Assembly (NCBI GenBank): GCA_046539325.1
Contig: JBKHHD010000005.1
Coordinates: 2,165 to 66,164 of the forward strand
Length of the DNA: 64,000 bases
Source of the DNA: Candidatus Aenigmatarchaeota archaeon
GTDB lineage: Archaea > Aenigmatarchaeota > Aenigmatarchaeia > PWEA01
Direction of reading: 5' to 3'
Numbering within the stretch: the stretch's first letter is position 1; the number at the start of each line of letters is the position of its first letter. This document shows, piece by piece, positions 1-64,000 of the stretch. Position numbers and translations under genes: made by a program. Below the pieces are notes generated by a model. That model had not been told where the DNA came from, ran no database searches, and saw only the letters and a list, made by a program, of their open reading frames with translations.

Positions 1-1
1 A

Positions 2-1291
2 GCACCTGAAAATACGACAATTGATTACAACACTACAGAGTTCGGCAGCAAGAACATCACGAGTAAAAGGAACGTCACTTTTTATGCCAACGCAAGCGAC
101 GACATCTCGGGTATCGAAAATATATCTATAGAGGTCAGTTCAGATGATGCCGATTACTACAGAAACAAAGTATGTGAAGTCAGTGGCAAGGAGGACACGA
201 CATGTTATTTAACCGAAGACGGTCAGCCATTCGGCGACCAGGACTATGTAGAGTACAACGCTACGGCCTTTGATGTAGCCGGTCAGTCTTCGACTTCGGA
301 AGGTTCCTTGCAGATATGTGGTATTTCACAAGTTCGGATAGGCAGTGATATAGTTTCTGAGGATACCTGTGGAGAAAGGGATGAAGATAAGGGTTATATG
401 AGAATACGAACCGAAGAGTGTCAGGAAGGACAGAAGGCAGGAATAAAGGCTGAGACTGTTGGTGAGTGTCCATCCCTCTTCCTTGAGACTGAGGCGGAAA
501 ACGATTTCGATAGCAGCGTCAACGACGAGATAAACGAGGGAATCGTACATCCTGAGGCAGAAGATCCTGTAGTTGGAAGTTGTGAAGTTAAGTATGGCGG
601 GGGTGCGGATGAGGATATCATGGACGGAATTTACAGTGAAGTCAGAGGCGACTTTTCAGATGGGGATGTTATTGCGGAGACATGGAAAGTCGACAATATA
701 CCTTACTACTGTCGCGGTGAAAAGGTCAATGCCCAGGGATATACCCTGTATGAGAACGAAAACAATGATGATTCACCTGTAGCAAGTCCCGAGGAAGGAG
801 ATGTGATAGCCCGAGGGAGTGTTAATGGAAGTGTTACCTTCGACCCGACTATAAAGAAGATGGAGTTCGGTGTCGTTCCTGAGAAGAACATACAGACCGG
901 TCTCAGGGAGTACGTCTACCCGATGAACGTGACCAACTGGAACGATGGGCCCGTCGCCACGAGGTTCTCCTGGGACCCTATAGATCCTGTGCTTTCACAG
1001 GGCTGGTTATACGAATTTGCCAGAAGCTTCGACACCGAGGAAAAGAGCGTGGGAAATACCTCCTACGACAATATGTTGGGTTTCGACTACGACAGAAGTC
1101 CTACAGGTCTATATGATGCTGAAAGCAGGGATCTGCAGCTGGTACTCGGTGGAAGGAGTGAAAGGGACGAGGACAAGAACATGGAGGAGTTCGCACTCGT
1201 TGTGGAGACACCGTTCGGTGCAGAGCCAGGTCCTTACTTTAGCAATGTTAGAATGACAAGGAACGAAAGTGTCTTAAGTCCTCAGCCATAG
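2..1291 (+). CDS. C-terminal part of a large acidic, Cys-containing surface/secreted protein (5' end lies outside window)
   Basis: Frame 2 is open from nt 2 to the stop at 1289-1291 with no upstream start in the window. Translation is D/E-rich with many N-x-S/T sequons and scattered Cys. The listed ORF 308..1291 is only the part after the first Met. Confidence 0.5.
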   Translation, partial: APENTTIDYNTTEFGSKNITSKRNVTFYANASDDISGIENISIEVSSDDADYYRNKVCEVSGKEDTTCYLTEDGQPFGDQDYVEYNATAFDVAGQSSTSEGSLQICGISQVRIGSDIVSEDTCGERDEDKGYMRIRTEECQEGQKAGIKAETVGECPSLFLETEAENDFDSSVNDEINEGIVHPEAEDPVVGSCEVKYGGGADEDIMDGIYSEVRGDFSDGDVIAETWKVDNIPYYCRGEKVNAQGYTLYENENNDDSPVASPEEGDVIARGSVNGSVTFDPTIKKMEFGVVPEKNIQTGLREYVYPMNVTNWNDGPVATRFSWDPIDPVLSQGWLYEFARSFDTEEKSVGNTSYDNMLGFDYDRSPTGLYDAESRDLQLVLGGRSERDEDKNMEEFALVVETPFGAEPGPYFSNVRMTRNESVLSPQP

Positions 1292-1297
1292 ATGAAC

Positions 1298-1948
1298 CTA
1301 CTTCTTCACGAGGGCGAGGATATTCTTTGAGAACTCTTTTATCAGGGGTATGCTGTAAGACTTCTCCGGCTTTAGTTCGAGAACTTCGAAGCCCGCTTCT
1401 TTGAGATCCTTTTTTAGTTCCTTGTACGTGTAAAGGTAGTAGTTCCTCTTCAGTTCTTTTCCTTTGTAGTCCCAGCTCTTTTCTATTACTTTGTCCTCTG
1501 CAATGAACTCCTTCTGTCTCTTGTTCCAGACGGTTATGAAGGCCTCGCCGTTTTGTTTGAGAACCCTCTTCATCTCTTTCAGTGCCTGGGTTCTTTGTTC
1601 TTTTTCGAGGAGGTGATGCAGGGAAGCTATGCAGATCACGTGGTCAAATGCTTCGTCTTCGAAGGGGAGAGTTTTCATGTCTCCTGTTATTAATTTCGGC
1701 GAGAAGTTGAACTTGGAGGAGTAATCCTCTGCTTTGTTGAGGAGCTCCGTTGAAACGTCGAGGCCGTAGAGGTCGAACTTGTCCCTGTCGAAGGGGAGGA
1801 AGTCGGCACCGTGTGCACAGCCTATGTTGAGGAGCTTTCCACCGTTCCACCCTTCGTTAAGTTCTTCCAGTTCATCCTGGAACAGGCTCCAGTGCCTTAT
1901 GTTGTACCAGGAGTCCGCTACCTCGTCGTAGAACATCCTCGGTTCCAT
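1298..1948 (-). CDS. Class I SAM-dependent methyltransferase (type 11 fold)
   Basis: Motifs LDVS..., DHVICIASLHH and ITVWN fit a Rossmann-fold methyltransferase. Likely start is the ATG at 1948 (MEPRMFYDEV...); the longer ORF to 2224 has a low-complexity Ser-rich N-terminus that overlaps elp3. Confidence 0.65.
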   Translation of the reverse strand: MEPRMFYDEVADSWYNIRHWSLFQDELEELNEGWNGGKLLNIGCAHGADFLPFDRDKFDLYGLDVSTELLNKAEDYSSKFNFSPKLITGDMKTLPFEDEAFDHVICIASLHHLLEKEQRTQALKEMKRVLKQNGEAFITVWNKRQKEFIAEDKVIEKSWDYKGKELKRNYYLYTYKELKKDLKEAGFEVLELKPEKSYSIPLIKEFSKNILALVKK

Positions 1949-2000
1949 GATCCTAAATGAGACCCGTGAGTTTTTAACTTTCACTTTTCCTTTTACAACT

Positions 2001-3572
2001 ATGTCGATGATAAGGTCTGAGGAGAGAAAGGAGGTTGCTGAGGAGGTGCTGGAGGTATTGCTGAAGGAGGATATTCCTAGGGAGGAGGTGCACAGTTTGA
2101 AGACGAGGATAGCTTCTGAGCATGGTTGCAAGATACCTTCAAACGAGGAGGTACTGGAGCTCGCTTCCGGTGAGGAAAGGGAGAAAGTTCTGGACAGGCT
2201 TCGTAGGAGACCTTCAAGAAGCAAGTCAGGCGTTTCTATAGTCGCTGTGATGACCTCGCCTGAAGAATGTCCTCACGGGACGTGTGTTTACTGTCCCAGA
2301 GACGAAGGGGCCCCGCAGTCTTATGTGGACAACGAACCAGCTGTTATGCGGGCCCAGCAGAACGGATTCGATCCTTACAAGCAGACGGAGAGACGATTGG
2401 AGCAGCTGGAGCTCACGGGTCATCACGGCAACAAGATAGAGCTTATAGTCATGGGCGGCACGTTTCCTGCCCGCGATTACTCTTATCAGAAGGAGTTCGT
2501 CAAAGGTTGTTTCGATGCGTTCAACCAAGAGGAAAGCGAAAGTTTGGAGGAGGCGAAGAGGAAGAACGAGGAAGCTGAGCACAGGTGCGTTGGTCTCACC
2601 GTGGAGACACGGCCGGACTACTGCAAGGAAAAGGAGATAAAAAGGATGTTGAACTTAGGCACTACACGCGTGGAACTGGGGGTGCAGGTACCTGACGACG
2701 ATGTTTACAGAAAGGTGGATAGGGGTCATTCCGTGGAAGACGTGGCTGAAGCGACGAAGCTGTTGAAGGACTCGGGGCTGAAGGTCACCTATCACTATAT
2801 GCCCGGACTACCTGGCTCCGATTTTCAGCAGGATCTCGAGTACTTTGAAAAGCTGTTCTCCGATTGGAGGTTCATGCCGGACGCGCTGAAGATATATCCC
2901 ACCCTTGTTGTGAAGAACTCTGAGCTCGAGGAGCTTTACGAGAAAGGTGAGTACGAGCCTTACAGCGACGAAGAGCTGATTGATCTCATGGTCGAAGTAA
3001 GGAAGAGGATTCCTCCGTGGGTTAGGGTGATGCGCCTTAACAGGGACGTGCCTGCGGAGGCTATTGTAGGGGGTTGTAAAAAATCTAACCTTAGGCAGAT
3101 AGTCTCGCGGGAGTTGGAGGAACGCGGTAAGGGTTGTAGGTGCATAAGATGTAGAGAAGTTGGTAGAAGTGACATAAACAAGGAGTTGGAATTTGAGCTA
3201 GTGGTGAGAAGTTACAGAGCTTCGGATGGCAAGGAATATTTCCTATCCTTTGAGAACAAGGAGGAAGATGTTATAGCTGCGTTGCTTCGTCTGAGGATTC
3301 CTAATGAGCCCTTTGTCGAGGATCTGAACAAGGACACTGGCCTTGTCAGGGAGCTTCATGTGTATGGTCCTGAAGTTCCTTTGGAAGGTAAGAACGGGGG
3401 AGTACAGCACCATGGTTATGGGAGGAGACTTTTGAAGAGGGCTGAGGAGATCGCAGATGAAAAAGGTATGGACGAATTAGCTGTAATTTCAGGTGTAGGG
3501 GCAAGAAATTATTATAGAAAGCTTGGATACAAGCTAGCGGGAAATTATATGGTCAAAGGCCTGAAAAGTTGA
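2001..3572 (+). CDS. elp3: Elongator protein 3 homolog (radical SAM plus GNAT acetyltransferase; tRNA U34 cm5 modification)
   Basis: Radical SAM cysteine motif CPHGTCVYCP, a central TIM-barrel region and a C-terminal GNAT motif (HHGYGRRLLKRAEEIA). Length is ~520 aa. Start chosen at ATG 2001 (MSMIRSEE); an alternative ATG at 1947 overlaps the divergent gene. Confidence 0.85.
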   Translation: MSMIRSEERKEVAEEVLEVLLKEDIPREEVHSLKTRIASEHGCKIPSNEEVLELASGEEREKVLDRLRRRPSRSKSGVSIVAVMTSPEECPHGTCVYCPRDEGAPQSYVDNEPAVMRAQQNGFDPYKQTERRLEQLELTGHHGNKIELIVMGGTFPARDYSYQKEFVKGCFDAFNQEESESLEEAKRKNEEAEHRCVGLTVETRPDYCKEKEIKRMLNLGTTRVELGVQVPDDDVYRKVDRGHSVEDVAEATKLLKDSGLKVTYHYMPGLPGSDFQQDLEYFEKLFSDWRFMPDALKIYPTLVVKNSELEELYEKGEYEPYSDEELIDLMVEVRKRIPPWVRVMRLNRDVPAEAIVGGCKKSNLRQIVSRELEERGKGCRCIRCREVGRSDINKELEFELVVRSYRASDGKEYFLSFENKEEDVIAALLRLRIPNEPFVEDLNKDTGLVRELHVYGPEVPLEGKNGGVQHHGYGRRLLKRAEEIADEKGMDELAVISGVGARNYYRKLGYKLAGNYMVKGLKS

Positions 3573-3604
3573 GATGTTTAAGCTTTAAGTAAAATCTTTT
3601 TTCT

Positions 3605-3931
3605 ATGAGTTCAGAAATCTCAATTGATGACTATAAGAAAGTTTTGGAGTTGGGACAAGAAGAATTGAAGGAATATATTGAAGATCCAAGTGGAATTTAT
3701 CTTCCAGCTGAGATTATAGCTGCGGGTGTTAAAGGGGAAAGTATAGAGGAAGTAAAAGAAGGACTCGATGAGCTTGTTGAGAAAGGAGAAGTTGAAAAGG
3801 CTGAGGTCCTTAAGAATCCTGTCAAAGTCTCAGATAAGGAATATGGAATAACAGGTCCTCTTATGCATCTTCAGACTCATCCCGAAAGTTTCATGAAAAC
3901 TACTGAGGCTTATAGGCTTACTGACGAATAG
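3605..3931 (+). CDS. Hypothetical small acidic protein
   Basis: 108 aa ORF in a gene-sized gap downstream of elp3, E/K-rich. No recognisable motif. Confidence 0.4.
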   Translation: MSSEISIDDYKKVLELGQEELKEYIEDPSGIYLPAEIIAAGVKGESIEEVKEGLDELVEKGEVEKAEVLKNPVKVSDKEYGITGPLMHLQTHPESFMKTTEAYRLTDE

Positions 3932-4013
3932 ATGATCAATAATTACAGTCCCATGATTTTAGTAGAGTTAATTGTGGTTAATATTATTAGGAATTTTAAT
4001 CAATTGTTTATTA

Positions 4014-4832
4014 ATGAAAATAGTTTACTCGAAAGAATGTCTTCAATTTGGATCAAAGGGACATCCAGAATCACCTAGTAGAGTTGAGAAAGCAAAAAAG
4101 TTTCTTGAGAAGAAGGGATATGAGTTCTTGAAGCCTGGGAAATGCAGCGAAGAAGATCTAAGATCGGTACACTCAAGGCGCCTAATCGAGAAGGTAAAGA
4201 ATGAAGAGTTCTCGAATCCAGACTGCCCGAACTACCATGGTATTTATGATTATGCGCGTCTTTCTGTAGGTGGGGCCTTGGAGGCTGCTGAAATAAATGG
4301 TTTCTCACTTATGAGGCCTCCGGGGCATCATGCCACAAGGGATAGCGTAGGCGGGTTCTGCTACTTCAATAGCATAGCCGTAGCTTTGGAGAAGTTTGGG
4401 CATAGAGCTTTGATCGTGGATATAGATCGGCATCACGGAAACGGGACGCAGGACATATTTCTCGGAAGTGAGAGAGTGGAGTACGTTTCTCTCCACGGTC
4501 CTGGTTATCCTGGAACAGGTACAGCCTTGAAGGAAAACTACCATAACCATTTATTCAGAAAGCGAGTGGGTGAAGGGGAGTACATGAAAGTTCTGGACAA
4601 GCTTCTGAACCTGGACAGAGAATTCGATATTTTGGCGGTCTCTGCGGGCTTCGATACGTACAAACAAGATCCATTAGCCTCGAAAATACACCTGTCTACA
4701 GAATCTTATAGAAGTATAGGGCAAAGACTTGCTGAACTGGAACTTCCTGTATTCTGTGTTCTGGAAGGCGGTTACAGTGCCGGTAAGCTTGGCGAAAACA
4801 TACACAGTTTCCTTCAAGGCCTTCAGGACTAG
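4014..4832 (+). CDS. Histone deacetylase/acetoin-utilisation (AcuC/HDAC) family amidohydrolase
   Basis: Motifs GHHATRDSVGGFCYFN and DIDRHHGNGTQDIF match the arginase/deacetylase fold. ATG at 4014; the ORF call at 3972 is a TTG. Confidence 0.75.
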   Translation: MKIVYSKECLQFGSKGHPESPSRVEKAKKFLEKKGYEFLKPGKCSEEDLRSVHSRRLIEKVKNEEFSNPDCPNYHGIYDYARLSVGGALEAAEINGFSLMRPPGHHATRDSVGGFCYFNSIAVALEKFGHRALIVDIDRHHGNGTQDIFLGSERVEYVSLHGPGYPGTGTALKENYHNHLFRKRVGEGEYMKVLDKLLNLDREFDILAVSAGFDTYKQDPLASKIHLSTESYRSIGQRLAELELPVFCVLEGGYSAGKLGENIHSFLQGLQD

Positions 4833-5242
4833 TGTTGCTTTAACATTTCTCTGAATCTTGTCGACGAGTACTTTCCGGACCTGTAAGGCTTTACCCTTTC
4901 TATCTTTACTTCATCTTTGTAATTTTCCAGAGATTTCTCAAGTCCTTCTGGCCTCTGATCGTGTCCGAGAGCTATTACGTCCGGCTCGACTTTTTTTATC
5001 GTTGCCAAGAAATCGACATGTTTATCACCCACTAGGACCCCATCCACTGCTTCCAGACTTTCTAACATTCTCTTTCTTTCTTCATTGGTGAACAGGTTGT
5101 CCTTTATGTTGTTTTCGTGGGTTATGACTACCCATAGCTCCACTTTCCTGTACAGCTTCTCGCACTCTTCAAGGTAAAAAATATGGCCGGGATGTAGAAG
5201 GTCGAACTTCCCGCTGGCCAGAACCCTTGGAATTTCAGGCAC
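4829..5242 (-). CDS. ribL: Cytidylyltransferase-like nucleotidyltransferase, probably archaeal FAD synthase RibL
   Basis: N-terminal SGKFDLLHPGHIFYL (HxGH nucleotidyltransferase motif) and a ~137 aa length typical of archaeal RibL. 4-nt overlap with the HDAC-like gene's stop. Confidence 0.6.
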   Translation of the reverse strand: MPEIPRVLASGKFDLLHPGHIFYLEECEKLYRKVELWVVITHENNIKDNLFTNEERKRMLESLEAVDGVLVGDKHVDFLATIKKVEPDVIALGHDQRPEGLEKSLENYKDEVKIERVKPYRSGKYSSTRFREMLKQH

Positions 5243-5894
5243 CCGTGAAGCCCTGGAGGCTGTTGTTCGCTTCCTTGCAAGCTTCCTCGTAGAGACAGTA
5301 CTTGCACTTGTCGAACTTCCAGTTGCTTTTGTCGGGCTTTTTAGGCACTACATCCTTCTTTATCATCTCCAGAAGTTTCTCAAACTCTTCCTCAAGCTCC
5401 TCCACGACCTCATCATCCTTCTCAATGAAGAACTCCTTCAGCTTCTGTGTTCCTTTACACTCCACAAGAACTATCCCTTCGTCTATGTCGAAATGGTGCA
5501 GGTAAAGCTGGAGCTGCTTCTTCCACGACTCCTTCGGGCCATCAAGCGTCTTGAAGCTGTAAGGGCTGGCTGACTTTATCTCTACAACGTAGTTCTCGTC
5601 GTTTATAGAGACTATAGCGTCGGCCCTTCCGTGAAAAAGTGACTGGTCGGGCATCTCCACCTCTGAAGCTGTGACTACGCCTGCGGAGTAGAGGGCCGAG
5701 ACAAGCCTCTGGTGTATCAGATTGCCCCTTTCGAACTTCCTGTTGGTCTGCGGATCCAGGTCCTCCTTCTCAGCTCCCTTCACCTTGAAGTATATCTTCC
5801 TTTTACAGTCCGTTACCTCTGAAGCGTAGAAGTAGTCCCTCTCCTTGTCCTTCTCTTCCTTCCTGTAAAAATCATCTATCATTTCCTTGAGCAT
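5235..5894 (-). CDS. Cas4-like PD-(D/E)xK nuclease with C-terminal Cys cluster
   Basis: HGRADAIV...VVEIKSA forms a D...EIK RecB-like nuclease motif. An N-terminal Cys (DCKRK) plus C-terminal CKYCLYEEAC match the four-Cys Fe-S arrangement of Cas4/DUF83. No CRISPR array or other cas genes nearby. Confidence 0.6.
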   Translation of the reverse strand: MLKEMIDDFYRKEEKDKERDYFYASEVTDCKRKIYFKVKGAEKEDLDPQTNRKFERGNLIHQRLVSALYSAGVVTASEVEMPDQSLFHGRADAIVSINDENYVVEIKSASPYSFKTLDGPKESWKKQLQLYLHHFDIDEGIVLVECKGTQKLKEFFIEKDDEVVEELEEEFEKLLEMIKKDVVPKKPDKSNWKFDKCKYCLYEEACKEANNSLQGFTGA

Positions 5895-5967
5895 ACTACC
5901 ATTTCTTGTAGGAATCTACTTAAAATTTGAGGGTAAAGCTTAAACTCTTTGAAATTAATGAAAGGGT

Positions 5968-6348
5968 ATGAGAATCTGTCCTAGCTGTGGCTCGGAAAAG
6001 ATAAGAACCGACAGGGGGAACTTCCTTGCACTCATAGGCATGGACCGCGGTTACGCCTGTACAGAGTGCGGCTACAAAGGAAGTTTTTTCCTGGATATAG
6101 AGGAGGAGAAGCTTGAGGAGGCGAAGGAGTTTCTTCAAGAGAGAGATACAGAAGAGTTCAAAGAAAAGATGATGAACGCGGAACTAGGCTTCAACAAAGG
6201 TAAAATAGTCTTCGGCCTTGCTTTTTTCCTTATGGGAATTCCTCTCATACTTTTTATGCCTCTGGGATTGAACTTCTTCATAGGAGTACTTTCGATCTTT
6301 ATAGGACTAGCTCTGATTCACGGCGAAGCTAAGAAGTTAAACTCTTAA
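5968..6348 (+). CDS. Zinc-ribbon (CPxCG...CTECG) protein with two C-terminal TM helices
   Basis: N-terminal CPSCG...CTECG zinc ribbon, an acidic linker, and two hydrophobic helices at the C-terminus. Confidence 0.5.
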   Translation: MRICPSCGSEKIRTDRGNFLALIGMDRGYACTECGYKGSFFLDIEEEKLEEAKEFLQERDTEEFKEKMMNAELGFNKGKIVFGLAFFLMGIPLILFMPLGLNFFIGVLSIFIGLALIHGEAKKLNS

Positions 6349-6911
6349 GCAAAACTCATATCTTCCTGACACTGAGGACAGAGAAGGTTTCCGTTTACCT
6401 CCTCAAGGTCCTCTGAGTAGTTCTCGCATGACTCACACTGGCCAACTTCCTTTTCTTCTATGCTCATCTCCGCGCTTTCAGGACCGAGCTTTATTCCCTG
6501 GCTTATATCGAGGTACAGGTTTGGTCTTACCTGCATTATATCATGCTGGGAAATGATACCCAGTAGCTCGTCGCCTTCCATGACCACAAGCCTTTCTATA
6601 CCTTCCTTGACCATAACTCTTGCCGCGTCTTCTATATCCATATTAGGAGAAATCGTAACCATGTCTTCCGTCATTATCTCCTTTGCCTTGTTTCCTCTAT
6701 CGCCGACTACAAACTTGTTGACGACGTCCGAGTTGGTTATTATACCCTCTACTTCTCCGTCGTCCTTTATTATAACAGAACCTCTTTTTCCCTTCTTCAG
6801 CGTTTTTGCTATATCACAGACTGAATCCTCGCGGCTAGCGTAGTTCAGGTCCTCTGACATGACTTCTCTTACAAGCGGCGTATCCAGATCTTCTTCGATC
6901 ATGCCTTTCAC
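6345..6911 (-). CDS. CBS-pair domain protein with C-terminal zinc ribbon
   Basis: Two CBS-like repeats (VREVMSEDL..., IMTEDMVTISP...) and C-terminal CESCEN...CPQCQ. Confidence 0.7.
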   Translation of the reverse strand: MKGMIEEDLDTPLVREVMSEDLNYASREDSVCDIAKTLKKGKRGSVIIKDDGEVEGIITNSDVVNKFVVGDRGNKAKEIMTEDMVTISPNMDIEDAARVMVKEGIERLVVMEGDELLGIISQHDIMQVRPNLYLDISQGIKLGPESAEMSIEEKEVGQCESCENYSEDLEEVNGNLLCPQCQEDMSFA

Positions 6912-6944
6912 TCTGTGGATGTGATACTTAAAAGTTTTTCGGAG

Positions 6945-7110
6945 GGAAAAAGTGTGGAGGGTCGTGTTCAGGTCCTGGCTACCTTCCTCGCCGTTGCCTT
7001 GCCCAGACGGCGCGACTCGCAGAGTTCTCCCGTGTGTTTTACTGTCCGTCTCACATACACCCCTCCGGCCTCAAGGACCTTGTGGGATGCACGCTCCACG
7101 CCTTAAAAAG
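6945..7110. ncRNA. Candidate structured non-coding RNA (strand unresolved; SRP-RNA-like segment possible)
   Basis: A 320 nt intergenic gap contains a locally GC-rich block. Terminal complementarity GUGGAG(6955-6960) / CUCCAC(7095-7100), internal complementary stretches (GGUCC/GGACC), and a CAGGUCC motif reminiscent of SRP RNA helix 8. A TTAAAAG box sits at 6927 and an oligo-T run follows on the minus strand at 6945-6949. Not verified by a covariance model. Confidence 0.25.
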
Positions 7111-7185
7111 ACAGGCTAGACCTTTGGCCCCCGTCCACATCCTAGAATTCTTTTCAAAGTATTTAACTTTTCCGGACACACAAGA

Positions 7186-7200
7186 AGAAACTTTTAAATA
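7186..7200 (+). promoter_or_regulatory. TATA-like box (AACTTTTAAATAAGG) ~35 nt upstream of ATG 7232
   Basis: AT-rich TTTTAAATAA element at archaeal TATA spacing relative to the downstream pilin-like gene. Confidence 0.4.
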
Positions 7201-7231
7201 AGGCAAAGAAGATACTTGTAACAGTGGTCTT

Positions 7232-7540
7232 ATGGCTGCGAAGAAAGGTATTGCCCTTCCTATCAACATGCTTGTAATCCTCGCTGTCGCAGTTATCGTC
7301 CTACTTTCTGTAGTTGCTTTCTTCATGGGACAGTGGGATCCTGGTGCTGTTGAGGCTCAGAATGTTGTCAACAACTGCTGTCACCCTGTTGCTACTAATC
7401 CTACCGAGTACTGTAATGAAAGCTCCTGGGGTGGCGAGGATAACAGTTTACATGACAATGTAACGGTGAGTGGAAATGAGATTGAATGCAGCGAATATGT
7501 GTCCAGCCCAAGTGACTGTCCTGCCTGTACACAGGTTTAA
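7232..7540 (+). CDS. Class III signal peptide (type IV pilin-like) protein with Cys-rich C-terminal domain
   Basis: N-terminus MAAKKG|IALPINMLVILAVAVIVLLSVVAFF has a basic residues-Gly cleavage motif followed by a ~22-residue hydrophobic helix. C-terminal region has 7 Cys and N-x-S/T sequons. Confidence 0.6.
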   Translation: MAAKKGIALPINMLVILAVAVIVLLSVVAFFMGQWDPGAVEAQNVVNNCCHPVATNPTEYCNESSWGGEDNSLHDNVTVSGNEIECSEYVSSPSDCPACTQV

Positions 7541-7704
7541 TTGTCCTGAAGTCGAACAGCTTATTTCCAATTTTATTCTCCATTTACACAACTTTTAAAT
7601 ACTTTTATTGCCCAATGAAAAGGACGGGAAAGTGGGTTTTAGTGGTCTAAAGTACTGGAAACTCAAAGATTCAAACAACTGAACAAAAAACGGAGGTGAA
7701 TCTA

Positions 7705-7986
7705 ATGACAGAAGAAGCAGAAGACAACGTAATTTTCGTTGGAAACAAACCACCTATGAGCTACGTTCTTGCCTGTGTAACACAGTTCAACGATGGTATG
7801 GAAGAGGTACACATCAAGGCAAGAGGTAAAGCGATCTCAAGAGCTGTCGACGTCGCAGAGATTACAAAAAACAGATTTGAAGAGGATGCTGTGATCGAAA
7901 GCATCGACACGGGAACCGAAGAGATCGAAACCGACGAAGGTGAGGAAATCAACGTTAGCTCAATTGACATCTTGATGACGAAGTAA
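7705..7986 (+). CDS. albA: DNA/RNA-binding protein Alba
   Basis: [23 protein letters not shown]...[17 protein letters not shown] matches the Alba (Sso10b) consensus. GGAGGTGA Shine-Dalgarno 6 nt upstream of ATG 7705; the ORF call at 7696 is a GTG. Confidence 0.9.
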
Positions 7987-8017
7987 GGCAGAGAAGTGAA
8001 ACAGTCAACGTCCCAAC

Positions 8018-8040
8018 TCTTTCTTTTTCTTTTTATTCTG
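8018..8040 (+). terminator. Oligo-T tract (CTTTCTTTTTCTTTTTATTCTG) downstream of albA
   Basis: A T-rich run directly after the albA stop, matching the archaeal intrinsic terminator style. Confidence 0.35.
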
Positions 8041-9508
8041 AAAGCAAAGACTTGAAGCTATAGACCTTTCTTTCCTCAGCAAGTTCCACGGCCTTTTCCA
8101 GCCTCTTCGGATCTTCGGAGTAGATAGTTATTAGATCGTCACCCTCCTCCACGGGATCTCCTTCCTTCTTGTGGAGGTAAAATCCTGACTTCTTTTGTTT
8201 GGAACAGCCCGCTGCCTTAGCTATCTTGTTGACAGGTTCATTCTTTACACCTTTGACTCTGCCCCTCTTTTGTGCCTTCACAGTATGCTTGTTTTCTGCC
8301 AGCTCTATGTTTTCTGGTTTAGTTATCCCACCACCCTGTTTATCAACTATCTCCTTGAATTTGTCGTAGGCTTCACCAGTTCTAAGTATTTCATCAGCAT
8401 TTCTACTCGATCCTACTTCATCCAAGAGAAGATCTGCCATCTTGACCGACTTGTTCTTTAGGTCTTCAGGACCTTTCTCCCCGCCTGACTCCAGGACCTT
8501 TAAGACGTCTCTTGCCTCGAGACTGGGTCCTATTCCCTTCCCAATAGGGCTTGAACCGTCGGATATGAGGGTCATGACGTTCATATCAAGCTCCCTTCCA
8601 AGCTCCTTGAAGTTCTTAGAGAGTTTGTTTGCTTCTTCATGGCCTTCTACCTTGGTACCGTCCCCCATAGGTATGTCAATGAGAACTGTATCAGCACCTA
8701 CAGCCTTCTTTTTCGCAAGCACAGATGAAAGCAACTGCTCCAGTGGATCCAGGTTCAACGAATCCCTTACTCTGATAAACTCATCGTCTGCAGGAGCGAG
8801 ATTCAAGGCTCCACCCCAGCAGAAACATCCATTCGTCTCTTCGACTATATTTTCAATCTCTTGTAGCGAGTGCTCAACGTCAGTTATAACTTCCATGGTA
8901 TCTGCTGTTCCTGCGGGAGAAGTTATAGCTCTGGAAGAGGTCTTCGGTATCCTGTAACCTGCGGCAGCTATTATCGATACGATTATAGGCGTTGTTCTGT
9001 TCCCAGGAACGCCACCAATGCAGTGTTTGTCAAGGGCGTTCTCAACATCTATTTTTTCACCTGTATTCACCATGGCCTTCGTGAGGTCCTTCGCTTCTTT
9101 GAGAGAAAAGTCGGACATGTCTACTGCTACGGTGTAGGCCATAAGCTCAGAGTCGGTCAGTTTAAACCCGACAGCGTCCTTGACTATAGAATGTGTTTCC
9201 TCTTCATTCAACTCCTTTCCTCCAACCTTCTTCTTTATGTAGTCTACCGAATCCGGTTTTATCGAACTCTCTACCTCTACAACCTTCTGGTCCTCAACAC
9301 CTATTTCTTCCTTCGTTTCATTGAAAAGGTATATATTGCCCCGTGGAACTTCCTTTGAAGTGTCCACGATAGCCATTCCTTCTCTGTCCTTGTACTTCAA
9401 ACAGATCCTGTCACCTAGAAATATCGAGTGTTCCGCAGCGTCCCTCTCGTTGATAATGGCCACGGGCTTACCTGCCTTCACGTCCAATGTCTTTACCTTC
9501 GCTTCCAT
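8033..9508 (-). CDS. deoA: AMP phosphorylase (thymidine phosphorylase family)
   Basis: Thymidine/pyrimidine-nucleoside phosphorylase fold motifs (KHCIGGVPGNRTTPIIVSIIAAAG, SSRAITSPAGTADTMEV). Operon context with form III RuBisCO and e2b2. ATG at 9508; the GTG at 9517 is the ORF call. Confidence 0.85.
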   Translation of the reverse strand: MEAKVKTLDVKAGKPVAIINERDAAEHSIFLGDRICLKYKDREGMAIVDTSKEVPRGNIYLFNETKEEIGVEDQKVVEVESSIKPDSVDYIKKKVGGKELNEEETHSIVKDAVGFKLTDSELMAYTVAVDMSDFSLKEAKDLTKAMVNTGEKIDVENALDKHCIGGVPGNRTTPIIVSIIAAAGYRIPKTSSRAITSPAGTADTMEVITDVEHSLQEIENIVEETNGCFCWGGALNLAPADDEFIRVRDSLNLDPLEQLLSSVLAKKKAVGADTVLIDIPMGDGTKVEGHEEANKLSKNFKELGRELDMNVMTLISDGSSPIGKGIGPSLEARDVLKVLESGGEKGPEDLKNKSVKMADLLLDEVGSSRNADEILRTGEAYDKFKEIVDKQGGGITKPENIELAENKHTVKAQKRGRVKGVKNEPVNKIAKAAGCSKQKKSGFYLHKKEGDPVEEGDDLITIYSEDPKRLEKAVELAEERKVYSFKSLLSE

Positions 9509-9519
9509 GGTTAACACAA

Positions 9520-9777
9520 CTATTCCATAGCTCTTGATTTATAAAGATAGACCACGAGCTCCGTAGCCACTATCACGGCTATAGTTGTGTTGAGAAACAA
9601 AAAGGCAAGGTCTCCTATGAAGTAAGAGTGCGAAGCCAGGAGAACTGAACCTAGAAGACTGAATACAATGAACTTTGGATTTATAGCCTCAAGGCTTTCA
9701 CTTTTCAGTGTAGTTACTGTCTCAGGTATCCAGGCTGCCAGAAGCAATATAGCCCCCAACCATCCTATGTTTATCAT
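9520..9777 (-). CDS. Small 3-TM membrane protein (unknown function) inside the AMP-pathway operon
   Basis: 85 aa with three hydrophobic helices. Its ATG overlaps the rbcL stop as TAATG at 9775-9779. Ends 11 nt before the deoA ATG. Confidence 0.45.
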   Translation of the reverse strand: MINIGWLGAILLLAAWIPETVTTLKSESLEAINPKFIVFSLLGSVLLASHSYFIGDLAFLFLNTTIAVIVATELVVYLYKSRAME

Positions 9778-11036
9778 TACTCCCACTTCTCCATAGCCTT
9801 TCTGAGCTCTTCCTTTTCTTCCGAAGCCTCTTCCAGGTCCACGCCGTCCATCGTGGCTTCACATGCTTGTCTTATTGCCTTTGCACCTGCTTCCGTGCCG
9901 TCTGGATGCCCGTGGCAGCCTCCGCCGAACTGCGCCACAATATCCTTGCCCATCCTTTTCGTCAGTTCAGGTATATCTCCAGGATGGAGGCCACCTGATG
10001 CCACCGCCACAGTTTTCTTCTTGTCCCTCCAGTCTTGGGCAAGATTTCTCTTTCCGTCTCCGTAGCTCTGTGACTCGACGGCCTGTTCTATTCTCAGGAC
10101 CTTGTCTTCACCACCCTCCATCTTACCTACGTCTGCTGTACCGATGTGCAGCTGATCGCCGCCGATAAGCCTGGTGAACTTCGCCACGGCCAGCATGCTC
10201 ATTCCATGCTCCTTGTTCCTAGTGAAGGCGGCGTGTCCAGCCCTGTGGCAGTGTATCACCACATCCTTTCCTTCAAGGTAGTCGCGCATCTCCTGAAGTG
10301 CGCTCCATCCGGTCGTTATTATATCTATCATAACGTAGTTGCTTCCCTTGTCTATGAGGTAGTCCGCCCTCTTCTTCATCTCGGAAACTGGCGCTGTTAC
10401 ATTTCCCATGTACTCCTTCTTTTCTCCTGTCTCCTTCTCCGCTTTTTGTTTGAGACGCATGGTTTCGTCCACCCTTCTACGGAAGGTGTTGAAGGTCATG
10501 GAGCTCAGATTTTCGTCGTCCTTTACGATATCCAGACCTCCCTTCCAGGCCTTGTACGCCACCTCTGCGTGTCCTTGAGAGTCCAGACCTAGCTTCGGCT
10601 TGACTATCGTTCCGAGAAGAGGCCTCTCATCGACCCCGAACAGCTTCCTTATGTCCTCGAGGCCAACCTGCGGCCCACGATGTTTTTCAAGAAGCTCCTC
10701 CGGAAACTTTACGTCCTCGAATCTGAGTTTGTCTAGAAGCTTCATTCCGAATATATTACCCGCGATGGAGGACAGTATCTGTGGAACATTGCTCAGCTCG
10801 AACAGCTCCTTTGGATAGGCTATCTTAGCGTACGGCTTGTCTATCTCGAAGACTCGCGCCTTTATACGTCTCGCCCTTTCGTTCACTGTTTCTATGTGCG
10901 TCCACGTACCTACGCTTGATTCCTTTGCTATGTTTGCTGCGGCCTTTTCAAAGGAAAGTTTTTCAGAAGGTTCTATACGGAACAGACAGATTATGTCGCT
11001 GTCATCGGGCTCGTAGTTCTCATCAATAAAATCCAT
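9777..11036 (-). CDS. rbcL: Ribulose-1,5-bisphosphate carboxylase/oxygenase large subunit, form III
   Basis: GLDIVKDDENL, HRAGHAAFTR and GGGCHGHPDG RuBisCO active-site motifs. Its 419 aa length and lack of a small subunit indicate the archaeal form III. Confidence 0.9.
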   Translation of the reverse strand: MDFIDENYEPDDSDIICLFRIEPSEKLSFEKAAANIAKESSVGTWTHIETVNERARRIKARVFEIDKPYAKIAYPKELFELSNVPQILSSIAGNIFGMKLLDKLRFEDVKFPEELLEKHRGPQVGLEDIRKLFGVDERPLLGTIVKPKLGLDSQGHAEVAYKAWKGGLDIVKDDENLSSMTFNTFRRRVDETMRLKQKAEKETGEKKEYMGNVTAPVSEMKKRADYLIDKGSNYVMIDIITTGWSALQEMRDYLEGKDVVIHCHRAGHAAFTRNKEHGMSMLAVAKFTRLIGGDQLHIGTADVGKMEGGEDKVLRIEQAVESQSYGDGKRNLAQDWRDKKKTVAVASGGLHPGDIPELTKRMGKDIVAQFGGGCHGHPDGTEAGAKAIRQACEATMDGVDLEEASEEKEELRKAMEKWE

Positions 11037-11053
11037 ATAATCACGGTGTATTT

Positions 11054-11911
11054 TTACTGAAGGCTGAAACTTCCCTTCAACTCCTCTATGATCTCGTGCT
11101 TCTTCATTTCTCCGTCCTCGGTTATAAACTTGTCGATCTTTGACCAGGGCGTCATGTCAAAGGCAGGATTTTCCAGCACCAGCTCGTGCTCCTTCTCCAG
11201 GTGCTCGTGCTCCTCTATCTCGTCAGGCGATCTCTCCTCTAGATCTGAAAAGTTGTCGTAGTCGAACTTGTCCTTCGTCGCTATAAACCAGAACTCCGTG
11301 TCGGGATCCTCTTCCGCAGCTACGGAAAGGAGATAAGTACCTATTTTGTTTAAGACTCCCGACGGCTTTACCGAGTCCACGCCCACGAAGACGTAGTCTG
11401 CAGCCCACATATAGAGCCCTGCAGCCGCATCAACTATATAGTTAACCGGAATACCCATTTCATGGAGCTCCTTTGCTGTCTTTACACCCTGAAGCTTCGG
11501 CTCAGTTTCCGTTACGATCACACGGAAGTCCTTGTCCCTGTCAATCAATGCTTCAAACGTTGCCATGACTGCAGATGAGTGGCAGTGTGTTAGTATCACG
11601 GATTCGTCCTCTACCTTGTCTGCAGCCAGTCTTCCAGCTTCATGCTTAGCAGTGTTTAGGTAGTCAAGCGTGGCGTCTATCGCTTCTATTTCACCCTTCC
11701 TTTTCACAAAGTCTATAGTGTTGTGTGCCGAGACGCCCGTTGGCCTTGCGTTCTTCAACCTTTCAGCGGCCCCGTCAAACTTCTCGCCGAAACCTTCTTC
11801 TTCAACTATCTTTGAGAGAACTTTCAAGCTTTCCTTCGCTATACTTTGTGCGCCTTGAATCTCCAGATTCTTGATCTTTTTCACGGTCTCGTCGACATCT
11901 GGCATGGCCAT
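11054..11911 (-). CDS. e2b2: Ribose-1,5-bisphosphate isomerase (eIF-2B alpha/beta/delta-like)
   Basis: eIF-2B family fold. Position immediately upstream of rbcL and deoA as in known AMP-pathway operons. Confidence 0.8.
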   Translation of the reverse strand: MAMPDVDETVKKIKNLEIQGAQSIAKESLKVLSKIVEEEGFGEKFDGAAERLKNARPTGVSAHNTIDFVKRKGEIEAIDATLDYLNTAKHEAGRLAADKVEDESVILTHCHSSAVMATFEALIDRDKDFRVIVTETEPKLQGVKTAKELHEMGIPVNYIVDAAAGLYMWAADYVFVGVDSVKPSGVLNKIGTYLLSVAAEEDPDTEFWFIATKDKFDYDNFSDLEERSPDEIEEHEHLEKEHELVLENPAFDMTPWSKIDKFITEDGEMKKHEIIEELKGSFSLQ

Positions 11912-11949
11912 AGAAAGCTTTATGTGGAGCGATAGTTAAAAGGTTTTCT

Positions 11950-12600
11950 ATGGGCGAGGAAAGGAATTTTGAAGAATTAATTGAAACTATGCGGAGCAAG
12001 GGGAACCTTACCTCCGACCGAGTCGAACAAGCTATAAGGAAGGCTCTGAGGCATCTCTTCGTTCCAGAGGAGGTAAAGGACAGGGCCTACGTCGATGCAC
12101 CGCTTTCTATAGGCCATGGACAGACTATTTCGCAGCCTTCCGTCGTTGTTAAGATGACCGAGTACTTGGAGGTCGAGGAAGGAGATAAAATTCTGGAGAT
12201 AGGTGCCGGCTCGGGCTGGCAGTCAGCTGTACTATCACATCTTGTTGGAGAGGGAGGTAAGGTTTACACCGTCGAAGTTGTGGAAAGCCTTGCTGAGAAA
12301 GCTCGGGAGAGTTTGAATAAGACAGGAGTGGGAAATGTGGAGGTAGTTGTAGGTGATGGATCCACAGGCCTGGAGGACCATGCGCCTTACGACGGCATAA
12401 TATGTACGGCCGTTTCATCCAGGATTCAGGAGGAGTGGGTCGAGCAGCTCAAAGTCGGAGGAAGAATAGTTTCGCCTGTTTCCGGTGTAGTTCTGCATAA
12501 CCTCGTTGTAGTCGAGAAGGTCTCTGAGGACGAGCAGGAAGTGGTGGAAAAGGAAAGAGGCTACAGATTTGTTAAGCTAAAAGGAGAGAAAGGTTTTTGA
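11950..12600 (+). CDS. pcm: Protein-L-isoaspartate O-methyltransferase
   Basis: GQTISQPSVVVKMTEYLEV, ILEIGAGSGWQSAVL, and a 216 aa length. Confidence 0.85.
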   Translation: MGEERNFEELIETMRSKGNLTSDRVEQAIRKALRHLFVPEEVKDRAYVDAPLSIGHGQTISQPSVVVKMTEYLEVEEGDKILEIGAGSGWQSAVLSHLVGEGGKVYTVEVVESLAEKARESLNKTGVGNVEVVVGDGSTGLEDHAPYDGIICTAVSSRIQEEWVEQLKVGGRIVSPVSGVVLHNLVVVEKVSEDEQEVVEKERGYRFVKLKGEKGF

Positions 12601-12623
12601 GGTTTGAGAATAAAGCTGTGCTT

Positions 12624-13877
12624 ATGTCTCCGTTCGGACTTTTTTCCAGCGAAGAAAAGAGGGAAGAGTCAGTTGAGTTTGAGAAGTTTGAAGACTGGCT
12701 GTCGAAGGAGATAGAGGAGTCAGACTTTGAGTGGAGAAATCCTCAGAATAGTTATTCTCGAATAGAGAGGAGCGTGGAGGAGTTGGAACAGGCGCTGAAT
12801 GAATTTATGGCCCAGGAGCTCCCCGAGGAAATAGCTCCACGTCTCAAGAATATGGCAGAGTCGAATAGAAAGGTTCTGATAAGCAGATTACAGAGCTTTA
12901 TTGATAGCTTTGAAGTTCCCGATGAAGAGGACTATATTACTCTCAAAAACTTTCTCGAGGAGAAGTCCTCGGAGCTGGACGACGTTTCTGAGAAGATAAA
13001 AAAGAGTCTCATGGTTCTCGACAAAGCACAGCCGGACGTTACGAAGAAGGTAGTCGATTCTATGAAAGGTCTTGAGAAAGCTCTCTTAGTTGACGGAGAG
13101 TTGGTCAAAGCGACAGAAATTATCGAAAAAATCGAGGCCCTTAAAGATAAAGTAGAAAGGCTTTCTAATCTTCAAAAAAAGAAGAAGGAAATAGAGGAGG
13201 AACTCAACGAGCTCCTGGAGGAAAGAGAAGAGTTAAGACAGGAGCTGGATGAACTTAAAGAAAAGGAGAAAACGGAGGCTATAGAGGAAAAAAGGAAGAA
13301 AATTGAACAAGTAGAGAGTAGGGTTGATAATAAGAAGGATGAAATAAGAGGCGAAGTTTCGCCACTGAAAAGAGGCCTGAAGAAGATGAACTATTTCGGC
13401 CTTACGGGTGATAATGAAAGGCTGCTGGAAGGGTATATTTCTTCTCCTGTAGAAGCTGCGGAGGAAGACGAAGATATTACCTTCCTGGAAAGTATAGTGG
13501 AGAATTTGATGGACAAGCTGAATGAAAAGGAGCTTGACTTTTCGGAGGAGGAAGCTTCGAGGCTCAGGGATGAGGTGAAAAAAATGGATTTTGGTCGTTT
13601 GAATAGGAATCTAAGTTCTCTGCAAGAGTTAAGACAGAGAAAAGAGGACTTGCAGAACTCTGTGGAAGAGTTACGTATGGATAATAAGAAGGAGGATCTA
13701 TCCGGTAGCCTGAATAGGAAGGAAGAGGAGATAGAAAGCACAAGGGAGAGGCTTGACAAGCAAAAAAATGAAATTAGCAGCATGGAAGAGACTGTCAATG
13801 AATTGAAGCAGGAAATAGAAAACTCTGTGGAGGATCTGTTAAAAATAGATCTGAATTTAAAAGGTATCGAGCCTTGA
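12624..13877 (+). CDS. Long coiled-coil (E/K-rich) protein, unknown function
   Basis: ~417 aa with heptad-like E/K/L periodicity throughout. ATG at 12624 lies just after the pcm stop; the upstream ORF call starts at a TTG. Confidence 0.5.
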   Translation: MSPFGLFSSEEKREESVEFEKFEDWLSKEIEESDFEWRNPQNSYSRIERSVEELEQALNEFMAQELPEEIAPRLKNMAESNRKVLISRLQSFIDSFEVPDEEDYITLKNFLEEKSSELDDVSEKIKKSLMVLDKAQPDVTKKVVDSMKGLEKALLVDGELVKATEIIEKIEALKDKVERLSNLQKKKKEIEEELNELLEEREELRQELDELKEKEKTEAIEEKRKKIEQVESRVDNKKDEIRGEVSPLKRGLKKMNYFGLTGDNERLLEGYISSPVEAAEEDEDITFLESIVENLMDKLNEKELDFSEEEASRLRDEVKKMDFGRLNRNLSSLQELRQRKEDLQNSVEELRMDNKKEDLSGSLNRKEEEIESTRERLDKQKNEISSMEETVNELKQEIENSVEDLLKIDLNLKGIEP

Positions 13878-14879
13878 CTGAGTACCTTTATTCCTATTCT
13901 TCTTAAGTTTTTCTATAGGCTTTTCTACCCTATCTTCTGAGAAATCATGTTTGTCGCAGAGAAACTCCTTGATCTTATCTTCTTCGGGTCCTCTCCATTC
14001 AAGCTCGTAGTCTTCTACAACAGGTGGGTTCATAAAGAAATCAAGGATTTCTTCAGGATTTTCTTCAAATGACCAGTCCACCTCATTCCCTACAGAGCGT
14101 AGATCTCCGTGCTCTTTTACAAGCTCTAAAGCTGTCTTAGGACCGATACCTTTCACACCTCCAGGTGTGTAGTCAGTCCCTACCAGTATTCCCATTATTA
14201 CGAGCTGCTCCCTATTTATCCCTAGCTCCTCTAAAAGCCTTTGCAGCTCTATCTTCTCGGGATTGATTTCCTTGTACTCCTCTCTGTCTGGCAGCTTCCT
14301 CTTGCCCGTTATCGTTAGATTTCTGACGAGAATCGGAGTTCCGAAGAGAAGAGAGTCGAAGTCCTGGCTTCCCACAGCCCATGCGTCACCTTCTTTGGCC
14401 ATGTAGGCTGCCTGTGCCTCGCCTTCGCTTGATGCCTGTACCCAGGGTATCCCCATAGCATCCAATAGCTCCTTCGACTGCTCTATCATCTCGTCCTGAA
14501 TACTTACTGACTGCTGAGCATATTTCTTAGCTTCCTTTACCTTCCCTTCCTCGAGGGCCTTTTTGTACTTCTCCTTAGCCTCCTTCCTCTTTTCCCTCCT
14601 CTCCTTGTTTACAGTTTCCTTGAACTCAGGAGGCTCTCCGTCGAATACATAGAAAGGCTTTATCTCATTTTCAACCAGCTTTGTGGTCCTGTAGAAAAGT
14701 CCGGATAGGTGTGAAGTTATTCTTCCCTTTGAATCCTTCAGAGGTTCTCCGTCTGGCTGTCTTATTATCGAAAGGAACTGGTATAGCATGTTTAGCGCAT
14801 CCAGACTAAAAGTTCTACCTTTAAATGAATCCAGAGAAGATTCTTCGGGTTCAACAAGGTCCGCGATGTCCACACCCAT
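13857..14879 (-). CDS. fen: Flap endonuclease 1
   Basis: N-terminal MGVDIADLV...RTFSLDALNMLYQFL and the XPG-I region with GIGPKTALELVKEHG helix-hairpin-helix. 340 aa. Confidence 0.9.
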   Translation of the reverse strand: MGVDIADLVEPEESSLDSFKGRTFSLDALNMLYQFLSIIRQPDGEPLKDSKGRITSHLSGLFYRTTKLVENEIKPFYVFDGEPPEFKETVNKERREKRKEAKEKYKKALEEGKVKEAKKYAQQSVSIQDEMIEQSKELLDAMGIPWVQASSEGEAQAAYMAKEGDAWAVGSQDFDSLLFGTPILVRNLTITGKRKLPDREEYKEINPEKIELQRLLEELGINREQLVIMGILVGTDYTPGGVKGIGPKTALELVKEHGDLRSVGNEVDWSFEENPEEILDFFMNPPVVEDYELEWRGPEEDKIKEFLCDKHDFSEDRVEKPIEKLKKNRNKGTQSRLDTF

Positions 14880-14902
14880 AGGCCATCAAGAAGGTCTCTG
14901 CT

Positions 14903-15448
14903 CTACTCGTACTCGCCCTTGAGATTCACGTAGCTCTGCGCCATCTTCTCCATAACCTGTCTGTCCTGTTCCTGGAGTTCTCTTACTTTTTCTGCAGGAC
15001 TTCCACTGTATACGGAGTTAGGCTCGGTTTCAGTTCCAGGCGGTAGAAGGCTTCCCGCGCCGATTATGTTGTTCCTTTTTATCTTACTGTGGTGTAGTGC
15101 GGTGACGTTTATGCCTATCATAACGTTGTCAGCAACATCACAGCCGTCGAGTACGGTTCCATGGGCAACGGTAACGTTGTCGCCTATGGTTACACCTTCC
15201 TTGGAGTTCGGGTGAATTACTACGTTGTCCTGTATATTCGTGTTGTCACCTATCTCCACCTTACCGATATCTGCCCGTATGACTGTACCGGGCCAGATAG
15301 AACTGTCCTCGCCTATCTCAACGTCGCCTATCAAAACGGCGTCAGGAGCTACCCATGCACTTTTAGCTACTCTTGGATAAGGACTTTCGGTAGAGCTTCC
15401 GCTTTTCTGTGAAGCTGAGAAAAAACTCTCCTTTAGTTTTCTTAACAC
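14903..15448 (-). CDS. Gamma-class carbonic anhydrase / hexapeptide-repeat (LbH) family protein
   Basis: Repeated [LIV]GxxxxI hexapeptide pattern (IGDNTNIQDNVVIH, IGDNVTVAHGTVL, etc.). Confidence 0.7.
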   Translation of the reverse strand: MLRKLKESFFSASQKSGSSTESPYPRVAKSAWVAPDAVLIGDVEIGEDSSIWPGTVIRADIGKVEIGDNTNIQDNVVIHPNSKEGVTIGDNVTVAHGTVLDGCDVADNVMIGINVTALHHSKIKRNNIIGAGSLLPPGTETEPNSVYSGSPAEKVRELQEQDRQVMEKMAQSYVNLKGEYE

Positions 15449-15507
15449 ACTATCCCCTTTGTTACCTTAAACAACTACCTTTTTAAATATTTCTGAAGTT
15501 CCTTGAT

Positions 15508-15870
15508 TTACTCATTTTCGTAGGTGTTTTCCCTGTTTCCTTTGAGGGTAAAACCATCTTCTATTGCGTCTTGGTAGGCTATCTGGAGGGCAGCCATATA
15601 TTTTCCGGCTAACTCCTTCTCAGGGAATTCTTTCCACATGTCTCTAATATCAATCTCTTCTTCTGAAAACTTTCTGCAGTCTTCATCGTATGGTTTGAAA
15701 TCCTCTATGTGGACACTTTCATTCTCTACCTTTAAACCAAGGATATCTGTTTTGAGATTTATTCCTTCCTCGGATAACATCTTTCTGAAATATTCTGCTC
15801 CTTCAGGGCATTCTACATAAGCGATTCCCAGAACACGATTACCATTGGCCAGTTTTCCTTCTTCACTCAT
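15508..15870 (-). CDS. Hypothetical protein
   Basis: 120 aa ORF filling the gap, acidic. No recognised motif. Confidence 0.4.
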   Translation of the reverse strand: MSEEGKLANGNRVLGIAYVECPEGAEYFRKMLSEEGINLKTDILGLKVENESVHIEDFKPYDEDCRKFSEEEIDIRDMWKEFPEKELAGKYMAALQIAYQDAIEDGFTLKGNRENTYENE

Positions 15871-15943
15871 ATTTTCACCTCCTTAGGCGTCAATTCCAGA
15901 AAAACCTTCTTCGTTAAAGTATTTAAATCTTGAAAATTCCGCC

Positions 15944-16312
15944 TCAGTAAAAATGAAAGTGTGCCTCGCAGGAACAGTCCGAGGATCCGAAGCCTTCCAC
16001 GGGCGTTTCCTCACATATCTCTGAAACAATTCCGTTCAGCTTACATTCTATGTCTTGCTTCGTTCTGAACTTGACCGTCCCAACGACCTCTCCTTCCTCA
16101 AGAAAGTAGTCGATGTGCCAGTGCTTTTTCTTGTTATTGGATAGATGTCTCTCAACTCTTTTGTCTAGGTTGTTCATACCTGAGCCGACGTAAAGGTAAA
16201 GACCTGACTTGAAATGAAAGCTTCCTAGTCTGCCTATATCTATCTTCCCCTTCTCGTCAAGTCTAAGGAAGAGGATGTATGAGCCTTTGGAAAGCTTGTC
16301 TTTTTCTGGCAT
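15944..16312 (-). CDS. GIY-YIG-like (DUF123-type) putative endonuclease domain protein
   Basis: GSYILFLRL...GRLG...YLYVGSG...RHL...KKHWHIDYF resembles the archaeal DUF123 GIY-YIG-like family. C-terminal Cys pair. Confidence 0.45.
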   Translation of the reverse strand: MPEKDKLSKGSYILFLRLDEKGKIDIGRLGSFHFKSGLYLYVGSGMNNLDKRVERHLSNNKKKHWHIDYFLEEGEVVGTVKFRTKQDIECKLNGIVSEICEETPVEGFGSSDCSCEAHFHFY

Positions 16313-16318
16313 CTAGCT

Positions 16319-16810
16319 TCATGAATTTTCTTTTTCGAGCCTCTTTTCTATAGCTTCTTCAACACTCACGAGGTTTACTACGTCCTCTTTGTTATACATA
16401 AGGAGCTTTCGGAGAGCTTCCTTACATTCTTCTCTCTGATACTTCTTCCAGAGGCGAACTGCCTCGGAACCGCCGCAGACCCCAGAGTTCCTTCCAACAC
16501 CTATCTCCTTCTCTATCTTCTTCAGACCGCCCTTCAACCCAACTTTCCAGCCCAAATACATTAGATCCTTGTGGTTTCCGTTTAACTCTATATTGTACTT
16601 TTTCTGGAGAAACGGAACGTCGAACCGTTTTCCGTTGTACGTAACCACACATCCAGCTTTTTCCAGAAGTTCGTAGAGGTTGTCCTCACATAGATTTCTT
16701 CCCTTCACCAGCTGGTAAACCTCGTCACCGTCGTAGGCACCGACAACCGTAACTTTGTGCCTTTCCTTGCTGAGGCCTGTCGTCTCTATATCCAGATATA
16801 ACTTCTTCAT
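16319..16810 (-). CDS. DEDD-type 3'-5' exonuclease (RNase H-like fold)
   Basis: N-terminal LYLDIETTGLS Exo-I motif. Later YNGKRFDVPFL motif. Confidence 0.6.
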   Translation of the reverse strand: MKKLYLDIETTGLSKERHKVTVVGAYDGDEVYQLVKGRNLCEDNLYELLEKAGCVVTYNGKRFDVPFLQKKYNIELNGNHKDLMYLGWKVGLKGGLKKIEKEIGVGRNSGVCGGSEAVRLWKKYQREECKEALRKLLMYNKEDVVNLVSVEEAIEKRLEKENS

Positions 16811-16881
16811 GGTACTCAGAAAAATTATTACGCCTCATTTAAATAAAATATCTATAGCTTTTTAGGCTTAAACTCTAAACT

Positions 16882-17073
16882 ATGCTCATGCCGGAAAAAG
16901 TTTTTTATCATCGCTGTCCGGACTGTGGCTTCAAGCAGAAGTCGAAGGCAGAGAAGCGGATCAAATGCCACAACTGCGGCGCCACCTACAAGGAGAAAAC
17001 GAATCGCTGTGATCCCCCAAAGCCGAAGGACAAGGACGGGAAGTTCAGAAGGGCCAGTGATATAGATGGCTGA
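16882..17073 (+). CDS. Small zinc-ribbon protein
   Basis: CPDCG...CHNCG four-Cys ribbon. Its end overlaps the ogg start by 8 nt. Confidence 0.45.
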   Translation: MLMPEKVFYHRCPDCGFKQKSKAEKRIKCHNCGATYKEKTNRCDPPKPKDKDGKFRRASDIDG

Positions 17074-17917
17074 ATCCATAGACCTAAAGGACAAACCGCT
17101 AGATCTGAAGAAGACATTGGAATGTGGCCAGACCTTTTCCTGGAGGAAGATCAAAGAGAACGGAAAAAACAAGTACGTGACTGTAAGGAACGGCGGAGTT
17201 CTGGAGGTCTGGCAGGACGGAGACGAGCTTCTATATGAGAACTACGGGAACGAGATCGACCTCAGGAAGGCCCTGCGCCTGGAGGATCCCCTGGAAGAAA
17301 TATACAAAAAAATAGACAGGGACGGTTTCATCCATAGATCTATAAAGGCTAACCGTGGCTTCCGCCTTGTCAGGGACGAATTTTTCCCGTGTCTTATAGC
17401 CTACATAACCTCGGCACAGATGCAGATACCACGTATAAGGAGGGTCCAGAGAGACATCGAGAACAGATACGGACGGCCGCTGAGGTTCGACGGCGAGGAG
17501 TACTACGAGTTTCCTGAGTCAGGGGAACTGACCGAAGTTTCGGAGGAAGAGCTGAGAGAACTTAGCATAGGTTACAGAGCGGAGTACGTAAAGAGGAGCG
17601 CGGAGATGGTCAGAGACGGAGTGGTCAAGGAGAAACAACTGAGGAAAATGGACTACAAACAAGCAAGAGAAGAGCTGAAGATGCTTTCGGGCGTCGGGAA
17701 CAAGGTCGCGGACTGTGTGTTGCTGTTTGCTCTGGATTTTACAGAGGCGTTTCCAATAGACACCTGGATAAAGAAGGTCATCAAGAAGAAGTATCCGGAC
17801 CTGTACAGCAAGAACTACGGAGAGCTCTCAGAAAACATGCGGAGCTACTTCGGGGAGTACGCAGGCTATGCACAGGAGTACCTCTTCTACTACGGGAGAA
17901 CTTGTATGGACCTATGA
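17066..17917 (+). CDS. ogg: HhH-GPD DNA glycosylase (8-oxoguanine glycosylase/lyase type)
   Basis: LSGVGNKVADCVLLFALDFTEAFPIDTW gives the helix-hairpin-helix plus catalytic Lys/Asp signature of Ogg-type glycosylases. Confidence 0.7.
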   Translation: MAESIDLKDKPLDLKKTLECGQTFSWRKIKENGKNKYVTVRNGGVLEVWQDGDELLYENYGNEIDLRKALRLEDPLEEIYKKIDRDGFIHRSIKANRGFRLVRDEFFPCLIAYITSAQMQIPRIRRVQRDIENRYGRPLRFDGEEYYEFPESGELTEVSEEELRELSIGYRAEYVKRSAEMVRDGVVKEKQLRKMDYKQAREELKMLSGVGNKVADCVLLFALDFTEAFPIDTWIKKVIKKKYPDLYSKNYGELSENMRSYFGEYAGYAQEYLFYYGRTCMDL

Positions 17918-17959
17918 CAACCAAAACAAATAAGTTCTTTGGTTGTGCTATTTTTACTT

Positions 17960-18298
17960 ATGGGGGACTTTGTCAACGATTACGAAGAGGCAGCGGAAGT
18001 TTTGAGAGAGTTACTAAGCGATAGACCGATGCAGGTGACAAGGCTTTACGAAACCTTTGTGGATGAAGCGAATTCTGAAATAGGTAAACAAACTTTCAAC
18101 AGGGCAATTGAGGAACTGAAAGGTAAGGGAGAGATAAAACAGTATAAGTGGCGTGAATTGATCGAGGAATATGAAAGAGTATCAGACCCACCGCGCGGAA
18201 GGAAGCCGGCTGAGAGAGTTATAGTTACTTCTCAAGAAGACGAAAAAGAATTAAATAAAATAATGAGAGAATACACAAGAAGGAAATGCCGGGCTTAA
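17960..18298 (+). CDS. Hypothetical protein
   Basis: ATG at 17960 (MGDFVNDYEE...). 112 aa, basic C-terminus. Confidence 0.4.
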   Translation: MGDFVNDYEEAAEVLRELLSDRPMQVTRLYETFVDEANSEIGKQTFNRAIEELKGKGEIKQYKWRELIEEYERVSDPPRGRKPAERVIVTSQEDEKELNKIMREYTRRKCRA

Positions 18299-18301
18299 GT
18301 G

Positions 18302-18491
18302 TGCGCCTGTGGTCTAGTCTGGCCTAGAGAATTGCGTGATGGAAACTGACGTAGATGTAATCTACGTCTTCGTTCGCGCTCTTTGGGTAAGACTCGAGCC
18401 TCCCATGCTCGAAACCCGGGTTCAAAGGGCCCTTTTAGAAAAAGCGTCCACGAAAAAGACGCAGGGTCGGGAAATCCCGGCAGGCGCACCA
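18302..18491 (+). tRNA. Candidate intron-containing tRNA, modelled as tRNA-Gly(CCC) with two non-canonical introns and encoded CCA
   Basis: 5' GCGCCUG pairs with 3' CAGGCGC, followed by ACCA. D-arm-like UGGUCUAGUCUGGCCUAGA after the acceptor. Hairpin CGAGC-CUCCCAU-GCUCG (18395-18411) fits an anticodon arm with CCC. CCGGG-UUCAAA (18416-18426) plus U-CCCGG (18475-18480) reconstitute a canonical T-arm if a ~48 nt insert is removed. A ~65 nt insert sits between the D region and the anticodon arm. Hand-folded only. Confidence 0.4.
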
Positions 18492-18506
18492 TTCCACCTT
18501 ACTTTT

Positions 18507-19358
18507 TTATTCAATTACCTCGTCGGGTACTTGACATGTTTCCTCGTTTCCTGTAGAAGTCCACTGACATTCCAAACCAGAACAACAGTCTTCATCATTG
18601 TCGCATACTTCATCTGCATCTGCACATACTTTTGTAAAGTTCGCTGTGATAGACATATCCTGGAAAACGGTGAGTGTACAGGGATTCGCAAATTGCCCGT
18701 CTTCACAGTGTGTACCATCTCCTTTCCATTGGTTAAAACCGTAATCATCATCCTCGGCTTCAGCTTCAATGGTCACCTCTTCGCCTGTTTGAGGATACTT
18801 ATGCTCACCGGGTTCAGGAATTGTTGTCCCAACTCCTCCTGTTTCCACAGTTATGTCTAGGATATATGGTTCCTGAAAAGACACCTTAACACTTCTATTC
18901 GTAGACATCGTGACATTGCATTCGTTCCCTTCTGATTCATCACAACCAAGAAGTGCACCCATTATATAATCTTCATTTGGGTAAGCTGTTAGTTCTACCT
19001 TCGTGTCTTCCTCATATTCGTACTTCCCGTTTACTCGTTCTCCCTCGGGGTCTAGGCTTGTATCCCCACCCTCTTCTGGGTAGGGCGTTATGTTTAGATA
19101 CTTGTAATTCTCACTTTCACCATTTTCTTCATTGTCTCCTTCGTTACCCTCGTCTCCACCGTCATTGTCTCCTGTTCCATCCTCACTGCCGCCTCCTAAA
19201 TCGAGACTTGAATCCTCGTCGAACAATTTCTCCTGCGTTTCATTAATCGGCGAAGTGTCAAAACTTGTCCTGAAGAAAGCAATGAGTCCAAGCATGACAA
19301 TACTTAACAGCACTATAGTCACAACAGGTTTTATACCGAAGGATCCTTTGTCTTTCAT
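18507..19358 (-). CDS. Class III signal peptide (pilin-like) secreted protein, acidic with Cys-rich C-terminus
   Basis: MKDKG|SFGIKPVVTIVLLSIVMLGLIAFF N-terminus (ATG 19358, GGAG 8 nt upstream). Gly/Asp/Glu-rich linker and a C-terminal domain with about 10 Cys. Confidence 0.6.
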   Translation of the reverse strand: MKDKGSFGIKPVVTIVLLSIVMLGLIAFFRTSFDTSPINETQEKLFDEDSSLDLGGGSEDGTGDNDGGDEGNEGDNEENGESENYKYLNITPYPEEGGDTSLDPEGERVNGKYEYEEDTKVELTAYPNEDYIMGALLGCDESEGNECNVTMSTNRSVKVSFQEPYILDITVETGGVGTTIPEPGEHKYPQTGEEVTIEAEAEDDDYGFNQWKGDGTHCEDGQFANPCTLTVFQDMSITANFTKVCADADEVCDNDEDCCSGLECQWTSTGNEETCQVPDEVIE

Positions 19359-19438
19359 ACACAACTCCTTATATTATACCTACTTGTTAGTTTTTTAATA
19401 GTTTGTTATAAGAACGCTTTGATAATTCTATAGGCTCT

Positions 19439-19792
19439 TTAGTAATTTTCGCAAGGTCTACAAGCCACTTCAATACATACATCGGAATACTGGCCACAAT
19501 CTCTTTCGTGTGTACAACCATCCTGGGTTTTGGGACACGTACTTTCTGTTATATTCCAACTACTGCATACATCCTCACAGTTTATATTATCGCCTCCATT
19601 TCCATCATTTTCTTCACCACCTCCTTCCCCGTCTTCATCTCCGTTTGTCAGGTTGCTTTCAATTTCTTTGAAGGGTGAATTATCCCAGCCATCTAGTAAA
19701 AGGGTTGCTGCTGCTGCTAGGACTATTATCATAATAATTAAACCAAGGAGGCTGCTTATAGTAAATTCAAAACCTTTACTTGAAGAGATCAT
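19439..19792 (-). CDS. Class III signal peptide (pilin-like) small Cys-rich protein
   Basis: MISSSKG|FEFTISSLLGLIIMIIVLAAAATLLL. C-terminal 8 Cys. Confidence 0.55.
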   Translation of the reverse strand: MISSSKGFEFTISSLLGLIIMIIVLAAAATLLLDGWDNSPFKEIESNLTNGDEDGEGGGEENDGNGGDNINCEDVCSSWNITESTCPKTQDGCTHERDCGQYSDVCIEVACRPCENY

Positions 19793-20054
19793 TGTGCCTG
19801 TCTGTTTGGATTTCCTGTCTTCTGATCAATTTTCCATGCGGGGTTATCTGATGAATATCATAATGGGTAGGTGAAATGGATAGCTCAGGTAAAAGATCTT
19901 CAGCATCGCTTGCAGTTTCGTTTACTGCTTCTTCTTTCCAGGCAGAGGTGAAAAGTGCGACGATGGCCAGGAGCACTATTATAGCCAGTGTCAGGACAAC
20001 CACAGCCTTAATAGGCATCGATACTCCTTTTGAAAGTTCAGTATTTTTCTTCAT
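19776..20054 (-). CDS. Class III signal peptide (pilin-like) small protein
   Basis: ATG 20054 gives MKKNTELSKG|VSMPIKAVVVLTLAIIVLLAIVALF. The ATG overlaps the upstream gene's stop as ATGA. Confidence 0.55.
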   Translation of the reverse strand: MKKNTELSKGVSMPIKAVVVLTLAIIVLLAIVALFTSAWKEEAVNETASDAEDLLPELSISPTHYDIHQITPHGKLIRRQEIQTDRHNDLFK

Positions 20055-20338
20055 GTTGGTCCTGTCCCTCCACGGCAACAGATTGCATCTATTTCGCCCC
20101 AATCATCATTCCATTCTTGTTCCTCAATTTCGGTGCATCTATCCGGACCGTTTGTACAACATCCAATTTCCTCGTATTCCTGACAAATAGTTCCTCTGTC
20201 TCCAGTTTCATTCAAATCACCGAGCATACCTTCCGCCGGTTCCATAGCTCCTCCCAAGACTACCGCAAGGACTATGATTGCTAGTATTAAGCCTGGGAGT
20301 GCAGTTTTCCAGCTCAAACCCTTTTTTCTCATCATCAT
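20051..20338 (-). CDS. Class III signal peptide (pilin-like) small Cys-rich protein
   Basis: MMMRKKG|LSWKTALPGLILAIIVLAVVLGG. C-terminal 7 Cys. Confidence 0.55.
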   Translation of the reverse strand: MMMRKKGLSWKTALPGLILAIIVLAVVLGGAMEPAEGMLGDLNETGDRGTICQEYEEIGCCTNGPDRCTEIEEQEWNDDWGEIDAICCRGGTGPT

Positions 20339-20366
20339 AAAGTTACCTCTTCTAATTTAAAATCCT

Positions 20367-20630
20367 TTATGTCATAGTCTCGTCGCAGCAAAATTCAAAG
20401 GGATCCTCTTCTCTTTCCCAGCCCAGTTGATCTTGTTGACATCTCTCTAAGTCTGGTTCCTGGCAGCAGCCCCTCCTTACATACTCTATGCAGTCATTAG
20501 CTCCCTCATGGACGTCGTTCGTCTCATCTCCTCCAAGGGAAAGTGCTAAAAGCAGCACAACAATTACAGCTGAAATCAGAACTAACCCACGTTTCGAGAT
20601 CTTTACCTTTGTACCAGGTATCTTGGGCAT
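20367..20630 (-). CDS. Class III signal peptide (pilin-like) small Cys-rich protein
   Basis: Start at ATG 20630 gives MPKIPGTKVKISKRG|LVLISAVIVVLLLALSLGG; the longer ORF to 20720 is likely an over-call. C-terminal CC..C..CC pattern. Confidence 0.5.
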   Translation of the reverse strand: MPKIPGTKVKISKRGLVLISAVIVVLLLALSLGGDETNDVHEGANDCIEYVRRGCCQEPDLERCQQDQLGWEREEDPFEFCCDETMT

Positions 20631-20667
20631 GGTTAGACAATGGCCCTTATAGTTTAAAACTTTTTGC

Positions 20668-20832
20668 TTAGAAAGGGACGAGGGCATCGAGAAAGTCGAG
20701 CAAACCGTCGATGTTTGCACTTATCGCACCTGTTATTCCTTCAGCAATGATAAACATCACTAGTAAGGCGAGGACCACGTAAACAACTAATTCCATGGCC
20801 TTAATTCCTTTTTTACCTGAAAACCAGTCCAT
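20668..20832 (-). CDS. Mini-pilin: 54 aa class III signal peptide protein (absent from the ORF track, below 60 aa)
   Basis: Hand translation gives MDWFSGKKG|IKAMELVVYVVLALLVMFIIAEGITGAISANIDGLLDFLDALVPF with a TAA stop. It sits directly downstream of a conserved promoter motif (20855-20884). Confidence 0.55.
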   Translation of the reverse strand: MDWFSGKKGIKAMELVVYVVLALLVMFIIAEGITGAISANIDGLLDFLDALVPF

Positions 20833-20854
20833 GCCTAATTATAGTTAACTTTGT

Positions 20855-20884
20855 TTTTTAAGTTTAAAGTGAAATCATTGCATG
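20855..20884 (-). promoter_or_regulatory. Conserved promoter/regulatory motif (minus-strand sense CATGCAATGATTTCACTTTAAACTTAAAAAA), copy 1
   Basis: A near-identical 29-30 nt element recurs at 23248-23276. It contains a TTTAAAC/TTAAAA TATA-like core 23-37 nt upstream of ATG 20832. Confidence 0.5.
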
Positions 20885-20956
20885 TAACCATGATTTTTCT
20901 AGAAATGTTCCGATCTCCTTCTTATCAAATCCTAAACGATGAAAAGCTACGTAAAT

Positions 20957-23161
20957 CTACGTAATAATTCTACATTCAGCACCTCCACATCTTCCCCCGC
21001 CACCGTCATCGTTATCATCTCCATCATCAGAGCCTTCAAGATATTCTGTAACACAAACCTCTCCGCCGTCTTCATCCCCACTCCCTTTGTCGCCTCTATG
21101 CCCGTCGATATCGTCGAGTATGTCACCATTTGCTTCCCAGCCACCACCTTGACCGTCTTGGTCCCAACTCCCGGAGGATACACCATCACCACCATCACCA
21201 CCACATTCATAATGATTAGAATTATCATACGGACAGTCTCCGTTCCCATCATCACCCTCATATTCTGGAGAGCCTGACCATCCACCATCACCGCCTCTTG
21301 CTCCTCCTCCACCACCATATTCAAAAATTGTGGCCTTATGGCCCGCACCACCACCACCGCCGGCTGCAGCTAAAAACTCTTCACTCCCATCATCGTACTT
21401 TAACCATAGTTCGGTTGATCCTCCACCTCCACCTGCTTCACTTCCTCCGTAACCACGATTTCCCCCATCTCCACCGTCGGGTTTTCCATAACCACCACTT
21501 TCCTTGTATCGCTGGCTGCCTGCATTTCCAATAGATATATTAAGGTTTACTTCTTCGTCTATAGTGAATGCACCTTGCACGTAGCCCCCTTCACCACAAT
21601 CTCCATCTTTGCCTGGGTCTCCACCGTCGGCACCATAAACCTCTATCTCGTAGTTCCCGGGGTCGAGTTCCAATGCATCATCACCTACATAGTCGTAACA
21701 TTCTGTGTTCACGCTTAGTTCGGTGAATTCAGCTGTTATCTCTTTGTCTCCGTCCATTTCAACAGTCAGTTCTTCACTTCCATTTCTTTCGTCGCCTGTC
21801 CATTTATCCAGACTCCAATCAGGAATATCCGGGTGTGCTTTGAGGGTTATTTCCTCGCCTTCTGGTACGTAGGTTATTCCAGGAGAAGGGACTGTGTAAC
21901 CTCCTTTTGGATTTTTTACATCTATTTTGAGGACCTTCAATTCTACATCCGTATAGTTCCTCCCACTGTTGAAGGTCCAGGTGTGCTCGAAGTCCCATCC
22001 ATATTCTAGGCCCTCCGTCCTTGTATCTGTGTAAGTGGTCTTACTTTCCATGACTTCTGTTTTCTTCGGTGTTCCAGCTCCTCCATGTGGATCCTTAGTG
22101 ATGCCTGCTGTATCGTAGTTCCAGAAAGAGTTTCCTACAACGGAATCACTGTTACTGTATCCTATAAGTCCATTGATATCATTCCCGCCAGTTACTTGAC
22201 CCGTTGAATATGCATTGTATACTATTCCTGATGCTGACGTGTATCCTACCAGTCCACCTACACACCACCCATTGCCATTGACATGTCCTGTAGAATATGA
22301 ATCTAATACTATCCCACTATTACTTCCCACGAGGCCTCCTGTGTTGTTTTTTTCTCCAGAAATATTACCAGAGGAGTACGATTTAAAAATATCTCCACTG
22401 TTGTATCCTACTAGTCCACCTACGTTACTATGTCCATCAATGGTTGCCGAAGATGAAGAACTTGAAATTTTTCCATCGTTGTATGCTACTAGTCCCCCGG
22501 CCCTTAGGAATGAGTCTTCATCTGAAGCCGTATTTTTGGTAATTATTTTGCCTCTGACCCTTGAATTTAATATATCTCCCCAGTTGACACCTATCAATGC
22601 AGCGACTCTGTCCTCTCCACGGATACTTACATTTACTAGTTCTAAGTTTTTGATTTCTGATGAATCATTGGTATGAGCGAAAAGTGCCGCGTCTTGACTA
22701 GACCTATCTATGTGTAAATCCGTTATTTTATGCCCTTGTCCGTGTAATTCCCCCTTAAATTGGTGGTCAGGCCAGTCGCCTATTGGTTCAAACCCATCGC
22801 CATTGTTCCACTCCTTTGTTCCACTGCAGTCTATGTCGTTTTCGAGATAGTAATTTCCTCCTAGGTCCTCGTTTATATTCTGAAGTTCTTGACAGCTTTC
22901 TATTGCTGTGGCATCATCTGGCGGATCTCCGGTCCTGTCCTTTGGGTGTATGTTCTGCCATTGAAGTATAGGATACTTTGTTCTGTGCTCTACTAGGTCC
23001 TCACTCCGTCTTTCACCAGTATCCGTTAGGTCACTGGAACCTTCTTGTAGCATGTCGCCTAGCTCTGTGAAAATAACACCAACTACCAGAAGTGCTATTA
23101 CGGCTCCTACTACTAGTCCAAGGGTGAATTCAACTCCAGAACGGCCGAGGAACATTGACAT
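20957..23161 (-). CDS. Large class III signal peptide surface protein with GLUG-type repeats and Gly/Asp-rich C-terminal tail
   Basis: N-terminus MSMFLGRSG|VEFTLGLVVGAVIALLVVGVIF. Central repeats (GGLVGYNSGDI, TGGLVGSNSGIV, VGGLVGYTSASGIV, INGLIGYSNSD) followed by SFWNYDTAGI, as in the GLUG motif family. Last ~200 aa are low-complexity G/D/E (GGGGGAGHK..., GGDGGDG...). Confidence 0.6.
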   Translation of the reverse strand: MSMFLGRSGVEFTLGLVVGAVIALLVVGVIFTELGDMLQEGSSDLTDTGERRSEDLVEHRTKYPILQWQNIHPKDRTGDPPDDATAIESCQELQNINEDLGGNYYLENDIDCSGTKEWNNGDGFEPIGDWPDHQFKGELHGQGHKITDLHIDRSSQDAALFAHTNDSSEIKNLELVNVSIRGEDRVAALIGVNWGDILNSRVRGKIITKNTASDEDSFLRAGGLVAYNDGKISSSSSSATIDGHSNVGGLVGYNSGDIFKSYSSGNISGEKNNTGGLVGSNSGIVLDSYSTGHVNGNGWCVGGLVGYTSASGIVYNAYSTGQVTGGNDINGLIGYSNSDSVVGNSFWNYDTAGITKDPHGGAGTPKKTEVMESKTTYTDTRTEGLEYGWDFEHTWTFNSGRNYTDVELKVLKIDVKNPKGGYTVPSPGITYVPEGEEITLKAHPDIPDWSLDKWTGDERNGSEELTVEMDGDKEITAEFTELSVNTECYDYVGDDALELDPGNYEIEVYGADGGDPGKDGDCGEGGYVQGAFTIDEEVNLNISIGNAGSQRYKESGGYGKPDGGDGGNRGYGGSEAGGGGGSTELWLKYDDGSEEFLAAAGGGGGAGHKATIFEYGGGGGARGGDGGWSGSPEYEGDDGNGDCPYDNSNHYECGGDGGDGVSSGSWDQDGQGGGWEANGDILDDIDGHRGDKGSGDEDGGEVCVTEYLEGSDDGDDNDDGGGGRCGGAECRIIT

Positions 23162-23247
23162 GGAAACTCCTATGTACTAATTGATTGTCTTGATTTTAAA
23201 GTTTTAGTAAGCTTTCTCCTAGATCTTGGTGCGGTTTTCTCCTTTAA

Positions 23248-23276
23248 TTTTAAGTCTAAAGTTAAATCATTGCATG
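23248..23276 (-). promoter_or_regulatory. Conserved promoter/regulatory motif, copy 2 (minus-strand sense CATGCAATGATTTAACTTTAGACTTAAAA)
   Basis: Matches the 20855-20884 element at about 26 of 29 positions. Lies ~90 nt upstream of ATG 23161, with GGAG 7 nt before the ATG. Confidence 0.5.
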
Positions 23277-23320
23277 GTCAACTATTCGGAGAAACTATGC
23301 TCCCAAAAAACTCTCCTTTG

Positions 23321-24415
23321 CTAAGGATCATCCTGACAAACACATCTATCATGCATCCCTGACACACTTTTACAGTCCTTCCACTCGTACTCGCCTTTTG
23401 TTGCTCCTGTTTTTATACACTTATAATCTTGGTCACATTCGTCACCAGAATCGGAGCCATCGCCACATCCATCACCGCTCTCATCCACCGATTCACAGGC
23501 CATTACTTCGCCCTCACAACACATCTTCTGGTTACCATCCCACGTTGCACCTGAGTCCTTGCACTCATCACCAACTTCGCATTCGTCTTCGTCACACCCA
23601 TCCTCATCATCCTCGTCACCATTATCTCTTGAATAAGATGAGGGTTGAATAGTTTGTGAAGAGCTGTATTCGTCCTTGATCAATACCTTTGGTTTTTGCA
23701 TATTACCTTTTAGATCAACGGAGTAGGAAATATCATATACCTCGACATTGCATTTTACTTTTGTCATAGCATAGCCACTTTTTGTATCGCCCCATGAATT
23801 GATACAATTGTCTGCATTATCGTCTGGTTCCCATTTACGCCTGTCGGAAGAAACATCTTCTTGATAACAGGGATTTTCTGATTGTTGAACCACTTCCTTG
23901 TATCCCCTGCACTGACAGTACTGGTCTACATCATCCCAGGAACCTGTCATGCTCGAGCCACATTCGCCCCAGCCTGTAAAATCCCGGGCATTAACGTCTA
24001 CAGGGAAGTCAACCACCACAGGTTCTAAAGACTTCTCCACATGCAAATAGTTAACACTGAGGCTCATATACTGCTGAGGGTCCTCTCCGTCACCGGTCAT
24101 TTCTGTACCGTTTAGGCTGTCTAAATAGCTCTTAATTTTTTCCTCTATGTCGTCAATTCCAGGTTCACCATCTTCCTCCGAATAGGCTTCTCTTGTTCCA
24201 AGCCACACTGCATCATCGACGAGATCTCTTGAACTATCATACCTCAACTTCGCGTTTATGGTTTCTGATTGCTCCAGGCCTATTCGACCTGCACCAGTAG
24301 ATCCAGTAACCAGCACTGTAAATGCCACCGCCAGTCCTCCCCCTACGATTACTGCACTGACTACTCCAACCACTAATAAGCTTATAGCTCCACTTTCGGA
24401 TGACATTTTTGACAT
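23321..24415 (-). CDS. Class III signal peptide (pilin-like) protein with acidic, Cys-rich extracellular region
   Basis: ATG 24415 gives MSKMSSESG|AISLLVVGVVSAVIVGGGLAVAFTVLV. More than 25 Cys in CxC/CC clusters in the C-terminal half; many D/E. Confidence 0.55.
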   Translation of the reverse strand: MSKMSSESGAISLLVVGVVSAVIVGGGLAVAFTVLVTGSTGAGRIGLEQSETINAKLRYDSSRDLVDDAVWLGTREAYSEEDGEPGIDDIEEKIKSYLDSLNGTEMTGDGEDPQQYMSLSVNYLHVEKSLEPVVVDFPVDVNARDFTGWGECGSSMTGSWDDVDQYCQCRGYKEVVQQSENPCYQEDVSSDRRKWEPDDNADNCINSWGDTKSGYAMTKVKCNVEVYDISYSVDLKGNMQKPKVLIKDEYSSSQTIQPSSYSRDNGDEDDEDGCDEDECEVGDECKDSGATWDGNQKMCCEGEVMACESVDESGDGCGDGSDSGDECDQDYKCIKTGATKGEYEWKDCKSVSGMHDRCVCQDDP

Positions 24416-24468
24416 TTTATCAATCCTTGTTTTATTTACTGTAAATTCTATCTGACTTGTTAATTTAT

Positions 24469-24936
24469 TCAACCGCCTGCATTTTTATCGACAAGTATTG
24501 CCCTACCAAGCTTCTCATTTCCTAATAGGATGGTTCTTGAGGCCACTTCTTTTCTTGGATCATCCGGTCTTCCATGGATATATGTATTGCCTTGGTATTC
24601 AAAACGAATATAATAGTTGTCACCATTCTCCCCCTGAAATTTATTCTCCAAATCTTCTATTTCATCGTCTATGTCATCATTACGGCCGTTGTAGGTGTAG
24701 ATATAATCTATAAACTTCCTGCGGACTGATTCGCCGTTATCGTCCTCCGTTCTCAGGAAGGCACTAAGTACTATTTCATCTGTATGTCTATCGATCTCTT
24801 CAACTTCGATCTCGACATCCCTCTTTAGTTCAACAAAGTAGTTTATCGTGAAAAGTACGAGAAAAAACATAGCAGTGAATATAAGTGTGGCTATGAGTAT
24901 CGTGAACTGCCCTTTTTTGTTTTCTCTATTTATCAT
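24469..24936 (-). CDS. Class III signal peptide (pilin-like) protein
   Basis: MINRENKKG|QFTILIATLIFTAMFFLVLFTI. Confidence 0.55.
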   Translation of the reverse strand: MINRENKKGQFTILIATLIFTAMFFLVLFTINYFVELKRDVEIEVEEIDRHTDEIVLSAFLRTEDDNGESVRRKFIDYIYTYNGRNDDIDDEIEDLENKFQGENGDNYYIRFEYQGNTYIHGRPDDPRKEVASRTILLGNEKLGRAILVDKNAGG

Positions 24937-24946
24937 GTTTCATCTC

Positions 24947-25924
24947 CTAAACCTTTTTCCAGTAAGCTTCTGTGCTTGATCCAGAGTGGACATCACTTAC
25001 ACATTCATACATATCTGCACACTCATTTCCAACGTATTCGAGGTCGCACTTCTCTACTGTCCCGTTGTCGCAACATATCTCTAACTCTTCTCCCCGGGTA
25101 TCATATACCTCAGTGTGATAGAGATCAATATCCTCAAGAATGGTCCGAGAGTAGGTACAGGGTTCTTCACCTGCTTCTACAAAATAACTGGTTTCATCAC
25201 CCTTTTTTACTGCTGAAGTTTCAACATTTTCGTCGAATTCCATCTCTGGTACCTTCAGATTGTAGTCTTTGAATATATAGGTTGCCTTTCCCTTGTCGTC
25301 TATCCTGGCATCTATTTTTAACCTATCACCTGTTTTTCCTTTATCAGACTGGATAGTATGATTTTTATCGAACATAGTTTCCAATTTGAGAGGCTCGCCA
25401 TCTTCATACCAGGCTATCTTCCCTGTCCTGGTAGTAGAGGGTCCGAAATGTGGTGGATGTACCATGTAAAAAGTTGCGGTCCCGAGATTGTTTCCAGATC
25501 CCGTGTCTATAGTCACAGGCACATCCCACTCTGTGATATCTCCTACGACAATATCGCTGAGATCATTACCAAAGCTGTAGTCTTTGTTTTTTTCATGGTC
25601 TTCGACCTCTACGTAAGTCCAGACTGTTGGGTGGTGTGCACAGTCGAGAGCCTCGGTCCCGTCCTTTCTGTTGAGTTTAGCTTCGGAAAGAACTGCCATT
25701 TCGCCTGTCGAGAGGCAATCGGGCGAGGAAAGGATTTCGGCCATTACACTGTTGGCCTGAACCTTGCCCATACTGAAGGAGTACCCTTCAACAGCTATGT
25801 CTGTGGGTGCTATAATGAAATAGTAAAATACAAATACAAAACCTACCAATACTATAGTGTATAGAAGATACCAGATGAAGTCTCCTCCTGAAAGCCCTTT
25901 CACTCTTTCTTTAAAATTCAGCAT
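24947..25924 (-). CDS. Class III signal peptide (pilin-like) protein
   Basis: MLNFKERVKG|LSGGDFIWYLLYTIVLVGFVFVFYYFII. C-terminal Cys cluster. 14-nt overlap with the upstream gene. Confidence 0.5.
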   Translation of the reverse strand: MLNFKERVKGLSGGDFIWYLLYTIVLVGFVFVFYYFIIAPTDIAVEGYSFSMGKVQANSVMAEILSSPDCLSTGEMAVLSEAKLNRKDGTEALDCAHHPTVWTYVEVEDHEKNKDYSFGNDLSDIVVGDITEWDVPVTIDTGSGNNLGTATFYMVHPPHFGPSTTRTGKIAWYEDGEPLKLETMFDKNHTIQSDKGKTGDRLKIDARIDDKGKATYIFKDYNLKVPEMEFDENVETSAVKKGDETSYFVEAGEEPCTYSRTILEDIDLYHTEVYDTRGEELEICCDNGTVEKCDLEYVGNECADMYECVSDVHSGSSTEAYWKKV

Positions 25925-27353
25925 AATCCTCTACCACCTTATTGAGCTCACCGTCTTTTATCTCGATAACACTTCCACATTTTATGGTTCGTTCTGGCAT
26001 GTACCACGTATCTTCAAAGTCCCAGCCTCTGCTTTCAGAAAAGGTTTCTTTACTTGTCATTTCTGCCATGAAAAGGGGCTCTCCTGCGCCACTGTCCTGG
26101 TCCAGGGATATTCCTGCTGTGGCCATGTTCCAGAAAGAGCTTTCAACAGTAGCCTCACTTGAACCTATCAGTCCACCAAATTCTGCTGATCCTTCTGAAG
26201 GATTGACAGTTCCAGCTGAATAAGAGTTATTAATGGGATTTGATGATGAAGCCTGATGGCCTACTAATCCCCCTATTTTAAGCGTACGTAGATCCGCTTC
26301 GATATGAATGTTTGATGTGCTGTAAGAGTTAGAAATACCTCCATCGAGATGTGTTACACCTACAAGTCCCCCGACTCTATCTCCTTCGGCTTTAACCATA
26401 CCCGCCGAGAATGATTCTGAGATATCTCCATGTGAAAATGAACCTGCTAGGCCACCGACCTTTTCTTCCCCTTTGACATAGGCCTTGCTATAGGATTTGC
26501 TTATATCTGAGGTTTTCTGCGAACTAGATCCAACTAGTCCGCCTACAGAACTACTTCCTTGTACTGAACCGGTGGTGTGTGATTTTTTTATATCTGAGAA
26601 ATAAGCATTTCCGACTAATCCACCAACTGTATTTCCACCCTTGATTTTTACATCTTCAACACCGATGTTTCTTATTTCGCCCTCGGAAACGTACCCAAAC
26701 AAGCCAACATTATCTTCATTTGCTCTGTCAATATATAAGCCGCTTATTGTATGTCCTTGGCCGTCGAACTCCCCCATGAAGTAATTATGGTTTTTCTGTT
26801 CTCCTATCGGCTCCCAACCCTGTCCTCCGTTAGCGTCTCTTCCTGCGACCTCTTCATAACCGGGGGTATCCGAATCCAGATTATTCTTCAGGACGTAATT
26901 TTTATTTAAGTCATTTCTTATATCATCCAGATCATTCCAGTTTCTTATAGGGACGGAGTCTTCATGTTCACCTTCTATTTCTTCGTTGTTCTTTTCCCAA
27001 CGATGTTTTGGAAAGGACGGCCCCTTATGGAAGTTCCAGTAGGTTTTAGTGGTTAAATTATCTTCGTCTTCAACATCCAGTCTCGAACGTACAGCATCCT
27101 TTGTAAAGGTGATCTCACAGTCTGAAGTAAGCAAGGTTCTCTTTTCGATAGTAGTTTCTTCAGGAAAAGCCGAAGTGATCGTCATGTCGCTCGCGAGCTC
27201 TACGTTCTGATGCTGTATTTGGTTCTCTGCGCCCAATGAAATGAGCTCTGTTACCATATCCCCGCCGACAACCATCACCAGTAGCATTAGAATTACTATA
27301 ACAACGAGGCCGAGGGACTTTCCAATAGCGACTCCTTTCGTCCATGGGGACAT
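25911..27353 (-). CDS. Class III signal peptide surface protein with GLUG-type repeats
   Basis: MSPWTKG|VAIGKSLGLVVIVILMLLVMVVGG. Repeats VGGLVGNAYFSDI, VGGLVGSSSQ, VGGLAGSFSHGDI, VGGLVGVTHLDGGI, IGGLVGHQASS, FGGLIGSSEA, then SFWNMATAGIS. Paralog of the 20957-23161 product. Confidence 0.6.
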   Translation of the reverse strand: MSPWTKGVAIGKSLGLVVIVILMLLVMVVGGDMVTELISLGAENQIQHQNVELASDMTITSAFPEETTIEKRTLLTSDCEITFTKDAVRSRLDVEDEDNLTTKTYWNFHKGPSFPKHRWEKNNEEIEGEHEDSVPIRNWNDLDDIRNDLNKNYVLKNNLDSDTPGYEEVAGRDANGGQGWEPIGEQKNHNYFMGEFDGQGHTISGLYIDRANEDNVGLFGYVSEGEIRNIGVEDVKIKGGNTVGGLVGNAYFSDIKKSHTTGSVQGSSSVGGLVGSSSQKTSDISKSYSKAYVKGEEKVGGLAGSFSHGDISESFSAGMVKAEGDRVGGLVGVTHLDGGISNSYSTSNIHIEADLRTLKIGGLVGHQASSSNPINNSYSAGTVNPSEGSAEFGGLIGSSEATVESSFWNMATAGISLDQDSGAGEPLFMAEMTSKETFSESRGWDFEDTWYMPERTIKCGSVIEIKDGELNKVVEDYAEF

Positions 27354-27399
27354 AATAGTTTAATTATATCTTTTGTTTAAAATTGTTTATATTCCCCTT

Positions 27400-27798
27400 T
27401 CAGTTCTCCGGAACGCTTGGGTTAAGTGTATACTGGCATGCAATATATTCGTTACCTTTTTTGCACATCCCATAATAGTTACTTTCTTCATCTAGAACTC
27501 CTTTCCAGCCCTCGGGACAGAAACAGTCTGAGTCTTCTACAGCGTTATATTCGTTGTTAGGCGTTCTCACTGCATCCACGCACGTTACGTTCCATTCATC
27601 GTCCTCTTTTGTGCTATTAGGTCTACAGTTTCCATCTCTGATACAGGCAGCAGGGTTATCATTATGCTGTTCACAGCCTATGTCCATATCGGAGAAATTC
27701 ATCGCAAGAAGGACTATTACCACGAGTGCCAGACTTAGCTTTATCATTAGGAAAAGTATTTCTTCCATTGACTTTGAAGTTCCTTTATTAGAGATCAT
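27400..27798 (-). CDS. Class III signal peptide (pilin-like) Cys-rich protein
   Basis: MISNKG|TSKSMEEILFLMIKLSLALVVIVLLAMNF. 10 Cys in the C-terminal domain. Confidence 0.5.
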   Translation of the reverse strand: MISNKGTSKSMEEILFLMIKLSLALVVIVLLAMNFSDMDIGCEQHNDNPAACIRDGNCRPNSTKEDDEWNVTCVDAVRTPNNEYNAVEDSDCFCPEGWKGVLDEESNYYGMCKKGNEYIACQYTLNPSVPEN

Positions 27799-27799
27799 A

Positions 27800-27946
27800 T
27801 CAATACTCCAGCACTGACAATGCTGTTTCTATAGTAGGCTCGAGTGTATAGTAAATTATACCTACTATAAGGGCCAGTAAGATAAGAATTGCAATTATTT
27901 TCAGAGGATCCTTTGTTGTATTTGATATATCATAAAAAGTTGACAT
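27800..27946 (-). CDS. Possible 48 aa single-TM protein (not in ORF track)
   Basis: Hand translation gives MSTFYDISNTTKDPLKIIAILILLALIVGIIYYTLEPTIETALSVLEY. Tightly packed, with 1-2 nt gaps to both neighbours in the same orientation. Confidence 0.3.
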   Translation of the reverse strand: MSTFYDISNTTKDPLKIIAILILLALIVGIIYYTLEPTIETALSVLEY

Positions 27947-27947
27947 T

Positions 27948-28094
27948 TTATATTCCCCTAATTCTATGTATCAGTAGATCTGATATATTTCCCAAAGAGC
28001 CTTCTGCAGTTAGAATTAAAGCCGTGGCAATCGCGAGAATTATAAGTGCCCCTATCAGAAACAATATCGTACTGCTGAATCCCTTTCTTTTCAT
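27948..28094 (-). CDS. Mini-pilin: 48 aa class III signal peptide protein
   Basis: ATG 28094 gives MKRKG|FSSTILFLIGALIILAIATALILTAEGSLGNISDLLIHRIRGI. The longer ORF call to 28145 would overlap the next mini-pilin. Confidence 0.5.
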   Translation of the reverse strand: MKRKGFSSTILFLIGALIILAIATALILTAEGSLGNISDLLIHRIRGI

Positions 28095-28102
28095 CCTTTC
28101 AC

Positions 28103-28276
28103 CTAGATCAGATTGCCTAAAAACTGCATCATGTTTCCTATCCATCCTTCACCGGAGCCGATTATATCAGTCCCAATTAAAAAGAGCATTCCAACGAGTA
28201 TTACAACTGCTATTATTGCAACGAGCACTTCTAAAGACATCTTCCCCTTTTTAAGAAATCTAGCTTTGTTCAGCAT
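28103..28276 (-). CDS. Mini-pilin: 57 aa class III signal peptide protein (not in ORF track)
   Basis: Hand translation gives MLNKARFLKKG|KMSLEVLVAIIAVVILVGMLFLIGTDIIGSGEGWIGNMMQFLGNLI with a TAG stop at 28103-28105. Confidence 0.5.
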   Translation of the reverse strand: MLNKARFLKKGKMSLEVLVAIIAVVILVGMLFLIGTDIIGSGEGWIGNMMQFLGNLI

Positions 28277-28319
28277 CTTCGCTCTACCTTTATTTTATCC
28301 TCTCCTGCATTTAAATATG

Positions 28320-29435
28320 TCAACTGCCTTCTGATTGGTATTCCTCGTCTACCTCCCAGTAATATTCTTTCTCTGCTAAACAAAGGCACCATGCTTCACC
28401 AGCTTCTTCTTCGCAGAACTCTTCTTCGGAGTCAATCTTCTCATAGCCCCTTGGAGCGTCCTTTTGTTCGAAACAACCCGAGGACCAGATTATTTCATCT
28501 TTGGCGCTGCACTGGTCTGCACAGGCGGCGTCAAGTTCTGTGCCTCCCTCTCTTGAATCCCTTTCCTTTGAACTGCAGACTACAGGAGCATAGAGTTCAA
28601 AGGGATGGGTACCTTCCCAGTATCTCCGTAGTAACATGAGTTGGAATCTCCTCTTTGAGTTGGGGATTTTTATATCAACGCCTTTACCTATAGCGAAGTC
28701 AGAAACCGGATCGCCATCTATCTGAATATCATCTCCTGAGTCCGAGGCCATCCACCTCACATCGCCCATTTCACTAAGAGTGCTACCCTCCTTGTTCCAG
28801 AGAACTGTCCCTTCTTCAAAGTTCCATAGAGCACACCTACCGCTTTCGAAAGTAGAAAAAATTACGCAGCCTTCGTGACTGTCTAGATTACTTAGACTGT
28901 TTACCTCATTTTGACCTACTTCATCCAGTGCGTCTTTACATGCTCCTTTTGTTTCGCCACCAGAGCTGTGTGTATATATCATATCTCCTTCGCTGTCAAT
29001 AAGTTCATACTCCAGGTGTTTTCCAGGATGTTGATCTGTTAAGTGGAACTCACCGAGATTGTCGTCGTTTCCATCCCTTACATAGGAGTGTATGTATTTT
29101 CCTTGTCTATCGGATACACCACAGTAGCAGCCTGCAGATTCTACGTCTATGGCGAAATCTGCTATCCTTTCCTGGGCGATGGTATCCGTCCCTACAGGAT
29201 TGCCCCACTTTCCTCGGGATACCCCACTTACAAGACCTTCCCAGACCCTGTCCTTCAAGAAGCTGTGTCCTTCGATGCTTGCCTGTATATCACAGTATGT
29301 CGGGCATACAACGTCCTTACCAATAATCTGATTTCCTACACGGCCTATTATTTTTCCTCCCAGAGAACCTGTTATAATTATTATGATGATAACGAAAACT
29401 ATGATCAGCATTGCACCAGACATGCCTTTTTTCAT
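28320..29435 (-). CDS. Class III signal peptide protein, member 1 of a tandem Cys-rich paralog triplet
   Basis: ATG 29435 gives MKKG|MSGAMLIIVFVIIIIIITGSLGG. Shares GCYCGVSDRQGKYIH, EFHLTDQHPGKHLEY, YAPVVCSS and C-terminal CLCLAEKEYYWEVDEEY with the next two genes. Confidence 0.6.
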   Translation of the reverse strand: MKKGMSGAMLIIVFVIIIIIITGSLGGKIIGRVGNQIIGKDVVCPTYCDIQASIEGHSFLKDRVWEGLVSGVSRGKWGNPVGTDTIAQERIADFAIDVESAGCYCGVSDRQGKYIHSYVRDGNDDNLGEFHLTDQHPGKHLEYELIDSEGDMIYTHSSGGETKGACKDALDEVGQNEVNSLSNLDSHEGCVIFSTFESGRCALWNFEEGTVLWNKEGSTLSEMGDVRWMASDSGDDIQIDGDPVSDFAIGKGVDIKIPNSKRRFQLMLLRRYWEGTHPFELYAPVVCSSKERDSREGGTELDAACADQCSAKDEIIWSSGCFEQKDAPRGYEKIDSEEEFCEEEAGEAWCLCLAEKEYYWEVDEEYQSEGS

Positions 29436-29540
29436 TCTATTTTCCGAACTTTCGTAATTTCTCAAAGTTATCACCTAAATTAAGTAGCTGGGAACCGTCT
29501 TGAATCCCATTGACCTTAATGCATACCTTTAAGTTTTCTA

Positions 29541-30896
29541 TTATACAGGTGTACATGAACATTTCACACTACTACAATCCTCACCTAAATTCGCAGTTAC
29601 CTCTTCATTACAGTCCTTGTCATATGTATAACAACTATTTTCTGCGCTATTCCAACCGCTACCAACAGCGTTCGCGGGGTCCGTTCCTCCGTATGCACCT
29701 CCTGAAACTTCGCAGTGCTCACCACCGCAGGTAACACCTTCTAGCTCCTCCTCACACCATTCTTCGCAGGAGTCTATTTGTTCTTTACCTGTGGAATAAC
29801 AATCTCCTTCACTTTCCCCGCCATTCTCCACTTCTGGTTCGTATTCTTCATCCACCTCCCAATAATATCTTTTTTCGGCTTTGCAGCTACAGTATGGATC
29901 TTCCTCGCTTGCCTTCTCTTGTCTATTTGTTCGAGCCTGTGTTTCAGGACATAAATCCTCTGATTTCCTGTACTCTTCTGGAAGTAGATCGTAATTTTCT
30001 ACCGGGGTTTCGCTGCAGGTCGAACCCCAGAAGATTTCCTCCTCGTCGTTGCAGTAGTCCCTACATGCTTTATCGACCATGGAGTCCGCTTCCTCTTCGT
30101 TTCTTCCATCTGACTTGCAGACCACTGGTGCCGCAAACCGAAATTCAGTACTTTCCTCGGACACGTTTTGAAGCAGCATTCTCTGTGAGCTGTGGCCTCC
30201 TGAAAATGAAACGCTGTCGCCTATTTCAATATCTTCGACGGGACCATCAAAGTCATCACCATATCTCTCGTAGCCTTGTAATGTATCTTCTATACTTCCT
30301 TCACTGTTGTTGAGAACCGATCCTTCTCCGGCCTTCCATACTGCACAATTGTAATTGCCGTCGTTGTCTTTTTGAACAGAAACTATTAAGCACGCTTCCG
30401 CGTCCTGTATCCCACTGAAACCACCTAGATCTTCTTTGTCCTCTTCCTCTATAATTTCCTCGCATGCGTCAAACCCTCCAGTGTGGTCAAAGCCCGTTGC
30501 CTTGTATTTAAGATGCATCGCAGGATTTTGTTTTGTAAGGTGGAATTCATATATATTCTCAGGACCCCCGGCTGTATGAACATGCATGTACTTCCCATTC
30601 CTCTGATCAACGCCACAGTAACACCCGGCTGCCGCAGGCTTTGCCATACCCGCTCTAGCCTTGTCTATTATTATATCGGACCAGCTTACGCTTCCTCCTA
30701 GCCATGAAGGCCACCATGCCCACCTGCTGTAATCCTCCGCTTCGTGGTGTATGTTGCAATAAATGTCACATCCGTATGTATTCATAAAAATTGGTTCGAC
30801 CATCATCCAGAAAATATCAAGTATTACAGTTACGCCTAAAAGTGCCAGGATTATAACTACTAAAACCATCGCACCGATACCTTTTTTATTTGACAT
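29541..30896 (-). CDS. Class III signal peptide protein, member 2 of the paralog triplet (extra Cys-rich C-terminal extension)
   Basis: MSNKKG|IGAMVLVVIILALLGVTVILD. Motifs GCYCGVDQRNGKYMHVH, EFHLTKQNPAMHLKY, FAAPVVCKS, CSCKAEKRYYWEVDEEYEPE. Confidence 0.6.
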   Translation of the reverse strand: MSNKKGIGAMVLVVIILALLGVTVILDIFWMMVEPIFMNTYGCDIYCNIHHEAEDYSRWAWWPSWLGGSVSWSDIIIDKARAGMAKPAAAGCYCGVDQRNGKYMHVHTAGGPENIYEFHLTKQNPAMHLKYKATGFDHTGGFDACEEIIEEEDKEDLGGFSGIQDAEACLIVSVQKDNDGNYNCAVWKAGEGSVLNNSEGSIEDTLQGYERYGDDFDGPVEDIEIGDSVSFSGGHSSQRMLLQNVSEESTEFRFAAPVVCKSDGRNEEEADSMVDKACRDYCNDEEEIFWGSTCSETPVENYDLLPEEYRKSEDLCPETQARTNRQEKASEEDPYCSCKAEKRYYWEVDEEYEPEVENGGESEGDCYSTGKEQIDSCEEWCEEELEGVTCGGEHCEVSGGAYGGTDPANAVGSGWNSAENSCYTYDKDCNEEVTANLGEDCSSVKCSCTPV

Positions 30897-30901
30897 CTCA
30901 A

Positions 30902-31108
30902 TCAGAATGCTATACCGAATTTATCCGTGACGAAATAAACTATTACAAATACTATCAATACCAGTATTAATATCGCTATGGCGGATAAGATCGAACTTTC
31001 GCTTGCTTCCTGCAAAAATACACACCAAATAACGTTTTCGAACGGAGTTAAATATATTTTGTCCTTGCCTTTGCCTCGTCTACTCGTCTTTAGGTTCGTA
31101 CTCTTCAT
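30902..31108 (-). CDS. Possible small C-terminally anchored membrane protein (uncertain start)
   Basis: The ORF in this gap ends ...SSILSAIAILILVLIVFVIVYFVTDKFGIAF. The upstream part of the 140 aa call overlaps the next gene out of frame, so only the 3' portion is proposed. Confidence 0.2.
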   Translation of the reverse strand: MKSTNLKTSRRGKGKDKIYLTPFENVIWCVFLQEASESSILSAIAILILVLIVFVIVYFVTDKFGIAF

Positions 31109-32171
31109 CCACCTGCCAGTAGTATTCTTTTTCGACAACGCACTGGCAGTAGGGGCTTTCGAATTCATCGGGACAGAAATCCTCTTCCTTTGTATATTTT
31201 TCCGGGAGTTCGTCGTAGTCTCTGAGGGCTGTATCGCTACATTTGGACTGCCAGAAACCCATATCTTCCTCGCTGCAGTATTCAGCACAGGCCTTGTCGA
31301 ACTCTGTCTCAGGATCCTGTTCAACGGATTCGGATTTGCAGACTACAGGAGCATATAAATCAAAGGGGCGTTCTCCTTCCCAGTATTGACGGAGCAGTAT
31401 CTTCTGGAAGGCAGGTTTATCACCTTTTACCTCTACTTGTTGGCCTATTTCCAGTTGAAGTGGGTTATTGTCAGTGCCGGACGTCAAACGTCTACTGTTG
31501 GGCTTTAAATGGATCATTGAACTAAGAGATTCCCCTTCTTTGTTCCACAGAGCTGAGCCTTCTTGTGCGCCATATATAGTGCAGCTCTCACTGCCATCCT
31601 TCATGGAAACTATTACACAGCCTTCGTATTCTCCTAGGTCTTCAAGTCCTGTGAACTCGTCACTGTCTTCCATTTCATCTTTACAGTTCTCCAGGCCATC
31701 CGTTTGCCTGTTTCCGTCTGCGTGGTCGAACTCGGCTGCGGCTTTTTTATTTGCATAGTACTGGAGATGCAGCTTGGGATTTTGATCAGTTATATGGAAC
31801 TCCTTCACCGTTCCGTCGTCTGCGTTTCCGTGAATATGTATATATTTACCACTCCTCTCGGAAACACCGCAGTAACATCCCATGGCTTTGGGATCTATAT
31901 TTTGCTTTAGTTTGTCCAAGGCGACTTCAAAAGTCGTTTTTCGGCCCCACCACTGGTCGTCACCTATACCTATTATATTCCAGCCACTGAGTCCTTCTAC
32001 ATCCGTCTGTATACTGCAGAATTTATTACATGCCCTGTCCATGGTGTCAAATCCGGCGAAGGCCGCAAAGATAGGCTCCATAACCCCTGCATAAAGAACT
32101 CCGCTGAGTAAAAACATCACTATGGCTATTACGAAAAGCAACATAGGCAATCCCCCCTTTTTGTTAATCAT
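31080..32171 (-). CDS. Class III signal peptide protein, member 3 of the paralog triplet
   Basis: MINKKGG|LPMLLFVIAIVMFLLSGVLYAG. Motifs GCYCGVSERSGKYIHIH, EFHITDQNPKLHLQY, YAPVVCKS, CQCVVEKEYYWQVDEEYEPKDE. Confidence 0.6.
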   Translation of the reverse strand: MINKKGGLPMLLFVIAIVMFLLSGVLYAGVMEPIFAAFAGFDTMDRACNKFCSIQTDVEGLSGWNIIGIGDDQWWGRKTTFEVALDKLKQNIDPKAMGCYCGVSERSGKYIHIHGNADDGTVKEFHITDQNPKLHLQYYANKKAAAEFDHADGNRQTDGLENCKDEMEDSDEFTGLEDLGEYEGCVIVSMKDGSESCTIYGAQEGSALWNKEGESLSSMIHLKPNSRRLTSGTDNNPLQLEIGQQVEVKGDKPAFQKILLRQYWEGERPFDLYAPVVCKSESVEQDPETEFDKACAEYCSEEDMGFWQSKCSDTALRDYDELPEKYTKEEDFCPDEFESPYCQCVVEKEYYWQVDEEYEPKDE

Positions 32172-32213
32172 CTCAATCTCTCTATATTATCCTAGTTTTT
32201 TGTGTTTTAATTT

Positions 32214-34313
32214 TCACAGTCCTTCACCCAGAAGTCCAGCTATCTGTGTACCGAAGACCTCCCAGACAACTACAAGTGAAAAGGAGTAAACGATTACCCC
32301 GATGAGTATCATAAATCCTGCAGCCTTCCTCTTAGCTACCTTGTCGCCCGGTCCGTTCTCCACACCTGCAGTAAGCATCGCCAGTAGGTAGGAGGTCTGT
32401 ATAACGTAAATTCCTACAACGATCTGAAGTATGTATAAGGGCATCATTTCACCCGCGGCTCCCCATCCGCCGACAAGCATACCGTCCATGCCTATTCCCG
32501 CCATGCCTCCTATCCCTACATCACCTTCGGTTGCCTGGCCCAATCCCTCCATCGCTTCTCCTATGCCCCGGAATATAGACATCATTATCGCGGCCATCGC
32601 GACCGAGACACCTGCTACGAACGGGCCAAGGAAGGAACCTAGAAACTGCATGGAAGTTGTCTCCGAAGAAAGCATATTTTTGAGGTCTCCCTCTATTTCG
32701 TCCAACTGTTCGAGATACTTGGATATGGAGATGGCCGATCTTGAAGCTATTCTCGATCCTTTTTCCGTGGCATCGACGACTATCTTCATGACTGAGGTCA
32801 CAAGGTCCGATGGATATTGCCATACAGCACCGAAGTTCTTATCAAAGAATGCGTTTCTAAGGTCCATTCCCCCTTTCCTCATATTTTTAACAACCTTTCT
32901 GAACATGTTAGATATCTCCAGGTCTTCGTTTCTCTGGACTGTGTCTTCTGCGGCTCTCTCTATGGGCTTCCCGAGGTCCATTCTGTTGCCGAGAGAAAAC
33001 AACGCCTTCGAAAACTCGTCCTCTATGTTCTTTATACTCTCCCGTAGCTCGATCTTTGCCCTCGTATCCAGAAGAAAGTAGCTGGATGGTCCGATCGCGA
33101 TACCTCCGGTGATAACTAGCGAGGTCACTATCTGTCTGAAGAGGTCCTCACCTGCATGGAATTTCACCAAGTAGATCCCTAGAAGTATTACAGGAAGGGA
33201 TAGAATAAGGGATATGGGCCATATTTTGATGGTTTTATCTCCCAGTTTCATCATTCCCGAAGGGATATGGTCTGGATGTTTTGATATATCAGGCGTCGAA
33301 AATCCCATTGGCCTGTACTCCAAAGTCCTTTTACCTGTCAGGTATATTATCAGCGGGAGAATTATGTTGTACCCGATAAAGAGGAAAGCTGGCCTTACAG
33401 TATCCTCTAGCATGAGTATTATTATGGGAAACATAACCAGTACCATGATAGGAAGCATTATACCGAGCATATGTATGATCATAATAGGCAGTTCCAGCTT
33501 GTTGGAGTATTCCTTCATCATCTCCCTCGAACCGGACATCATCGTGTTTATACCTTCGTCAAGCATAGCCTTCCTCTTCTCCTTCGACTGTTCCATGGAG
33601 TTCTGGATAACCTGCATGGCCTCAACGAAGGGTTTGTTGTCCTGCCATTTCTCCAGGTAGTCGGACAACGCTTCTTTCATGGATATATATTTTCCTGTCT
33701 CGACATCCCAGAGCATCTTCTTGAAGTCGAGGGAAAGGGGTTCTCCGAGGTGCTCTGCAGTGAACTTTATAGCTCCTTCAAGGTTTGGCGATGTTCGCAT
33801 ATATATGACCATATATATTATGGCCAGCATTATCTGATCAGCAGCTTTAACTCGGAAAAGACGTGCTTGGGAGTTCGGATATTCAGCCAGCAGGTAGATT
33901 GCAACGGCCCCGAGCATGAATATCAGGAGACCGAAAACTATAGAAGCTATTCCGAAGGCCATCAGGATTATGCCTGCCAAGAAGATCATAAGCCCAGAAA
34001 GAACAGCCAAGGAATAGGCTCCCGGGGGCGTTATCTGCATGTATGCCATATCTATTGATCGCTGCAGCTCCTCCTTTTTGTCTTCAGATGGTTCAATCAC
34101 AACTATGTCTTCGGCTATGTTGCAGAGCTTTTCGTACAGCGACTTCTCTCTGTGTTTTTCCTCTTCTTTGATGAAGGTGTTGTACTCCCTGGATGTAAAG
34201 GTCCTATTTTCCTCACCGGGTAGCTTCAAATCCTTTTTTCCTTCCTCAACTATGTTGTCTATCTCTTTCTCCCATTCATCCTCGAAATTGTCCTCAGGCA
34301 TTCTTGAATTCAC
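32214..34313 (-). CDS. Polytopic membrane platform protein of a type IV pilus/archaellum-like system (FlaJ/TadC/GspF family)
   Basis: 699 aa with two blocks of multiple TM helices separated by cytoplasmic domains, the size and architecture of FlaJ/TadBC fusions. Immediately downstream of, and overlapping, the FlaI-like ATPase gene. Confidence 0.6.
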   Translation of the reverse strand: MNSRMPEDNFEDEWEKEIDNIVEEGKKDLKLPGEENRTFTSREYNTFIKEEEKHREKSLYEKLCNIAEDIVVIEPSEDKKEELQRSIDMAYMQITPPGAYSLAVLSGLMIFLAGIILMAFGIASIVFGLLIFMLGAVAIYLLAEYPNSQARLFRVKAADQIMLAIIYMVIYMRTSPNLEGAIKFTAEHLGEPLSLDFKKMLWDVETGKYISMKEALSDYLEKWQDNKPFVEAMQVIQNSMEQSKEKRKAMLDEGINTMMSGSREMMKEYSNKLELPIMIIHMLGIMLPIMVLVMFPIIILMLEDTVRPAFLFIGYNIILPLIIYLTGKRTLEYRPMGFSTPDISKHPDHIPSGMMKLGDKTIKIWPISLILSLPVILLGIYLVKFHAGEDLFRQIVTSLVITGGIAIGPSSYFLLDTRAKIELRESIKNIEDEFSKALFSLGNRMDLGKPIERAAEDTVQRNEDLEISNMFRKVVKNMRKGGMDLRNAFFDKNFGAVWQYPSDLVTSVMKIVVDATEKGSRIASRSAISISKYLEQLDEIEGDLKNMLSSETTSMQFLGSFLGPFVAGVSVAMAAIMMSIFRGIGEAMEGLGQATEGDVGIGGMAGIGMDGMLVGGWGAAGEMMPLYILQIVVGIYVIQTSYLLAMLTAGVENGPGDKVAKRKAAGFMILIGVIVYSFSLVVVWEVFGTQIAGLLGEGL

Positions 34314-36561
34314 CGGACTTTATCTGCTCCTTGAGCCATTCCTCCCATCTTTCAAAGGTCTCATCGGGATCAACGTATCCCACTTCGTCACTCACCTCGT
34401 CCATTATTAGTCGGAACTTACTGTTGCTCTTTACGACGAAGGGAGCTTCCATCAGCTCTTCGTTACCGGTTTCAAGCGCGTAGTCGCTTATGGCCTTCTT
34501 TACCTTTCCTCTAAGTTCTATGTTTTCCCAGACACGGTCCCATCTACCGGCCCATTCCTTCACCTGTGATGATATCTTGTTCAGGACCTGTGATTCGCCG
34601 TTTAGAAGCGTATCAGTGGGCTTGAGTCTATCTTCCTCGGCCGAGTACTCCATGAGAGGTACGAATCCGTCTTCGTCCCTTGGATCCTCGGACCAGTGCT
34701 TCCTTACTTCGGTGACACCCGTCACTCTTCTTATTTCTTGAAGGCCAGAGGCGCTTTTGATTCTATTGCATATAACAATTAGATCAGTCGCCTTGAAGGA
34801 AGTCTTTGGAACGCCTAGATCGTGTACTACACGGTCGAAGAGACCGTAGGCGGACTCGCCATGTATTGTTCCTGCCACGGTCTTAGCCATGGCCCCTATA
34901 CGCATCGCCTCGTAAAGCGCCTGAGCCTCTGTACTCCTTACTTCACCTATTATAAGTGCTGAGTCACCAAGACGTAGCGCAGTTCTTATTGATTCTGATG
35001 CAGGGAGTTCCGTCTCGACCTGCGTAATTACTGAGCGTGACTTCAGGCGCTGTGCGTCGTAGCCCAGCTTCTTCAGAGTTTTTACAGGAAGCTCTAGTGT
35101 ATCCTCGGATGTTATGACCCTCCAGTCTCTCTTCATCTCGAGCATGGACGCACCGAGCAGGGAAGTCTTTCCAGAGCCTCTTCCACCACCGATAAGGAAC
35201 GTCCTTCCGCCATCTATCACAAAGCTCATGAGTCCTGCGAATAGCGGGCTTATGTAACCTATATCTGGCTGTAAGTAGAGGGGGTAGGTCCACGGATCTT
35301 CCCTGTGTCTTCTCAGAGCTAAGCCAAGGCCTTCAGGAGCCAGTGTCGGAGCTATGACGGTTACCCTCGCATTTCCACCGGGTACTTCTACTGATGTATC
35401 TAGAACTGGGTTTGCCTCATCAAGAGGCCTACCACTTGAAAGTCTTAGCTTCGTCGCCCAGCTTTCAGCATCGTCCTGTGTAGGAATTATGTTGGTTCTG
35501 CATTCGCCATAGTCTTCGTGATTTATGAAGATAGGTTTACTCCCCAGAGGTGAGTTTATGTATATATCCTGGACCTTTTCGTCTTCAAGTATTGCCTCAA
35601 GAATACCTAGTCCTCCTGTATATCTACTTAGTATTGAATTCAGCCTTTCAATCTGCTCAGGTTCCAGGTCTGTGCCTTCCCTTTCGGCTATATCCTTTAT
35701 GAGATCCTTCCCTATGGAGGAGAAAACCTCCCTCGATCTCTCTGACTCGGCAAACTCTGTAGTCTCTGGTCTGTGCTCGCTCAGATACCTCTGCGCAGCG
35801 TCAAGTATACTGTATTCACCTTCTTCTAGCTTGAACTCCGGTGGCGAGAAGTGATACAGCGGTCTTGTTTCGTCAGGAAGATTATATACTTCAATATCAG
35901 AGCTGCCAACTTCGTAGTGATCTATCATCCCGCCTTCTTCTGGTGTCTGTTTCATATACTTCGTTCGCATGAAGTTGGGCCTGACTGAAGGGTAGAAGAG
36001 TTCACGGTATGCATCTCTCTGTCCTGGGTGGTATCCAGAAAGCTCACCCTTGACTTCCTTTATCATCCTGGTCTGTTCCAACCTTTCTTTTATCGGTAGA
36101 AGAACTTCGTTCAGGTAAGTTTCCTTGCACTCTTTCTGGGGACCTCCTTCCTTGGTCTGGATCCTAACATGCCTTATTTTCCTTTTAAGGTGGATATAAG
36201 CTCCTACCGGGTCCTTCCTAAGCTCGTCCATTGCAAGTCCTTGAAGCTCCGAGTACTTTTCCTGGAAGTACTGATTACAGTCCGGAACTTCCAATCTTTC
36301 AAGCTTCCTGAGACCGAGTTCTTTCATCACGTCTTTCAGAACTTCGGCTATCTCTACCAGAAGCTTCGTCTGTTCGTAGGGATACTCGTACTCGCGGCTG
36401 TTTTTGAAAAGTACTGTCTTTACTCCCTTGACCTCCATTATCTTGTCTATGGTATTTGCCATACATTCTTCGTAGTCAGCGACACTACTTCCGTAGATAC
36501 ATCCGGAGCAGTTTACCTCTATTCTCTTCTCATCTTCATCGTATTCGTAGTCACAGGGCAT
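34294..36561 (-). CDS. Type II/IV secretion system ATPase (FlaI/PilB/VirB11 superfamily) with long N-terminal extension
   Basis: Walker A GGGRGSGKTS, Asp box/Walker B DSALIIGEVR, His box TIHGES, in the C-terminal ~350 aa. Total 755 aa. First gene of the minus-strand locus. Confidence 0.8.
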   Translation of the reverse strand: MPCDYEYDEDEKRIEVNCSGCIYGSSVADYEECMANTIDKIMEVKGVKTVLFKNSREYEYPYEQTKLLVEIAEVLKDVMKELGLRKLERLEVPDCNQYFQEKYSELQGLAMDELRKDPVGAYIHLKRKIRHVRIQTKEGGPQKECKETYLNEVLLPIKERLEQTRMIKEVKGELSGYHPGQRDAYRELFYPSVRPNFMRTKYMKQTPEEGGMIDHYEVGSSDIEVYNLPDETRPLYHFSPPEFKLEEGEYSILDAAQRYLSEHRPETTEFAESERSREVFSSIGKDLIKDIAEREGTDLEPEQIERLNSILSRYTGGLGILEAILEDEKVQDIYINSPLGSKPIFINHEDYGECRTNIIPTQDDAESWATKLRLSSGRPLDEANPVLDTSVEVPGGNARVTVIAPTLAPEGLGLALRRHREDPWTYPLYLQPDIGYISPLFAGLMSFVIDGGRTFLIGGGRGSGKTSLLGASMLEMKRDWRVITSEDTLELPVKTLKKLGYDAQRLKSRSVITQVETELPASESIRTALRLGDSALIIGEVRSTEAQALYEAMRIGAMAKTVAGTIHGESAYGLFDRVVHDLGVPKTSFKATDLIVICNRIKSASGLQEIRRVTGVTEVRKHWSEDPRDEDGFVPLMEYSAEEDRLKPTDTLLNGESQVLNKISSQVKEWAGRWDRVWENIELRGKVKKAISDYALETGNEELMEAPFVVKSNSKFRLIMDEVSDEVGYVDPDETFERWEEWLKEQIKSGEFKNA

Positions 36562-36667
36562 CTTGAACCACAGGCGTGTCTATACATCATTTTGAGCGGT
36601 AGTTTCTAAAAGTTTCGTTCCTGACTCTAACTTTATTAAGCAAAGCTCTAATAAGTAAAATGGTACG

Positions 36668-37072
36668 ATGGCTTTCGGTAACTCCGGCAAATCAAGTTTG
36701 GAGGATATAGTAAGGAAACTTCTAGACAGAGTCAAGGAGAACTCAAGACGTCTAAGGGACGTCGAAGAGGAAAACAGGTCCATGGCTTCCAGTATTAGGT
36801 CTCTGGAAGAGAGGATTATAGACCTTGAAGACAGGCAAGGTGAAGATGTAAAGGAGTTAAGGGAGAAGATCGATGACCTTGGAACAAGGGTAATGAAGAT
36901 AGAGAACGTTATATCAAAGATCAAGGACAGGCTTGAGGAGGCGCCCAAAAAGGATGAGTTCGAAGAAGTAAAGAACTTTGTGAATCTTCTTTCACCAATG
37001 GAAAGTCAGTTTGTAACAGAAAGCGAGGTAAAAAGGCTTATTAAACAGGAGTTACAAAAAGAAGGTAGATAA
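36668..37072 (+). CDS. Coiled-coil protein, unknown function
   Basis: 134 aa, E/R/K-rich heptad pattern. Divergent from the pilus-locus ATPase gene. Confidence 0.5.
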   Translation: MAFGNSGKSSLEDIVRKLLDRVKENSRRLRDVEEENRSMASSIRSLEERIIDLEDRQGEDVKELREKIDDLGTRVMKIENVISKIKDRLEEAPKKDEFEEVKNFVNLLSPMESQFVTESEVKRLIKQELQKEGR

Positions 37073-37073
37073 G

Positions 37074-37970
37074 ATGGTCTTCGGCTTTGGTAAAAGTGAT
37101 GAAGAAGATACTCAAGACAGATCTTCCTCGCGGTCTCCCTCTAGATCACCTACAAACCAGGTCAGGGAGCTTGCTTCACAGGGTTATTCCGAGAGAGAGA
37201 TAATTGAGAAGTTGAAGGATTTAGGATATTCGAGCCAAGAAATAAACAAGAGTATAAATAAGGTTTTGAAAAGTAAGGTTTCTAACTCGGATGGTCAGGC
37301 TGCGGCATCACGTCGCCCTCCTCAAACAACCCAATCAAGATCTTCCCAGGAGCAGGGTCCTGTTTCTTCAAGTAACAACTTTATTGCTCCTGAACCTTCG
37401 CAGCCAAATGATTCATTTGAGGGTGGCTCAGCTGACGAAAGCGATCCATTTGCTAAGTTCCAAGGTAATAACAAAAAAAGAGATGACGTTTGGGAGATGA
37501 CAGAGGAAGAGGAGATAGAGCTTGAAATTCTCATAGAGGAAATTATAGATGAAAAATGGGTCACTGTGGAGTCGGATCTCGAGAAGTTCCGAGAGGAAAG
37601 AGAGGGTATTATAAGGAGGATTGAATCCCTCGAGGAGAAGGTTGAAAAGCTCGAGGAAAAACATGAGGAAGAGAGGGAAAGGCTTGAGGACAAGACTGAT
37701 AAGACCTTTGACCATGTCAAGAGTGTTGAATCCAGGGTAGGTTCTGTCGAAAAGGCCTTCAAGGACTTCTTACCGCAGCTTACCGAGAACGTTCGCTCGC
37801 TTTCGAGCGTTGTTAAAGATCTAGAAGAAGATACTGCAAGAAGCAACAGGAGCAGTTCGTTGCGCAATAATAGGATGCCTGATTCGCCTGAAAGTTATAT
37901 AGAAGGCTCGAAACAGGAAGAAAATTCTAAAGAAGAAGAGGACGAAAGCCCTTCAGCCATTCCCCAGTAA
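37074..37970 (+). CDS. Disordered/coiled-coil acidic protein, unknown function
   Basis: 298 aa. Ser/Pro/Gln-rich N-terminal half and E/K-rich coiled-coil C-terminal half. Starts 2 nt after the previous stop. Confidence 0.5.
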   Translation: MVFGFGKSDEEDTQDRSSSRSPSRSPTNQVRELASQGYSEREIIEKLKDLGYSSQEINKSINKVLKSKVSNSDGQAAASRRPPQTTQSRSSQEQGPVSSSNNFIAPEPSQPNDSFEGGSADESDPFAKFQGNNKKRDDVWEMTEEEEIELEILIEEIIDEKWVTVESDLEKFREEREGIIRRIESLEEKVEKLEEKHEEERERLEDKTDKTFDHVKSVESRVGSVEKAFKDFLPQLTENVRSLSSVVKDLEEDTARSNRSSSLRNNRMPDSPESYIEGSKQEENSKEEEDESPSAIPQ

Positions 37971-38011
37971 AGTAGCTCAGAACTTTACTTCTAGCTTAGA
38001 ATAACTCAATT

Positions 38012-38563
38012 CTATCCTTCATCGACCATCCACCAGACCACCATTACCATGAATCCTAGGAAGAACAATAGTGGATAGTTCTTTGCTATATAAGGCGGTA
38101 GTTCTATTCCCAGTGCCTGGTGTGCCCCGGAACCTATGAAGACTAATATCGCCAGTACGGCGATCACCAGTCCTGTCAAGCTCTCGTTCCAGCCAAAAAA
38201 GCCTGAACCGTGCTCATCTTTTTCCCTATCAAAGCCTGCTATCTCGACAAATACTATCAGGAGAAGTACGCCTCCTAACAGTGCCACAAATCCGGCGGAG
38301 AGTGCGGCGAGCTGTCCGATGTAAGGGGAAAGCACCGGGGCTATAATGAAGGCCAGTACTATTCCTATTATTGCCCTTGCACCATCGTTTTCGGGCATAC
38401 CATCCTCACCGAGCTGGCTGAGGACTCCGTAGACTATGGCAAAGGTCAGCAGCCAAGGTAATACAAGGGAGAAAAAGTCTATCCCTACGAACTCCGATAT
38501 CTCCTCGACTGGGCCGGTGGTCTGTGCCTTCATTGCCGTTTCGGTTATCTTTTCAGCTAACAT
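38012..38563 (-). CDS. 4-TM membrane protein, paralog family member A (PWLL motif)
   Basis: LVLPWLLTFAIVYGVLSQLG motif in TM1. Four hydrophobic helices. C-terminal WWMVDEG. Confidence 0.5.
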   Translation of the reverse strand: MLAEKITETAMKAQTTGPVEEISEFVGIDFFSLVLPWLLTFAIVYGVLSQLGEDGMPENDGARAIIGIVLAFIIAPVLSPYIGQLAALSAGFVALLGGVLLLIVFVEIAGFDREKDEHGSGFFGWNESLTGLVIAVLAILVFIGSGAHQALGIELPPYIAKNYPLLFFLGFMVMVVWWMVDEG

Positions 38564-38568
38564 CTATA

Positions 38569-39111
38569 TCATCTTTTCGGGGGCGATTGTTTTTTATTTC
38601 CTTCACTATTTTTACCGTTTCCTTCATCCCTGACCATCCACCATATCGACAGTGCGACGATCACCAAGAAAAACACCGTCGTAGGATTGACTTCATTGGC
38701 TATATTTCCGAGGCCTATCATCTCAATCCCTCCGGAGCCCATGAAGAGGGTAACTATTATGATCAGGATGACCAGGCCGAACTTGCCGGGATGATCGTTT
38801 ATAAAGTTCATAGCTCCGACTCCTGTCAGCTCCAGAAGTATAAGGAAAAACAGGAATCCTGTCAGTATTACTATAGTGCTTCCGCCCATGGCCTGTAAAA
38901 AGACCATCAGTGGCTTGGCAAACAGGAGCGAAAAGAACGCAAGGACTGTGGCTATCACAACTCTTGCGGAGTCGCTGCTGGGTATCCCTTCCTTGCCTAT
39001 CTGTGAAAGCATACCGTATACAAGAGCGAAGACAAGTAGCCACGGCAGAGCGTATACGAAGAACTCATCCCCAAGACCGGTACCAAAAAAGTCCACCATA
39101 ACTTCGTTCAT
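38569..39111 (-). CDS. 4-TM membrane protein, paralog family member B
   Basis: YALPWLLVFALVYGMLSQIG. Same topology as member A. C-terminal WWMVRDEG. Confidence 0.5.
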   Translation of the reverse strand: MNEVMVDFFGTGLGDEFFVYALPWLLVFALVYGMLSQIGKEGIPSSDSARVVIATVLAFFSLLFAKPLMVFLQAMGGSTIVILTGFLFFLILLELTGVGAMNFINDHPGKFGLVILIIIVTLFMGSGGIEMIGLGNIANEVNPTTVFFLVIVALSIWWMVRDEGNGKNSEGNKKQSPPKR

Positions 39112-39127
39112 GATTTCACCTTTTTAG

Positions 39128-39625
39128 TTAGTCTTCGTTTGAGGCTATAAACCATACTCCCAGGGATATCACGGCGAGGAATGCCAGCAGGGTTGCAAGC
39201 TCTCTGGTTACCACTACATCAATTCCTAACAGTTCCATGCCTCCTGCACCCACGAATACAATGACTGCAAGAGCTATCATGATCGCTCCGAAGACCTTTG
39301 GATGTGCCATGAATATATTTTCAGCATCGCTTGCCTTGTAACCAAGAAGCTCCACAAATATTATCGCAACTATTATTCCCATACCTATGGCTATGAGACC
39401 TGTCAGTAAGTCCTCGAGGAAAGGAGCTATTAGGTTACCTACAGGTAAGACTATAAATGCAGCAACTATAGCAATGACACCTCTAGCAGAGGATGACTGT
39501 GGCATGTCGTAATGCTCAAGAACACCGAAAACTATAGCAAGAGTAAGTAACCACGGCAATAAGTAGGCAAAGAAACCTATTCCCTGTAGGTTCGTTATCA
39601 TCTGTCCTATGATACTTCCTGACAT
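39128..39625 (-). CDS. 4-TM membrane protein, paralog family member C
   Basis: AYLLPWLLTLAIVFGVLEH. Same topology. Confidence 0.5.
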   Translation of the reverse strand: MSGSIIGQMITNLQGIGFFAYLLPWLLTLAIVFGVLEHYDMPQSSSARGVIAIVAAFIVLPVGNLIAPFLEDLLTGLIAIGMGIIVAIIFVELLGYKASDAENIFMAHPKVFGAIMIALAVIVFVGAGGMELLGIDVVVTRELATLLAFLAVISLGVWFIASNED

Positions 39626-39674
39626 CCTACCACTTTACATTTTACAGGTTACTTATTTAAAGTTTGAGCTATTT

Positions 39675-40163
39675 TCAATCCCCTTTCTCCATTTTGTAGG
39701 CGTTGTAGAATAGGAAAATTGCCAGGAAAAGGCCCACGAGGACTACAAAGTTTTCACTACCCAGTATAGGTATCTCTACTCCTGTCATGTAGCCCATTCC
39801 AAATCCACCGAGGCTCAGGGCCATAAGGAACAATATACCGACTATGATTATCTTATCCTTGTGATCCGTCTCTTCACCAGCAGTAATGGCCTTTCGGAAG
39901 AATGCCAGGAAGAACAGGCCTATGAAAGCCCAGAGGATGAACCCGAAGTAGTTGAAGAAGAAGTTTACGAAGGGTTCGTAGCCCGCGGCGAAAAAGGCGA
40001 AGACAAGTGAGATTATAAGGTTTACAGAACTCTTTCCGAAAAGTCCTTCGTCCTTCTCCCCAGTTATAGACAGCAGACCGTAGACCACAGCCAACGTGAA
40101 GAAAAACGGCAGATAAGGTTGTATAGCCGGATTCTGAAACAGCTGCATAAATGGCGAGCTCAT
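39675..40163 (-). CDS. 4-TM membrane protein, paralog family member D
   Basis: PYLPFFFTLAVVYGLLSITG. Same topology. Confidence 0.5.
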   Translation of the reverse strand: MSSPFMQLFQNPAIQPYLPFFFTLAVVYGLLSITGEKDEGLFGKSSVNLIISLVFAFFAAGYEPFVNFFFNYFGFILWAFIGLFFLAFFRKAITAGEETDHKDKIIIVGILFLMALSLGGFGMGYMTGVEIPILGSENFVVLVGLFLAIFLFYNAYKMEKGD

Positions 40164-40176
40164 TTCTTATCCCTCG

Positions 40177-40731
40177 TTATAATCCCTCTCTTTCAATCTT
40201 TTTCCTTTTTTCCTTTAACTCCGTCACCTTTTTGGCATAAACTTCCTTCATCTTTTCACTATCAGCGTGTTCTAGCTTTTTCTCGTACCTTCTTATATCG
40301 TTTTGCAGTTGCCGCAACGCCTTATCCTTCTTCATGCCCTCCTTTATCTTACCACCAACGGATTTCCCAATCTTTCCTCTTACTTTAGGTGATCCTATGA
40401 ACTTGGTTACAAAGAAGTATACTAGTCCGACTACAATACTTAGTACTAGCCACCACATCAGAAGTGGAGCTAATATCGTGCCGTACCAGCCTTCATATAT
40501 TACAAATATGTATGCACTCAGACCGAAAAGTATTCCAAGGCCTTTATGAATCTGTTTGACAGGCTTTGAAAGTATGACTAAAAATATGAAAAGTACGACG
40601 TGAGGCAGTAGAAATGCGTAGATGAAGTCCTGAGTCACGTCTCCAGTGATGCAGCCCCATTTTCCCCCTGCAGAACATTCGGCAACCTTGAGAATCTCTC
40701 TGAATATCAACGTATAGAGGTCAAGACTCAT
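40177..40731 (-). CDS. Membrane protein with PWLL-like TM region plus C-terminal basic coiled-coil tail (family member E)
   Basis: YAFLLPHVVLFIFLVIL. Three to four TM helices, then a K/R/E-rich helix. Confidence 0.45.
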   Translation of the reverse strand: MSLDLYTLIFREILKVAECSAGGKWGCITGDVTQDFIYAFLLPHVVLFIFLVILSKPVKQIHKGLGILFGLSAYIFVIYEGWYGTILAPLLMWWLVLSIVVGLVYFFVTKFIGSPKVRGKIGKSVGGKIKEGMKKDKALRQLQNDIRRYEKKLEHADSEKMKEVYAKKVTELKEKRKKIEREGL

Positions 40732-40784
40732 GCTACCTGCTTTACTTTGTAGAATTGCTTATATAAAAAGATGGAAGTTTAGAA

Positions 40785-42062
40785 TTACTCGGTGCAGTAC
40801 TTATTAAACACTTCTTCAAGACCTTCGGAGTAGTTTCCTCTTTCATCGAATTTCTCTTCTAATACCTTACTAAAGGGTCTACTGAGATATTCACCGATTG
40901 AATCTCTTGCTTCTCTACCCTCCCTCAGCTCGTTCTCATAGGCTCCTATAACTTCTTCCATGACCTCATCTTCCGAGTCACCTTCAACTCCATCCTTTAA
41001 TTTCTTGGTATGTTCATCGAGATTGTATACGAGATCACTCCTCAATGGAAGAGCTGTTATCATTTTTTCCAGCCCTACGTCTTCAGTCACTGATTGCAAT
41101 ATTGAATCATGAAGATTCTTGACATCGTCCCTATCTTCTTCTGGAAGCTCATCTCTGAACTTCTTAACTACATACTCTGGTGAAGTGCTCCCGGCGTTGA
41201 TCCCATTAACAATCTTGTTCTTGATATCCTCTTCGTTTTCCTCCACATAATCTTTATCGCCAAGTTCATCATCTTCCAAGATTTCTTCATGGCCGAAATC
41301 GTACTGTTCGCCTTCCATGCCATACTTTCTCCTAAGTCCTATTCCCTTTAGCATCAGCTCTGCGAATTCATTGGTCTTGCATATCCTTTTGATATCATTC
41401 TCTACATCATTGGCCCATTCTTCTATCTGTTCGCTATATTGCTTGATCTTATCAAAATCACCGGTTTCATCTCTTTTGGAATTGATTCCATCGACATTGT
41501 TTTTCATATTTTCTACGGTGTTCTTTTCCATTGCAAGGAACTGAGAAATCTTGTCGTAGGCGTAACAGGGATCATCAGTCTCAAGTTCTTGCTGAAGCTC
41601 ATTTATGTATTGAATCTCCTCGTCGGCAGCACCAATTATATTCTCGAGATTTTCTTCAAGAACTTCCTTGTAATCGTCAATACCCTCTGCCTCTTCCTCC
41701 GATTCTTCAGACTTGCAGTTTATATCATCGGTTTTATCCATAGGATCTTTGAACTTTTCTAGGTGACCCACTGCAGCCTCTTTTACTTTATTTGAATCGG
41801 AATCTGCTTCCCCTTCTTCGTATTTTCTTTTATTTTCTTCTATGGTCCGACCTGTCTCGGTGAATTCTTCATTACCCCTATGGTAAACTTTTATGTTTTC
41901 GTTTGCCTCTTGTTTATTTTCCTCAGATTTTTCGATAGAATCCTCAATTTCCTCTATGTTTTCGCGCCCCCTTTCCTCCGAATCCTCGAATATCTTATTT
42001 TCAATTTCAGCTCTTTTCTCGAACTCTTCTAGTGCTCTCCCGAAGTGACTTTTTTCAGGCAT
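40785..42062 (-). CDS. Large acidic hypothetical protein
   Basis: 425 aa, about 35% D/E. Co-oriented with, and 50 nt from, the membrane paralog array. Confidence 0.45.
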   Translation of the reverse strand: MPEKSHFGRALEEFEKRAEIENKIFEDSEERGRENIEEIEDSIEKSEENKQEANENIKVYHRGNEEFTETGRTIEENKRKYEEGEADSDSNKVKEAAVGHLEKFKDPMDKTDDINCKSEESEEEAEGIDDYKEVLEENLENIIGAADEEIQYINELQQELETDDPCYAYDKISQFLAMEKNTVENMKNNVDGINSKRDETGDFDKIKQYSEQIEEWANDVENDIKRICKTNEFAELMLKGIGLRRKYGMEGEQYDFGHEEILEDDELGDKDYVEENEEDIKNKIVNGINAGSTSPEYVVKKFRDELPEEDRDDVKNLHDSILQSVTEDVGLEKMITALPLRSDLVYNLDEHTKKLKDGVEGDSEDEVMEEVIGAYENELREGREARDSIGEYLSRPFSKVLEEKFDERGNYSEGLEEVFNKYCTE

Positions 42063-42065
42063 GGT

Positions 42066-42794
42066 CTATCCCTCTAAAGATTTTTCCTCCGCTTCTTCTT
42101 TCAATTTTTCGGCAATTTGACCCTTTTCACCGATCTTTTTCAAGGCTTCGTCTTTGTATCCCTTTTCCCAAAGCTCTTCGAATACTCTGTACTTTTCAGG
42201 TATCTCGCTGTCGTAGCTAGGCTTTGCAGTCATACCTTCGTAAACGTTCCCAGCTACTTCGCTTACGAAAGGACCTGTAAACAGATCAAGAGGACCGGCA
42301 TTTAGAACAGATCCACCGGTTTCGTTTTTTATTGTTCCCTTGGACTTATCCGAATTCCAATTGAAGTCAAAACTTCTTTCATAACTGTCGACATTGTTAC
42401 TGGAAGAACCGTTCTTATCGTAAAGGTCGCCAAGTCCATCACCGTCCGAAGTCCCACCGTACTCTTTGATGAAATTCTCGATATTTTCCAAAGCATCCGT
42501 GTGGTCACCTAGTTCTTCATGGAAGGTATCGTATTTCTTAAGTGTATCGTCATTTGATTGGCTTGAGTTCTTGTCATAAAGAATCATGTCAGTGTCTTCA
42601 GGGTTATCTATTTTCTCCCAGCCCTCTTCTTCCAGGTAGCTTTTCTCGTCACCGTTTCCTGTCCTGTAGGCAATCCCGGAATCAGGATCTTCCATAATAG
42701 CATATTCGTCCATACTGATACCATCTTTACCCTGTTCTTTAGCTTCCTTGATATCTTCAAAGGCCTTTTCGTATCCATTTTGGTTTTCAGGCAT
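42066..42794 (-). CDS. Acidic hypothetical protein
   Basis: 242 aa, D/E/G/S-rich. 3-nt gap to the downstream gene. Confidence 0.45.
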   Translation of the reverse strand: MPENQNGYEKAFEDIKEAKEQGKDGISMDEYAIMEDPDSGIAYRTGNGDEKSYLEEEGWEKIDNPEDTDMILYDKNSSQSNDDTLKKYDTFHEELGDHTDALENIENFIKEYGGTSDGDGLGDLYDKNGSSSNNVDSYERSFDFNWNSDKSKGTIKNETGGSVLNAGPLDLFTGPFVSEVAGNVYEGMTAKPSYDSEIPEKYRVFEELWEKGYKDEALKKIGEKGQIAEKLKEEAEEKSLEG

Positions 42795-42914
42795 TTTATC
42801 ACCAAGTAGTAATTAACACTCTTACTATTTAAAGGTTGGGGTTATTTTTAACTCTTTAGTGGTTACAGGATATATTCTTTCCTAAAGAATTTATACTTTG
42901 AGAACGAGAACTGG

Positions 42915-43157
42915 CTACCTTCTTTTTAATCCGTTCAATTCCTCGCCGATCTCAAGCCAGCTCCATGCCCATACCACTGCCTCGAAGGCCCGGACCAGGT
43001 CACCTTCTTCAAGGAAGTGCTCCGCGTCCTTCGTGTAAGCTTCTATGTTTTCGACGAACATCTCCCCCTTCCCAGCAGCCGAATCTATGTCTTCGTCCTT
43101 GAGCTTCTCCAGCCACTTCTTCGTTTCGTCCTCCAGTTGTTTCTCTGTTTCAGTCAT
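42915..43157 (-). CDS. Small conserved-looking hypothetical protein
   Basis: 80 aa with AFEAVVWAWSWLEIGEELNGL helix. 9 nt downstream of dph5. Confidence 0.4.
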   Translation of the reverse strand: MTETEKQLEDETKKWLEKLKDEDIDSAAGKGEMFVENIEAYTKDAEHFLEEGDLVRAFEAVVWAWSWLEIGEELNGLKRR

Positions 43158-43166
43158 AGAGACACC

Positions 43167-43907
43167 CTAGTCGGCGAGGACCTCCAGAGCTTCTTCCTCT
43201 TTTTCGTGAAGTTTTCCAGGAAAGATTATGACCGCGGGCGTCGGAAAGTCCCTTTTCAGGAGCTTGGAGACCTCTTCGTAGGCCATGCTTTTGTCTTCGG
43301 GACCTACACTCAAAGCCACGACCTTCATGTCCTTGTTTATTATTCCGTTCTGTTTCTCTTCCTCCAGTTTCAGAAGATATTCCAGACCTTCACCCACCTC
43401 CATAGGCCTGTCCTTTATGTCCAGGAGAGCCAGGGTGTGGAGTCCGCGTTCCTTGTTTTCCTCTATCGCTTCGTAGGGCGACCGTGGGCGGTAGTTCTTC
43501 TGTGGAATCGGTATCGTAGTTGTCTTCCCGAATTTGTATATCTGGAGCCCTGTCTCCGCTACGGCTGAGTATATCGATGAGGAGTGAACTACTTCCGTTT
43601 CCACGTTTTTTCTCTCCGCCTGCAGGAGTAGCTCCACGTGCGTCGTCGCAACCAGTGGATCACCGGGTATCAGAACGGCTACGTCCTCTTCCTCCGCCGG
43701 CTTCAGCACCCTGTCTGCATTTTCCTCAAGATCGCTTCTCTCGACCGATTCTACGTTCTTTTCCACGAGATCTCTGAGACCTTCTAGGCCTTTCCATGGC
43801 GAGGTATAGCTCTCCAGGAAGACCTTGTCTGCCTTCTCTATGGCTTCGACTCCACGGAGGCTTATATCCTTCTCATCGCTTAGACCGAGACCAACTAGTG
43901 TGAGCAT
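43167..43907 (-). CDS. dph5: Diphthine synthase (diphthamide biosynthesis methyltransferase)
   Basis: MLTLVGLGLSDEKDISLRGVEAIEKADKVFLESYTS and the tetrapyrrole-methylase-like fold typical of Dph5. Confidence 0.85.
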   Translation of the reverse strand: MLTLVGLGLSDEKDISLRGVEAIEKADKVFLESYTSPWKGLEGLRDLVEKNVESVERSDLEENADRVLKPAEEEDVAVLIPGDPLVATTHVELLLQAERKNVETEVVHSSSIYSAVAETGLQIYKFGKTTTIPIPQKNYRPRSPYEAIEENKERGLHTLALLDIKDRPMEVGEGLEYLLKLEEEKQNGIINKDMKVVALSVGPEDKSMAYEEVSKLLKRDFPTPAVIIFPGKLHEKEEEALEVLAD

Positions 43908-43939
43908 GGGAAAAGTAAAGCACTGGAACTTTAAATATC

Positions 43940-44635
43940 CTAGTTGCCGCGGTACAGCCTCTCTGCCAGACTGTCCGGTAACTTCGTTTGTCTTATGGCC
44001 GCGGTGACTTTTTCGATGTCGTACTCCGTTCTTCGGTGATCTACTGTCATGTTTTCTGTGTCGAAAACTGCGTAGCTTGCCCTGCTGTCGCCGTCCCTTG
44101 GTTGTCCTACGGAGCCTGGGTTTGCTATAAGACCCTTTTTTGTTTCCCGTCGAAAGGGTATGTGCGTATGTCCCAGGAGAATGACGTCAGTTTGCGTTTC
44201 CTCGAGGAAACCGTCAAGAACTTCGTCTTCCGTCTTCTCGCCTATGTATTCATTCAGCGGGTCTCTTGGACTTCCATGTGCTAGGAAAAGACCCTTCCCT
44301 TTTATATCGACTGCTTTGTACTCCTCGAGCTTCTCAAGGAAGTTCAGGCTTTCGTCCCGAATATTTTCCTTCGTCCACTCCGCAGCCTTGAGGGCATCCG
44401 GACTGAACCTTGCGGTTTTGCCGCCCAGAACCCTTTCATCGTGGTTGCCCTTTACACATATTTTCTTTGTTTCCGTTTCCTGTAGGGCTTCTATCGTTTT
44501 GTTGGGAAAGGGTCCGTATCCCACGATGTCGCCCAGGCAGACGAGCAGCTCTATGTCTTCTTTTCCCATTCCTTCTAGAACTGATTCCAGGGCAGGTAGG
44601 TTCGAGTGAACGTCGGAAATAACGCCTATTTTCAT
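43940..44635 (-). CDS. Calcineurin-like metallophosphoesterase
   Basis: MKIGVISDVHSN, LVCLGDIVGYGP, GNHD, and LLGHTHIP motifs. Confidence 0.75.
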   Translation of the reverse strand: MKIGVISDVHSNLPALESVLEGMGKEDIELLVCLGDIVGYGPFPNKTIEALQETETKKICVKGNHDERVLGGKTARFSPDALKAAEWTKENIRDESLNFLEKLEEYKAVDIKGKGLFLAHGSPRDPLNEYIGEKTEDEVLDGFLEETQTDVILLGHTHIPFRRETKKGLIANPGSVGQPRDGDSRASYAVFDTENMTVDHRRTEYDIEKVTAAIRQTKLPDSLAERLYRGN

Positions 44636-44677
44636 GTCTCTATAAAGTTTTATCTGTAGATTTAACTAAGTAAGTGT

Positions 44678-46156
44678 ATGTCCTCCGGGTTCAAGAGATT
44701 CTCCGCAGCCTTCGTATTTGTGTTGATGTTTGTCCTAGCCACAGCTCCGTCCGCAGCCTCTGTCATTCATAGAGTCGATATTCAGGGAGACGAAATCACG
44801 GTAAATTCGTCCTTTGTTACGGAAACGGACGAACCAACAGGCGGAACGAAAGTTACTTTGAGACAGGATGGAGATATGGAGATTATTTCTGTTGAAAGTT
44901 CGTCGGGGGAAGCCTCCTATACTGATCGTAACGGGAGCCTGGTACTGGAGACAGATTCCACTTTTCCGAGAAAAGAGCATAGTGTAAAGGTAAGATGGAG
45001 GCCAAAACAAGGGATCAGACAATCGTTTGAAGGACTCCGAAGACTCGACTTCGGACTGTTTGGGTTTGAGGACGAAGAAACCAAGGCAGTGGTGCAAAGC
45101 CCGGATATACTTTCGTGGCATGAGCCCCTTTCCTTCAGGTCACAGTATTTTAACAAAAGCCTGAGGTTTGAAGGCGAAGGCTATCTGTTGATAAGTGGCT
45201 ATATGTCCGATGAGGGCAGGACAACGGACACCTATTATTATTCTGGAAACCATAATCTTTCAGTAGTTGAAGAGCTTGTCCCTCTTGTGGAGTACGTCAC
45301 GGGAACCTTGAATCCACATGAGAGGATTCCTGTAGTTTTTCTTGGGGACGAGGCTTACAACGAAGAGTTTACAGAGTGGAGTAAAGGTACGTATGAGACC
45401 GGAGGACTTGTGGTTGTGCGCGACAGCCTCCAAGGTACTGATAGGATAAGCACGGTTCTTCATGAGACGGTACATGGATTTAATTCAAGAGCCTTGAAAT
45501 GGGATGAGACAAAAACTGACTACTACGATGAGGGGATGGCCAAGTTCGTAGAACTCCTTGTATCTGAAGCCATGAATTCACCGAGGGCTGAGATCTTTGG
45601 TGAAGAGGTTATATTTGAGGAGAATGGTAGCAGGTATAGACTCCCGCCAAGGTCTTCAGAAGAGGAACTTTGGAGTTACTACAGGGAAGAGGAAGACTGG
45701 ATAAAACACTGGTCTCCGAGAAGGGGAGAGTTTTCCGAAGCCAGGGAGTTCGGATACGCTCTCTCGGAGCTTATCGTTCGGAACAAGGTTGAGGAGGAAG
45801 GAGTTGAGTCTCTCCAGGATCTTCGCCGTAAACTTTCGCAGGTCGAGAGGAGAATCGAGGATCATGAGGAAAAAGCTGAACTAATGGAGCAGTGGATAGA
45901 TTTAAGACCTTGCTACAGTGAAAACAGGAGTGAGTTTGAAGCATGTCTTGACAATGTAAACGATCAGAGTTTTGATCTCGAAGAAATGAATCTTAACCAC
46001 ACCTTTGAAGATGACAGGGAAGAGATAGAGATTGAGGAGAGGGTTGTCGAAGAGGTGGATGCTTCGGGACAGATAGAACTTTTCTTCGAAAACTTTTTAC
46101 GGAACGTTGAGAGAGCTTTAGCAGGTGTTTCCCAATGGATCTCAAAGAGGCTTTAG
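44678..46156 (+). CDS. Secreted protein with HExxH zinc-metallopeptidase motif
   Basis: Sec-type signal peptide (MSSGFKRFSAAFVFVLMFVLATAPSAAS), HETVHGFN at about residue 265, and a downstream Glu (EGMAKFVE). Confidence 0.5.
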   Translation: MSSGFKRFSAAFVFVLMFVLATAPSAASVIHRVDIQGDEITVNSSFVTETDEPTGGTKVTLRQDGDMEIISVESSSGEASYTDRNGSLVLETDSTFPRKEHSVKVRWRPKQGIRQSFEGLRRLDFGLFGFEDEETKAVVQSPDILSWHEPLSFRSQYFNKSLRFEGEGYLLISGYMSDEGRTTDTYYYSGNHNLSVVEELVPLVEYVTGTLNPHERIPVVFLGDEAYNEEFTEWSKGTYETGGLVVVRDSLQGTDRISTVLHETVHGFNSRALKWDETKTDYYDEGMAKFVELLVSEAMNSPRAEIFGEEVIFEENGSRYRLPPRSSEEELWSYYREEEDWIKHWSPRRGEFSEAREFGYALSELIVRNKVEEEGVESLQDLRRKLSQVERRIEDHEEKAELMEQWIDLRPCYSENRSEFEACLDNVNDQSFDLEEMNLNHTFEDDREEIEIEERVVEEVDASGQIELFFENFLRNVERALAGVSQWISKRL

Positions 46157-46971
46157 AGGGCGAGCTTACAGAGGAAGAATTGGATTACCTTGTCAAGTCC
46201 TTCGAGGTTATAGGAGATATAGCTGTGATAGAGATTCCTGAGGAGCTGGAACACAGAAAGGAGCTTATAGGCGAGAAGTTGATGGAGCTTAACAGCCATA
46301 TACGTACAGTTCTCCGTGAAGTTTCAGGAAGGAAAGGGAAGTTCCGCACGAGAGATTATGAGTTTGTAGCTGGAGAGGAGGATACGGAAACTGTGCACAA
46401 GGAGCATGGCTGTCGCTTCAGGTTGGATCCTACAGAGATGTATTTTTCTGAGAGGGAAGGTAAGGAACGGGAGAGAATAGTTGAGCAGGTTGAGGAGGGG
46501 GAAGTTGTTATGGTTATGTTTGCAGGCGTTGGGCCCTTTCCAATAAGGATAGCAAGAGCTAAAGACGTGAAAAAAGTATATGCAGTCGAACTGAACCCCG
46601 AAGCTTACAAATATTTAGAGGAGAACGTTGAGCTGAACAAGCTTGAAGATAAAGTGATTCCAATGAAAGGCGATGTAAGGGACATTTGTCCTGAATACTT
46701 CGGACAGTGTGATAGAGTTGTTATGCCTCTTCCAAAGGGATCAGATAAGTTCCTTGATATGGCCGTCAAGTGCTTGAAGGCCGAAGGCATAGTTCATTAC
46801 TACAGCTGGAGCGAGGATGAGAATTTGTTTGAAGATTCATATAAGCTTTTGAAAAAAACTGCTTCCCAACAGAGCAAAACTCTCGAGGTCTTAGATAGGA
46901 GAAAGGTCCTTCCTTACGCCCCTGGCAAATGGAAGATCTGCCTTGACTGTCTCTTTGAGAATAAAAAATAA
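46135..46971 (+). CDS. Trm5/Taw2-family tRNA methyltransferase
   Basis: Class I methyltransferase core VVMVMFAGVGPFPIRIA...AVELNPEAYKYL...KGDVRDI is typical of archaeal Trm5b/Taw2. Confidence 0.7.
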   Translation: MDLKEALEGELTEEELDYLVKSFEVIGDIAVIEIPEELEHRKELIGEKLMELNSHIRTVLREVSGRKGKFRTRDYEFVAGEEDTETVHKEHGCRFRLDPTEMYFSEREGKERERIVEQVEEGEVVMVMFAGVGPFPIRIARAKDVKKVYAVELNPEAYKYLEENVELNKLEDKVIPMKGDVRDICPEYFGQCDRVVMPLPKGSDKFLDMAVKCLKAEGIVHYYSWSEDENLFEDSYKLLKKTASQQSKTLEVLDRRKVLPYAPGKWKICLDCLFENKK

Positions 46972-47000
46972 GAAAAGGACTGGTGGGGGTTTTTTGTTTC

Positions 47001-47267
47001 CTACTCTTCCATTGCTAACTTGTAAGCTACCATCAGGGCTCCTACAAGTACGAAGATCCATCCTATGAGACCGAAAAGGTAGGATCCCCAGGTAGCGAGT
47101 TGTGCTGCCTCTTCAACTACAAGCTCCGTCTGTCCAAAGGAGTAAGCAAGGAGGTAAAGTGCACCTGCTCCAGCGATCAGTGAAAATCCTCTCTTTGCTT
47201 TCTCCATTAGGCCTGCGTACTTAGCAAGTACGGGAGCCAAGAGGCAAACTAAAATGAATATTTCCAT
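47001..47267 (-). CDS. Small membrane protein
   Basis: 88 aa with three hydrophobic segments. Confidence 0.4.
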   Translation of the reverse strand: MEIFILVCLLAPVLAKYAGLMEKAKRGFSLIAGAGALYLLAYSFGQTELVVEEAAQLATWGSYLFGLIGWIFVLVGALMVAYKLAMEE

Positions 47268-47377
47268 GGTTTATCACGTATGATATCAATTGATATAGTT
47301 TATATATAAAGATGACCTCGATATGTGTCGATAAAGTCCATATTTAGTGTGTGTCGTGGAAGCTTCTTTCCAAGGAG

Positions 47378-47929
47378 CTATTGTTTAAATATCTGACCCT
47401 GAAAAGACTTTATCTCTGTGTAGTCTTTCCTCCAAGCCTGAGATGGAAGCCGGGCTTTCCTGCAGAGACCTTCTAAGTACTCTTCACAGTTCCAGTCTTG
47501 ATCGACAGGGACCTGAGGAAGCAGAAGACCTTCGTTTCCTTGTCCCTCTATCAACAGGCCGTGTTTACCCACCTCTATTTTCTTCAGGTAGTCCTCGGGC
47601 TCCTCTACTTCAACTTTCTCCGGTTCTGCTAGAACTGTAACTTCTATTTCGATGCTTTCGAGCCCCTCTGGCTTCAAGGGTGGGAACCTCCTGTCGTCAG
47701 CTGCGGACTGGGCGGCTCTCTTGACGGCTTCTCCGAGTGGAAAATCAGGAAAAGGAAGTCCAACACAGCCTCTAAGCTCTCCGTTCTTGTTCAGGGTAAC
47801 GAAGACACCCTTTTCTTCCTCTAAAAAATCCTCGTTAGGGACCTCCGGAAGATCCTCGTTTCTAACGTAGCTCTCCAGGACCTTGCGAGCGTACCTTACA
47901 ATTTCCTCGCCTTGTTCTTCGGTAAGCAT
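47378..47929 (-). CDS. AMMECR1 domain protein
   Basis: LRGCVGLPFP and GKHGLLIEGQGNEGLLLPQV motifs. Confidence 0.8.
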   Translation of the reverse strand: MLTEEQGEEIVRYARKVLESYVRNEDLPEVPNEDFLEEEKGVFVTLNKNGELRGCVGLPFPDFPLGEAVKRAAQSAADDRRFPPLKPEGLESIEIEVTVLAEPEKVEVEEPEDYLKKIEVGKHGLLIEGQGNEGLLLPQVPVDQDWNCEEYLEGLCRKARLPSQAWRKDYTEIKSFQGQIFKQ

Positions 47930-47958
47930 ATGGAAACTTGTTGTTTTTGGAATAAAAA

Positions 47959-48036
47959 TGGTAGCGGGGGGACGATTTGAACGTCCGACCTCCGGGTTAT
48001 GAGCCCGACGAGCACTCCAGGCTGCTCTACCCCGCT
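47959..48036 (-). tRNA. Initiator tRNA-Met (CAU), CCA encoded
   Basis: Minus-strand sequence AGCGGGGUAGAGCAGCCUGGAGUGCUCGUCGGGCUCAUAACCCGGAGGUCGGACGUUCAAAUCGUCCCCCCGCUACCA. A1:U72 pair, three G:C pairs in the anticodon stem, CAU anticodon and a GUUCAAAUC T-loop. Confidence 0.85.
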
Positions 48037-48136
48037 ATATTTCTACCTTAATTGAATTGTTAGGTAAGCTTTTAAACTTTTTGAATTTCAACGAATCTTA
48101 TTAACCTCAAGAATAGTTCCTTAAAAGGTGATTTAA

Positions 48137-48811
48137 ATGACGAAACTGGTTCTTGGCGTGGACGAAGCAGGCAGAGGAGCGGTTGTAGGTCCTTTGTGTA
48201 TAGCGGCCGTTGTTGTGGAGGAAGGGAAGGAGAAGGAGCTGGACGATATGGGAGTTGATGATTCGAAGAAACTGAGCCGGAGCAGGAGGGAGGAGCTGGA
48301 GGAGAAAATAAAGAAGGTAGCCGAAGACTTTGCTGTTCTGAAGATAGATGCCAATACGATAGATGAGGAGATGAAACGGAAGAGTTTGAATCTCATAGAA
48401 TCGGTGAGGATGGCAGAGCTTATAGAGACCTTAAAGCCTGGTAAAGCAATAGTTGATGCCACAGAAGCGAAGACTGAAAAGGTCAAGAAAACCATTCAGG
48501 GCCTTCTCAGTGAAAAAGTCAAAGATAAGGTCGAGATAGTTTCTGAGAACCGTGCGGACGAAAACTATGCCGTGGTTTCCGCTGCCTCAATCCTTGCGAA
48601 GGTTACACGGGATAATTCTGTCTTGGAGATAGAAAAGGACATAGAGGAGGAAATAGGTAATGGATATCCAAGTGATCCAAGAACCAAGGAGTTTCTTGAG
48701 AGAATTATGAAGGATAAAGGAAGTTTTCCGGGAGTAGTTAGAGAGAGCTGGGTCACGGCAGAAAGAATAGCTGAAAGGAAGGAGCAGGAAGACTTATCTG
48801 GTTTCTGTTAG
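48137..48811 (+). CDS. rnhB: Ribonuclease HII
   Basis: LVLGVDEAGRGAVVGPLCIAAVVV and DDSKKLS motifs. 224 aa. Confidence 0.85.
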   Translation: MTKLVLGVDEAGRGAVVGPLCIAAVVVEEGKEKELDDMGVDDSKKLSRSRREELEEKIKKVAEDFAVLKIDANTIDEEMKRKSLNLIESVRMAELIETLKPGKAIVDATEAKTEKVKKTIQGLLSEKVKDKVEIVSENRADENYAVVSAASILAKVTRDNSVLEIEKDIEEEIGNGYPSDPRTKEFLERIMKDKGSFPGVVRESWVTAERIAERKEQEDLSGFC

Positions 48812-49435
48812 AGGGAAGATCAACAAGGAAAGAACTGCTAGAATTACTAAGGACAAGTTGCTATACGCTGGTGCTATGAAGGGTCCATAATCACCTGTCC
48901 TTTCGTCCTCGGTTTCAATTTCAATGCTTTCAACATTCTGCCATTCCTCTTCTTCAGTTTCATTGTCTAGACTTTTTAACTGTATATTTACTTTTGCATA
49001 GTCATTAGTCATTCCGAGCATGGCATTCATTATAAAGTGTGTTTCTTCACCGGGGTCTAGGCCAACTTCTCTGATTTCAGGAGGTTCGTGATATTGTGAG
49101 TTTGCATGCTCATCACTACAATCACCTAAATCCGGACAGTCAAAGTTCCAGTTGATCCACCCATCAGGTTCTTCCTCAAGGGGACCTCTTACATCCAGAT
49201 CGTACTCCGTGTTTCCAGTGTTTGTCATTTCTATTCGACAGTTGCCTGTTTCACCTGCCCGTTTGTTTATTGTATCGTCTTCTGGTCCCGTGCAGTCTGT
49301 GATATTGACGTCTATATGTAATGTTGGCTCTACAACTACAGTCATATTCTCATCAAAGCCATCAGCGAACGTCACATTGCTCATAAGAGGAAGTACTAGA
49401 AAGAGAACGGCTAAAAATACAAGCACTTTTTTCAT
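48794..49435 (-). CDS. Secreted acidic protein with Sec signal peptide and C-terminal TM anchor (PGF-CTERM-like)
   Basis: MKKVLVFLAVLFLVLPLMSNVTFA signal peptide. C-terminal GPFIAPAYSNLSLVILAVLSLLIFPLTETR. Confidence 0.5.
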   Translation of the reverse strand: MKKVLVFLAVLFLVLPLMSNVTFADGFDENMTVVVEPTLHIDVNITDCTGPEDDTINKRAGETGNCRIEMTNTGNTEYDLDVRGPLEEEPDGWINWNFDCPDLGDCSDEHANSQYHEPPEIREVGLDPGEETHFIMNAMLGMTNDYAKVNIQLKSLDNETEEEEWQNVESIEIETEDERTGDYGPFIAPAYSNLSLVILAVLSLLIFPLTETR

Positions 49436-49524
49436 AAAATCAAAATTAGTGTCTAGACTTAAATAAATTATTTAAGTGAAAACTATAAAAGACAGTTTAA
49501 CCTAAACTGTGAGGTAATGGTATT

Positions 49525-49773
49525 ATGGATAATGACAAGCTCTTAACCTCTGTTCATGCCATAATGGGTGCTGTTTCCGGCTATCTTTCCAACTTTACGG
49601 GGCAGCCTAGCCATGCTCTGGCAGTGGCTATTGCAATCTTGCTAGTAACTGGAAATGTTTCCAGATATCTAGCGGATGCCGAAGACAAAGGTGCAAAATG
49701 GTGGTTAGGGAACAGTGTAGCACCTTTCTTCCTTATCTGGGCAGTCTTCGCAGTACTTTTCTACAACCTATAA
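49525..49773 (+). CDS. Small membrane protein
   Basis: 82 aa with two to three hydrophobic helices. Confidence 0.4.
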   Translation: MDNDKLLTSVHAIMGAVSGYLSNFTGQPSHALAVAIAILLVTGNVSRYLADAEDKGAKWWLGNSVAPFFLIWAVFAVLFYNL

Positions 49774-49782
49774 GGTGAAACC

Positions 49783-51087
49783 ATGGATAGGAAACATAGT
49801 TCTGAAATAGATGGAAGTTCAGACGAAGCTAAGATCCAGGGCTGGCTTAGAGAGAAGAGGGATCTAGGAAGTATAATGTTTCTTATAATCGCTGATAGAA
49901 AGGGTGAAATACAGGTCACTGTAAAGGAGGATGAAGTTAGCGAAGAGCTTGTCGAGAAGGCGGAAAGCGTTACGCGTGAGTCCGTTGTATCTGTCGAAGG
50001 AACTGTGGAAGAAAACGAGCAGGCTCCTGGTGGAAGGGAACTGCATCCTCGGACCTTTGAAGTTCTTTCGGAAGCGAAGAAACCACTACCCATGGATCCA
50101 AGAGGCAAACAGGAGGCTAACCTGGCTACACGTTTAGACAGCAGATTTATGGACCTCAGAAGGAAGGATAAAAGGGCTATTTTTGAGGTAAGGGACGCGG
50201 CCTGCAGCGGAGCCAGAGCTTGTCTTGAGGAAAACGACTTCATGGAAGTTCACACACCTAAGATAACTGTTTCAGGAACGGAAGGCGGCGCTGAGGTTTT
50301 CCCTATAATATACTACGAGAAAGAAGCCTTTTTGGTTCAGTCCGCACAGCTTTACAAACAGCTTATGCAGGCTGCAGGCGCTGAAAAGGTATACGAAATA
50401 ACTCCTCAATGGAGAGCTGAAAAGAGCAGGACACCGAGGCATTTAACGGAGTCCTTTTCCGTGGACATGGAGATGTCATTTATAGAGGATCAGGAGGACG
50501 TCATGAAGGTTCAGGAAAAGGTCGTAAAAGCTATGGTCGAAAGTATAAAGAAAAAGGCCGGTGATCAGCTTGAAGAGCTTGATACCGATTTAAAGATACC
50601 TGAACTCCCGCTGAAAAGGCTAACCTACGATGAAGCTCTGGAAATGGCGGCAGAAGAAGGCGAGGAAATAGAGTGGGGCGAGGACATAAACATAAAGGCT
50701 ATGAGGAAGATAGCCGATAGACTAAAGGAACAGGGCCATGACTTCTACTTCATAAAAAGATGGCCCGCAAGCGAGAAGGCCTTTTACTACAGGCCTGATC
50801 CAGAGGACAGTAAGTATACGCAGACCTTTGACCTGAACTACCGATCCTGGGAACTTTCCTCCGGTGGTCAGAGGATACACGACCTGGAGCTTCTGAAGAG
50901 GAGGATAGAGGAGCAGGGGATGGATCCAAGTGAGATGGAGTTCTATCTGGACGCGTTCCGGTACGGCATGCCTCCGCACGGAGGTTTTGGAATGGGTTTG
51001 GATAGGTTCGTTGCCAGTGTTCTAGATATTGAAAACGTGAAGGAGACTGTGCTTTTCCCGAGAACTCCTGACAGGCTTGAGCCGTAA
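49783..51087 (+). CDS. aspS: Aspartyl-tRNA synthetase (archaeal type, class IIb)
   Basis: N-terminal OB-fold region. Class II motifs FEVRDAACSG..., QSAQLYKQ, GGQRIHD and GMPPHGGFGMGLDRFV. 434 aa. Confidence 0.85.
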   Translation: MDRKHSSEIDGSSDEAKIQGWLREKRDLGSIMFLIIADRKGEIQVTVKEDEVSEELVEKAESVTRESVVSVEGTVEENEQAPGGRELHPRTFEVLSEAKKPLPMDPRGKQEANLATRLDSRFMDLRRKDKRAIFEVRDAACSGARACLEENDFMEVHTPKITVSGTEGGAEVFPIIYYEKEAFLVQSAQLYKQLMQAAGAEKVYEITPQWRAEKSRTPRHLTESFSVDMEMSFIEDQEDVMKVQEKVVKAMVESIKKKAGDQLEELDTDLKIPELPLKRLTYDEALEMAAEEGEEIEWGEDINIKAMRKIADRLKEQGHDFYFIKRWPASEKAFYYRPDPEDSKYTQTFDLNYRSWELSSGGQRIHDLELLKRRIEEQGMDPSEMEFYLDAFRYGMPPHGGFGMGLDRFVASVLDIENVKETVLFPRTPDRLEP

Positions 51088-51100
51088 AAGATAAAAAATT

Positions 51101-51301
51101 ATGAGGTTTTTGTGTATGAGCTGGGATATAAATAAAGACAAGTGCCTGAGGTGTGGTGGCTGCGTTGCCGTGTGTCCTGTACAGGCACTTGAACTGACGG
51201 AGAACGGAGTACAGGTAGATGAGGATGAATGTATAGATTGCGGAAACTGCGAGAAAGTATGTCCCGTAGGAGCCATAGTTGTAAAGGGTGATAACGAATG
51301 A
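51101..51301 (+). CDS. 2x[4Fe-4S] ferredoxin
   Basis: CLRCGGCVAVCP and CIDCGNCEKVCP motifs. 4-nt overlap with the GGR start. Confidence 0.75.
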   Translation: MRFLCMSWDINKDKCLRCGGCVAVCPVQALELTENGVQVDEDECIDCGNCEKVCPVGAIVVKGDNE

Positions 51302-52464
51302 AGGACGTTGTAATTGTCGGTGCTGGTCCAGCTGGATGCTCTGCTGCGAAGGATCTTGCCGACGAAGGCTACGACGTAGTTGTATACGAGAAGAGGCAGG
51401 AGATAGGAGCTCCTAAGAGGTGTGGTGAAGGGCTTTCTTCCGCAGCTATAGAAAACTTCGGATTGGATATACCTGAATACTGCAGGATGCAGCCGGTGAA
51501 TGGTGCGCTTGTTTTCTCTCCTAACAAGGATAGGGTAAGTATAAACTCAGAGGAAACGGTTGGATGGATTTTGGAGAGGAAGGCCTTCGACAAGTGGATG
51601 GCCGAGAGGGCAGCAAAAGCAGGTGCTAAAGTACGTGCCAAGGCAAATGTTGTCGACCTATTACCTCAAAACAAAGGCGTAGTGGTGGAGGTCGAAGGAG
51701 AGACAAAGAGAGTGGAATCGAGGATGGTAATAGCTGCAGACGGCGTTGAGTCGCTTGTCGCCAAGAAGGCAGGTGTGAAAAGCCACTCGGACCTGGAAGT
51801 AGTTGACTCTGGCTACCAGTACGAAATGGTAAGCCTGGATCTGAAGGATGAGAATAAGCTGGAGCTTTACTTTGGTGATGATGTAGCACCTAGAGGTTAT
51901 GTCTGGGTGTTTCCGAAGGGTGAAAGCAAAGCTAACGTTGGAATAGGCATAGCCGGTGATTTAGAGGAAACGGCCAGGTATTATCTAGAAAGGTTTATCG
52001 AGACCAGAGATAGATTTAAAAATGCTTCAATAGTTGAGGTAAACTCCGGTATGATTCCTGTTGGAGGTTTTCTCGAGAATATGACTGCGGACAACTTCCT
52101 TGCTGTCGGTGACGCAGCAAATCAGGTTAATCCTATACACGGAGGAGGTATCCGCGAGGGAATAAAGGCAGGTAAAATAGCCTCAAAGGTCGTAAACAGA
52201 GCTTTGGAGAGAGATGGAACGTCCGAGGAGGAGTTGGATATTTATAACCATATGTGGTGGGAGGAAAGAGGTAAGGATTTGAGGAAGGTGGAAAAGCTAA
52301 GGGAGGTTCTAGAAGATCTCAGTGACGAGGACCTCAACTACCTTGCTAAGAAGCTTGAGGGACAGGACCTGATGGACTTTTCACAGGGGAAGAGGCTCTC
52401 AAAGCTCGGTAAACTTTTGCTTAAGAGACCGAAGATGATAAAGTCGGCAAGAAAGCTTCTCTAA
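51298..52464 (+). CDS. Geranylgeranyl reductase family flavoprotein (digeranylgeranylglycerophospholipid reductase)
   Basis: VVIVGAGPAGCSAAKDLA FAD-binding motif with PKRCGEGLS. 388 aa. Confidence 0.85.
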   Translation: MKDVVIVGAGPAGCSAAKDLADEGYDVVVYEKRQEIGAPKRCGEGLSSAAIENFGLDIPEYCRMQPVNGALVFSPNKDRVSINSEETVGWILERKAFDKWMAERAAKAGAKVRAKANVVDLLPQNKGVVVEVEGETKRVESRMVIAADGVESLVAKKAGVKSHSDLEVVDSGYQYEMVSLDLKDENKLELYFGDDVAPRGYVWVFPKGESKANVGIGIAGDLEETARYYLERFIETRDRFKNASIVEVNSGMIPVGGFLENMTADNFLAVGDAANQVNPIHGGGIREGIKAGKIASKVVNRALERDGTSEEELDIYNHMWWEERGKDLRKVEKLREVLEDLSDEDLNYLAKKLEGQDLMDFSQGKRLSKLGKLLLKRPKMIKSARKLL

Positions 52465-52517
52465 ATGATTTTGTAAAGCTAAGCTTTTTAAGGCATTCCT
52501 CCAAAACAATAGAAAGG

Positions 52518-52727
52518 GTGAAATATATGGCTGAATTACCACTTGCACCGCTCAAAAGGATTGCTAAGAACTCTGGAGCCAATAGGGTTTCTGAAGAGGC
52601 TGTCGAAGAGCTCAGGGACGTTGTCGAGGATATAGCCGAAGACCTCGCCAAGGACGCGGTAACTGCTACAAAGCACGCCGGTAGAGTTACAGTGAAGAAA
52701 GAAGACGTTGATCTGGTAACGAGGTAG
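52518..52727 (+). CDS. Archaeal histone (HMf-like histone fold)
   Basis: MAELPLAPLKRIAKNSGANRVSEEAVEELRDVVEDIA...KHAGRVTVKKEDVDL aligns with HMfB along its length. Confidence 0.8.
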   Translation: MKYMAELPLAPLKRIAKNSGANRVSEEAVEELRDVVEDIAEDLAKDAVTATKHAGRVTVKKEDVDLVTR

Positions 52728-52732
52728 AAAAT

Positions 52733-53122
52733 ATGCCAACGAAGCAGGATCAGATAAAGAACATCAAGGAAGGCGACTACATAGTGATAGATGGAGAGCC
52801 CTGTGTAGCTACAAAACGGAAGACTTCTTCAGCAGGAAAGCACGGTTCTACGAAGGTAAGGCTTCGTACAAGAGGTATCATAGACGATCGGAAGAGACAG
52901 ATAGTTAAGCCGTCGGATGCCAAGGTCAAGGTTCCTATCATCGATAAGAAAGCTGCTCAAGTAATTTCAGTTTCCGGTGACTCCGTTCAACTGATGGACC
53001 TTGAATCGTACGATACCTTTGAGATAGCAATCCCGGACGACTATGACTACGAGCTAGAGGAAGGAGACGAAGTAGAGTACTGGAAGGTCATGGGCGACAA
53101 GTTACTCAAAGGCAAGAAGTAA
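52733..53122 (+). CDS. Translation initiation factor 5A
   Basis: KTSSAGKHGSTKVRL hypusine-site motif. SH3-like N-domain and OB C-domain. 129 aa. Confidence 0.85.
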   Translation: MPTKQDQIKNIKEGDYIVIDGEPCVATKRKTSSAGKHGSTKVRLRTRGIIDDRKRQIVKPSDAKVKVPIIDKKAAQVISVSGDSVQLMDLESYDTFEIAIPDDYDYELEEGDEVEYWKVMGDKLLKGKK

Positions 53123-53194
53123 ACCCCTACTTCTTTTCTATCTTATTTTCGGATTTTTTAAGAGATTTAAGTCTTTTCCTTCAAGTAACGGTTC

Positions 53195-53506
53195 ATGGGC
53201 CCCAAGACAAGCATACGTTTTAATAAGGAACTACTTGAAGATATCGATAAAAGGGCAGATGACTTGGGTTTGAGTAGAAGTGAATACTTGAGAGAGGTTG
53301 CGAAAAGAGATGTATATGGTTCTGATTTTTCTGACCTTCCTTCTGAGGAGTCTTCTTCAGAGAAATCTTATGAGATCAGGATAGAGGTTGGGGGATATGA
53401 AATTTACATCGGAGGCCAAGGTTTTGATAGCCAGGAAGAATTAGAAGAGGATAGATCCAAGGCCGTGGAAGATGTTGTTAAATGTTACAAGGAAATAAAG
53501 GACTAA
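53195..53506 (+). CDS. Ribbon-helix-helix (CopG/Arc-type) DNA-binding protein with acidic tail
   Basis: N-terminal TSIRFNKELLEDIDKRADDLGLSRSEYLREV has the beta-strand plus two-helix RHH pattern. Confidence 0.55.
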   Translation: MGPKTSIRFNKELLEDIDKRADDLGLSRSEYLREVAKRDVYGSDFSDLPSEESSSEKSYEIRIEVGGYEIYIGGQGFDSQEELEEDRSKAVEDVVKCYKEIKD

Positions 53507-53560
53507 CTTTCTTTGGAAAAGCTATTAAATAGTCTCGCATAATTTCAATGTGGTTATACG

Positions 53561-54364
53561 ATGTTATATGCCAGGAACTCATTTACCACAAACTACGATC
53601 TTGATGAGGCAGACGTGTGCTTTCTAGGCGTTTCCTTTGACTCCACGGCTTTGGCCGAGGGGAACCAGCGCTTCGGGCCGACACTTGTACGCGAGGCTCT
53701 GAAGACGAAGATCAGCTATGTGCCTCAGAAGGGAAACAATCCCTTGAAGGAGCTTAAGATCTGCGACCTCGGAGACCTGGACTGGGTCCCTGGGTCCTTT
53801 GAGGAAACTTCAAAGAGGCTGAAGGATACCATTAAATCCATATTCGAGGAAAACGAGGAAGTTTTCCCAGTTTTTCTTGGCGGCGAGCATCTAGTTTCTC
53901 TTCCTATTGTTGAAGAGTTGAAACCGAAGACTGTGGTGCAGTTGGATGCACATCTTGACAGAGCAGAAGAGTATCAGGGCAACGAATATGCACATAATAC
54001 GTGGGTTAGCAAGGTAGAGGACGTGGATTTTGTACAGGTGGGCTGCAGGAGCTACACCGAGGACCAAGACGATGGTGAGGACTACATGGATCTTGAAAAG
54101 GCCAAGGAAAAGATACGGAAAGCTGGAGAACCGGTTTATCTGACCGTGGACATGGACGTTTTTGATCCGAGATATGCACCTGACGTTGGTTTTCCTGAGG
54201 AGAACGGACTTTCCCCCGACCAAGTTTTCGAGATCTTGGACGAAGTCTTTGAGAAGAAAGTGGTTGGCATGGACGTCTGTGAAGTAGCCTCGAAAGAGCT
54301 CAACAACAGGACTGCACACCTGGCCGCTAAGACGATACTTCGCGCGCTTTCAAATCTCTGTTAG
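53561..54364 (+). CDS. speB: Agmatinase/ureohydrolase family
   Basis: Arginase-fold Mn-binding motifs LGGEHLVSLP, DAHLD and VDMDVFDP. Confidence 0.8.
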   Translation: MLYARNSFTTNYDLDEADVCFLGVSFDSTALAEGNQRFGPTLVREALKTKISYVPQKGNNPLKELKICDLGDLDWVPGSFEETSKRLKDTIKSIFEENEEVFPVFLGGEHLVSLPIVEELKPKTVVQLDAHLDRAEEYQGNEYAHNTWVSKVEDVDFVQVGCRSYTEDQDDGEDYMDLEKAKEKIRKAGEPVYLTVDMDVFDPRYAPDVGFPEENGLSPDQVFEILDEVFEKKVVGMDVCEVASKELNNRTAHLAAKTILRALSNLC

Positions 54365-54375
54365 GGTGATCTCAG

Positions 54376-55101
54376 TCAAAATTCTTCGAGTGTCTTTTCC
54401 TTGTAACTTGATCCTTCCATCCATATCGTTGCTTGTAAAACAGCTGGCTCGACGTTATGTTCTTCGGATATTTCTATGAACTCATCTTCCAGTTCCCTGT
54501 ATCTTTTAGGGCTGGGACCTGATTTTTTTCTGTAGTCGGGTACTTTGACATCGTATCCATTCTCATCGAGATATCTCATCATTACAATATCTATAGGAAC
54601 TACGTTTCCGTAACCGCACTTGACTAAGAAGAAAGAAGATTTACAGTCCCCTAGGCCAGGCGCACCATTATTTTTACTTGGTGAAGAGGCGATTTTATCT
54701 CTGAGCTCAAATTCTCTTTCTCTATCCTCCTTTACATCTTTATATATCTCCTCAGGGAGTGGTGATTCCATCCACCATTCTGAAAAGTTGAAGATGTATT
54801 CTTTTTTTCTTCTAGGAAATCGTGCTTTATCAAGGATCCTTGAGAAATCATCGATGTTACTCATATCTATGATATCTTCTGGGCTGTTAAGTCCTTTGTA
54901 CTGGAGTTCATCGTAGATACTTTCTTGTTTTGAGTGTTTGTCGGCGATTGAAAGGATACAGTACACACCGGCGTTGAACATCTTATTAAATGATTCTTCC
55001 TTGTTGTCACTCAGATCTATCCTTTCTTCCTCGAGGACTTGTCTTCCTAGGTCAAAGTCGAGTTCCTCGCCGAAACTCCCCTTTTCGTCCATATTTATCA
55101 C
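54376..55101 (-). CDS. HhH-type N-glycosylase/DNA lyase (Ogg2/AGOG-like)
   Basis: GAPGLGDCKSSFFLVKCGYGNVVPIDIVMMRYL resembles the HhH...PIDxH motif of thermophile Ogg2 N-glycosylase/DNA lyases. Confidence 0.5.
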   Translation of the reverse strand: MINMDEKGSFGEELDFDLGRQVLEEERIDLSDNKEESFNKMFNAGVYCILSIADKHSKQESIYDELQYKGLNSPEDIIDMSNIDDFSRILDKARFPRRKKEYIFNFSEWWMESPLPEEIYKDVKEDREREFELRDKIASSPSKNNGAPGLGDCKSSFFLVKCGYGNVVPIDIVMMRYLDENGYDVKVPDYRKKSGPSPKRYRELEDEFIEISEEHNVEPAVLQATIWMEGSSYKEKTLEEF

Positions 55102-55150
55102 AATATTGAACCAAAAAAATTTAAGTTAAACGGAAACGGTAGTTGATCTA

Positions 55151-55606
55151 ATGGATCCTCTTATTGTTTGCAAGTCAGTTCACAACGGTAATACGATGAA
55201 AGTAGCCGAGGAAATGGCAGAAGTCCTTGACTGTGAGGTCCTTAAACCCGAGGAAGTGGAGGACTTGGAAGATTACGATATGGTTGGATTCGGCTCGGGT
55301 ATTTATTTCACGAACTTCCATGAAGAGATCATCGACCTGGTAGAAAGGCTCAACGGAGGGAAAAAGGCTTTTATATTTTCCACGAGCGGCTTCCCTAATA
55401 TACCAATACTCCACGACTTTGAGGGTAAATTGAAGGAGAAGCTGAATGCCAGAAACTTCAAGATGGTTGGTTCGTTCAACTGCCGTGGATACGATGAGTA
55501 TGGACCTCTTAGATACTTGGGTGGAATTCACAACGGGAGGCCGAACGAAAAGGATTTAAAGAAGGCGAGGAAGTTTGCAGAGGAGCTGAAGGAAAATGGT
55601 GGATGA
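55151..55606 (+). CDS. Flavodoxin-like fold protein
   Basis: IVCKSVHNGNTMKVAE...MVGFGSGIYF pattern of flavodoxin-like reductases. Confidence 0.55.
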   Translation: MDPLIVCKSVHNGNTMKVAEEMAEVLDCEVLKPEEVEDLEDYDMVGFGSGIYFTNFHEEIIDLVERLNGGKKAFIFSTSGFPNIPILHDFEGKLKEKLNARNFKMVGSFNCRGYDEYGPLRYLGGIHNGRPNEKDLKKARKFAEELKENGG

Positions 55607-56009
55607 GCTGAAGATCTATACGGACGGAGCTTCCCGTGGGAATCCTGGTCCTGCGTCGGCAGCGTATGTGATAGCCAAGAAGGATGAAACCGTTTTGAAC
55701 GAAGGGTCAGAGTTCTTGGGAGAGACGACGAACAACCGTGCCGAATACAAGGCCGTGATAAAGGCTCTGAAGATGGCTTCGAACTATACTGAAGAAAGGG
55801 TTCGTGTTTTCTCTGACAGCAAGCTTCTGGTTAAACAGCTTCAAGGCGAGTGGAAAGTTAAGAGCGACAACATAGGACCGCTTTTCGAAGAAGTCAAGGA
55901 GCTAACAAGGAGCTTTGATTCAGTAAGTTTTCATCATAGGAACAGAGACCACGAAATGATAAGTAGGGCGGACTTTCTATGTAACAGGGAACTGGACAGA
56001 AGCTCCTAA
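55596..56009 (+). CDS. rnhA: Ribonuclease HI (type 1)
   Basis: IYTDGASRGNPGPA, TNNRAEY and FSDSKLLVKQ motifs. Confidence 0.8.
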   Translation: MVDELKIYTDGASRGNPGPASAAYVIAKKDETVLNEGSEFLGETTNNRAEYKAVIKALKMASNYTEERVRVFSDSKLLVKQLQGEWKVKSDNIGPLFEEVKELTRSFDSVSFHHRNRDHEMISRADFLCNRELDRSS

Positions 56010-56012
56010 AAC

Positions 56013-57071
56013 TCAGATCTGCCGTGTTTTTTTATCCAGATAACCGACAACTTCTCTCCAGCTTGCTTCATCGAGGTAGCCCTTTCTTTGATATTTTTCA
56101 TGCATCACGCCTATTATCCAGGGCATATCCCTTTTCCAGTATAAAGGCAGGGTCTTGTTAATACAGGTGATATCGTATTCATCCAGATCCTCGAAGGCCA
56201 GATCGGCCATGTTTTTGACAAGTAATTCGTTTTCTTTACCGTTGTTTTGTTCAAGAAATCTGTCTCCGTAGGTATTTACCAGGCCGAACTTGTTTACATT
56301 TTTCGTAAAGTTTCCGAGATCTTTCATTCTGATGTCATCGCGTTGAAGTGCTTCGTAGTACATTCTCGGGACAATTTTTCCTATCCTGTTTAGATCGTCG
56401 AGGTAACCCGACTCAAGCAATTTCTCTAAATTTCTTAGGTTTTCACGGTTCTCGTACACGGGGTCAGGATCTTTTCTGGAAACCGTTCCAGTCAGAAACG
56501 CCCCGGTCCTGGGCTTTGTTGATTGTTCGATGAGCTCTTCGAAGTCTCTTTCCTCAAGGATCTCTGTCGTCTTCTTACTTTCCACACCATCTTTGGTTCC
56601 TAAGATTAACTGGGCGCTGTTCTCTGGTTCGTAGCTTTCCAGAACTTCCTCTCCTTCTTCTACCCTGTCGACGCCTTCGAACTCATCACCTGTGAGAATC
56701 GAGTCCTTTACAAGGAGGTCTGTGGCGTCGATATTTCTTTCCAATCTCTCCAGTGTTTCATCCTTCTCGGGCCATATATCATAAAGAATCCTTGTGAATC
56801 CGTCCTTTACTCTCTCGTAACACCGTTTTAATCCATATTCCAGTTTCCCACTTTCATTATGTTTTGATAACCTTCGACCGGTTTCCTTGCCCAGTTTTAC
56901 GTAGTCTTTCAAATATTCCTCCGGAAGCTCGACTTTTTGACACGCTTCCTTTATTCTTTCTCGGCTTCTGCTCTTATTTGAGACGAACCTCAGAGGTCCA
57001 GAGTGTTCGAGAGAGAAGTCACTGAAAATTATCTCGTAGTCCCGCTCCCTAGATACCCGATCGTCTGGCAT
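56013..57071 (-). CDS. Hypothetical protein
   Basis: 352 aa ORF, acidic. No recognised motif. Confidence 0.4.
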   Translation of the reverse strand: MPDDRVSRERDYEIIFSDFSLEHSGPLRFVSNKSRSRERIKEACQKVELPEEYLKDYVKLGKETGRRLSKHNESGKLEYGLKRCYERVKDGFTRILYDIWPEKDETLERLERNIDATDLLVKDSILTGDEFEGVDRVEEGEEVLESYEPENSAQLILGTKDGVESKKTTEILEERDFEELIEQSTKPRTGAFLTGTVSRKDPDPVYENRENLRNLEKLLESGYLDDLNRIGKIVPRMYYEALQRDDIRMKDLGNFTKNVNKFGLVNTYGDRFLEQNNGKENELLVKNMADLAFEDLDEYDITCINKTLPLYWKRDMPWIIGVMHEKYQRKGYLDEASWREVVGYLDKKTRQI

Positions 57072-57153
57072 CTATATAATTTTTCGAGGTTAACAATAAA
57101 AGCTTTTTCCCACCCAAATCTATAAATACTATTGTAACAATTGTTACTACTGT

Positions 57154-57672
57154 GTGGTTAATATGGATTACGAGAACTCTGAGGAATTGAGAGATTTCGT
57201 AGATGAGCGAGTTCTTGAAGGACTAGTGAATAAATATATCAGCCGGGATGAAGATGATTTAATAGTCGAAGCCTGTGTTCCTATCCCCGAAAAGGATGAA
57301 GGACTGATAATTGTAAAGGATGGATATAGGTGGTTGCTGGAGGACAGGCATTATACTCATAAGAATAGAACCTCAGAGAACTCATTTGTTGAAGGAAAGG
57401 TCTATGAGATTGAAATTGACAACGTCCATAGAATAGAAATCAACGAGGATGTTGACGATGAAAAGTATGCAGAAAGGTTTCACAGTGAACATTTAACAGA
57501 TGATAAGGAGTTAAAGGCTTCGGTGTCGGAAAAAGGGAATGAAAATGTTGTTGGTTCTAGTTACAGAGATCTGGGAAAGTTGACGCAGGATTTACATGCT
57601 TACATCAAGGAGAATCCAGAACCTGTAGAAGAATTTTCACGATTTCTGGATGAGAGCTTTATGAGAGATTAA
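57154..57672 (+). CDS. Hypothetical protein
   Basis: 172 aa ORF, acidic. Confidence 0.4.
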   Translation: MVNMDYENSEELRDFVDERVLEGLVNKYISRDEDDLIVEACVPIPEKDEGLIIVKDGYRWLLEDRHYTHKNRTSENSFVEGKVYEIEIDNVHRIEINEDVDDEKYAERFHSEHLTDDKELKASVSEKGNENVVGSSYRDLGKLTQDLHAYIKENPEPVEEFSRFLDESFMRD

Positions 57673-57681
57673 TTCTCGAAG

Positions 57682-58938
57682 TCAAAAATTTTTGTCGATA
57701 TGCCTGGCTATCTCCCTGATCTCCCACTGTGCCGCCTCCTGAGTTCTGTCAGGTAGAAAACCTTTCTTTCTGTTGAATCCATCAAGGCTGAAGGCTATCC
57801 CAAGGCCGAGGCCATGCGGCAGAACTTCCATGGCCCTTTCCTTACTTTCCCTTTCCTTTATCCTCTCGTACAGCTCTAATGCTTCCTTCAATAGGCTTAG
57901 ATACTCCTCCTTGAACTTTGAGTCCTCTATGGTGTGCGGTACTATTATTTCACCTCTTTCTGCAGCGTCGTAAACAGACTCCACGGACTGCTTAACCGTA
58001 TCGTTCCTCATGAACTGGTGCCATGCCGAGATGGACATGGTAGTTATAAAGCCCTCTACCTTGTTTGATTGGTTACTCAGGCTGAGGAAACTGAGGGCTT
58101 CGTCGTCGAAGTTTTCCCCTTTCCTCTCAAGTTCCTCTGTTATATCGTAGGAGAACTTTGAGACAGTTTGGTTCGTATCGTAGTCCTTAAGAATCTCTTT
58201 TATCCATCTATTTCTTTCACAGAACATGTTGGCGACAGGATACCCCTTCTCTGCTTCTATCAGTGCGTCCATAATCCCTTTGTTGAAGAGGTCGGGACTT
58301 GTATCTTCCAAGTTTGCTATTGCCTCGTGGAAGATGTCTTTGGTAATTTTAGGCACTACGGATCCTTCGGACTTCAAAACCCTATAGATATTCATAAGCC
58401 CAGATAGGTTTGTATTTTGATGTATATGTGTCGCTGCCGTTCCCAGTGGTAGGATATATCTCGCGTCCTCTTTCGGAACGGAGTCACTTTCCAGCATTCT
58501 GTTGTAGAGTTCGCTCTGTTTGGCGAACATTTCCTTGACTTCCTTTGAATCACTGAAGCTTATGAACTCCTCCGCTTTCGTGTATCTCTGTGACTGCTGT
58601 AGATATTTTGGATGGTCAAAGGAACAGAGGAACAGGGTTGTGTGCCGAGGTACCTGGTAGGTTATCCCTAAGTTGGCCTGGTAAAATGCTGATATATGGC
58701 CTCTATCGGCCAGAAACTCTAGAAAATCCTTTTCCTCTTCTTTCAGTTCTTCTTCGTCCATCTCTTCCTTTTTCTTCTTCCATATTTCGAGGGCAGGGCG
58801 TCCTTCTGGGTCCCCTGAAATTCTCGTATTGTAGATTACAGCTTCCTTTACCTCCCAGTCCTTGTGCTGTGGGTGAGAAGGATATTCGCTTATATCTACC
58901 TCTGGATTTCGTATGGTTACGTCCCCCAAAACATTCAC
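57682..58938 (-). CDS. ThyX-like (flavin-dependent thymidylate synthase) domain protein, unusually long
   Basis: PRHTTLFLCSFDHPKYLQQSQRY resembles the ThyX RHRx7-8S...SQRY signature with substitution/insertion. 418 aa versus ~220-250 aa for canonical ThyX. Confidence 0.4.
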   Translation of the reverse strand: MNVLGDVTIRNPEVDISEYPSHPQHKDWEVKEAVIYNTRISGDPEGRPALEIWKKKKEEMDEEELKEEEKDFLEFLADRGHISAFYQANLGITYQVPRHTTLFLCSFDHPKYLQQSQRYTKAEEFISFSDSKEVKEMFAKQSELYNRMLESDSVPKEDARYILPLGTAATHIHQNTNLSGLMNIYRVLKSEGSVVPKITKDIFHEAIANLEDTSPDLFNKGIMDALIEAEKGYPVANMFCERNRWIKEILKDYDTNQTVSKFSYDITEELERKGENFDDEALSFLSLSNQSNKVEGFITTMSISAWHQFMRNDTVKQSVESVYDAAERGEIIVPHTIEDSKFKEEYLSLLKEALELYERIKERESKERAMEVLPHGLGLGIAFSLDGFNRKKGFLPDRTQEAAQWEIREIARHIDKNF

Positions 58939-58944
58939 CCTTTC

Positions 58945-59130
58945 CTATTCTATCTTGATGCTGCGCTTCTTACGGTCTATCTTTCCGCACTCCTTGCACA
59001 TAACTTCCACTGTTTCCTTGCTATCCATGCCTCTCAGCTCGCTGCATTCAGAAGGAACTACCATCTGAGCTACTGTGTTAGCGGAACCGCATCTCCTGCA
59101 CTTCGCAAGCTCCTTGAGCGTGATTATCAA
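58945..59130 (-). CDS. Small zinc-ribbon protein
   Basis: CRRCGS...CKECG four-Cys pattern. 61 aa. Confidence 0.4.
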   Translation of the reverse strand: MIITLKELAKCRRCGSANTVAQMVVPSECSELRGMDSKETVEVMCKECGKIDRKKRSIKIE

Positions 59131-59238
59131 CTTGAAAACCTCCAGTTTCGCGCACCAAACTATTCAACTGGTATCTATTTAAATCTTATCCGGAGCTGAA
59201 TTTTTATACTATGGCCAAAGAATTATATATGAGGTAGA

Positions 59239-59847
59239 ATGACCTGCGTTCCGAGACTAGAGGACTACGAGGAGAAGTTGAGAGAGGAGTACGGTTCATC
59301 CGGCGACAATGTGGTCACGGTTTCCGGTCTCGTCGGTGTGGGGAGCAGTACAGTTGCTGAAATCTTAAAGGAGGAGCTGGATCTGGAGCTTGTATCATCA
59401 GGTCAGTTCTTCCGTAAAAAGGCAAAGGAGAAGGGAATGGAGCTAACGGAGTTCTTCGAAAAGTACAGGAATCCAGACAAAGGGCCTGATCCCGATCTCA
59501 TGTGGGACAGGAGAGCTTTGAACCTTGCTTTCACCAAGGACGATATTATACTTGAGGGTAGAATGACAGGACCCTTGCTGTGTGACATAGCCGATGTTAG
59601 AGTCCTAGTCAAATGTTCTAAGGAAGTTGTCGTCGAAAGGTTTGCGGAAAGAGAAGGCTTGGATCAAAGTGATGCGGAGAGGAGGCTGGAGAAGAGGAAC
59701 TCACAAGATATTAAAACCTACAGAGAGAAGTATGGTATAGACGTTACCGATGAAAAGTACTACAACGTAGTTGTCGATAACAGCGGAACCCCTGAAGAGA
59801 CTAAGGAAGCCGTCCTGCAAAGGACCCGTGAAATACTCGAGGAATAA
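59239..59847 (+). CDS. P-loop kinase resembling archaeal-type cytidylate kinase
   Basis: VVTVSGLVGVGSSTVAEILKEEL resembles the I-ISG-PG-G-ST-VA P-loop of archaeal CMP kinases. ~200 aa. Confidence 0.5.
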   Translation: MTCVPRLEDYEEKLREEYGSSGDNVVTVSGLVGVGSSTVAEILKEELDLELVSSGQFFRKKAKEKGMELTEFFEKYRNPDKGPDPDLMWDRRALNLAFTKDDIILEGRMTGPLLCDIADVRVLVKCSKEVVVERFAEREGLDQSDAERRLEKRNSQDIKTYREKYGIDVTDEKYYNVVVDNSGTPEETKEAVLQRTREILEE

Positions 59848-59850
59848 AAT

Positions 59851-60108
59851 ATGTCAACATCCGACTCCGAGGACGTAACGTTTTTTGATATGGCAGTGGC
59901 TGTATGTCCGGAGTGCGAGACGCCGATAGCTGAATCCGGCTGGTACGGGATCGACATGGAGTCGGACGTTGAATGCTACGATTGTGGAAACGTCTTTAAC
60001 ATGAAAAAACACGCGGTGGACAGGGCTACACTCAGCGTAGTTCTCTCAAAGAACGGCAAGATAAAGAGACTTGGTGTCGAAGAGAAAATTGATTTGGAGG
60101 ATGAGTAG
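59851..60108 (+). CDS. Zinc-ribbon hypothetical protein
   Basis: CPECET...CYDCGN. 85 aa, starts 4 nt after the kinase stop. Confidence 0.4.
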   Translation: MSTSDSEDVTFFDMAVAVCPECETPIAESGWYGIDMESDVECYDCGNVFNMKKHAVDRATLSVVLSKNGKIKRLGVEEKIDLEDE

Positions 60109-60109
60109 C

Positions 60110-60922
60110 ATGCTCGAAAAAATCTGGCTTGAACAGGAAAGGGAGGAACACTTCGCAGCCTGTCTTGTGCTTTCGGCTGTATTCACGTTTGCATCGATAG
60201 TTATAGCCCGTTACTTTGTACCCTTCAAGGTTGCTGGCCAGACATTGACCGGCCTCATAGCCGTTGTTTTGGCTTCTCTTGCCGCCTCGTATCCTTTGAT
60301 AAAGTATCTCGAAGAGGAGGAAACCGAGGAAACAGAACAAGAAAAGAAGGGGAAACTCAAGAACGAGTTTGATCTTCTGGAAAGGCATAGAGAAGAGCTG
60401 TACATATATCTTGCATTCTTCCTCGGAGCGACACTGGCCTTCGGTGTAGCCTATTCATTTATGCCTGATGCCTTCGAGACGCAAAGGGAGGTTATAGGCT
60501 CGATAAGACCTGACATGGCAACAGGTAGAGTTATATCTCCAAGCTTCTTCATGGAGATATTCACAAACAACGCCTCGGTCTTCTTCACCACACTTCTCCT
60601 GTCCTTCTTCCTGACAGCCGGGATGGTCTTTATACTTGTATGGAATGCGTCGATACTGGGTGTATTTCTTTCAGAAATAACTCAGGGCTTGATAGATCTA
60701 CCTGTAGTCGCTCTTTCATATCTTCCACACGGGATACTCGAGGTAGCTGCGTACATAACAGCAGGCCTCTCAGGATTCTTCCTGTCGCACGAGGTAAAGG
60801 AGGTAGTGGAGTGGGAGGAAAAGTCCTGTGCGATAAAGCTAATGATGGACTCCTTCATACTTCTTGGAATAGGTCTAGGACTACTTATCCTAGCCGCAGT
60901 CATCGAGTCTGCAGGTGTCTAG
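60110..60922 (+). CDS. Polytopic membrane protein (SpoIIM/DUF95-like)
   Basis: ATG 60110 lies immediately after the upstream stop. About 6 TM helices with NASVFFTTLLLSFFLTAGM and LPHGILEVAAYITAG motifs. Confidence 0.5.
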   Translation: MLEKIWLEQEREEHFAACLVLSAVFTFASIVIARYFVPFKVAGQTLTGLIAVVLASLAASYPLIKYLEEEETEETEQEKKGKLKNEFDLLERHREELYIYLAFFLGATLAFGVAYSFMPDAFETQREVIGSIRPDMATGRVISPSFFMEIFTNNASVFFTTLLLSFFLTAGMVFILVWNASILGVFLSEITQGLIDLPVVALSYLPHGILEVAAYITAGLSGFFLSHEVKEVVEWEEKSCAIKLMMDSFILLGIGLGLLILAAVIESAGV

Positions 60923-60927
60923 TTTCC

Positions 60928-61512
60928 ATGGAACTCTTCGGCTTTGAGATCAAGTTCTCTCCTGAGGTCTACGTTCCAAGAGAAGACACCTACCTTATGG
61001 TCGAGACTCTCAGAGAGGAGGTCGAGGAAGGAGATAGGGTTCTTGACCTGGGAACTGGTTCAGGAATCCTCTCATTTATAGCTGCCGAGGTATGTGAAGA
61101 GGTTGTCGGGGTTGATGTTAACGAGAATGCCGTGAGGCTGGCAAGGGAGAACGCATCGAGAAATGGATTTGAGAACGTAGAGTTCCTGGCGAGCGATCTC
61201 TTTGAGGAGGTCAAAGGTAAGTTCGACCTCGTAGTCTTCAATGCACCTTATCTACCGGGCGGGGCTGAGGGGGAAGACGTCGAAGGAAGCGAGCAGTGGC
61301 TTGGTGGAGAAACAGGCAGGGAGATAGTTGCTAGATTTGCCGAAGGACTTGAAAACTATCTGAATGAGGACGCCAAGGCCCTTCTATTAGTTTCTTCACT
61401 AACAGATCCAGAGGAGGTAATTCATCTTTTCAAGGAAGAAGGTTTTGAGGTGAAAGTAGCAAAGGAGAAAAAGATCCCATGGGAGACTTTGTACGTACTC
61501 GAAGTGTTCTGA
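60928..61512 (+). CDS. HemK/PrmC-like N5-glutamine (protein) methyltransferase
   Basis: VLDLGTGSGIL motif and a VVFNAPYLP (NPPY-type) motif. ATG at 60928; the ORF call 60640.. is a frame-through extension overlapping the upstream membrane gene. Confidence 0.7.
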   Translation: MELFGFEIKFSPEVYVPREDTYLMVETLREEVEEGDRVLDLGTGSGILSFIAAEVCEEVVGVDVNENAVRLARENASRNGFENVEFLASDLFEEVKGKFDLVVFNAPYLPGGAEGEDVEGSEQWLGGETGREIVARFAEGLENYLNEDAKALLLVSSLTDPEEVIHLFKEEGFEVKVAKEKKIPWETLYVLEVF

Positions 61513-61552
61513 AAGTTAAACATTTTTATTTGTATGAAAGTATTTTACTTGT

Positions 61553-61987
61553 ATGCCTTTATCCAGTTTGCTGGACTCCGTGGCTGAACTCCTGTCATCA
61601 CTTTTACCCGAACAGTTCCTGGGTTTAGGTGCCGATCTGTATAGCTTTTTACCTATAGTTGTTTTCATCGTTTTCGTCTATCTCATCTACAGGTCCCTTA
61701 AAATAGCTTTTCATGGAATGCTCATATTTGTTGCCGGAGCCCTTTTCCCGATCTTTGCAAACAACTTTTTCGGCACAGCTATACCTATAGCAATTGATTC
61801 TCTGGTGTCGTATGGACTTCTTGCACTTGTCATTTACTTGGGTTACGTTTTCATAGGTACTATTGCAACTTTTTTGAAGATAGTCACATGGCCTTTCAGA
61901 AAACTTTTCTCAAAGAGCAAGGATGTTGTTACAAGAGACGAGCTCGATAAGGAAGTTGAAGAGATACTTGAAGAGGAAAAAGATTAG
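61553..61987 (+). CDS. Membrane protein, unknown function
   Basis: 144 aa, 3-4 hydrophobic helices, acidic C-terminus. Confidence 0.4.
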   Translation: MPLSSLLDSVAELLSSLLPEQFLGLGADLYSFLPIVVFIVFVYLIYRSLKIAFHGMLIFVAGALFPIFANNFFGTAIPIAIDSLVSYGLLALVIYLGYVFIGTIATFLKIVTWPFRKLFSKSKDVVTRDELDKEVEEILEEEKD

Positions 61988-62667
61988 CTTGAAGTAATTG
62001 TCATGTTCCCGGGTTCTACCTTGCTTGCTTCGCCTGAGATGCTAATTTTCTGAGGCTCAAAGCTTAGATTACCGTAGAAGGCGTTTATGGACACTTTATC
62101 ATCGATGCTGCTGCTCACAGAGTTCCCAACATCTATAGTTCCGGATGGATCCTCGATCCTGAGTTCTTGGATCTGTACAGATGTTACATTAACTTCTTCG
62201 TATGTACCCGCTACCGAAGTTTCAAGTTTATCATCCTCTATGCCTACCTCTTTGGAAGAAAGTGATGTACTGTCGCCTATCAACTCAACCCGGTTGTTTT
62301 GAATTTTCAACGAACCTCTGAAGCCTTCAATACCAAGATCTGATGCCTCATCGTTCGCGACTATATTTTTTCCGTCGGTAGTTATGTTGATTTCATCCGG
62401 AATATAGCCTATAGTGATCTTCTGTGGAGCTATGTCATTAAATTCGAAACTACTATTATGGTTCAGTGATCCTTCAACATTTACATCTCTTCTTACGGTG
62501 ACGCTTTGTTCCATTGATTCAGAAATAAGATCCCTCAGTTTTCTCAAGACCGTCATGCCTTCTTCTGCTGGAATTTCTCTAGTTACGTCCCTCCAGACAC
62601 CGCCGAACAGTAGAAGACCAGCAAAAATTAGAGCAAGAAGCACGGCGGTGTTCATGCCTTTATTCAT
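61984..62667 (-). CDS. N-terminally anchored extracellular protein, unknown function
   Basis: MNKGMNTAVLLALIFAGLLLFGGVW signal/anchor. Ser/Thr-rich beta-like remainder. Confidence 0.45.
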   Translation of the reverse strand: MNKGMNTAVLLALIFAGLLLFGGVWRDVTREIPAEEGMTVLRKLRDLISESMEQSVTVRRDVNVEGSLNHNSSFEFNDIAPQKITIGYIPDEINITTDGKNIVANDEASDLGIEGFRGSLKIQNNRVELIGDSTSLSSKEVGIEDDKLETSVAGTYEEVNVTSVQIQELRIEDPSGTIDVGNSVSSSIDDKVSINAFYGNLSFEPQKISISGEASKVEPGNMTITSS

Positions 62668-62706
62668 ACAACATTTTTTATTCTTGGATATTTAAATACT
62701 CTAACT

Positions 62707-63390
62707 ATGCTCAAGGTAGTACTTGTAAGACCCGAGACGCCTGGTAATGTAGGGGCTGTGGCGAGGTCCATGAAGAACTTTGGATTTGAGAATCTAGTTC
62801 TCGTGGATCCCTGTGAGATGACGGAAGAGGCCGACAAGAGAGCTAAGCATGCGAAGGATGTCCTCAAGGATGCGGAGGTCTGGGACAGGATGAACTGGGA
62901 CAGCTTCGATATAACCGTTTCCACGTCCTCGGAGACAGGCGGCGACTACAACGTCAGAAGGAATGCTGTAAGCCCTGGAGTGTTGAGGAAAAAGTTAGAA
63001 GACACTGAAGGAACAATAGGTCTTGTTTTCGGCCCTGAATCCAAGGGCCTTAGAAACGAAGAGGTTGATGGAACTGACTTCCTCTGCCATATACCTGCTA
63101 GCGACGACTACCCTGTTTTCAACCTATCACATGCTGTAGCCATAATACTTTACGAGCTGAGTGAAAGGAACGAGGATACTTCCTACGAGCTTGCTTCAAG
63201 CAAGGAGAAGGATGTCCTCATGGAGCAGCTTAACGGTATAATAGAAAAGGTAGGGATAGAGGAATACAGGCACGAACCTCTCAAACAGTCATTGGAAAAC
63301 GTCTTCGGGAGGGCGATGCTTGCAAGAAGGGAAGCTAATACACTCATAGGTTTTTTCAGAAGGGTCAGGGAAAACATAGCTAGTGAGTAG
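62707..63390 (+). CDS. SPOUT-class tRNA 2'-O-methyltransferase (TrmJ-like)
   Basis: KVVLVRPETPGNVGAVARSMKNFGF, LVFGPESKGL and the later AVAIILYEL motifs. Confidence 0.75.
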   Translation: MLKVVLVRPETPGNVGAVARSMKNFGFENLVLVDPCEMTEEADKRAKHAKDVLKDAEVWDRMNWDSFDITVSTSSETGGDYNVRRNAVSPGVLRKKLEDTEGTIGLVFGPESKGLRNEEVDGTDFLCHIPASDDYPVFNLSHAVAIILYELSERNEDTSYELASSKEKDVLMEQLNGIIEKVGIEEYRHEPLKQSLENVFGRAMLARREANTLIGFFRRVRENIASE

Positions 63391-63436
63391 TATGAACTTT
63401 AAAAAGGATTGAATATAAAATAAGTCCGTGGGTTAT

Positions 63437-64000
63437 ATGTTGGAGTTACTGGCTCAGTTCTTCGGCAACGGAGACTGGTGGACAAGAATTCTCTGGTTTG
63501 GACTAATCATATCTTTCTTCATGTTTTACCCCAAGCTCATGATCTACCAGCTTGTTCAGAAACTCAAGCAGAAGGTAGAGGAGTTTGAAAGGCTCTCCGA
63601 GGAATCCAGAGAGGAGCTTGTTGAACTTCTTGGGAAGAGAAGTGAGCTTTCGTCGAATAAGCTGAAGGAGAACTTTGATCGGGTAGTGGATCTCTTTACG
63701 GTCCCGCCGGAACAGACAGATCCTTCGGGAGTCATGAAGAAGATAAAACAGATGTATGATATACACGACGAGAGGTATAGACAGTTTATAGGTGAGATCT
63801 CTGAGGTCGAGGGTGGAGAGAAGAAGAGCTTCGCCGCAGCTACCGTTCACGCGACAGCCGTTCAGCAGATAGCCAAGGTTGTGAGACATATGCTTGAGCT
63901 TGTTAAGGAGACGAAGAACCTTCAGATAGGAATGCTATTGAAGATGCAGATGCCCTTCATAGAGAAGCAGATAAAGATGCTTAGGGAAAGCATTTCATGC
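63437..64000 (+). CDS. N-terminally membrane-anchored hypothetical protein, 3' end outside window
   Basis: ATG 63437, frame open to the window end (188 codons, hand-checked). N-terminal TM (WWTRILWFGLIISFFMFYP) then a charged helical region. Not in the ORF track because no stop is reached; the antisense ORF 63503..63889 is rejected. Confidence 0.45.
   Translation, partial: MLELLAQFFGNGDWWTRILWFGLIISFFMFYPKLMIYQLVQKLKQKVEEFERLSEESREELVELLGKRSELSSNKLKENFDRVVDLFTVPPEQTDPSGVMKKIKQMYDIHDERYRQFIGEISEVEGGEKKSFAAATVHATAVQQIAKVVRHMLELVKETKNLQIGMLLKMQMPFIEKQIKMLRESISC

Follow-up and report, generated by a model that had tools for sequence, protein, structure and literature searches.

The DNA between positions 18302 and 18491 of the window (the whole stretch of 64,000 nt that was analysed) raises the question of whether a tRNA gene interrupted by two introns at non-canonical positions lies beside a pilus-like locus, and where such introns would be cut. 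A sequence-only reading had described a 190-nt element starting at 18302 and had proposed a tRNA-Gly(CCC) with two non-canonical introns. The proposed gene is supported by in-silico splicing, bulge-helix-bulge (BHB) geometry, covariation and orthologue comparison, but its start is at 18303, which gives 189 nt. We consider it very probable that 18303–18491 on the plus strand is a tRNA-Gly(CCC) gene with three exons and two BHB introns. The features are as follows.

18303–18327, plus strand: exon 1 (tRNA positions 1–22), with the acceptor 5′ strand GCGCCUG, U8 G9, the D-stem strand GUCU, the D-loop AGUCUGGCCUA and G22.
18328–18390, plus strand: intron 1 (63 nt), probably at position 22/23 in the D-arm, with a relaxed HBh′-like BHB.
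18391–18426, plus strand: exon 2 (positions 23–59), with GAC (3′ strand of the D-stem), U26, the anticodon arm, the variable loop AAAC, CCGGG and UUCAAA.
18427–18474, plus strand: intron 2 (48 nt), at position 59/60 in the T-loop, with a near-canonical hBHBh′ motif.
18475–18491, plus strand: exon 3 (positions 60–76), with U60, CCCGG, CAGGCGC, A73 and an encoded CCA; read from the sequence and unique in the window.
18503–18508, plus strand: oligo-T run TTTTTT, 12 nt beyond the CCA, read from the sequence.

The gene begins with GCGCCUG-UG-GUCU-AGUCUGGCCUAG... and ends with ...CAGGCGC-A-CCA. As the earlier reading had it, GCGCCUG (18303–18309) and CAGGCGC (18481–18487) form a perfect 7-bp acceptor stem, which is followed by A73 at 18488 and the encoded CCA (18488–18491 together). 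The anticodon hairpin CGAGC-CUCCCAU-GCUCG at 18395–18411 was likewise found in the sequence, with the anticodon CCC at 18402–18404. The 5′ half of the D-arm stands about 65 nt away from the anticodon arm, and the spacer holds a perfect 9-bp hairpin (GACGUAGAU at 18348–18356 with AUCUACGUC at 18360–18368); its loop is GUA (3 nt) and not GUAA, as first read. The T-arm CCGGG-UUCAAAU-CCCGG can be assembled after the removal of an insert, which comprises 48 nt (18427–18474) and not 18428–18474 as had been suggested.

In-silico removal of both introns resulted in a 78-nt canonical cloverleaf that ARAGORN calls tRNA-Gly(ccc). The spliced product shows G1–C72, C2–G71, G3–C70, A73, A14, G18 G19, A21, an R15:Y48 pair, the T-loop UUCAAAU and the anticodon CCC. 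The identity set of tRNA-Gly consists of an anticodon NCC (C35 C36), the pairs G1–C72, C2–G71 and G3–C70, and the discriminator A73, and every one of these elements can be read directly in the gene. The three exons are collinear within 189 nt, so the gene is neither split nor permuted.

The unspliced locus was not called by default ARAGORN run over the whole window, where the sole match was a tRNA-Met elsewhere. The intron mode of ARAGORN, a check that the earlier reading had recommended, was also negative at the unspliced locus, and a lowered threshold gave only spurious calls. The Rfam tRNA model had no match at the locus at the gathering threshold or at E ≤ 10. This behaviour of both tools is expected, because the introns are non-canonical. 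After splicing, ARAGORN accepted several slightly different D-arm junctions, and even a product with three further bases removed (an ambiguity of the repeated AGA) was still called a tRNA. Acceptance by ARAGORN thus establishes the gene and cannot fix the junction. Since neither ARAGORN nor the Rfam tRNA model detects the unspliced gene, similar genomes may be scored as having no tRNA-Gly(CCC), which would lower completeness estimates and skew the decoding capacity inferred for DPANN MAGs.

Orthologous loci were collected by a pattern scan of one-genome-per-species contigs and by a walk through homologues of the neighbouring OGG-type glycosylase. The latter protein has a residue-for-residue match on contig JBKHEG010000001.1 of the MAG GCA_046540935.1 (Candidatus Aenigmatarchaeota archaeon). 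The loci compared were L005, L008/L036, L129, L130/131, L132, L133/134, L135 and L136/137. The same interrupted gene was observed at nine independent, syntenic related loci, eight of them full length and one (L129) truncated at a contig end. A metagenome scan with an anticodon/T-arm pattern gave a single relevant locus among the matches listed, L036, a near copy of L008. Unrelated eukaryote-type tRNA-Gly genes dominated the listed matches of that scan.

The loci share the gene order FEN1, hexapeptide transferase, DUF123, RNase H-like, OGG, a variable slot and tRNA-Gly(CCC). L135 is the exception to this order, and its downstream synteny differs. The syntenic proteins are 57–90% identical to those of the window at the amino-acid level. 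After splicing, ARAGORN called tRNA-Gly(ccc) for all eight full-length sequences (the window and seven orthologues). Intron content varied among the loci. L008 carries one intron (59/60) and L130 carries two (37/38 and 59/60), the D-arm intron being missing from both. The window and L005 have two introns each (D-arm and 59/60), and L132, L133, L135 and L136 have three (D-arm, 37/38 and 59/60). Intron length ranged from 32 to 63 nt in the D-arm and from 32 to 95 nt in the T-loop.

In archaea, splicing is signalled by a 4-bp helix between two 3-nt bulges (PMC4090602), and some lineages also accept the relaxed forms hBH and HBh′ (PMC4090602; PMC5829648). In the geometry that we applied, the four exon nucleotides before the 5′ bulge pair with the four intron nucleotides before the 3′ bulge (helix H), and the cut falls between the second and third nucleotides of each bulge. 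This rule was matched exactly by the relatives' canonical 37/38 introns. Their H pairs C32–C35 with GGAG between the bulges CA|N and AG|U; the anticodon stem serves as h, and h′ has up to 9 bp. In L135 the loop CCCCCAA is compensated by GGGG. The BHB fold of the 37/38 introns lay 0.3–2.9 kcal/mol above the minimum free energy (MFE). Because the fit is exact, the cleavage rule is validated within the data set; it also agrees with the definition given in PMC4090602.

Measured by this rule, both introns of the window gene carry a 4-bp helix between two 3-nt bulges, in strict or relaxed form. The BHB motifs predicted by the sequence-only reading are therefore present at both junctions, near-canonical at 59/60 and relaxed at 22/23. 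Both positions stand on the published list of non-canonical intron positions (PMC4090602).

For the T-loop intron, all cut pairs were scanned without bias, and 59/60 came out as the leading BHB candidate in each orthologue. The 5-bp T-stem forms h in the window. H consists of U54–A, U55·G and C56–G with an A57 × G mismatch, the intron partner being 18469–18472 (GGGA); in five orthologues the mismatch is replaced by A–U, which gives a 4-bp H. The 5′ bulge is A58 A59 | G18427 and the 3′ bulge A18473 A18474 | U18475. The 6-bp h′ pairs 18428–18433 with 18463–18468, and an inner hairpin pairs 18444–18448 with 18458–18462. All eight full-length sequences show this BHB with an h of 5 bp, an H of 3–4 bp and an h′ of at least 5 bp, although the sequences differ.

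Covariation at 59/60 was evaluated in a fixed-register junction alignment of seven orthologues, with L135 scored separately. In this alignment 91.6% of the cells were paired, and five pairs showed changes on both sides. The observed value was reached in none of 500 shuffles, and slid registers fell to 25–64%. Relative to the local MFE, the BHB fold cost 1.9 kcal/mol in the window and 1.6–2.5 kcal/mol over the set of sequences folded. From the BHB ranking, the covariation and the energy it follows that intron 2 is 18427–18474 at position 59/60.

The D-arm junction is ambiguous by eye, since the repeats AGA, UA and GG occur at both ends of the intron. We therefore enumerated every junction that gives a legal D-arm and scored each on all intron-bearing orthologues; BHB-constrained folding energies of the D-arm registers were calculated for the six full-length intron-bearing sequences. 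The junction is probably 22/23, with cuts after G18327 and A18390. We rate it as probable and not as certain in view of the relaxed motif, in which the 3-nt 5′ bulge is free to slide.

Several lines of evidence favour 22/23. H pairs 18322–18325 with 18385–18388 (G·U, C–G, C–G, U·G) and was paired in all seven orthologues (100%). Its U·G pair changes to U–A in L136, and in L135 its G·U changes to G–C and one C–G pair is fully swapped to G–C. The D-arm motif as a whole has seven pairs with double changes. The bulges are A18326 G18327 | A18328 on the 5′ side and A18389 A18390 | G18391 on the 3′ side, and AG|A and AA|G are invariant. Exon 1 is invariant across six orthologues, and its 3′ boundary is fixed by the conserved BHB. 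With 22/23, the remaining intron helices (in the window an outer stem pairing 18334–18339 with 18374–18379, and the inner 9-bp hairpin) fall precisely into register in each of the six independent intron sequences. The 22/23 register was also the cheapest tRNA-yielding BHB in all six folded sequences, with a ΔE of 2.8 kcal/mol in L135, 5.4 kcal/mol in L136 and 10–12 kcal/mol in the others; the other D-arm registers ranged from 9.5 to 29 kcal/mol.

The 22/23 product has the D-loop AGUCUGGCCUA with A21, the D-stem GUCU/GGAC and the exon junction ...CCUAGGACUCG, that is ...GGCCUAG^GACUCGAG. Both orthologues without a D-arm intron (L008 and L130) have A21, and L008 also has GGAC. The motif has a 4-bp H, both 3-nt bulges and an in-register h′, and it is relaxed in that a contiguous outer helix h is missing, so the 3′ site lies within a 3 × 3 internal loop. 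For the window, folding the D-arm into this BHB costs about 12 kcal/mol relative to the MFE. The most stable structure of the naked RNA has an uninterrupted helix instead, its 3-nt bulge shifted to 18331–18333, and the D-arm pair counts fit both positions of the sliding bulge.

Three other sets of registers were rejected. An inner BHB at the MFE bulge 18331–18333 is well formed in the window, but it leaves a D-loop of 19–21 nt. The junction that reproduces the D-loop of L008 (UCUGG|...|UAAGAC) has no BHB, with 0/4 H pairs and a ΔE of 24–29 kcal/mol. At p = 21 and p = 24–26, with various q, the H helices were broken.

The hand-derived placement of the earlier reading was right in assigning the introns to the D and T regions, and its D-arm junction differs by 1–2 nt from the favoured one. 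It implied a cut at ...CCUAGA|CUCGAG, which would leave the gene and the T-loop intron unchanged. Owing to the AGA/AGA repeat this junction has four equivalent registers, with a 64-nt intron and a 77-nt tRNA; the product has the D-loop AGUCUGGCCU + AGAC, the D-stem GUCU/AGAC and the exon junction ...CCUAGACUCG. Four Watson–Crick D-stem pairs are formed, ARAGORN accepts the product, and the relaxed motif could let the 3′ cut shift one nucleotide toward it. However, its D-loop ends in U21, whereas both orthologues without the D-arm intron have a genomic A21. Only 68% of the H cells were paired with zero covariation, register r1 places a G × G mismatch in H and loses more pairs in L136 and L135, where the helix is broken, and the energy was 4–7 kcal/mol higher than that of 22/23 in every orthologue. 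We regard this junction as unlikely.

Less likely again is a cut one helix turn further out (...GGCC|UAGAG...GGGU|AAGAC), which yields the D-loop AGUCUGGCCA, the D-stem GUCU/AGAC and the exon junction ...GGCCAAGACUCG. This register scored well in the BHB scan of the window (H 4/4, h′ 4 bp), and its product differs from the D-arm of the intron-less L130 by a single C. Three of its four H pairs are G·U, though, and covariation is absent; H collapses in L135 (xxx|; ΔE 14.9 against 2.8 kcal/mol for 22/23), and the energy was 5–7 kcal/mol worse than that of 22/23 in all orthologues. The 22/23 junction is accordingly retained below.

The orthologues also bear on whether the gene is functional. The tRNA body was 87–99% identical to that of the window, while the introns were 38–60% identical. 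Exon identity was still 96–99% in those relatives in which the adjacent OGG protein is down to 57–75%. At both introns, compensatory substitutions were observed while the intron sequence drifts. Exons that are kept while introns drift mark a functional intron-bearing gene, and practically exclude a pseudogene or a chance resemblance; the comparison indicates that purifying selection acts on the exons only. A decaying tRNA pseudogene, or a gene disabled by two unremoved insertions with GGG read by another tRNA-Gly, would agree with the relaxed D-arm motif and with introns of 63 and 48 nt against a typical median of 12–25 nt (PMC4090602). Decay is nevertheless highly improbable, as the exons resist change far more than OGG, the freely diverging inserts maintain their BHB geometry by compensatory changes, and the inserts occupy identical positions in up to eight lineages. 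Together, exon conservation, BHB compensation and fixed positions require selection for a spliceable, functional gene.

The next gene is an ORF at 18507–19364 on the minus strand, whose stop codon lies 15 nt past the CCA, so the short gap to the 3′ end of the neighbouring locus had been seen correctly. This locus is pilus-like, as stated before. Its type IV pilus-like operon, downstream of the tRNA, occupies minus-strand positions 18507–36561. It encodes a T2SSE ATPase and a T2SSF platform protein, along with GLUG-motif giants and small proteins whose N-termini resemble a class III signal peptide. The slot between OGG and the tRNA holds a 112/119-aa ORF in the window; in L129 and L133 it holds a PALP-domain gene, and in the others it is empty.

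The earlier description of this boundary as an island insertion landmark is not supported. A second copy of the 3′ exon was absent from the window with up to three mismatches allowed, and no relevant att-like repeat was found there. Among the predicted window proteins, taken as greedy non-overlapping ORFs from about 110 aa upward, Pfam detected no integrase domain. Both flanks are syntenic in the relatives, upstream with the FEN1...OGG block and downstream with parts of the pilus-like genes; the minus-strand genes that follow tRNA-Gly include p117b (50–72% identical to the window homologue) and a 734-aa protein (36%). The idea that the element is the insertion site of a genomic island, with its structure produced by att-site rearrangement, is very unlikely: the operon ends 15 nt from the tRNA and the OGG–tRNA slot varies, but the tRNA 3′ end has no direct repeat anywhere in the window, the scanned proteins show no integrase domain, the downstream cluster of small minus-strand genes has detectable homologues in relatives, and there is no jump in base composition where the tRNA lies.

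Introns of archaeal tRNA-Trp genes can host a box C/D sRNA with the boxes C (RUGAUGA) and D (CUGA). No meaningful Rfam match to such an sRNA was obtained in the intron at E ≤ 10. GUGAUGG...CUGA is confined to intron 1 of the window; L136, L005, L132 and L133 do not conserve it. The sole match of the C/D family was the eukaryotic SNORD111 on the opposite strand upstream of the gene (18203–18296; 15.1 bits, where the gathering score is 46).

The exon/intron anatomy, the BHB geometry and the compensatory conservation of the motif are established at the level of sequence, and they suggest the following course of maturation. The gene would be transcribed as a 189-nt precursor carrying protein-spliced introns of 63 and 48 nt, and transcription would end at the oligo-T run at 18503–18508, which is likely the archaeal transcription stop of the gene. 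At each junction the 5′ exon would pair with the 3′ end of the intron in a 4-bp helix flanked by two 3-nt bulges. EndA would then cut after the second nucleotide of each bulge, at four sites in the precursor, and an RtcB-type ligase would join the exons into the 78-nt tRNA. Since CCA is encoded in the gene, CCA addition would be unnecessary. By analogy with other archaea, we infer that the gene is expressed, cleaved by EndA and ligated by RtcB. Pfam scans of the predicted proteins found no EndA, RtcB or archease within the 64-kb window.

The introns of this gene also appear to be related to each other. The 37/38 and 59/60 introns of L133 align to each other with z = 11, and the 59/60 intron of the window aligns with the T-loop intron of L133 (z = 8.6) and with the 37/38 intron of L136 (z = 7.1). 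As judged from these alignments, the introns at 37/38 and 59/60 are paralogues. Introns of this gene also differ in presence from one close relative to the next, through gain or loss. They may belong to one family of long BHB introns, mobile or duplicating, which Aenigmatarchaeota are at present gaining, losing and copying between 37/38 and 59/60, with 22/23 perhaps involved too; this is a tentative proposal, which we hold at somewhat less than even confidence. The shared core of the proposed family is CCUUUU...AAAACGUYCRCGAAAA, with a small hairpin between the A-runs. A search for a second exon context gave no further copies of the D-intron ends or of the intron-core motifs in the window or the collected loci. 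If the proposal is correct, it would extend BHB-intron "transposition" from Thermoproteales to DPANN, and the very recent events could be used to work out the mechanism of transposition.

Our literature search found no description of multi-intron tRNA genes for Aenigmatarchaeota. Thermoproteales are well known for tRNA genes with several introns and relaxed BHB motifs, and such genes are reported to be frequent in DPANN (PMC5829648). With this gene Aenigmatarchaeota join the lineages that have them. The series of orthologues with one, two and three introns at one syntenic locus is a compact data set on BHB-intron gain and loss; knowledge of how BHB introns work is unchanged by the gene.

Among known systems, DPANN archaea are reported to have a broad-specificity EndA and many disrupted tRNA genes (PMC5829648). 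Their EndA types include the epsilon2 type of ARMAN-2 and the L3-loop alpha4 types, and a larger number of non-canonical introns is reported to correlate with EndA loop insertions (PMC3239211, PMC5829648). The gene described here comes from the same superphylum as ARMAN-2 and the other DPANN archaea, from a phylum, Aenigmatarchaeota, that lies outside the genomes surveyed in these two papers.

Pre-tRNA-Glu(UUC) of Methanopyrus kandleri contains a canonical intron and a relaxed HBh′ intron in the D-loop (PMC5829648). As in that D-loop intron, the 5′ bulge, H and h′ of intron 1 are well formed and the 3′ bulge is disrupted, and in both precursors an intron in the D-region stands beside a second intron with a stricter motif. 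The tRNA and the organism differ, and the second intron is at 59/60 here and at 37/38 there. Cleavage of the M. kandleri precursor was shown in vitro (PMC5829648), whereas cleavage of the window precursor is predicted.

The closest resemblance is to the multi-intron tRNA genes of Thermoproteales (Pyrobaculum, Thermofilum and Caldivirga), as summarised in PMC4090602 from Sugahara et al. 2007/2008. Those genes resemble the present one: they hold at most three BHB introns each, at non-canonical positions that include 22/23 and 59/60, some with relaxed hBH/HBh′ motifs, and standard tRNA finders do not see them. Transposition of tRNA introns was inferred for Thermoproteales by Fujishima et al. 2010, according to the account in PMC4090602; the paralogous introns described here, in contrast, lie within one orthologous gene family and in another phylum. 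The host is a DPANN archaeon (Aenigmatarchaeota) and not a crenarchaeon, and its introns of 48–63 nt, with up to 103 nt in the relatives, are longer than the 12–25 nt usual in Thermoproteales.

Among closely related Aenigmatarchaeota the orthologous tRNA-Gly(CCC) gene carried one, two or three introns, in combinations of positions 22/23 (D-arm), 37/38 (anticodon loop) and 59/60 (T-loop); therefore, each intron appears to come or go as a discrete unit, while the syntenic locus itself stays fixed. The orthologous genes were located in the related loci as follows:

L132:3384-3642, orthologous tRNA-Gly(CCC) gene
L133:4538-4768, orthologous tRNA-Gly(CCC) gene
L136:3373-3589, orthologous tRNA-Gly(CCC) gene
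L135:2094-2348, orthologous tRNA-Gly(CCC) gene
L130:~3434-3628, orthologous tRNA-Gly(CCC) gene
L008 ~245-138, - strand, orthologous tRNA-Gly(CCC) gene

Introns at different positions of this gene had a common core, CCUUUU(ACUCAC)...AAAACGUYCRCGAAAA, in which A-runs flank a small CG-UUCG/UCCA-CG hairpin. The core was observed in both the 37/38 and 59/60 introns of L133, in the window T-loop intron (18427-18474), and in the 37/38 introns of L130, L135, and L136; the motif did not occur elsewhere in the window. The L133 59/60 intron aligned with the L133 37/38 intron at z = 11, and the L136 anticodon intron with the window T-loop intron at z = 7. These alignments and the recurrence of the core across positions suggest intron duplication or transposition. 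The window D-arm intron looks composite over 18334-18379: its outer stem GCGUGA/UCGCGC matched the L136 intron and its nested 9-bp hairpin GACGUAGAU/AUCUACGUC matched the L005 and L132 introns.

L135 carried a more divergent orthologue with the anticodon loop CCCCCAA, in which C33 replaced the near-universal U33 and A38 was also present. The intron strand of the central helix of its bulge-helix-bulge splice motif changed from GGAG to GGGG, matching the altered loop. This orthologue is a functional tRNA of an unusual kind or else a pseudogene in its early stages.

In Candidatus Asbonarchaeum danakilense the region L007 ~330-170 (- strand) held an intron-less tRNA-Gly(CCC) and, ~80 nt downstream of it, a second copy of GGGTTCAAATCCCGGCCGG. 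The 3' portion of the tRNA is directly repeated there in att-like fashion, which may mark an integrated element.

In L129 and L133 the stretch between the upstream glycosylase gene (OGG) and the tRNA was occupied by a PALP-domain gene; in L130, L132, L136, and L008 it was empty. The ORFs in this stretch and over the tRNA gene of the window were:

17939-18298, +, 112/119-aa ORF between OGG and tRNA, without Pfam match
18295-18492, -, mechanical 65-aa ORF overlapping the tRNA gene
18336-18860, +, mechanical 174-aa ORF overlapping the tRNA gene

The stop codon of the 112/119-aa ORF lay 4 nt ahead of tRNA position 1. In the window, any promoter of the tRNA must lie inside this ORF, and the A/T-rich box at ~18251-18267 is a candidate element. 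Neither overlapping ORF was called in the contig's public annotation, and both are very probably spurious.

Downstream of the tRNA we observed a type IV pilus-like operon:

18507-36561, -, whole operon
34294-36561, -, T2SSE ATPase
32214-34313, -, T2SSF platform protein
20957-23161 (734 aa) and 25911-27353, -, large GLUG / ALK-LTK glycine-rich proteins
20367-20720, -, 117-aa gene

Most of the operon's proteins had no Pfam match, and several small ones showed KG|F-type, class III signal peptide-like N-termini. The 29-nt repeat TTTTAAGTYTAAAGTKAAATCATTGCATG occurred at 20856-20884 and 23248-23276 (copies 93% identical). The copies sat just past the start codons, on the upstream (5') side, of two consecutive minus-strand genes of the pilus locus, the 117-aa and 734-aa genes. 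It may be a promoter or leader common to both.

Elsewhere in the window, the genes at 8033-11911 (-) make up the set that belongs to the archaeal AMP-salvage (form III RuBisCO) pathway:

9777-11036, -, RuBisCO large-subunit homologue
8033-9517, -, flanking nucleoside/AMP phosphorylase-like gene
11054-11911, -, flanking IF-2B family gene

Follow-up and report, generated by a model that had tools for sequence, protein, structure and literature searches.

Organization of the Locus

The window analyzed here, a 64-kb stretch of a metagenome-assembled genome of Candidatus Aenigmatarchaeota, comes from an organism close to the halophilic family Haloaenigmatarchaeaceae and represents a salt-loving, probably symbiotic DPANN archaeon; for this family, the host is itself inferred (PMC13195033). 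An ORF scan showed that positions 18507..36561 of the minus strand carry, in one orientation, a secretion ATPase gene, a membrane platform gene, and a train of 19 consecutive ORFs. This locus is a real type-IV-pilus-like gene cluster, encoding a motor ATPase, a membrane platform, and 19 proteins whose N-termini are of pilin style. The ORFs, strand, and coordinates agreed with the first-pass annotation of this DNA, which had counted about 20 minus-strand prepilin-type ORFs; the train of 19 includes two tiny ORFs (37 aa and 48 aa) that had been missed. The gaps had been described as 0–50 nt wide with overlapping junctions, and an ATGA overlap is indeed present at 20051–20054, but several gaps exceed 50 nt (up to 159 nt). 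With corrected starts, the distances between genes are, in order, about -8, 42, 64, 5, 105, 43, 8, 1, 1, 46, -14, 10, 53, 159, 124, 37, 28, -4, -17, and 80 nt.

A 29-nt intergenic element (CATGCAATGATTTAACTTTAGACTTAAAA; family D11) occurs in exactly two copies in the window versus zero expected, one at 23248..23276 (minus strand), 86 nt upstream of the gene for a 734-aa protein, and the other at 20856..20884 (minus strand), 23 nt upstream of the gene for a 54-aa protein. Because these copies sit in the two largest gaps of the train, the train is probably divided into several transcription units, and the element is a candidate internal promoter or operator.

Secretion ATPase and Platform Protein

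The first gene (34294..36561, minus strand) encodes a 755-aa secretion ATPase of the T2SS/T4P/T4SS family, which passed the Pfam T2SSE model (50.3 bits vs. a cut-off of 24.9). Its core spans aa ~198–629 and contains all four nucleotide-binding motifs, the Walker A GGGRGSGKTS (aa 458–467), Asp box (aa 483–491), Walker B (aa 533–546), and His box (aa 563–570), which bears out the initial reading of a 755-aa ATPase with Walker A, Asp box, and His box. The label "FlaI-like" held at the superfamily level but not below it, since the NCBIfam FlaI equivalog scored 119 bits against a cut-off of 550, and A. fulgidus GspE2 (2OAP, 1e-24) and CpaF (4e-20) ranked ahead of FlaI (2e-16) among the PDB matches. 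Scores were likewise below the cut-offs for NCBIfam TadA (109 bits vs. 373), for the bindosome ATPase BasE (46.5 bits vs. 1000), and, as a weak match, for ComGA.

The core is flanked by an N-terminal extension (aa 1–~197), which includes a 4-Cys motif at aa 3–33, and by a C-terminal extension (aa ~630–755); neither the ~200-aa nor the ~125-aa extension had a PDB sequence match. The long N-terminal extension had been singled out as an oddity, but extensions of this kind are family-wide. Among 8000 candidates scored, 5333 were homologous to the ATPase at E<=1e-10, and almost all of the best 120 were ~740–785 aa long, with 97–100% coverage and 51–82% identity; the only three exceptions in length were longer and intein-bearing.

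The second gene encodes a polytopic, T2SSF/TadC-like membrane platform of 695 aa (32214..34301, minus strand). The ATG at 34301, which is also the NCBI call, is a more likely start than the GTG at 34313, which would give the 699-aa protein reported at first; the overlap with the ATPase gene remained, but it comprises 8 nt from the ATG (ATGCCTGA). Pfam T2SSF was matched at aa 166–296 (29.6 bits vs. a cut-off of 25.2) and was passed by the platform in all four orthologues, and a second T2SSF stretch was seen only at E<=1. Hence, in the HMM check proposed earlier, the ATPase and the platform lie above the Pfam T2SSE and T2SSF cut-offs. A hydropathy scan of the platform gave eight hydrophobic segments, two of which overlap each other. 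The platform shares 43–69% identity with those of relatives, and a PDB sequence search with it returned no match.

Proteins of the Downstream Train

The train begins with members of a lineage-specific Cys/His-rich family of three paralogues. Paralogue 1 (363 aa; 31080..32171, minus strand, as are all train genes) has a KG leader, a long N-terminal helix, and a Cys/His-rich globular domain; paralogue 2 (451 aa; 29541..30896) carries an additional Cys-rich C-terminal tail; and paralogue 3 (28320..29435) has 371 aa counted from MKKG, in an ORF that reaches a GTG at 29474. The Cys/His-rich domain was found in 28 of 1.84 billion cluster representatives, and a fold search in solved and viral structures gave no match. 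Between paralogues 1 and 2 lies a 37-aa single-helix membrane peptide (30902..31015) with a TTG start and no KG, for which there are orthologues of 37 and 33 aa in the related loci L002 and L003.

Three small proteins follow. A 57-aa helix-only pilin-like protein (28103..28276; ..FLKKG/KMSLEVLVAII.., the slash marking the putative cleavage site; orthologues of 60 aa in L002 and 57 aa in L003) and a 48-aa one (27948..28094; MKRKG/FSSTILFLIGAL..; orthologues in L002, L003, and L006) are candidate filament subunits, as is a 54-aa helix-only protein encoded farther downstream (20668..20832; ..SGKKG/IKAMELVVYVV..). The third of the group, a 48-aa single-helix protein (27800..27946; MSTFYDISNTTKDPLKIIAILILL..), lacks KG and has orthologues in the same three loci. 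Helix-only subunits of 37–57 aa were conserved in every related locus.

The larger proteins differ in the domain behind the helix. A 132-aa protein (27400..27798) has a KG leader and a small Cys-rich domain with 8 Cys (orthologues with 36–38% identity in L002, L003, and L006). The next protein (480 aa; 25911..27353; KG leader) bears a GLUG-repeat adhesin-like domain (Pfam Glug, 6e-10), which is missing from its L006 orthologue of just 140 aa, and its gene shares DNA repeats (families D2 and D8) with that of the 734-aa adhesin-like protein (20957..23161). The latter combines an S-G leader and helix with an IgA1-protease (M26) N-terminal region, GLUG repeats, and an ALK/LTK-type glycine-rich domain (Pfam ALK_LTK_GRD 6e-13, Glug 6e-13, and Peptidase_M26_N 8e-6, the last below its gathering score). 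Between these two genes are those for a 325-aa "STGE" protein (24947..25924), a 155-aa protein with a KKG/QFTIL leader and helix (24469..24936), and a 364-aa protein (23321..24415) with an S-G leader, a helix, and a C-terminus that is both acidic and Cys-rich (about 18 Cys). The "STGE" protein is the most widely conserved train member, with tblastn matches in L002, L003, L004, L006, L039, and L040, and its six word-index homologues are all hypothetical; a "YDxx..L..W.G" segment of the 364-aa protein is common to L003, L004, L039, and L040.

The train closes with five KG- or RG-leader proteins. Three have a helix and a small Cys-rich domain or none: an 87-aa protein (20367..20630; KRG leader, CC-x(n)-C motif, relatives in L006), a 95-aa protein (20051..20338; KKG leader, GCC domain), and a 92-aa protein (19776..20054; SKG leader), the ATG of which forms the ATGA overlap with the stop codon of the preceding gene. 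A 117-aa protein (19439..19792; SKG/FEFT leader and helix) shows a "GWDxxP" motif and a tail that is Gly/Asp-rich and then Cys-rich, and the last gene (283 aa; 18507..19358; DKG leader and helix) encodes a divergent InlB B-repeat surface domain (Pfam Flg_new_2, 1.4e-13). Thus the heads fused to the pilin-type helix comprise GLUG, glycine-rich, InlB-B-repeat, and lineage-specific Cys/His-rich domains.

A stand-alone gene outside the locus (7232..7540, plus strand) encodes a 102-aa pilin-like protein, MAAKKG/IALPINMLVILAVAVIVLL..GQWDPG..NNCC.., that resembles the small Cys-rich train members; a Pfam search with it yielded no family.

Leader Peptides and Composition

Exactly one hydrophobic helix, located at the N-terminus, was present in 19/19 train ORFs. 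Directly before this helix, [KR]G was found in 15 of the 17 larger ORFs (48–734 aa) and S-G in the remaining two, whereas the two tiny ORFs have neither. When the leaders were shuffled 20,000 times, the mean was 6.2 and the maximum 14, so that none of the shuffles reached 15. In addition, the pattern M-x(0-14)-[KR]G plus hydrophobic helix occurred 15 times on the locus strand versus 4 times elsewhere on both strands of the 64-kb window. We extended the comparison to 83 downstream proteins from eight loci with ATPase identities of 56–80%. All 83 had the N-terminal helix, Gly followed the last basic residue in 45/64, and a leader was absent altogether in 18/83. The KG was retained across orthologues in which the residues around it had changed. 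AF2 modelled one of the substrates (pLDDT 84.4) as a helix of ~50 N-terminal residues followed by a globular head, the "lollipop" layout of pilins.

The [KR]G before the helix is probably a prepilin-peptidase site, as judged from these sequences. The class III signal peptides proposed at first fit only at the motif level, with [KR]G and helix conserved, but many leaders place a polar or charged spacer of 3–8 residues between Gly and the hydrophobic core, a strict FlaFind-like pattern was fitted by only 3/19 window proteins and 8/83 overall, and none of the 83 cargo proteins matched a known pilin or archaellin family in Pfam and NCBIfam. As the first-pass annotation had stated, a prepilin peptidase is absent from the window: no A24-family peptidase was found among its polytopic proteins, nor among the genes annotated within ±10 kb in relatives.

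The extracellular domains had been called Cys-rich, acidic, and N-x-S/T-rich. The Cys enrichment proved to be locus-specific (2.76% vs. 1.08% in other window proteins), as were low K/R and high Gly. The acidity reflects proteome-wide halophily (D+E 16.8% in the locus vs. 19.3% in other window proteins), and the sequon excess is modest (0.70 vs. 0.48 per 100 aa).

Genomic Context and Conservation

The tRNA-like gene noted 15 nt from the last stop codon of the train is a real tRNA-Gly(CCC) gene (18303..18491, plus strand), convergent with the train. It contains two non-canonical introns, of 63 nt in the D-loop and 48 nt in the T-loop, and was missed by ARAGORN and Rfam; spliced in silico, it gave a perfect 78-nt cloverleaf, and 3657 of 3812 ARAGORN-positive splice variants were called Gly(ccc). 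At the orthologous site in L006, the exons are the same and only the T-loop intron is present, its sequence being unlike that of the window intron.

On the other side, and divergent from the locus, are two genes for coiled-coil proteins ("CCPs") of 134 and 298 aa (36668..37970, plus strand). These proteins gave weak matches only, to many coiled-coil families, were not flagged when the window ORFs were scanned for multi-pass membrane proteins, and keep this position in L002, L003, L005, and L041. Adjoining them are four tandem paralogous 5-TM membrane proteins of 162–183 aa (38012..40163, minus strand), whose orthologues also adjoin the CCP genes in L002, L003, and L041; this synteny suggests that they are associated with the system. 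The 5-TM paralogues were considered as aspartyl prepilin peptidases and rejected, as they have no conserved acidic residue.

The order of ATPase, platform, and train was kept in Aenigmatarchaeota and Nanohaloarchaeota, with the train always after the platform in loci down to 56% ATPase identity. Synteny with relatives extends over the locus and both of its flanks, which consist of housekeeping genes, and takes in the tRNA-Gly gene and a glycosylase of the OGG/HhH-GPD type; the linkage of glycosylase and ATPase was absent in the Nanohaloarchaeota loci compared. This synteny argues against the island-style acquisition suggested earlier.

Comparison with Known Systems

The proteins scanned from the locus and its flanks gave no match to an archaellum-specific family (archaellin, FlaF, FlaG, or FlaH). 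Together with the T2SSE and T2SSF matches and the [KR]G-helix cargo, this makes a pilus/adhesion-type machine rather than an archaellum the right reading, as had been proposed from the lack of FlaH, FlaG, and FlaF, and it agrees with the literature on cluster-2 DPANN (PMC11291902). At the superfamily level, the ATPase and platform group with FlaI/ArlI and FlaJ/ArlJ, but in addition to its low FlaI score the ATPase carries large extra domains, in contrast to archaellum ATPases, which a preprint describes as minimal.

The closest counterparts are the "CCP-CpaF-TadC" type-IV-pilus-like loci conserved across cluster-2 DPANN, including Aenigmarchaeota and Nanohaloarchaeota (Hamm et al. 2024, Nat Commun, PMC11291902), the proteins of which have been seen in proteomic data of Ca. 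Nanohaloarchaeum antarcticus. As those loci are described in the parts of that paper used here, a secretion ATPase, a TadC-like platform, and two adjacent coiled-coil genes form the exact layout of the window, so the core and the two CCPs match a system already described for the group; the same arrangement was seen in full in L002, L003, and L041 and in part in L005. Within the same parts, the filament proteins named are FlaF and PilA only, in one locus only, and the KG-helix train, the helix-only ORFs of tiny size, and the Cys/His-rich and 5-TM paralogues go beyond the description. The Mpg, GroEL, and GatE neighbours given there for "Locus 1" were not seen beside the window locus.

The complex multigene organization, which includes several minor pilins as well as large adhesin-like proteins, resembles the Epd pilus, or clade 1 (system 1) T4P, of Methanococcus maripaludis and Thermococcales. 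This pilus, said to be present in some DPANN, has a major pilin that is very small and lacks a globular domain (Makarova et al. 2016, PMC4858521; preprint 10.64898/2026.04.22.720090). Tiny helix-only subunits and a stand-alone pilin gene elsewhere in the genome are further likenesses. However, Epd loci have two platform genes and often a dedicated 9-TM peptidase, EppA, whereas the window has one 695-aa platform and no peptidase, and the scanned cargo proteins gave no match to DUF2341/PilY-like adhesins or the Epd pilin family.

Similarities to the bacterial Tad/Flp pilus (CpaF/TadA, TadB/TadC, Flp, TadV) include the alignment of the ATPase with CpaF structures, the T2SSF platform, and the helix-only subunits of ~50 aa. 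The Flp motif is G/xxxxEY, and Glu is present at +5 after Gly in two small train proteins (G/KMSLE and G/IKAME), although it is not conserved in their orthologues. Differences from Tad/Flp are the sub-threshold TadA score, the two ATPase extensions without solved relatives, and the lack of RcpA, TadD, or TadZ-type genes; we know of no outer-membrane secretin in archaea.

Proposed Function and Alternatives

We propose, with good though not full confidence, that the machine encoded by this locus assembles a type-IV filament (a Tad/Epd-like pilus) in a halophilic DPANN archaeon. By homology, a hexameric-type secretion ATPase would dock on the polytopic T2SSF platform, and, following the mode of action of the superfamily, the two would extract proteins with a single N-terminal helix, supplied by the 19 downstream genes, and polymerize them via that helix. 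Cleavage at [KR]G would be performed by a prepilin peptidase whose gene would lie in another part of the genome. The helix-only proteins of 37–57 aa would be the likeliest bulk filament subunits, as the analogy with Flp and the Epd major pilin suggests, with the larger proteins as minor or tip subunits that display adhesin-like domains. The CCPs would be conserved partners, as in the cluster-2 DPANN loci outlined in PMC11291902, and the 5-TM paralogues conserved neighbours of the system.

A different use of such a machine, possible but considerably less likely, is a bindosome-like or pseudopilus surface display, in which the ATPase, the platform, and a few small pilin-like proteins would build a short, membrane-proximal scaffold instead of a long pilus, and this scaffold would position large class-III-type adhesins or enzymes at the cell surface. 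The Bas system of Sulfolobus positions sugar-binding proteins at the surface in this way, and in it (BasEF, BasABC), too, an ATPase and platform work together with small pilin-like proteins and with large surface proteins that bear class III signals. Large globular proteins do take up most of the train's coding capacity (9/19 with at least 283 aa), the Cys/His set that is invariant in the three paralogues would suit a metal-binding or enzymatic head, and archaeal TFF machines have been proposed to be widely "functionalised" with SPIII-bearing binding proteins (preprint 10.64898/2026.04.22.720090). However, the weak BasE match is far under its cut-off, substrate-binding-protein families, including sugar-binding ones, were found in 0/83 cargo proteins, and the conserved helix-only subunits are typical of Flp and Epd.

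It is improbable that the downstream ORFs encode ordinary signal-anchor or Sec-type surface proteins that are merely co-located and neither cleaved at KG nor polymerized, as the unmatched pilin HMMs, the non-canonical spacers, the leaderless members, and the lack of a peptidase in the window might suggest. The positive-inside rule would keep K/R yet not the next Gly, so the Gly conservation counts against plain signal-anchors, as do the shuffling result, the near confinement of the pattern to the locus strand, and the constant position of the train. Slightly less probable still is a competence-like pilus through which a biosynthesis-reduced symbiont imports host nucleic acids: although the ATPase weakly matches ComGA and the "conjugal transfer-associated" TadA family, genes for RuBisCO form III and for a thymidine/AMP-phosphorylase-type protein (Glycos_transf_3 family), a pair known from the archaeal AMP/nucleotide-salvage pathway, are present in the window, and DNA or nutrient import via pili has been hypothesized for Nanohaloarchaeota and Undinarchaeota (PMC9563170), both ATPase matches are under their cut-offs, ComEC-like channel, DNA-binding protein, and nuclease families were absent among the scanned locus proteins, and the large cargo proteins have adhesin-type rather than DNA-binding domains.

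Taken together, we favor the type-IV-filament assembly machine, with the cargo proteins as plausible candidates for host attachment. Given the lifestyle of the organism and the adhesin-like domains, contact with a host cell would be the most plausible role of this system.

A Type IV Filament Locus of the Published DPANN Kind

Hamm et al. (2024) described two type-IV-pilus-like loci that are conserved across the cluster-2 DPANN, explicitly with Aenigmarchaeota and Nanohaloarchaeota among them. These loci combine an ATPase ("CpaF") with a platform protein ("TadC") and coiled-coil proteins (CCPs), and the authors reported that several CCP-CpaF-TadC proteins were seen by proteomics in Ca. Nanohaloarchaeum antarcticus (PMC11291902). 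In the window, which comes from an Aenigmatarchaeota MAG, a secretion ATPase and a TadC-like platform adjoin two coiled-coil ORFs (36668..37072 and 37074..37970, plus strand) that are divergent from the ATPase, and among the related loci fetched for comparison (numbered with the prefix L) CCP orthologues were found at the same site in L002, L003, L005, and L041. We concluded that the locus (18507..36561, minus strand) is real and well delimited, a type-IV-filament locus belonging to the CCP-CpaF-TadC kind published for DPANN. Both its core and the idea of host contact had appeared in the literature before, and several features that had seemed unusual are family- or proteome-wide; the value of this locus lies in its explicit cargo list, its non-canonical leaders and a lineage-restricted domain without a known fold.

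The ATPase (755 aa; 34294..36561, minus strand) matched the Pfam family T2SSE (PF00437) at aa 447-601 with 50.3 bits, above the gathering cut-off of 24.9. Its Walker A (GGGRGSGKTS, aa 458-467), Asp box (ITSEDTLEL, aa 483-491), Walker B (DSALIIGEVRSTEA, aa 533-546) and His box (AGTIHGES, aa 563-570) lined up with the corresponding motifs in 2OAP and CpaF, and judged from its sequence the protein is a member of the T2SS/T4P/T4SS secretion ATPase superfamily. The nearest solved structures by sequence were A. fulgidus GspE2 (1e-24, query aa 198-629), CpaF (4e-20) and FlaI (2e-16). The first-pass annotation had called the ATPase FlaI-like, which stands at the superfamily level but not for FlaI itself, since the FlaI/ArlI equivalog NF058587 scored 119.4 bits, below its 550-bit cut-off. 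The CpaF/TadA model TIGR03819 also stayed below its cut-off (109.1 against 373 bits), and the homology with CpaF structures is at the superfamily level only. Because the GspE2 match covers aa 198-629, residues 1 to ~197 and ~630 to 755 lie outside the solved core, and PDB sequence searches with these N- and C-terminal extensions returned nothing significant. According to a recent preprint, archaeal TFF ATPases vary in their N- and C-terminal domains in step with the type of subsystem.

Among 8000 candidates scored, 5333 ATPase homologues were obtained at E<=1e-10. The best 120 of these, mostly from Aenigmatarchaeota and Nanohaloarchaea, were almost all ~740-785 aa long, with 97-100% coverage and 51-82% identity, and the only length exceptions were three longer intein-bearing sequences; the two extensions, of which the N-terminal one had been listed as unusual, are thus no oddity of this ATPase. 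The homologues P0078, P0081, and P0093 (912-1269 aa) carry the intein/LAGLIDADG domains PF14890 and PF14528 and are therefore intein-containing alleles. A four-Cys motif at the ATPase N-terminus (C3, C18, C21 and C33; aa 3-33; 36463..36555, minus strand), which may be a facultative zinc site, is kept in most homologues inspected and is non-Cys in P0027 (Nanohaloarchaea) and P0036.

The T2SSF/TadC/FlaJ-type platform gene on the same strand starts either at ATG 34301 (695 aa) or at GTG 34313 (699 aa); the ATG, used by NCBI, is more likely and gives an overlap of 8 nt with the ATPase stop (ATGCCTGA). T2SSF (PF00482) was matched with 29.6 bits against a gathering threshold of 25.2, so that the platform, like the ATPase, passed its profile check, and all four platform orthologues tested matched the family at E<=1. 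A hydropathy scan gave eight hydrophobic segments (two overlapping), distributed over both halves of the protein. A second T2SSF stretch was weak and reported only at E<=1, a BLASTP comparison of the two halves revealed neither similarity nor an internal-duplication signal, and a PDB sequence search with the platform returned nothing significant. By homology, a pair of secretion ATPase and T2SSF platform is present.

Two archaeal systems were compared with the locus. As for an archaellum, none of the scanned proteins from the locus and its flanks matched the archaellin families or FlaH and FlaF/FlaG, the latter in agreement with the first-pass annotation. The Epd/clade 1 (system 1) archaeal T4P is characterized by a pair of platform genes and a 9-TM peptidase of its own, EppA (PMC4858521; 10.64898/2026.04.22.720090), whereas the window has one platform of 695 aa, and no peptidase was found among its polytopic proteins. 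A link to the "Locus 1" of Hamm et al. through the DNA glycosylase was ruled out, the glycosylase here being of the OGG/HhH-GPD type; it lies away from the ATPase in 27+ Nanohaloarchaeota and other loci, and the linkage is kept only in the close relative L006. In the closed 1.05-Mb Aenigmatarchaeota genome CP070801.1 (L005), the ATPase (~750 aa) and two coiled-coil genes are followed by neither platform nor train, so the ATPase-CCP pair can occur apart from the other components.

An identical ATPase is encoded in the MAG GCA_046540935.1 (Candidatus Aenigmatarchaeota archaeon), and the closest relatives of the protein, which share 80% identity with it, come from contigs of PWEA01 and PWHK01. 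The PWEA01 clade has recently been named as the halophilic family Haloaenigmatarchaeaceae, presumed symbionts for which Halarchaeoplasmatales have been proposed as hosts (PMC13195033; 10.1101/2024.03.10.584303).

Architecture and Leaders of the Cargo Train

The ORF map, with the ATPase/platform overlap and the minus-strand train, agreed with the first-pass annotation. The train comprises 17 ORFs of 54-734 aa and two tiny ORFs of 37 aa (30902..31015) and 48 aa (27800..27946), also on the minus strand, which had been absent from the earlier list and have orthologues in relatives. The spacing of the locus tags ACLFQ8_01285 to _01320 suggests that these two are without public annotation.

All 19 train proteins have a single hydrophobic helix, located at the N-terminus. 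The leader contains [KR]G in 15 of the 17 larger proteins and SG in the other two; shuffling of the leaders gave a mean of 6.2 [KR]G, and 15 or more were reached in none of 20,000 trials. In the 64-kb window the [KR]G-then-helix pattern occurred 15 times on the locus strand versus 4 times elsewhere on both strands. Across the 83 cargo proteins of eight loci, the N-terminal helix was present in 83, [KR]G in 54, and in 45 of 64 a Gly came after the final basic residue. Orthologues keep KG while flanking residues vary, which is not predicted by the positive-inside rule alone and thus points to a processing site. The class III signal peptides assigned by the first-pass annotation were therefore borne out as basic-Gly leaders followed by a helix, but not as members of a known family: the curated pilin and archaellin families (Pilin_N, Class_IIIsignal, Arch_flagellin and the NCBIfam archaeal flagellin N-terminal domain) matched 0 of the 83 proteins at E<=0.01, and the small cargo proteins of the window matched no pilin or archaellin family even at E<=10. 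A strict FlaFind-like regular expression matched 8 of the 83 proteins (3 of the 19 in the window), the helix starts 3-8 residues after the Gly in many cargo proteins, and 18 of 83 have no leader. Because of these four features, the class III assignment is a motif-level and non-canonical one. For the 363-aa train protein directly after the platform (31080..32171, minus strand), the NCBI counterpart (P0121, 354 aa) has its start placed downstream of the KG leader.

Most neighbouring train genes are closely spaced or overlap, and the ATGA junction described earlier was confirmed, but not all gaps stay within the 0-50 nt given there, three of them being 105, 159, and 124 nt. The two largest contain, in identical register, copies of a 29-nt element (23248..23276 and 20856..20884, minus strand; CATGCAATGATTT[A/C]ACTTTA[G/A]ACTTAAAA), which occurs twice in the window against an expectation of 0, includes a TATA-like stretch, and was without an exact match in the related loci retrieved for comparison. 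The element could serve as an internal promoter or operator, and its presence in both of these gaps suggests that the train is probably several transcription units rather than one operon.

The cargo had also been considered unusual in being Cys-rich, acidic and rich in sequons. Only the Cys enrichment proved locus-specific (2.76% versus 1.08%), together with high Gly and low K/R. Acidic residues are no more frequent in the cargo (D+E 16.8%) than in the 28 other window proteins (19.3%), the acidity being proteome-wide in an organism that belongs near a halophilic family, and the excess of N-x-S/T sequons is modest (0.70 versus 0.48 per 100 aa).

Conservation and Domain Content of the Cargo

We compared loci with 56-80% ATPase identity. 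In L002, L003, L004, L039, L040, and L041, a series of proteins with a single N-terminal helix came after the platform in every case, and the distal end of such a series was found in L006. Conserved members were a "STGE" protein (24947..25924), a "YDxx..L..W.G" protein (23321..24415) and a tandem of three helix-only proteins (57, 48, and 48 aa). Larger proteins differed in size between relatives, the 480-aa GLUG protein and the 734-aa protein of the window corresponding to proteins of 140 and 326 aa, respectively, in L006. DNA repeats are common to the two GLUG genes of the window. These shared repeats and the size differences of orthologues indicate domain shuffling onto constant pilin-like N-termini. 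The only recognizable cargo families were adhesin-type: GLUG, the IgA1-protease N-terminal region, the ALK/LTK glycine-rich domain and the InlB B-repeat. Word-index homologue searches with two cargo proteins gave only 4 and 6 matches, because the cargo evolves fast and the method has limits. No pilins were annotated in a study of Nanohaloarchaeota (PMC9563170), and the proteins that such machines would export have mostly gone unannotated so far.

In other Aenigmatarchaeota, namely in L004 (14394..15337), L039 (9638..10291), and L040 (14384..15649), the platform is followed by 4-7 tiny single-helix proteins of 37-75 aa, several of them leaderless with a hydrophobic helix from the start. Some end in C-x3-C...GFCGC, the Cys motif of the N-terminal part of the large paralogues in the window. 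About 11 kb from the locus, a stand-alone pilin-like gene (7232..7540, plus strand), which adjoins a 96-aa ORF at 7696..7986, encodes a 102-aa protein (MAAKKG|IALPINMLVILAVAVIVLL..GQWDPG.., with a Cys-rich tail containing NNCC) that resembles the small Cys-rich train members.

The Cys/His-Rich Paralogues

Directly after the platform, on the minus strand, lie genes for three Cys/His-rich paralogues of 363, 451, and 371 aa with many conserved Cys. In the alignment of the family, C99, C101, C185, and C278 were invariant in all 32 sequences and C48, C52, C163, and C197 at least 90% conserved, with further Cys invariant in the 12 closest members; H112 and H126 were invariant, and H135 and H150 at least 90% conserved. 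The family comprises 28 cluster representatives out of 1.84 billion. AF2 modelling of the 363-aa paralogue gave a pLDDT of 38.9 from 6 sequences and a confident model from 32 (pLDDT 84.4, pTM 0.76), with an N-terminal helix of ~50 residues and an alpha/beta head; as modelled, this is the classic pilin layout. No structural relatives of the Cys/His-rich domain were found among solved or viral structures.

The N-terminal CxxxC...GCxCG motif of the paralogues recurs as C-x3-C...GFCGC in ~63-75-aa post-platform proteins of other Aenigmatarchaeota. From this shared Cys motif we infer that a small Cys-knot pilin may have expanded into large paralogues in this lineage. A wider reading would start from the first gene after the platform, which in other Aenigmatarchaeota encodes a ~65-aa helix with a CxxxC...CxC knot. 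In the Haloaenigmatarchaeaceae, this first post-platform pilin gene would have given rise to three paralogues with a helix and a ~300-aa Cys/His-rich head, possibly a metal-binding, host-recognition or host-envelope-attacking tip, and the tiny helices that are leaderless or without KG would be assembled without prepilin-peptidase processing. We regard this combined scenario as rather improbable; if true, peptidase-free assembly of part of the subunits would break with the scheme by which type IV filaments are defined.

The tRNA-Gly Gene and the Island Question

The tRNA-like gene near the end of the locus (18303..18491, plus strand) is a real tRNA-Gly(CCC) whose D-loop and T-loop are each interrupted by a non-canonical intron (63 and 48 nt, respectively). 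In-silico removal of both introns leaves a perfect 78-nt cloverleaf with an encoded CCA. Unspliced, the gene was missed by ARAGORN (also with -i) and by the Rfam tRNA model. The same exons are found in L006 (~10880..10990) with the T-loop intron only, which differs in sequence from that of the window.

The proximity of this gene had been taken as compatible with island-style acquisition. Relatives carry the locus in the same genomic position: synteny extends in L006 over the downstream side (FEN1, RNase H-like, OGG-type glycosylase and tRNA-Gly) and in L002 and L003 over the upstream side (CCPs, 5-TM paralogues and diphthine synthase). As in the first-pass annotation, the scanned proteins included no integrase, and a repeat scan reported no tRNA-derived repeat in the locus. 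GC content was 0.42-0.47 in the locus versus 0.43-0.49 in the flanks. In tetranucleotide distance, only cargo genes at the distal end deviated (z=2.1-2.5; 18-28 kb), which may be due to their Gly-, Asp-, and Cys-rich repeats; the ATPase/platform part was normal. Since both flanks are syntenic in relatives, we concluded that the locus is not a genomic island at a tRNA.

Proposed Mechanism and Prepilin Processing

We proposed that the ATPase/platform pair would extract helix-anchored proteins from the membrane and polymerize them. By analogy with Flp and with the Epd major pilin, which has no globular domain (PMC4858521; 10.64898/2026.04.22.720090), the 37-57-aa helix-only proteins could be the bulk filament subunits. 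The large cargo proteins would then be minor or tip subunits showing adhesin-like heads, and an A24 peptidase encoded elsewhere in the genome would cleave after the Gly. No A24 prepilin peptidase was found among the polytopic proteins of the window, consistent with the earlier statement that PibD/FlaK/EppA is absent, nor in the annotated flanks of relatives. A prepilin peptidase gene away from the pilus locus is common in archaea, and its absence from the window does not count against the proposed mechanism. TadV has been reported in some Nanohaloarchaeota (PMC9563170), and two nanoarchaea have no prepilin peptidase altogether (Makarova et al., PMC4858521).

Four tandem 5-TM paralogues of 162-183 aa with the motif LPWLLxFAxVYGxL (38012..40163, minus strand) were considered as PibD/FlaK-type peptidases and rejected, as they had no Peptidase_A24 match and no conserved Asp/Glu in an 11-sequence alignment. 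They matched no Pfam family and also occur beside the CCP genes in L002, L003, and the nanohaloarchaeal L041. Next to them, 40177..42794 (minus strand) encodes a TM-plus-coiled-coil protein and two very acidic proteins. Elsewhere in the window, a RuBisCO large subunit gene (9777..11036, minus strand) lies ~260 nt from that of a thymidine/AMP-phosphorylase-type protein (8033..9517, Glycos_transf_3 family), a pair known from the archaeal AMP/nucleotide-salvage pathway, which would fit a reduced, scavenging metabolism.

Implications for Host Contact in DPANN Archaea

How DPANN archaea recognize and hold their hosts is an open question, and very few DPANN have been cultivated. In view of lifestyle and domain content, host attachment is a reasonable candidate role for the locus. 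Standard annotation under-calls such loci: tiny ORFs were missed, a start was placed after the KG leader, and the two-intron tRNA was invisible. For one halophilic lineage, the window yields an ordered list of 19 candidate substrates, spanning likely filament subunits, adhesin-like proteins with domains shuffled across genes and species, and the lineage-restricted Cys/His-rich domain. These cargo proteins are testable candidates for host specificity.

Follow-up and report, generated by a model that had tools for sequence, protein, structure and literature searches.

Can a protein that is little more than a signal peptide and one helix serve as a subunit of an archaeal filament? The question arises in a 64,000-nucleotide stretch of DNA (here, the window) from a salt-adapted DPANN archaeon, a Candidatus Aenigmatarchaeota MAG. 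There, a sequence-only reading had picked out three very short minus-strand proteins (here P1, P2 and P3) and proposed that a class III signal peptide with a short tail marks them as major structural pilins.

A type IV filament locus rich in prepilin-like genes

A type IV filament locus of 18 kb encodes the mini-proteins, with the ATPase and platform genes directly upstream of the prepilin-like block:

34294..36561, minus strand: type IV filament assembly ATPase, 755 aa (Pfam T2SSE, 1.9e-13)
32214..34313, minus strand: platform protein, TadC/FlaJ-like, 8 predicted TM segments (Pfam T2SSF, 7.7e-7)
18507..32171, minus strand: prepilin-like gene block surrounding the minis, delimited by N-termini, domains and synteny with related loci L005/L015
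31080-32171, 29541-30896, 28320-29435, 27400-27798, 25911-27353 (GLUG), 24947-25924 and 24469-24936, minus strand: block members, upper half
23321-24406, 20957-23161 (GLUG and Gly-rich domain), 20367-20630, 20051-20338, 19776-20054, 19439-19792 and 18507-19358, minus strand: block members, lower half

The ATPase matched the FlaI and TadA-family models of NCBIfam only below their respective cut-offs, and the platform protein was the query with which we retrieved related loci. Proteins of the block carry GLUG, ALK_LTK_GRD and Flg_new_2 domains. Scanning for M-x(0-13)-[KR]G-x(0-7) followed by at least 16 hydrophobic residues returned 15 ORFs in the window but none in any of 30 Markov-shuffled windows, so these ORFs exceed chance expectation; 13 of the 15 are on the minus strand between 18507 and 32171. 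A [KR]-G with a hydrophobic N-terminus is common to about 15 locus genes besides the minis, including large proteins with extracellular domains.

The mini-genes are conserved across lineages

Besides P1-P3, the sequence-only reading had pointed to a further 48-aa TM ORF (here P4), and all four are present on the minus strand with the positions and lengths it gave:

20668..20832, minus strand: P1, prepilin-like mini-protein MDWFSGKKG/IKAME..., 54 aa, predicted mature length 45 aa (ORF, NCBI and Logan calls)
20833..20872, minus strand: P1 promoter and short 5' region, with a TATA-box-like CTTTAAAC at 20862-20869
28103..28276, minus strand: P2, prepilin-like mini-protein MLNKARFLKKG/KMSLE..., 57 aa, predicted mature length 46 aa, first gene of the P2-P3-P4-132aa unit
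28309..28318, minus strand: TATA-box-like ATATTTAAAT 5' of P2, kept at equal distance to the start in the window, L022 and (as CTTTAAAC) L005
27948..28094, minus strand: P3, prepilin-like mini-protein MKRKG/FSSTI..., 48 aa, predicted mature length 43 aa (ORF and orthologs)
27800..27946, minus strand: P4, single-pass membrane mini-protein, 48 aa, with a conserved YYxLEPTIET tail (ORF and orthologs)
30902..31015, minus strand: possible fifth mini gene, 37 aa, TTG start (low confidence)

P1 has two homologs of exactly 54 aa each (P0005, 59% identity, E 2.6e-12; P0006, 46%, E 3e-4) and a positional ortholog of 55 aa in L005 (21110-21277); its pN of 0.26-0.39 compares with a pS of 0.82-0.89, and codon position 3 holds most of the differences. 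For P2, the homolog in L022 (P0003) has 56 aa and 67% identity (pN 0.234, pS 0.653), and the positional equivalent in L005 (15994-16167) has 57 aa; since the L022 protein contains no internal Met, we place the P2 start at Met1. The P3 frame extends in full over 27948-28145 (65 aa), and an internal ATG at 28094 yields 48 aa. In L022 the upstream extension is blocked by a stop and has no ATG, and a Shine-Dalgarno-like GGTGA/GGTGG is found 4 nt 5' of the internal ATG in both genomes, bearing out the shorter form that had been chosen for P3. Comparison with the L022 ortholog (48 aa) gave a pN of 0.106 and a pS of 0.725 (25 of 37 differences at codon position 3), and the L005 ortholog has 53 aa (phmmer E 1e-5); KG/F and a C-terminal DLLxxRxRG are the conserved elements. 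P4 has a 48-aa ortholog in L005 (phmmer E 9e-10) and a partial one in L022 (pN 0.093, pS 0.455). The fifth candidate corresponds in length and position to an ATG-initiated 37-aa frame in L005 (14440-14553), with 11 of 37 residues identical; its phmmer result was not significant, and it is in neither public gene set (NCBI, Logan).

The order and lengths of the minis are kept in L005/L015, L022, L023 and L024, and in every relative (up to four lineages) the proposed frame is the only one free of stops. Because the frames are conserved in relatives, the minis survive the test that the sequence-only reading had set for itself, namely that homologous regions might lack them. By comparative evidence all four are genuine genes, with position and length kept and substitutions mostly synonymous. 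That they are chance open frames in intergenic DNA, coding for nothing, might be suspected from their shortness and from the finding that three of the four matched only their own copies in a word-indexed search of 5.8 billion proteins, but this is refuted by purifying selection with its codon-position-3 bias, by the conservation of frames, synteny and start signals, and by the absence of the [KR]G motif from shuffled sequence.

P1-P3 are not new as gene calls: public annotation of the same contig (GCA_046540935.1) already lists them as hypothetical proteins of 54, 57 and 48 aa, while P4 is absent from the NCBI calls and present only in the Logan set. In a near-identical MAG, P1 is called as a truncated protein of 42 aa. 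TM mini-ORFs of 35-73 aa also occur on the coding strand of pilus loci in 9 of 11 related DPANN lineages, mostly directly after the platform gene; many have [KR][GAS] sites, and they are conserved between independent contigs.

A predicted class III cleavage site and a predicted single helix

P1-P3 all have the features of archaeal class III signal peptides, i.e., G, A or S at -1, a charged residue at -2 and then a hydrophobic domain (PMC4371748). No residue of the mini alignments is better conserved than the predicted -1 Gly: in the P2 and P3 families it is one of only two invariant columns, with leaders of 4 to 10 residues, and in the P1 family the invariant positions are M1, K8, G9, L21, L23 and G35, the leader being otherwise variable. 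P1 and P2 carry Lys at +2 or +1, a departure from the FlaFind core pattern. Glu at +5 occurs in P1 and P2 only; it is K or N in P1 homologs and is not kept in the L005 equivalent of P2. Lacking a class III cleavage motif, P4 was rejected as a pilin. AlphaFold2 predicted a single helix for P1 (residues 7-51, pLDDT 84.7) and helices at 2-9, 15-39 and 42-56 for P2, broken exactly at the KG site; the tails of both are amphipathic (for P1, muH 0.36, p~0.02). Searches of Pfam, NCBIfam and PDB sequences returned no pilin-family match, the minis matched neither the Pfam Flp_Fap and Class_IIIsignal models nor any NCBIfam model, the Flp motif (E5-Y6-G7) is absent, and Foldseek found no match to the single-helix P1 model. 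Because no prepilin peptidase gene was found in the 64-kb window or in the fetched related loci, processing of P1-P3 is unproven.

The N-termini could also be read in two other ways. A Sec-type signal peptide, cut by signal peptidase I behind the hydrophobic region (near AEG/) to free peptides of ~20 residues, would fit the succession of a positive n-region, a hydrophobic core and small residues (A-E-G, G-S-G). However, the hydrophobic stretch, at 20-25 residues, exceeds typical Sec h-regions and has the length of a TM anchor, and the genes sit in a type IV filament locus with the KG motif throughout, making such release highly improbable. Somewhat less remote, though still unlikely, is that the minis are uncleaved single-pass membrane micro-proteins, accessory or regulatory to the platform-ATPase complex, which never enter a filament and whose KG does no more than contribute to a positive-inside anchor. 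Such a role would agree with P4 and the possible fifth mini, both retained in the same operon although neither has the cleavage motif, with the lack of a nearby peptidase gene and with the conserved C-terminal motifs, which suggest fixed protein contacts. However, a generic positive-inside signal needs no invariant Gly, so the constancy of this residue behind a leader variable in length and sequence speaks against a plain anchor, and the KG motif also heads the other prepilin-like proteins of the locus, large extracellular ones included.

Which protein forms the shaft?

The CTTTAAAC box of P1 lies about 30-37 nt 5' of the ATG, and the 40 nt upstream are 82% identical to those of the L024 ortholog (32 of 39 aligned bases) as against 50% for the coding sequence, in agreement with the conserved promoter motif that had been noticed ahead of this gene; YTTTAAAH boxes like that of P1 also occur 25-45 nt 5' of four other starts in the locus. 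With a monocistronic gene, a conserved TATA-type promoter to itself and a conserved family of 54-aa proteins, P1 is the best candidate for an abundant Flp-like filament subunit that would form the shaft. Only 8, 1 and 1 nt lie between P2, P3, P4 and the 132-aa gene, the last three being preceded by Shine-Dalgarno-like motifs, and this tightly coupled, stoichiometric operon fits minor or assembly subunits better than major pilins. P2 and P3 are likelier to be low-abundance minor or priming subunits because they are co-transcribed and translationally coupled with the non-pilin P4. The C-terminal tails of the minis are better conserved than their TM segments, which points to specific partner contacts of the kind expected in minor or assembly subunits and less to a shaft surface, exposed and fast-varying.

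The main shaft may consist of the minis or of larger pilin-like proteins encoded nearby. A possible, if less favoured, arrangement is that the minis are prepilin-like but only minor, priming, assembly or base-retained components, and that the shaft is built from Cys-rich prepilin-like proteins of about 80-100 mature residues (family members are roughly 90-140 aa), the candidates being 19776-20054, possibly 20367-20630, 20051-20338 and 19439-19792, and a gene outside the block:

7232..7540, plus strand: stand-alone Cys-rich prepilin-like gene, 102 aa, MAAKKG/IALPINMLVILA..., with a TATA-like TTTTAAAT at 7192-7199

This family is more widely conserved than the minis: phmmer with the 102-aa product found multi-copy pilin-like genes in five distant DPANN loci (L006, L007, L009, L019 and L020; E 1e-8 to 1e-3), and such tandem arrays are the usual pattern of major-pilin repertoires. 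The 102-aa gene, with its own TATA-like box, also has the stand-alone arrangement that Makarova et al. described for archaeal major pilins (PMC4858521). The minis, as distinct ortholog groups with fixed order, conserved tails and tight operon coupling, resemble minor-pilin sets. However, P1 lies outside the coupled operon, keeps its 54-aa length and has a promoter far more conserved than its coding sequence, and known minor pilins are generally equal to or larger than the major pilin. Moreover, that headless pilins can build a shaft is proven for Tad pili (PMC10710030). The initial proposal thus stands in part: the genes are real, lie in a type IV filament locus, and encode predicted class III signal peptides with one predicted helix, but given the order-conserved ortholog groups, the P2-P3-P4 coupling and the rival Cys-rich family, the claim that all three are major pilins is not supported.

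Comparison with known systems

The closest likeness in shape is to bacterial Tad/Flp (type IVc) pili, whose pilins have 40-60 aa (45 aa in mature PilA of Caulobacter crescentus, PDB 8U1K) and whose system is thought to be of archaeal origin (PMC10710030). The predicted mature minis (45, 46 and 43 aa) fall within this range, have a hydrophobic N-terminal half, a polar C-terminal end and no globular C-terminal domain, forming essentially one continuous helix (as predicted for P1), and are accompanied by a TadA-like ATPase and a TadB/C-like platform. They differ in the missing Flp motif and Flp_Fap match, in the unconserved Glu+5, in their single-membrane archaeal host, in occurring as several distinct minis in fixed order, as opposed to one Flp with TadE/TadF, and in that their processing and assembly are predicted.

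Among archaeal pilins, EpdE (MMP1685, arCOG06620) of Methanococcus maripaludis and the ~70-aa stand-alone clade-1/System 1 T4P pilins, a system reported in some DPANN, are likewise small, lack a globular domain, carry a class III signal peptide (predicted in the minis) and are served by loci rich in further prepilin-like (minor pilin) genes (PMC4858521; bioRxiv 10.64898/2026.04.22.720090). However, pilins of the EpdE type are processed by EppA and have a conserved Gln at +1 and Glu at +5 (PMC4371748), whereas +1 in P1-P3 is I, K and F. The minis are also shorter (48-57 aa), are encoded within the locus, are accompanied by a single 699-aa platform gene in place of two, and match neither Class_IIIsignal nor any NCBIfam model.

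In Geobacter sulfurreducens, whose pilin is split into PilA-N and PilA-C (PMC10710030), the T4P locus likewise encodes a truncated pilin made of helix only, next to genes for other small secreted proteins. By analogy, the conserved mini tails could dock a putative head protein encoded separately; the minis share no sequence similarity with PilA-N. PilA-N, at 61 aa, is also longer. The minor pilins of T4P, T2SS and Com systems are alike in comprising several distinct prepilin-like genes in conserved order, translationally coupled in operons with the machinery, but those known have globular domains, in contrast to the minis, which are predicted to be helix-only with 43-46 residues.

A model for the mini-pilins

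We consider the best explanation, at a probability of about one half, to be that P1-P3 are single-helix, headless, Tad/Flp-like type IV filament subunits, with P1 the best shaft candidate and P2 and P3 likelier minor. From the observed frames, purifying selection, synteny, motif conservation, helical predictions and locus context we infer how cleavage, assembly, abundance and adhesion might proceed. Each protein would be made with a short positive leader and a ~20-residue hydrophobic segment inserting N-in/C-out; a class III signal peptidase of the PibD/FlaK type, with its gene beyond the window, would cleave behind the conserved [K/R]-Gly to leave all-helical subunits of 45, 46 and 43 residues (P1, P2 and P3), which the adjacent ATPase and platform would lift from the membrane into a filament. 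Their hydrophobic N-terminal halves would form the core, with the short acidic amphipathic tails facing outward or touching partner subunits, as in bacterial Tad/Flp pili, and P2 and P3, sharing an operon with P4, would more likely be rare minor or priming subunits. Adhesion, presumably to a host cell, would probably fall to the large prepilin-like proteins with GLUG domains.

A type IV filament locus and its mini-genes

The window, part of a Candidatus Aenigmatarchaeota MAG, carries archaeal markers (type III RuBisCO, AMP phosphorylase and digeranylgeranylglycerophospholipid reductase), and its visibly acidic proteins suggest a salt-adapted lineage. The genes for AMP phosphorylase and type III RuBisCO are nearly adjacent on the minus strand (8033-11036; gap of about 260 nt), a pairing for nucleotide salvage that is typical of archaea, DPANN among them. 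The small genes considered here, termed minis, encode prepilin-like proteins of 54 (P1), 57 (P2) and 48 (P3) aa and an additional 48-aa transmembrane (TM) protein (P4), all exactly where the sequence-only reading had placed them. Their setting is a minus-strand type IV filament locus with both an ATPase and a platform gene:

34294-36561, minus strand: filament ATPase (Pfam T2SSE, 1.9e-13)
32214-34313, minus strand: platform protein (T2SSF, 7.7e-7)
28103-28276, minus strand: P2, 57 aa, MLNKARFLKKG/KMSLEVLV... (slash, predicted cleavage site)
27948-28094, minus strand: P3, 48 aa from an internal ATG, MKRKG/FSSTILF...; full ORF up to 28145
27800-27946, minus strand: P4, 48-aa TM ORF
20668-20832, minus strand: P1, 54 aa, MDWFSGKKG/IKAMELVV...
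20957-23161 and 25911-27353, minus strand: two prepilin-like genes whose products join a class III-type N-terminus to GLUG repeats

The ATPase and platform genes lie 4-14 kb upstream of the minis on the same strand, a synteny kept in relatives. In the run of genes down to 18507, nearly all products start with a brief basic leader that is followed by [KR]-G, or at times S-G, and then by hydrophobic residues. Fifteen ORFs in the window match the pattern M-x(0-13)-[KR]G-x(0-7)-hydrophobic(>=16), against none in 30 Markov-shuffled copies; 13 of the 15 fall in the pilus locus, P1, P2 and P3 among them. GLUG adhesin-type repeats occur in two locus genes (480 and 734 aa) and an InlB B-repeat-like domain in one; the 734-aa product further contains a glycine-rich domain of ALK/LTK type as well as an IgA1-protease-N-like region. 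The GLUG-fused proteins have the look of modular adhesin-pilins that may plausibly serve in attachment to a host.

Three paralogous large prepilin-like proteins of 363, 451 and 371 aa with many Cys (28320-32171, minus strand) have in common CYCGV...GKY[IM]H and a C-terminal EKEYYWEVDEEY; they lack any known domain and have three counterparts in the related locus L005. Directly upstream of the ATPase region are five tandem, apparently paralogous membrane proteins of 162-184 aa (38012-40731, minus strand), four of them with about five predicted TM segments and all Pfam families below cut-off; similar genes adjoin the ATPase in three related loci (L004, L006 and L007), and these proteins may be an unrecognized component of this DPANN filament system. 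A gene pair transcribed away from the ATPase (36668-37970, plus strand) encodes acidic coiled-coil proteins of 134 and 298 aa, with only weak coiled-coil-type Pfam matches, including a faint FlaC_arch; these proteins may be regulatory or scaffold partners.

The minis are conserved genes with defined starts

Relatives were fetched from genome and metagenome collections with the platform protein as query. In L005/L015, where this protein is 69% identical, ORFs of 57, 53, 48 and 55 aa occupy the positions of P2, P3, P4 and P1 in the same order, and the 55-aa ORF, like P1, is flanked by a large prepilin-like gene on one side and by a Cys-rich gene (CIEY[VI]RRGCC) on the other. A 1.35-kb JGI contig (L022) holds closer orthologs of P2 (56 aa, 67% identity) and P3 (48 aa) as well as the start of P4. 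In a word-indexed protein search P1 and P3 matched only themselves; an exhaustive HMMER search of 1.84 billion representatives surfaced two P1 homologs, P0005 (59% identity, E 2.6e-12) and P0006 (46% identity, E 3e-4), both exactly 54 aa long. On their contigs (L023 and L024, respectively) the downstream gene, MP[KD]IPG..., is the same as in the window, and in L024 a string of Cys-rich genes of 87-98 aa comes next, as it does in the window.

The sequence-only reading had named a lack of conserved frames in relatives as what would refute it; in every lineage, the proposed frame alone proved to be stop-free. P1-P4 are real genes and are under purifying selection, with third codon positions accounting for 25 of the 37 differences in P3 and for 36 of 64 between P1 and L023.

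Nei-Gojobori pN and pS of the mini-genes
P3: pN 0.106, pS 0.725
P2: pN 0.234, pS 0.653
P4 (26 codons): pN 0.093, pS 0.455
P1: pN 0.26-0.39, pS 0.82-0.89

P1, P2 and P3 appear in the public gene calls for the contig (GCA_046540935.1, JBKHEG010000001.1) at 54, 57 and 48 aa, labeled hypothetical proteins; Logan, a public gene set, is alone in calling P4, which NCBI passes over, and in a sister MAG the NCBI call of P1 is shortened to 42 aa. This shortened form is wrong: P0006 and the L005 ortholog lack the Met at which it starts (Met12), and leader and KG are conserved. On the same grounds TTAACTATAATTAG, just upstream of the P1 ATG, was ruled out as a TATA box for a Met12 start. For P3, an extended 65-aa form is ruled out by a stop that closes the extension in L022, and a GGTGA/GGTGG motif stands 4 nt ahead of the 48-aa start in both genomes (window and L022). 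P2 starts at Met1, since L022 has Ile at the position of the internal Met.

A possible fifth mini, unannotated (30902-31015, minus strand; 37 aa, TTG start, single TM, no [KR]-G-type cleavage site), lies within the 184 nt that separate the prepilin-like genes of 363 and 451 aa. In the same place L005 has an ATG-started 37-aa ORF (14440-14553) with 11 of 37 residues identical, including a C-terminal FGI; the phmmer match between the two was not significant.

Promoters and operon structure

A conserved promoter motif had been proposed right before P1, and comparison with relatives supports it: a TATA-box-like CTTTAAAC lies at 20862-20869, 30-37 nt ahead of the ATG, and the upstream 40 nt (20833-20872, minus strand) are 82% identical to L024 (2158-2199), against 50% for the coding sequences, whose synonymous sites are saturated. 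The conserved upstream block comprises CTTTAAAC and a second block, TTAAYTATAATTAG, adjoining the ATG. A YTTTAAAH box also stands 25-45 nt ahead of four other starts in the pilus locus; the motif is not enriched across the window (22 matches against 24 expected), and the information lies only in where it stands with respect to starts and in its being kept in orthologs. P2 has a ATATTTAAAT box conserved in three lineages, and P3, P4 and the 132-aa gene that follows (27400-27798) start 8, 1 and 1 nt past the preceding stop, with Shine-Dalgarno-like motifs. From this spacing and these motifs we infer that P1 is its own transcription unit and that P2, P3, P4 and the 132-aa gene form a translationally coupled operon.

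Class III sites and predicted structures

Archaeal class III signal peptides need G, A or S at position -1 relative to the cleavage site, a charged residue at -2 and then a hydrophobic domain (PMC4371748), and P1-P3 have all three. The -1 residue is Gly in P1 (G9), P2 (G11) and P3 (G5) and is invariant across all orthologs; the -2 residue is Lys in all three, with K in orthologs or, in the L005 equivalent of P2, E; and a hydrophobic domain of about 20 residues comes right after the site, near the N-terminus. In P1 and P2, Lys and Glu are among the first five mature residues and are followed by 16-22 uncharged residues. P4 has no class III-type cleavage site.

The predicted mature proteins are 45 (P1), 46 (P2) and 43 (P3) aa long. 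Single-sequence AlphaFold2 models, which cover P1 and P2, give one helix for P1 (residues 7-51, pLDDT 84.7) and three for P2 (2-9, 15-39 and 42-56, with a break at the KG site, pLDDT 78.6). The C-terminal 18 residues are amphipathic in P1 (muH 0.36) and P2 (muH 0.34), values reached by about 2% of shuffles; for the P3 tail, amphipathicity was not significant in the shuffle comparison.

Likely roles of the minis

We favor the reading that the minis are processed filament subunits, P1 possibly being the major one, with a probability of about 0.5. The earlier proposal that all three are major structural pilins is only partly supported. P1, which is monocistronic and has a strongly conserved promoter and a conserved length of 54 aa, is the strongest individual candidate for a Flp-like subunit of high abundance. 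Against all three being shaft subunits, each mini belongs to an ortholog group of its own, their order is fixed, P2-P4 are coupled in an operon, and the tails are more conserved than the TM segments, features that would better suit minor or assembly roles around a shaft built of Cys-rich proteins. Two genes of the window represent this Cys-rich family, which forms multi-copy arrays in distant DPANN loci:

7232-7540, plus strand: 102-aa stand-alone Cys-rich prepilin-like gene, MAAKKG/IALPINMLVILA..., 8 Cys; TATA-like TTTTAAAT at 7192
19776-20054: 92-aa Cys-rich gene

The 102-aa gene, which is adjoined by a small acidic gene that is presumably Alba-like, is a rival candidate for the major pilin because it is homologous to multi-copy pilin-like genes of about 90-140 aa in distant DPANN T4P loci. 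However, the monocistronic arrangement, promoter and constant length of P1 count against confining the minis to accessory roles, and we consider minor or assembly roles only, with a Cys-rich shaft, possible but somewhat improbable.

Cleavage of the minis by a PibD/FlaK/EppA peptidase is presumed, since no peptidase A24 (prepilin peptidase) gene was found in the window or the fetched loci (GxGD motif regex GxGD[..]K in six frames; Pfam on all multi-TM ORFs), and the minis could instead be uncleaved membrane accessory proteins. A functional cleavage site is supported because K8 and G9 are invariant in the P1 family behind a variable leader, and because across the P2 and P3 families, whose leaders range from 4 to 10 residues, just two columns are invariant, the -1 Gly being one; uncleaved accessory proteins are accordingly unlikely. 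Sec-released peptides are very improbable, and chance ORFs, given frames kept under selection, hardly merit consideration.

Comparison with known pilin families

In design, the minis are closest to headless pilins. Mature PilA of Caulobacter is a 45-residue helix that builds a filament of ~50 A with archaeal-type packing, and mature Tad/Flp pilins range from 40 to 60 aa (PMC10710030); among archaea, the major pilins of the Epd family (arCOG06620; about 70 aa, from stand-alone genes) are likewise without a globular domain (PMC4858521; bioRxiv 10.64898/2026.04.22.720090). The predicted mature minis fall within the Tad/Flp range, and the models of P1 and P2 are all-helical. However, the Flp motif (Glu5-Tyr6, Gly7) is absent: P1 has E5-L6-V7, P2 has E5-V6-L7 and P3 lacks the Glu. 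Glu at +5 characterizes only a subset of class III proteins, the EppA substrates, which need Gln at +1 too (PMC4371748). Unlike these Epd-type proteins, P1-P3 have I, K and F at +1, and KG/Q occurs in the locus only in a neighboring 155-aa gene (24469-24936). Glu+5 was also rejected as a bacterial or EppA-like hallmark, being present in P1 and P2 but unconserved, with K or N there in P1 homologs.

When the minis, 46 more from related loci and the other small prepilin-like genes were scanned with Pfam and NCBIfam, the only matches were sub-threshold TM-segment noise. Among the 46, none matched the Pfam Flp_Fap HMM at E<=1; one distant mini had a sub-threshold Flp1_like match (E 0.009), and the minis match no Epd-type or Class_IIIsignal model in Pfam or NCBIfam. 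Searches of P1-P3 against all PDB chains (phmmer) gave nothing meaningful, and Foldseek with the P1 model against PDB gave 0 matches, an uninformative result to be expected of a lone helix. Because the family models are unmatched, the Flp motif is absent, +1 is not Gln and the Glu+5 of P1 is replaced in homologs, the minis cannot be placed in the Flp or Epd families; they resemble headless pilins in shape and context, but are new sequence families. Type IV pilin-like proteins without a head, encoded at an archaeal T4P locus, are a known kind of protein; the mini families themselves are unannotated and match no model.

Minis in other DPANN loci

Of 11 related DPANN lineages, which have platform identities of 31-37% and are assigned to Nanoarchaeia/Nanoarchaeota or Aenigmatarchaeota, nine have mini-ORFs of 35-73 aa with a TM segment in the pilus locus, on its coding strand. 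In most of the nine the minis begin immediately behind the platform gene; in the others they lie 2-3 kb further downstream. Many have [KR][GAS] sites. They are conserved across independent contigs: for example, an ...FGEQAA.VF[ND] tail recurs in L006, L016 and L020, and MKG.V..Y minis in L010, L017 and L018.

Tandem runs of three to four overlapping mini-ORFs occur in L007 (16864-17340), where the overlaps are 4 nt (ATGA-type), in L019 (18401-19128) and in L006/L016/L020 (~12100-13560). The distant minis fall into two classes, those with [KR][GAS] sites and those with an ME... start and no site, the latter paralleling P4 and the possible fifth mini. When all minis were clustered by single linkage, 35 were joined, which we regard as an effect of TM composition and not as proof of homology.

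Implications for DPANN filaments

For the T4P ATPases of nanoarchaea, the matching pilins "could not be identified" (PMC4858521). Toward this gap the locus supplies candidates that are concrete and conserved and for which starts are defined and cleavage sites and promoters predicted. Such genes escape gene callers and HMM libraries or come out shortened, as with P4 in NCBI, P1 in the sister MAG and the unmatched Pfam and NCBIfam models; the predicted mature N-termini of P1-P3 are exact targets for metaproteomics. As a speculative extension, we propose for DPANN (Aenigmatarchaeota and lineages of Nanoarchaeia type) headless, all-helical pili of Tad-like design, built from subunits of 43-46 residues that are encoded in the type IV filament locus. 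P1-type subunits would form the shaft, modular GLUG adhesin-pilins would mediate host attachment, and the mini-genes, unannotated and without a family, would encode the pilins reported missing from nanoarchaeal/DPANN T4P clusters (PMC4858521, PMC9563170).

DPANN are tiny symbionts that have to attach to host cells, a contact for which type IV filaments are leading candidates. If the shaft is indeed P1-type, the headless-pilin design (Tad/Flp, EpdE) would reach DPANN, which would bear on the proposed archaeal origin of Tad pili: such filaments would represent, in single-membrane archaea, a counterpart to the Flp pilus of bacteria and possibly a living relative of its ancestor.
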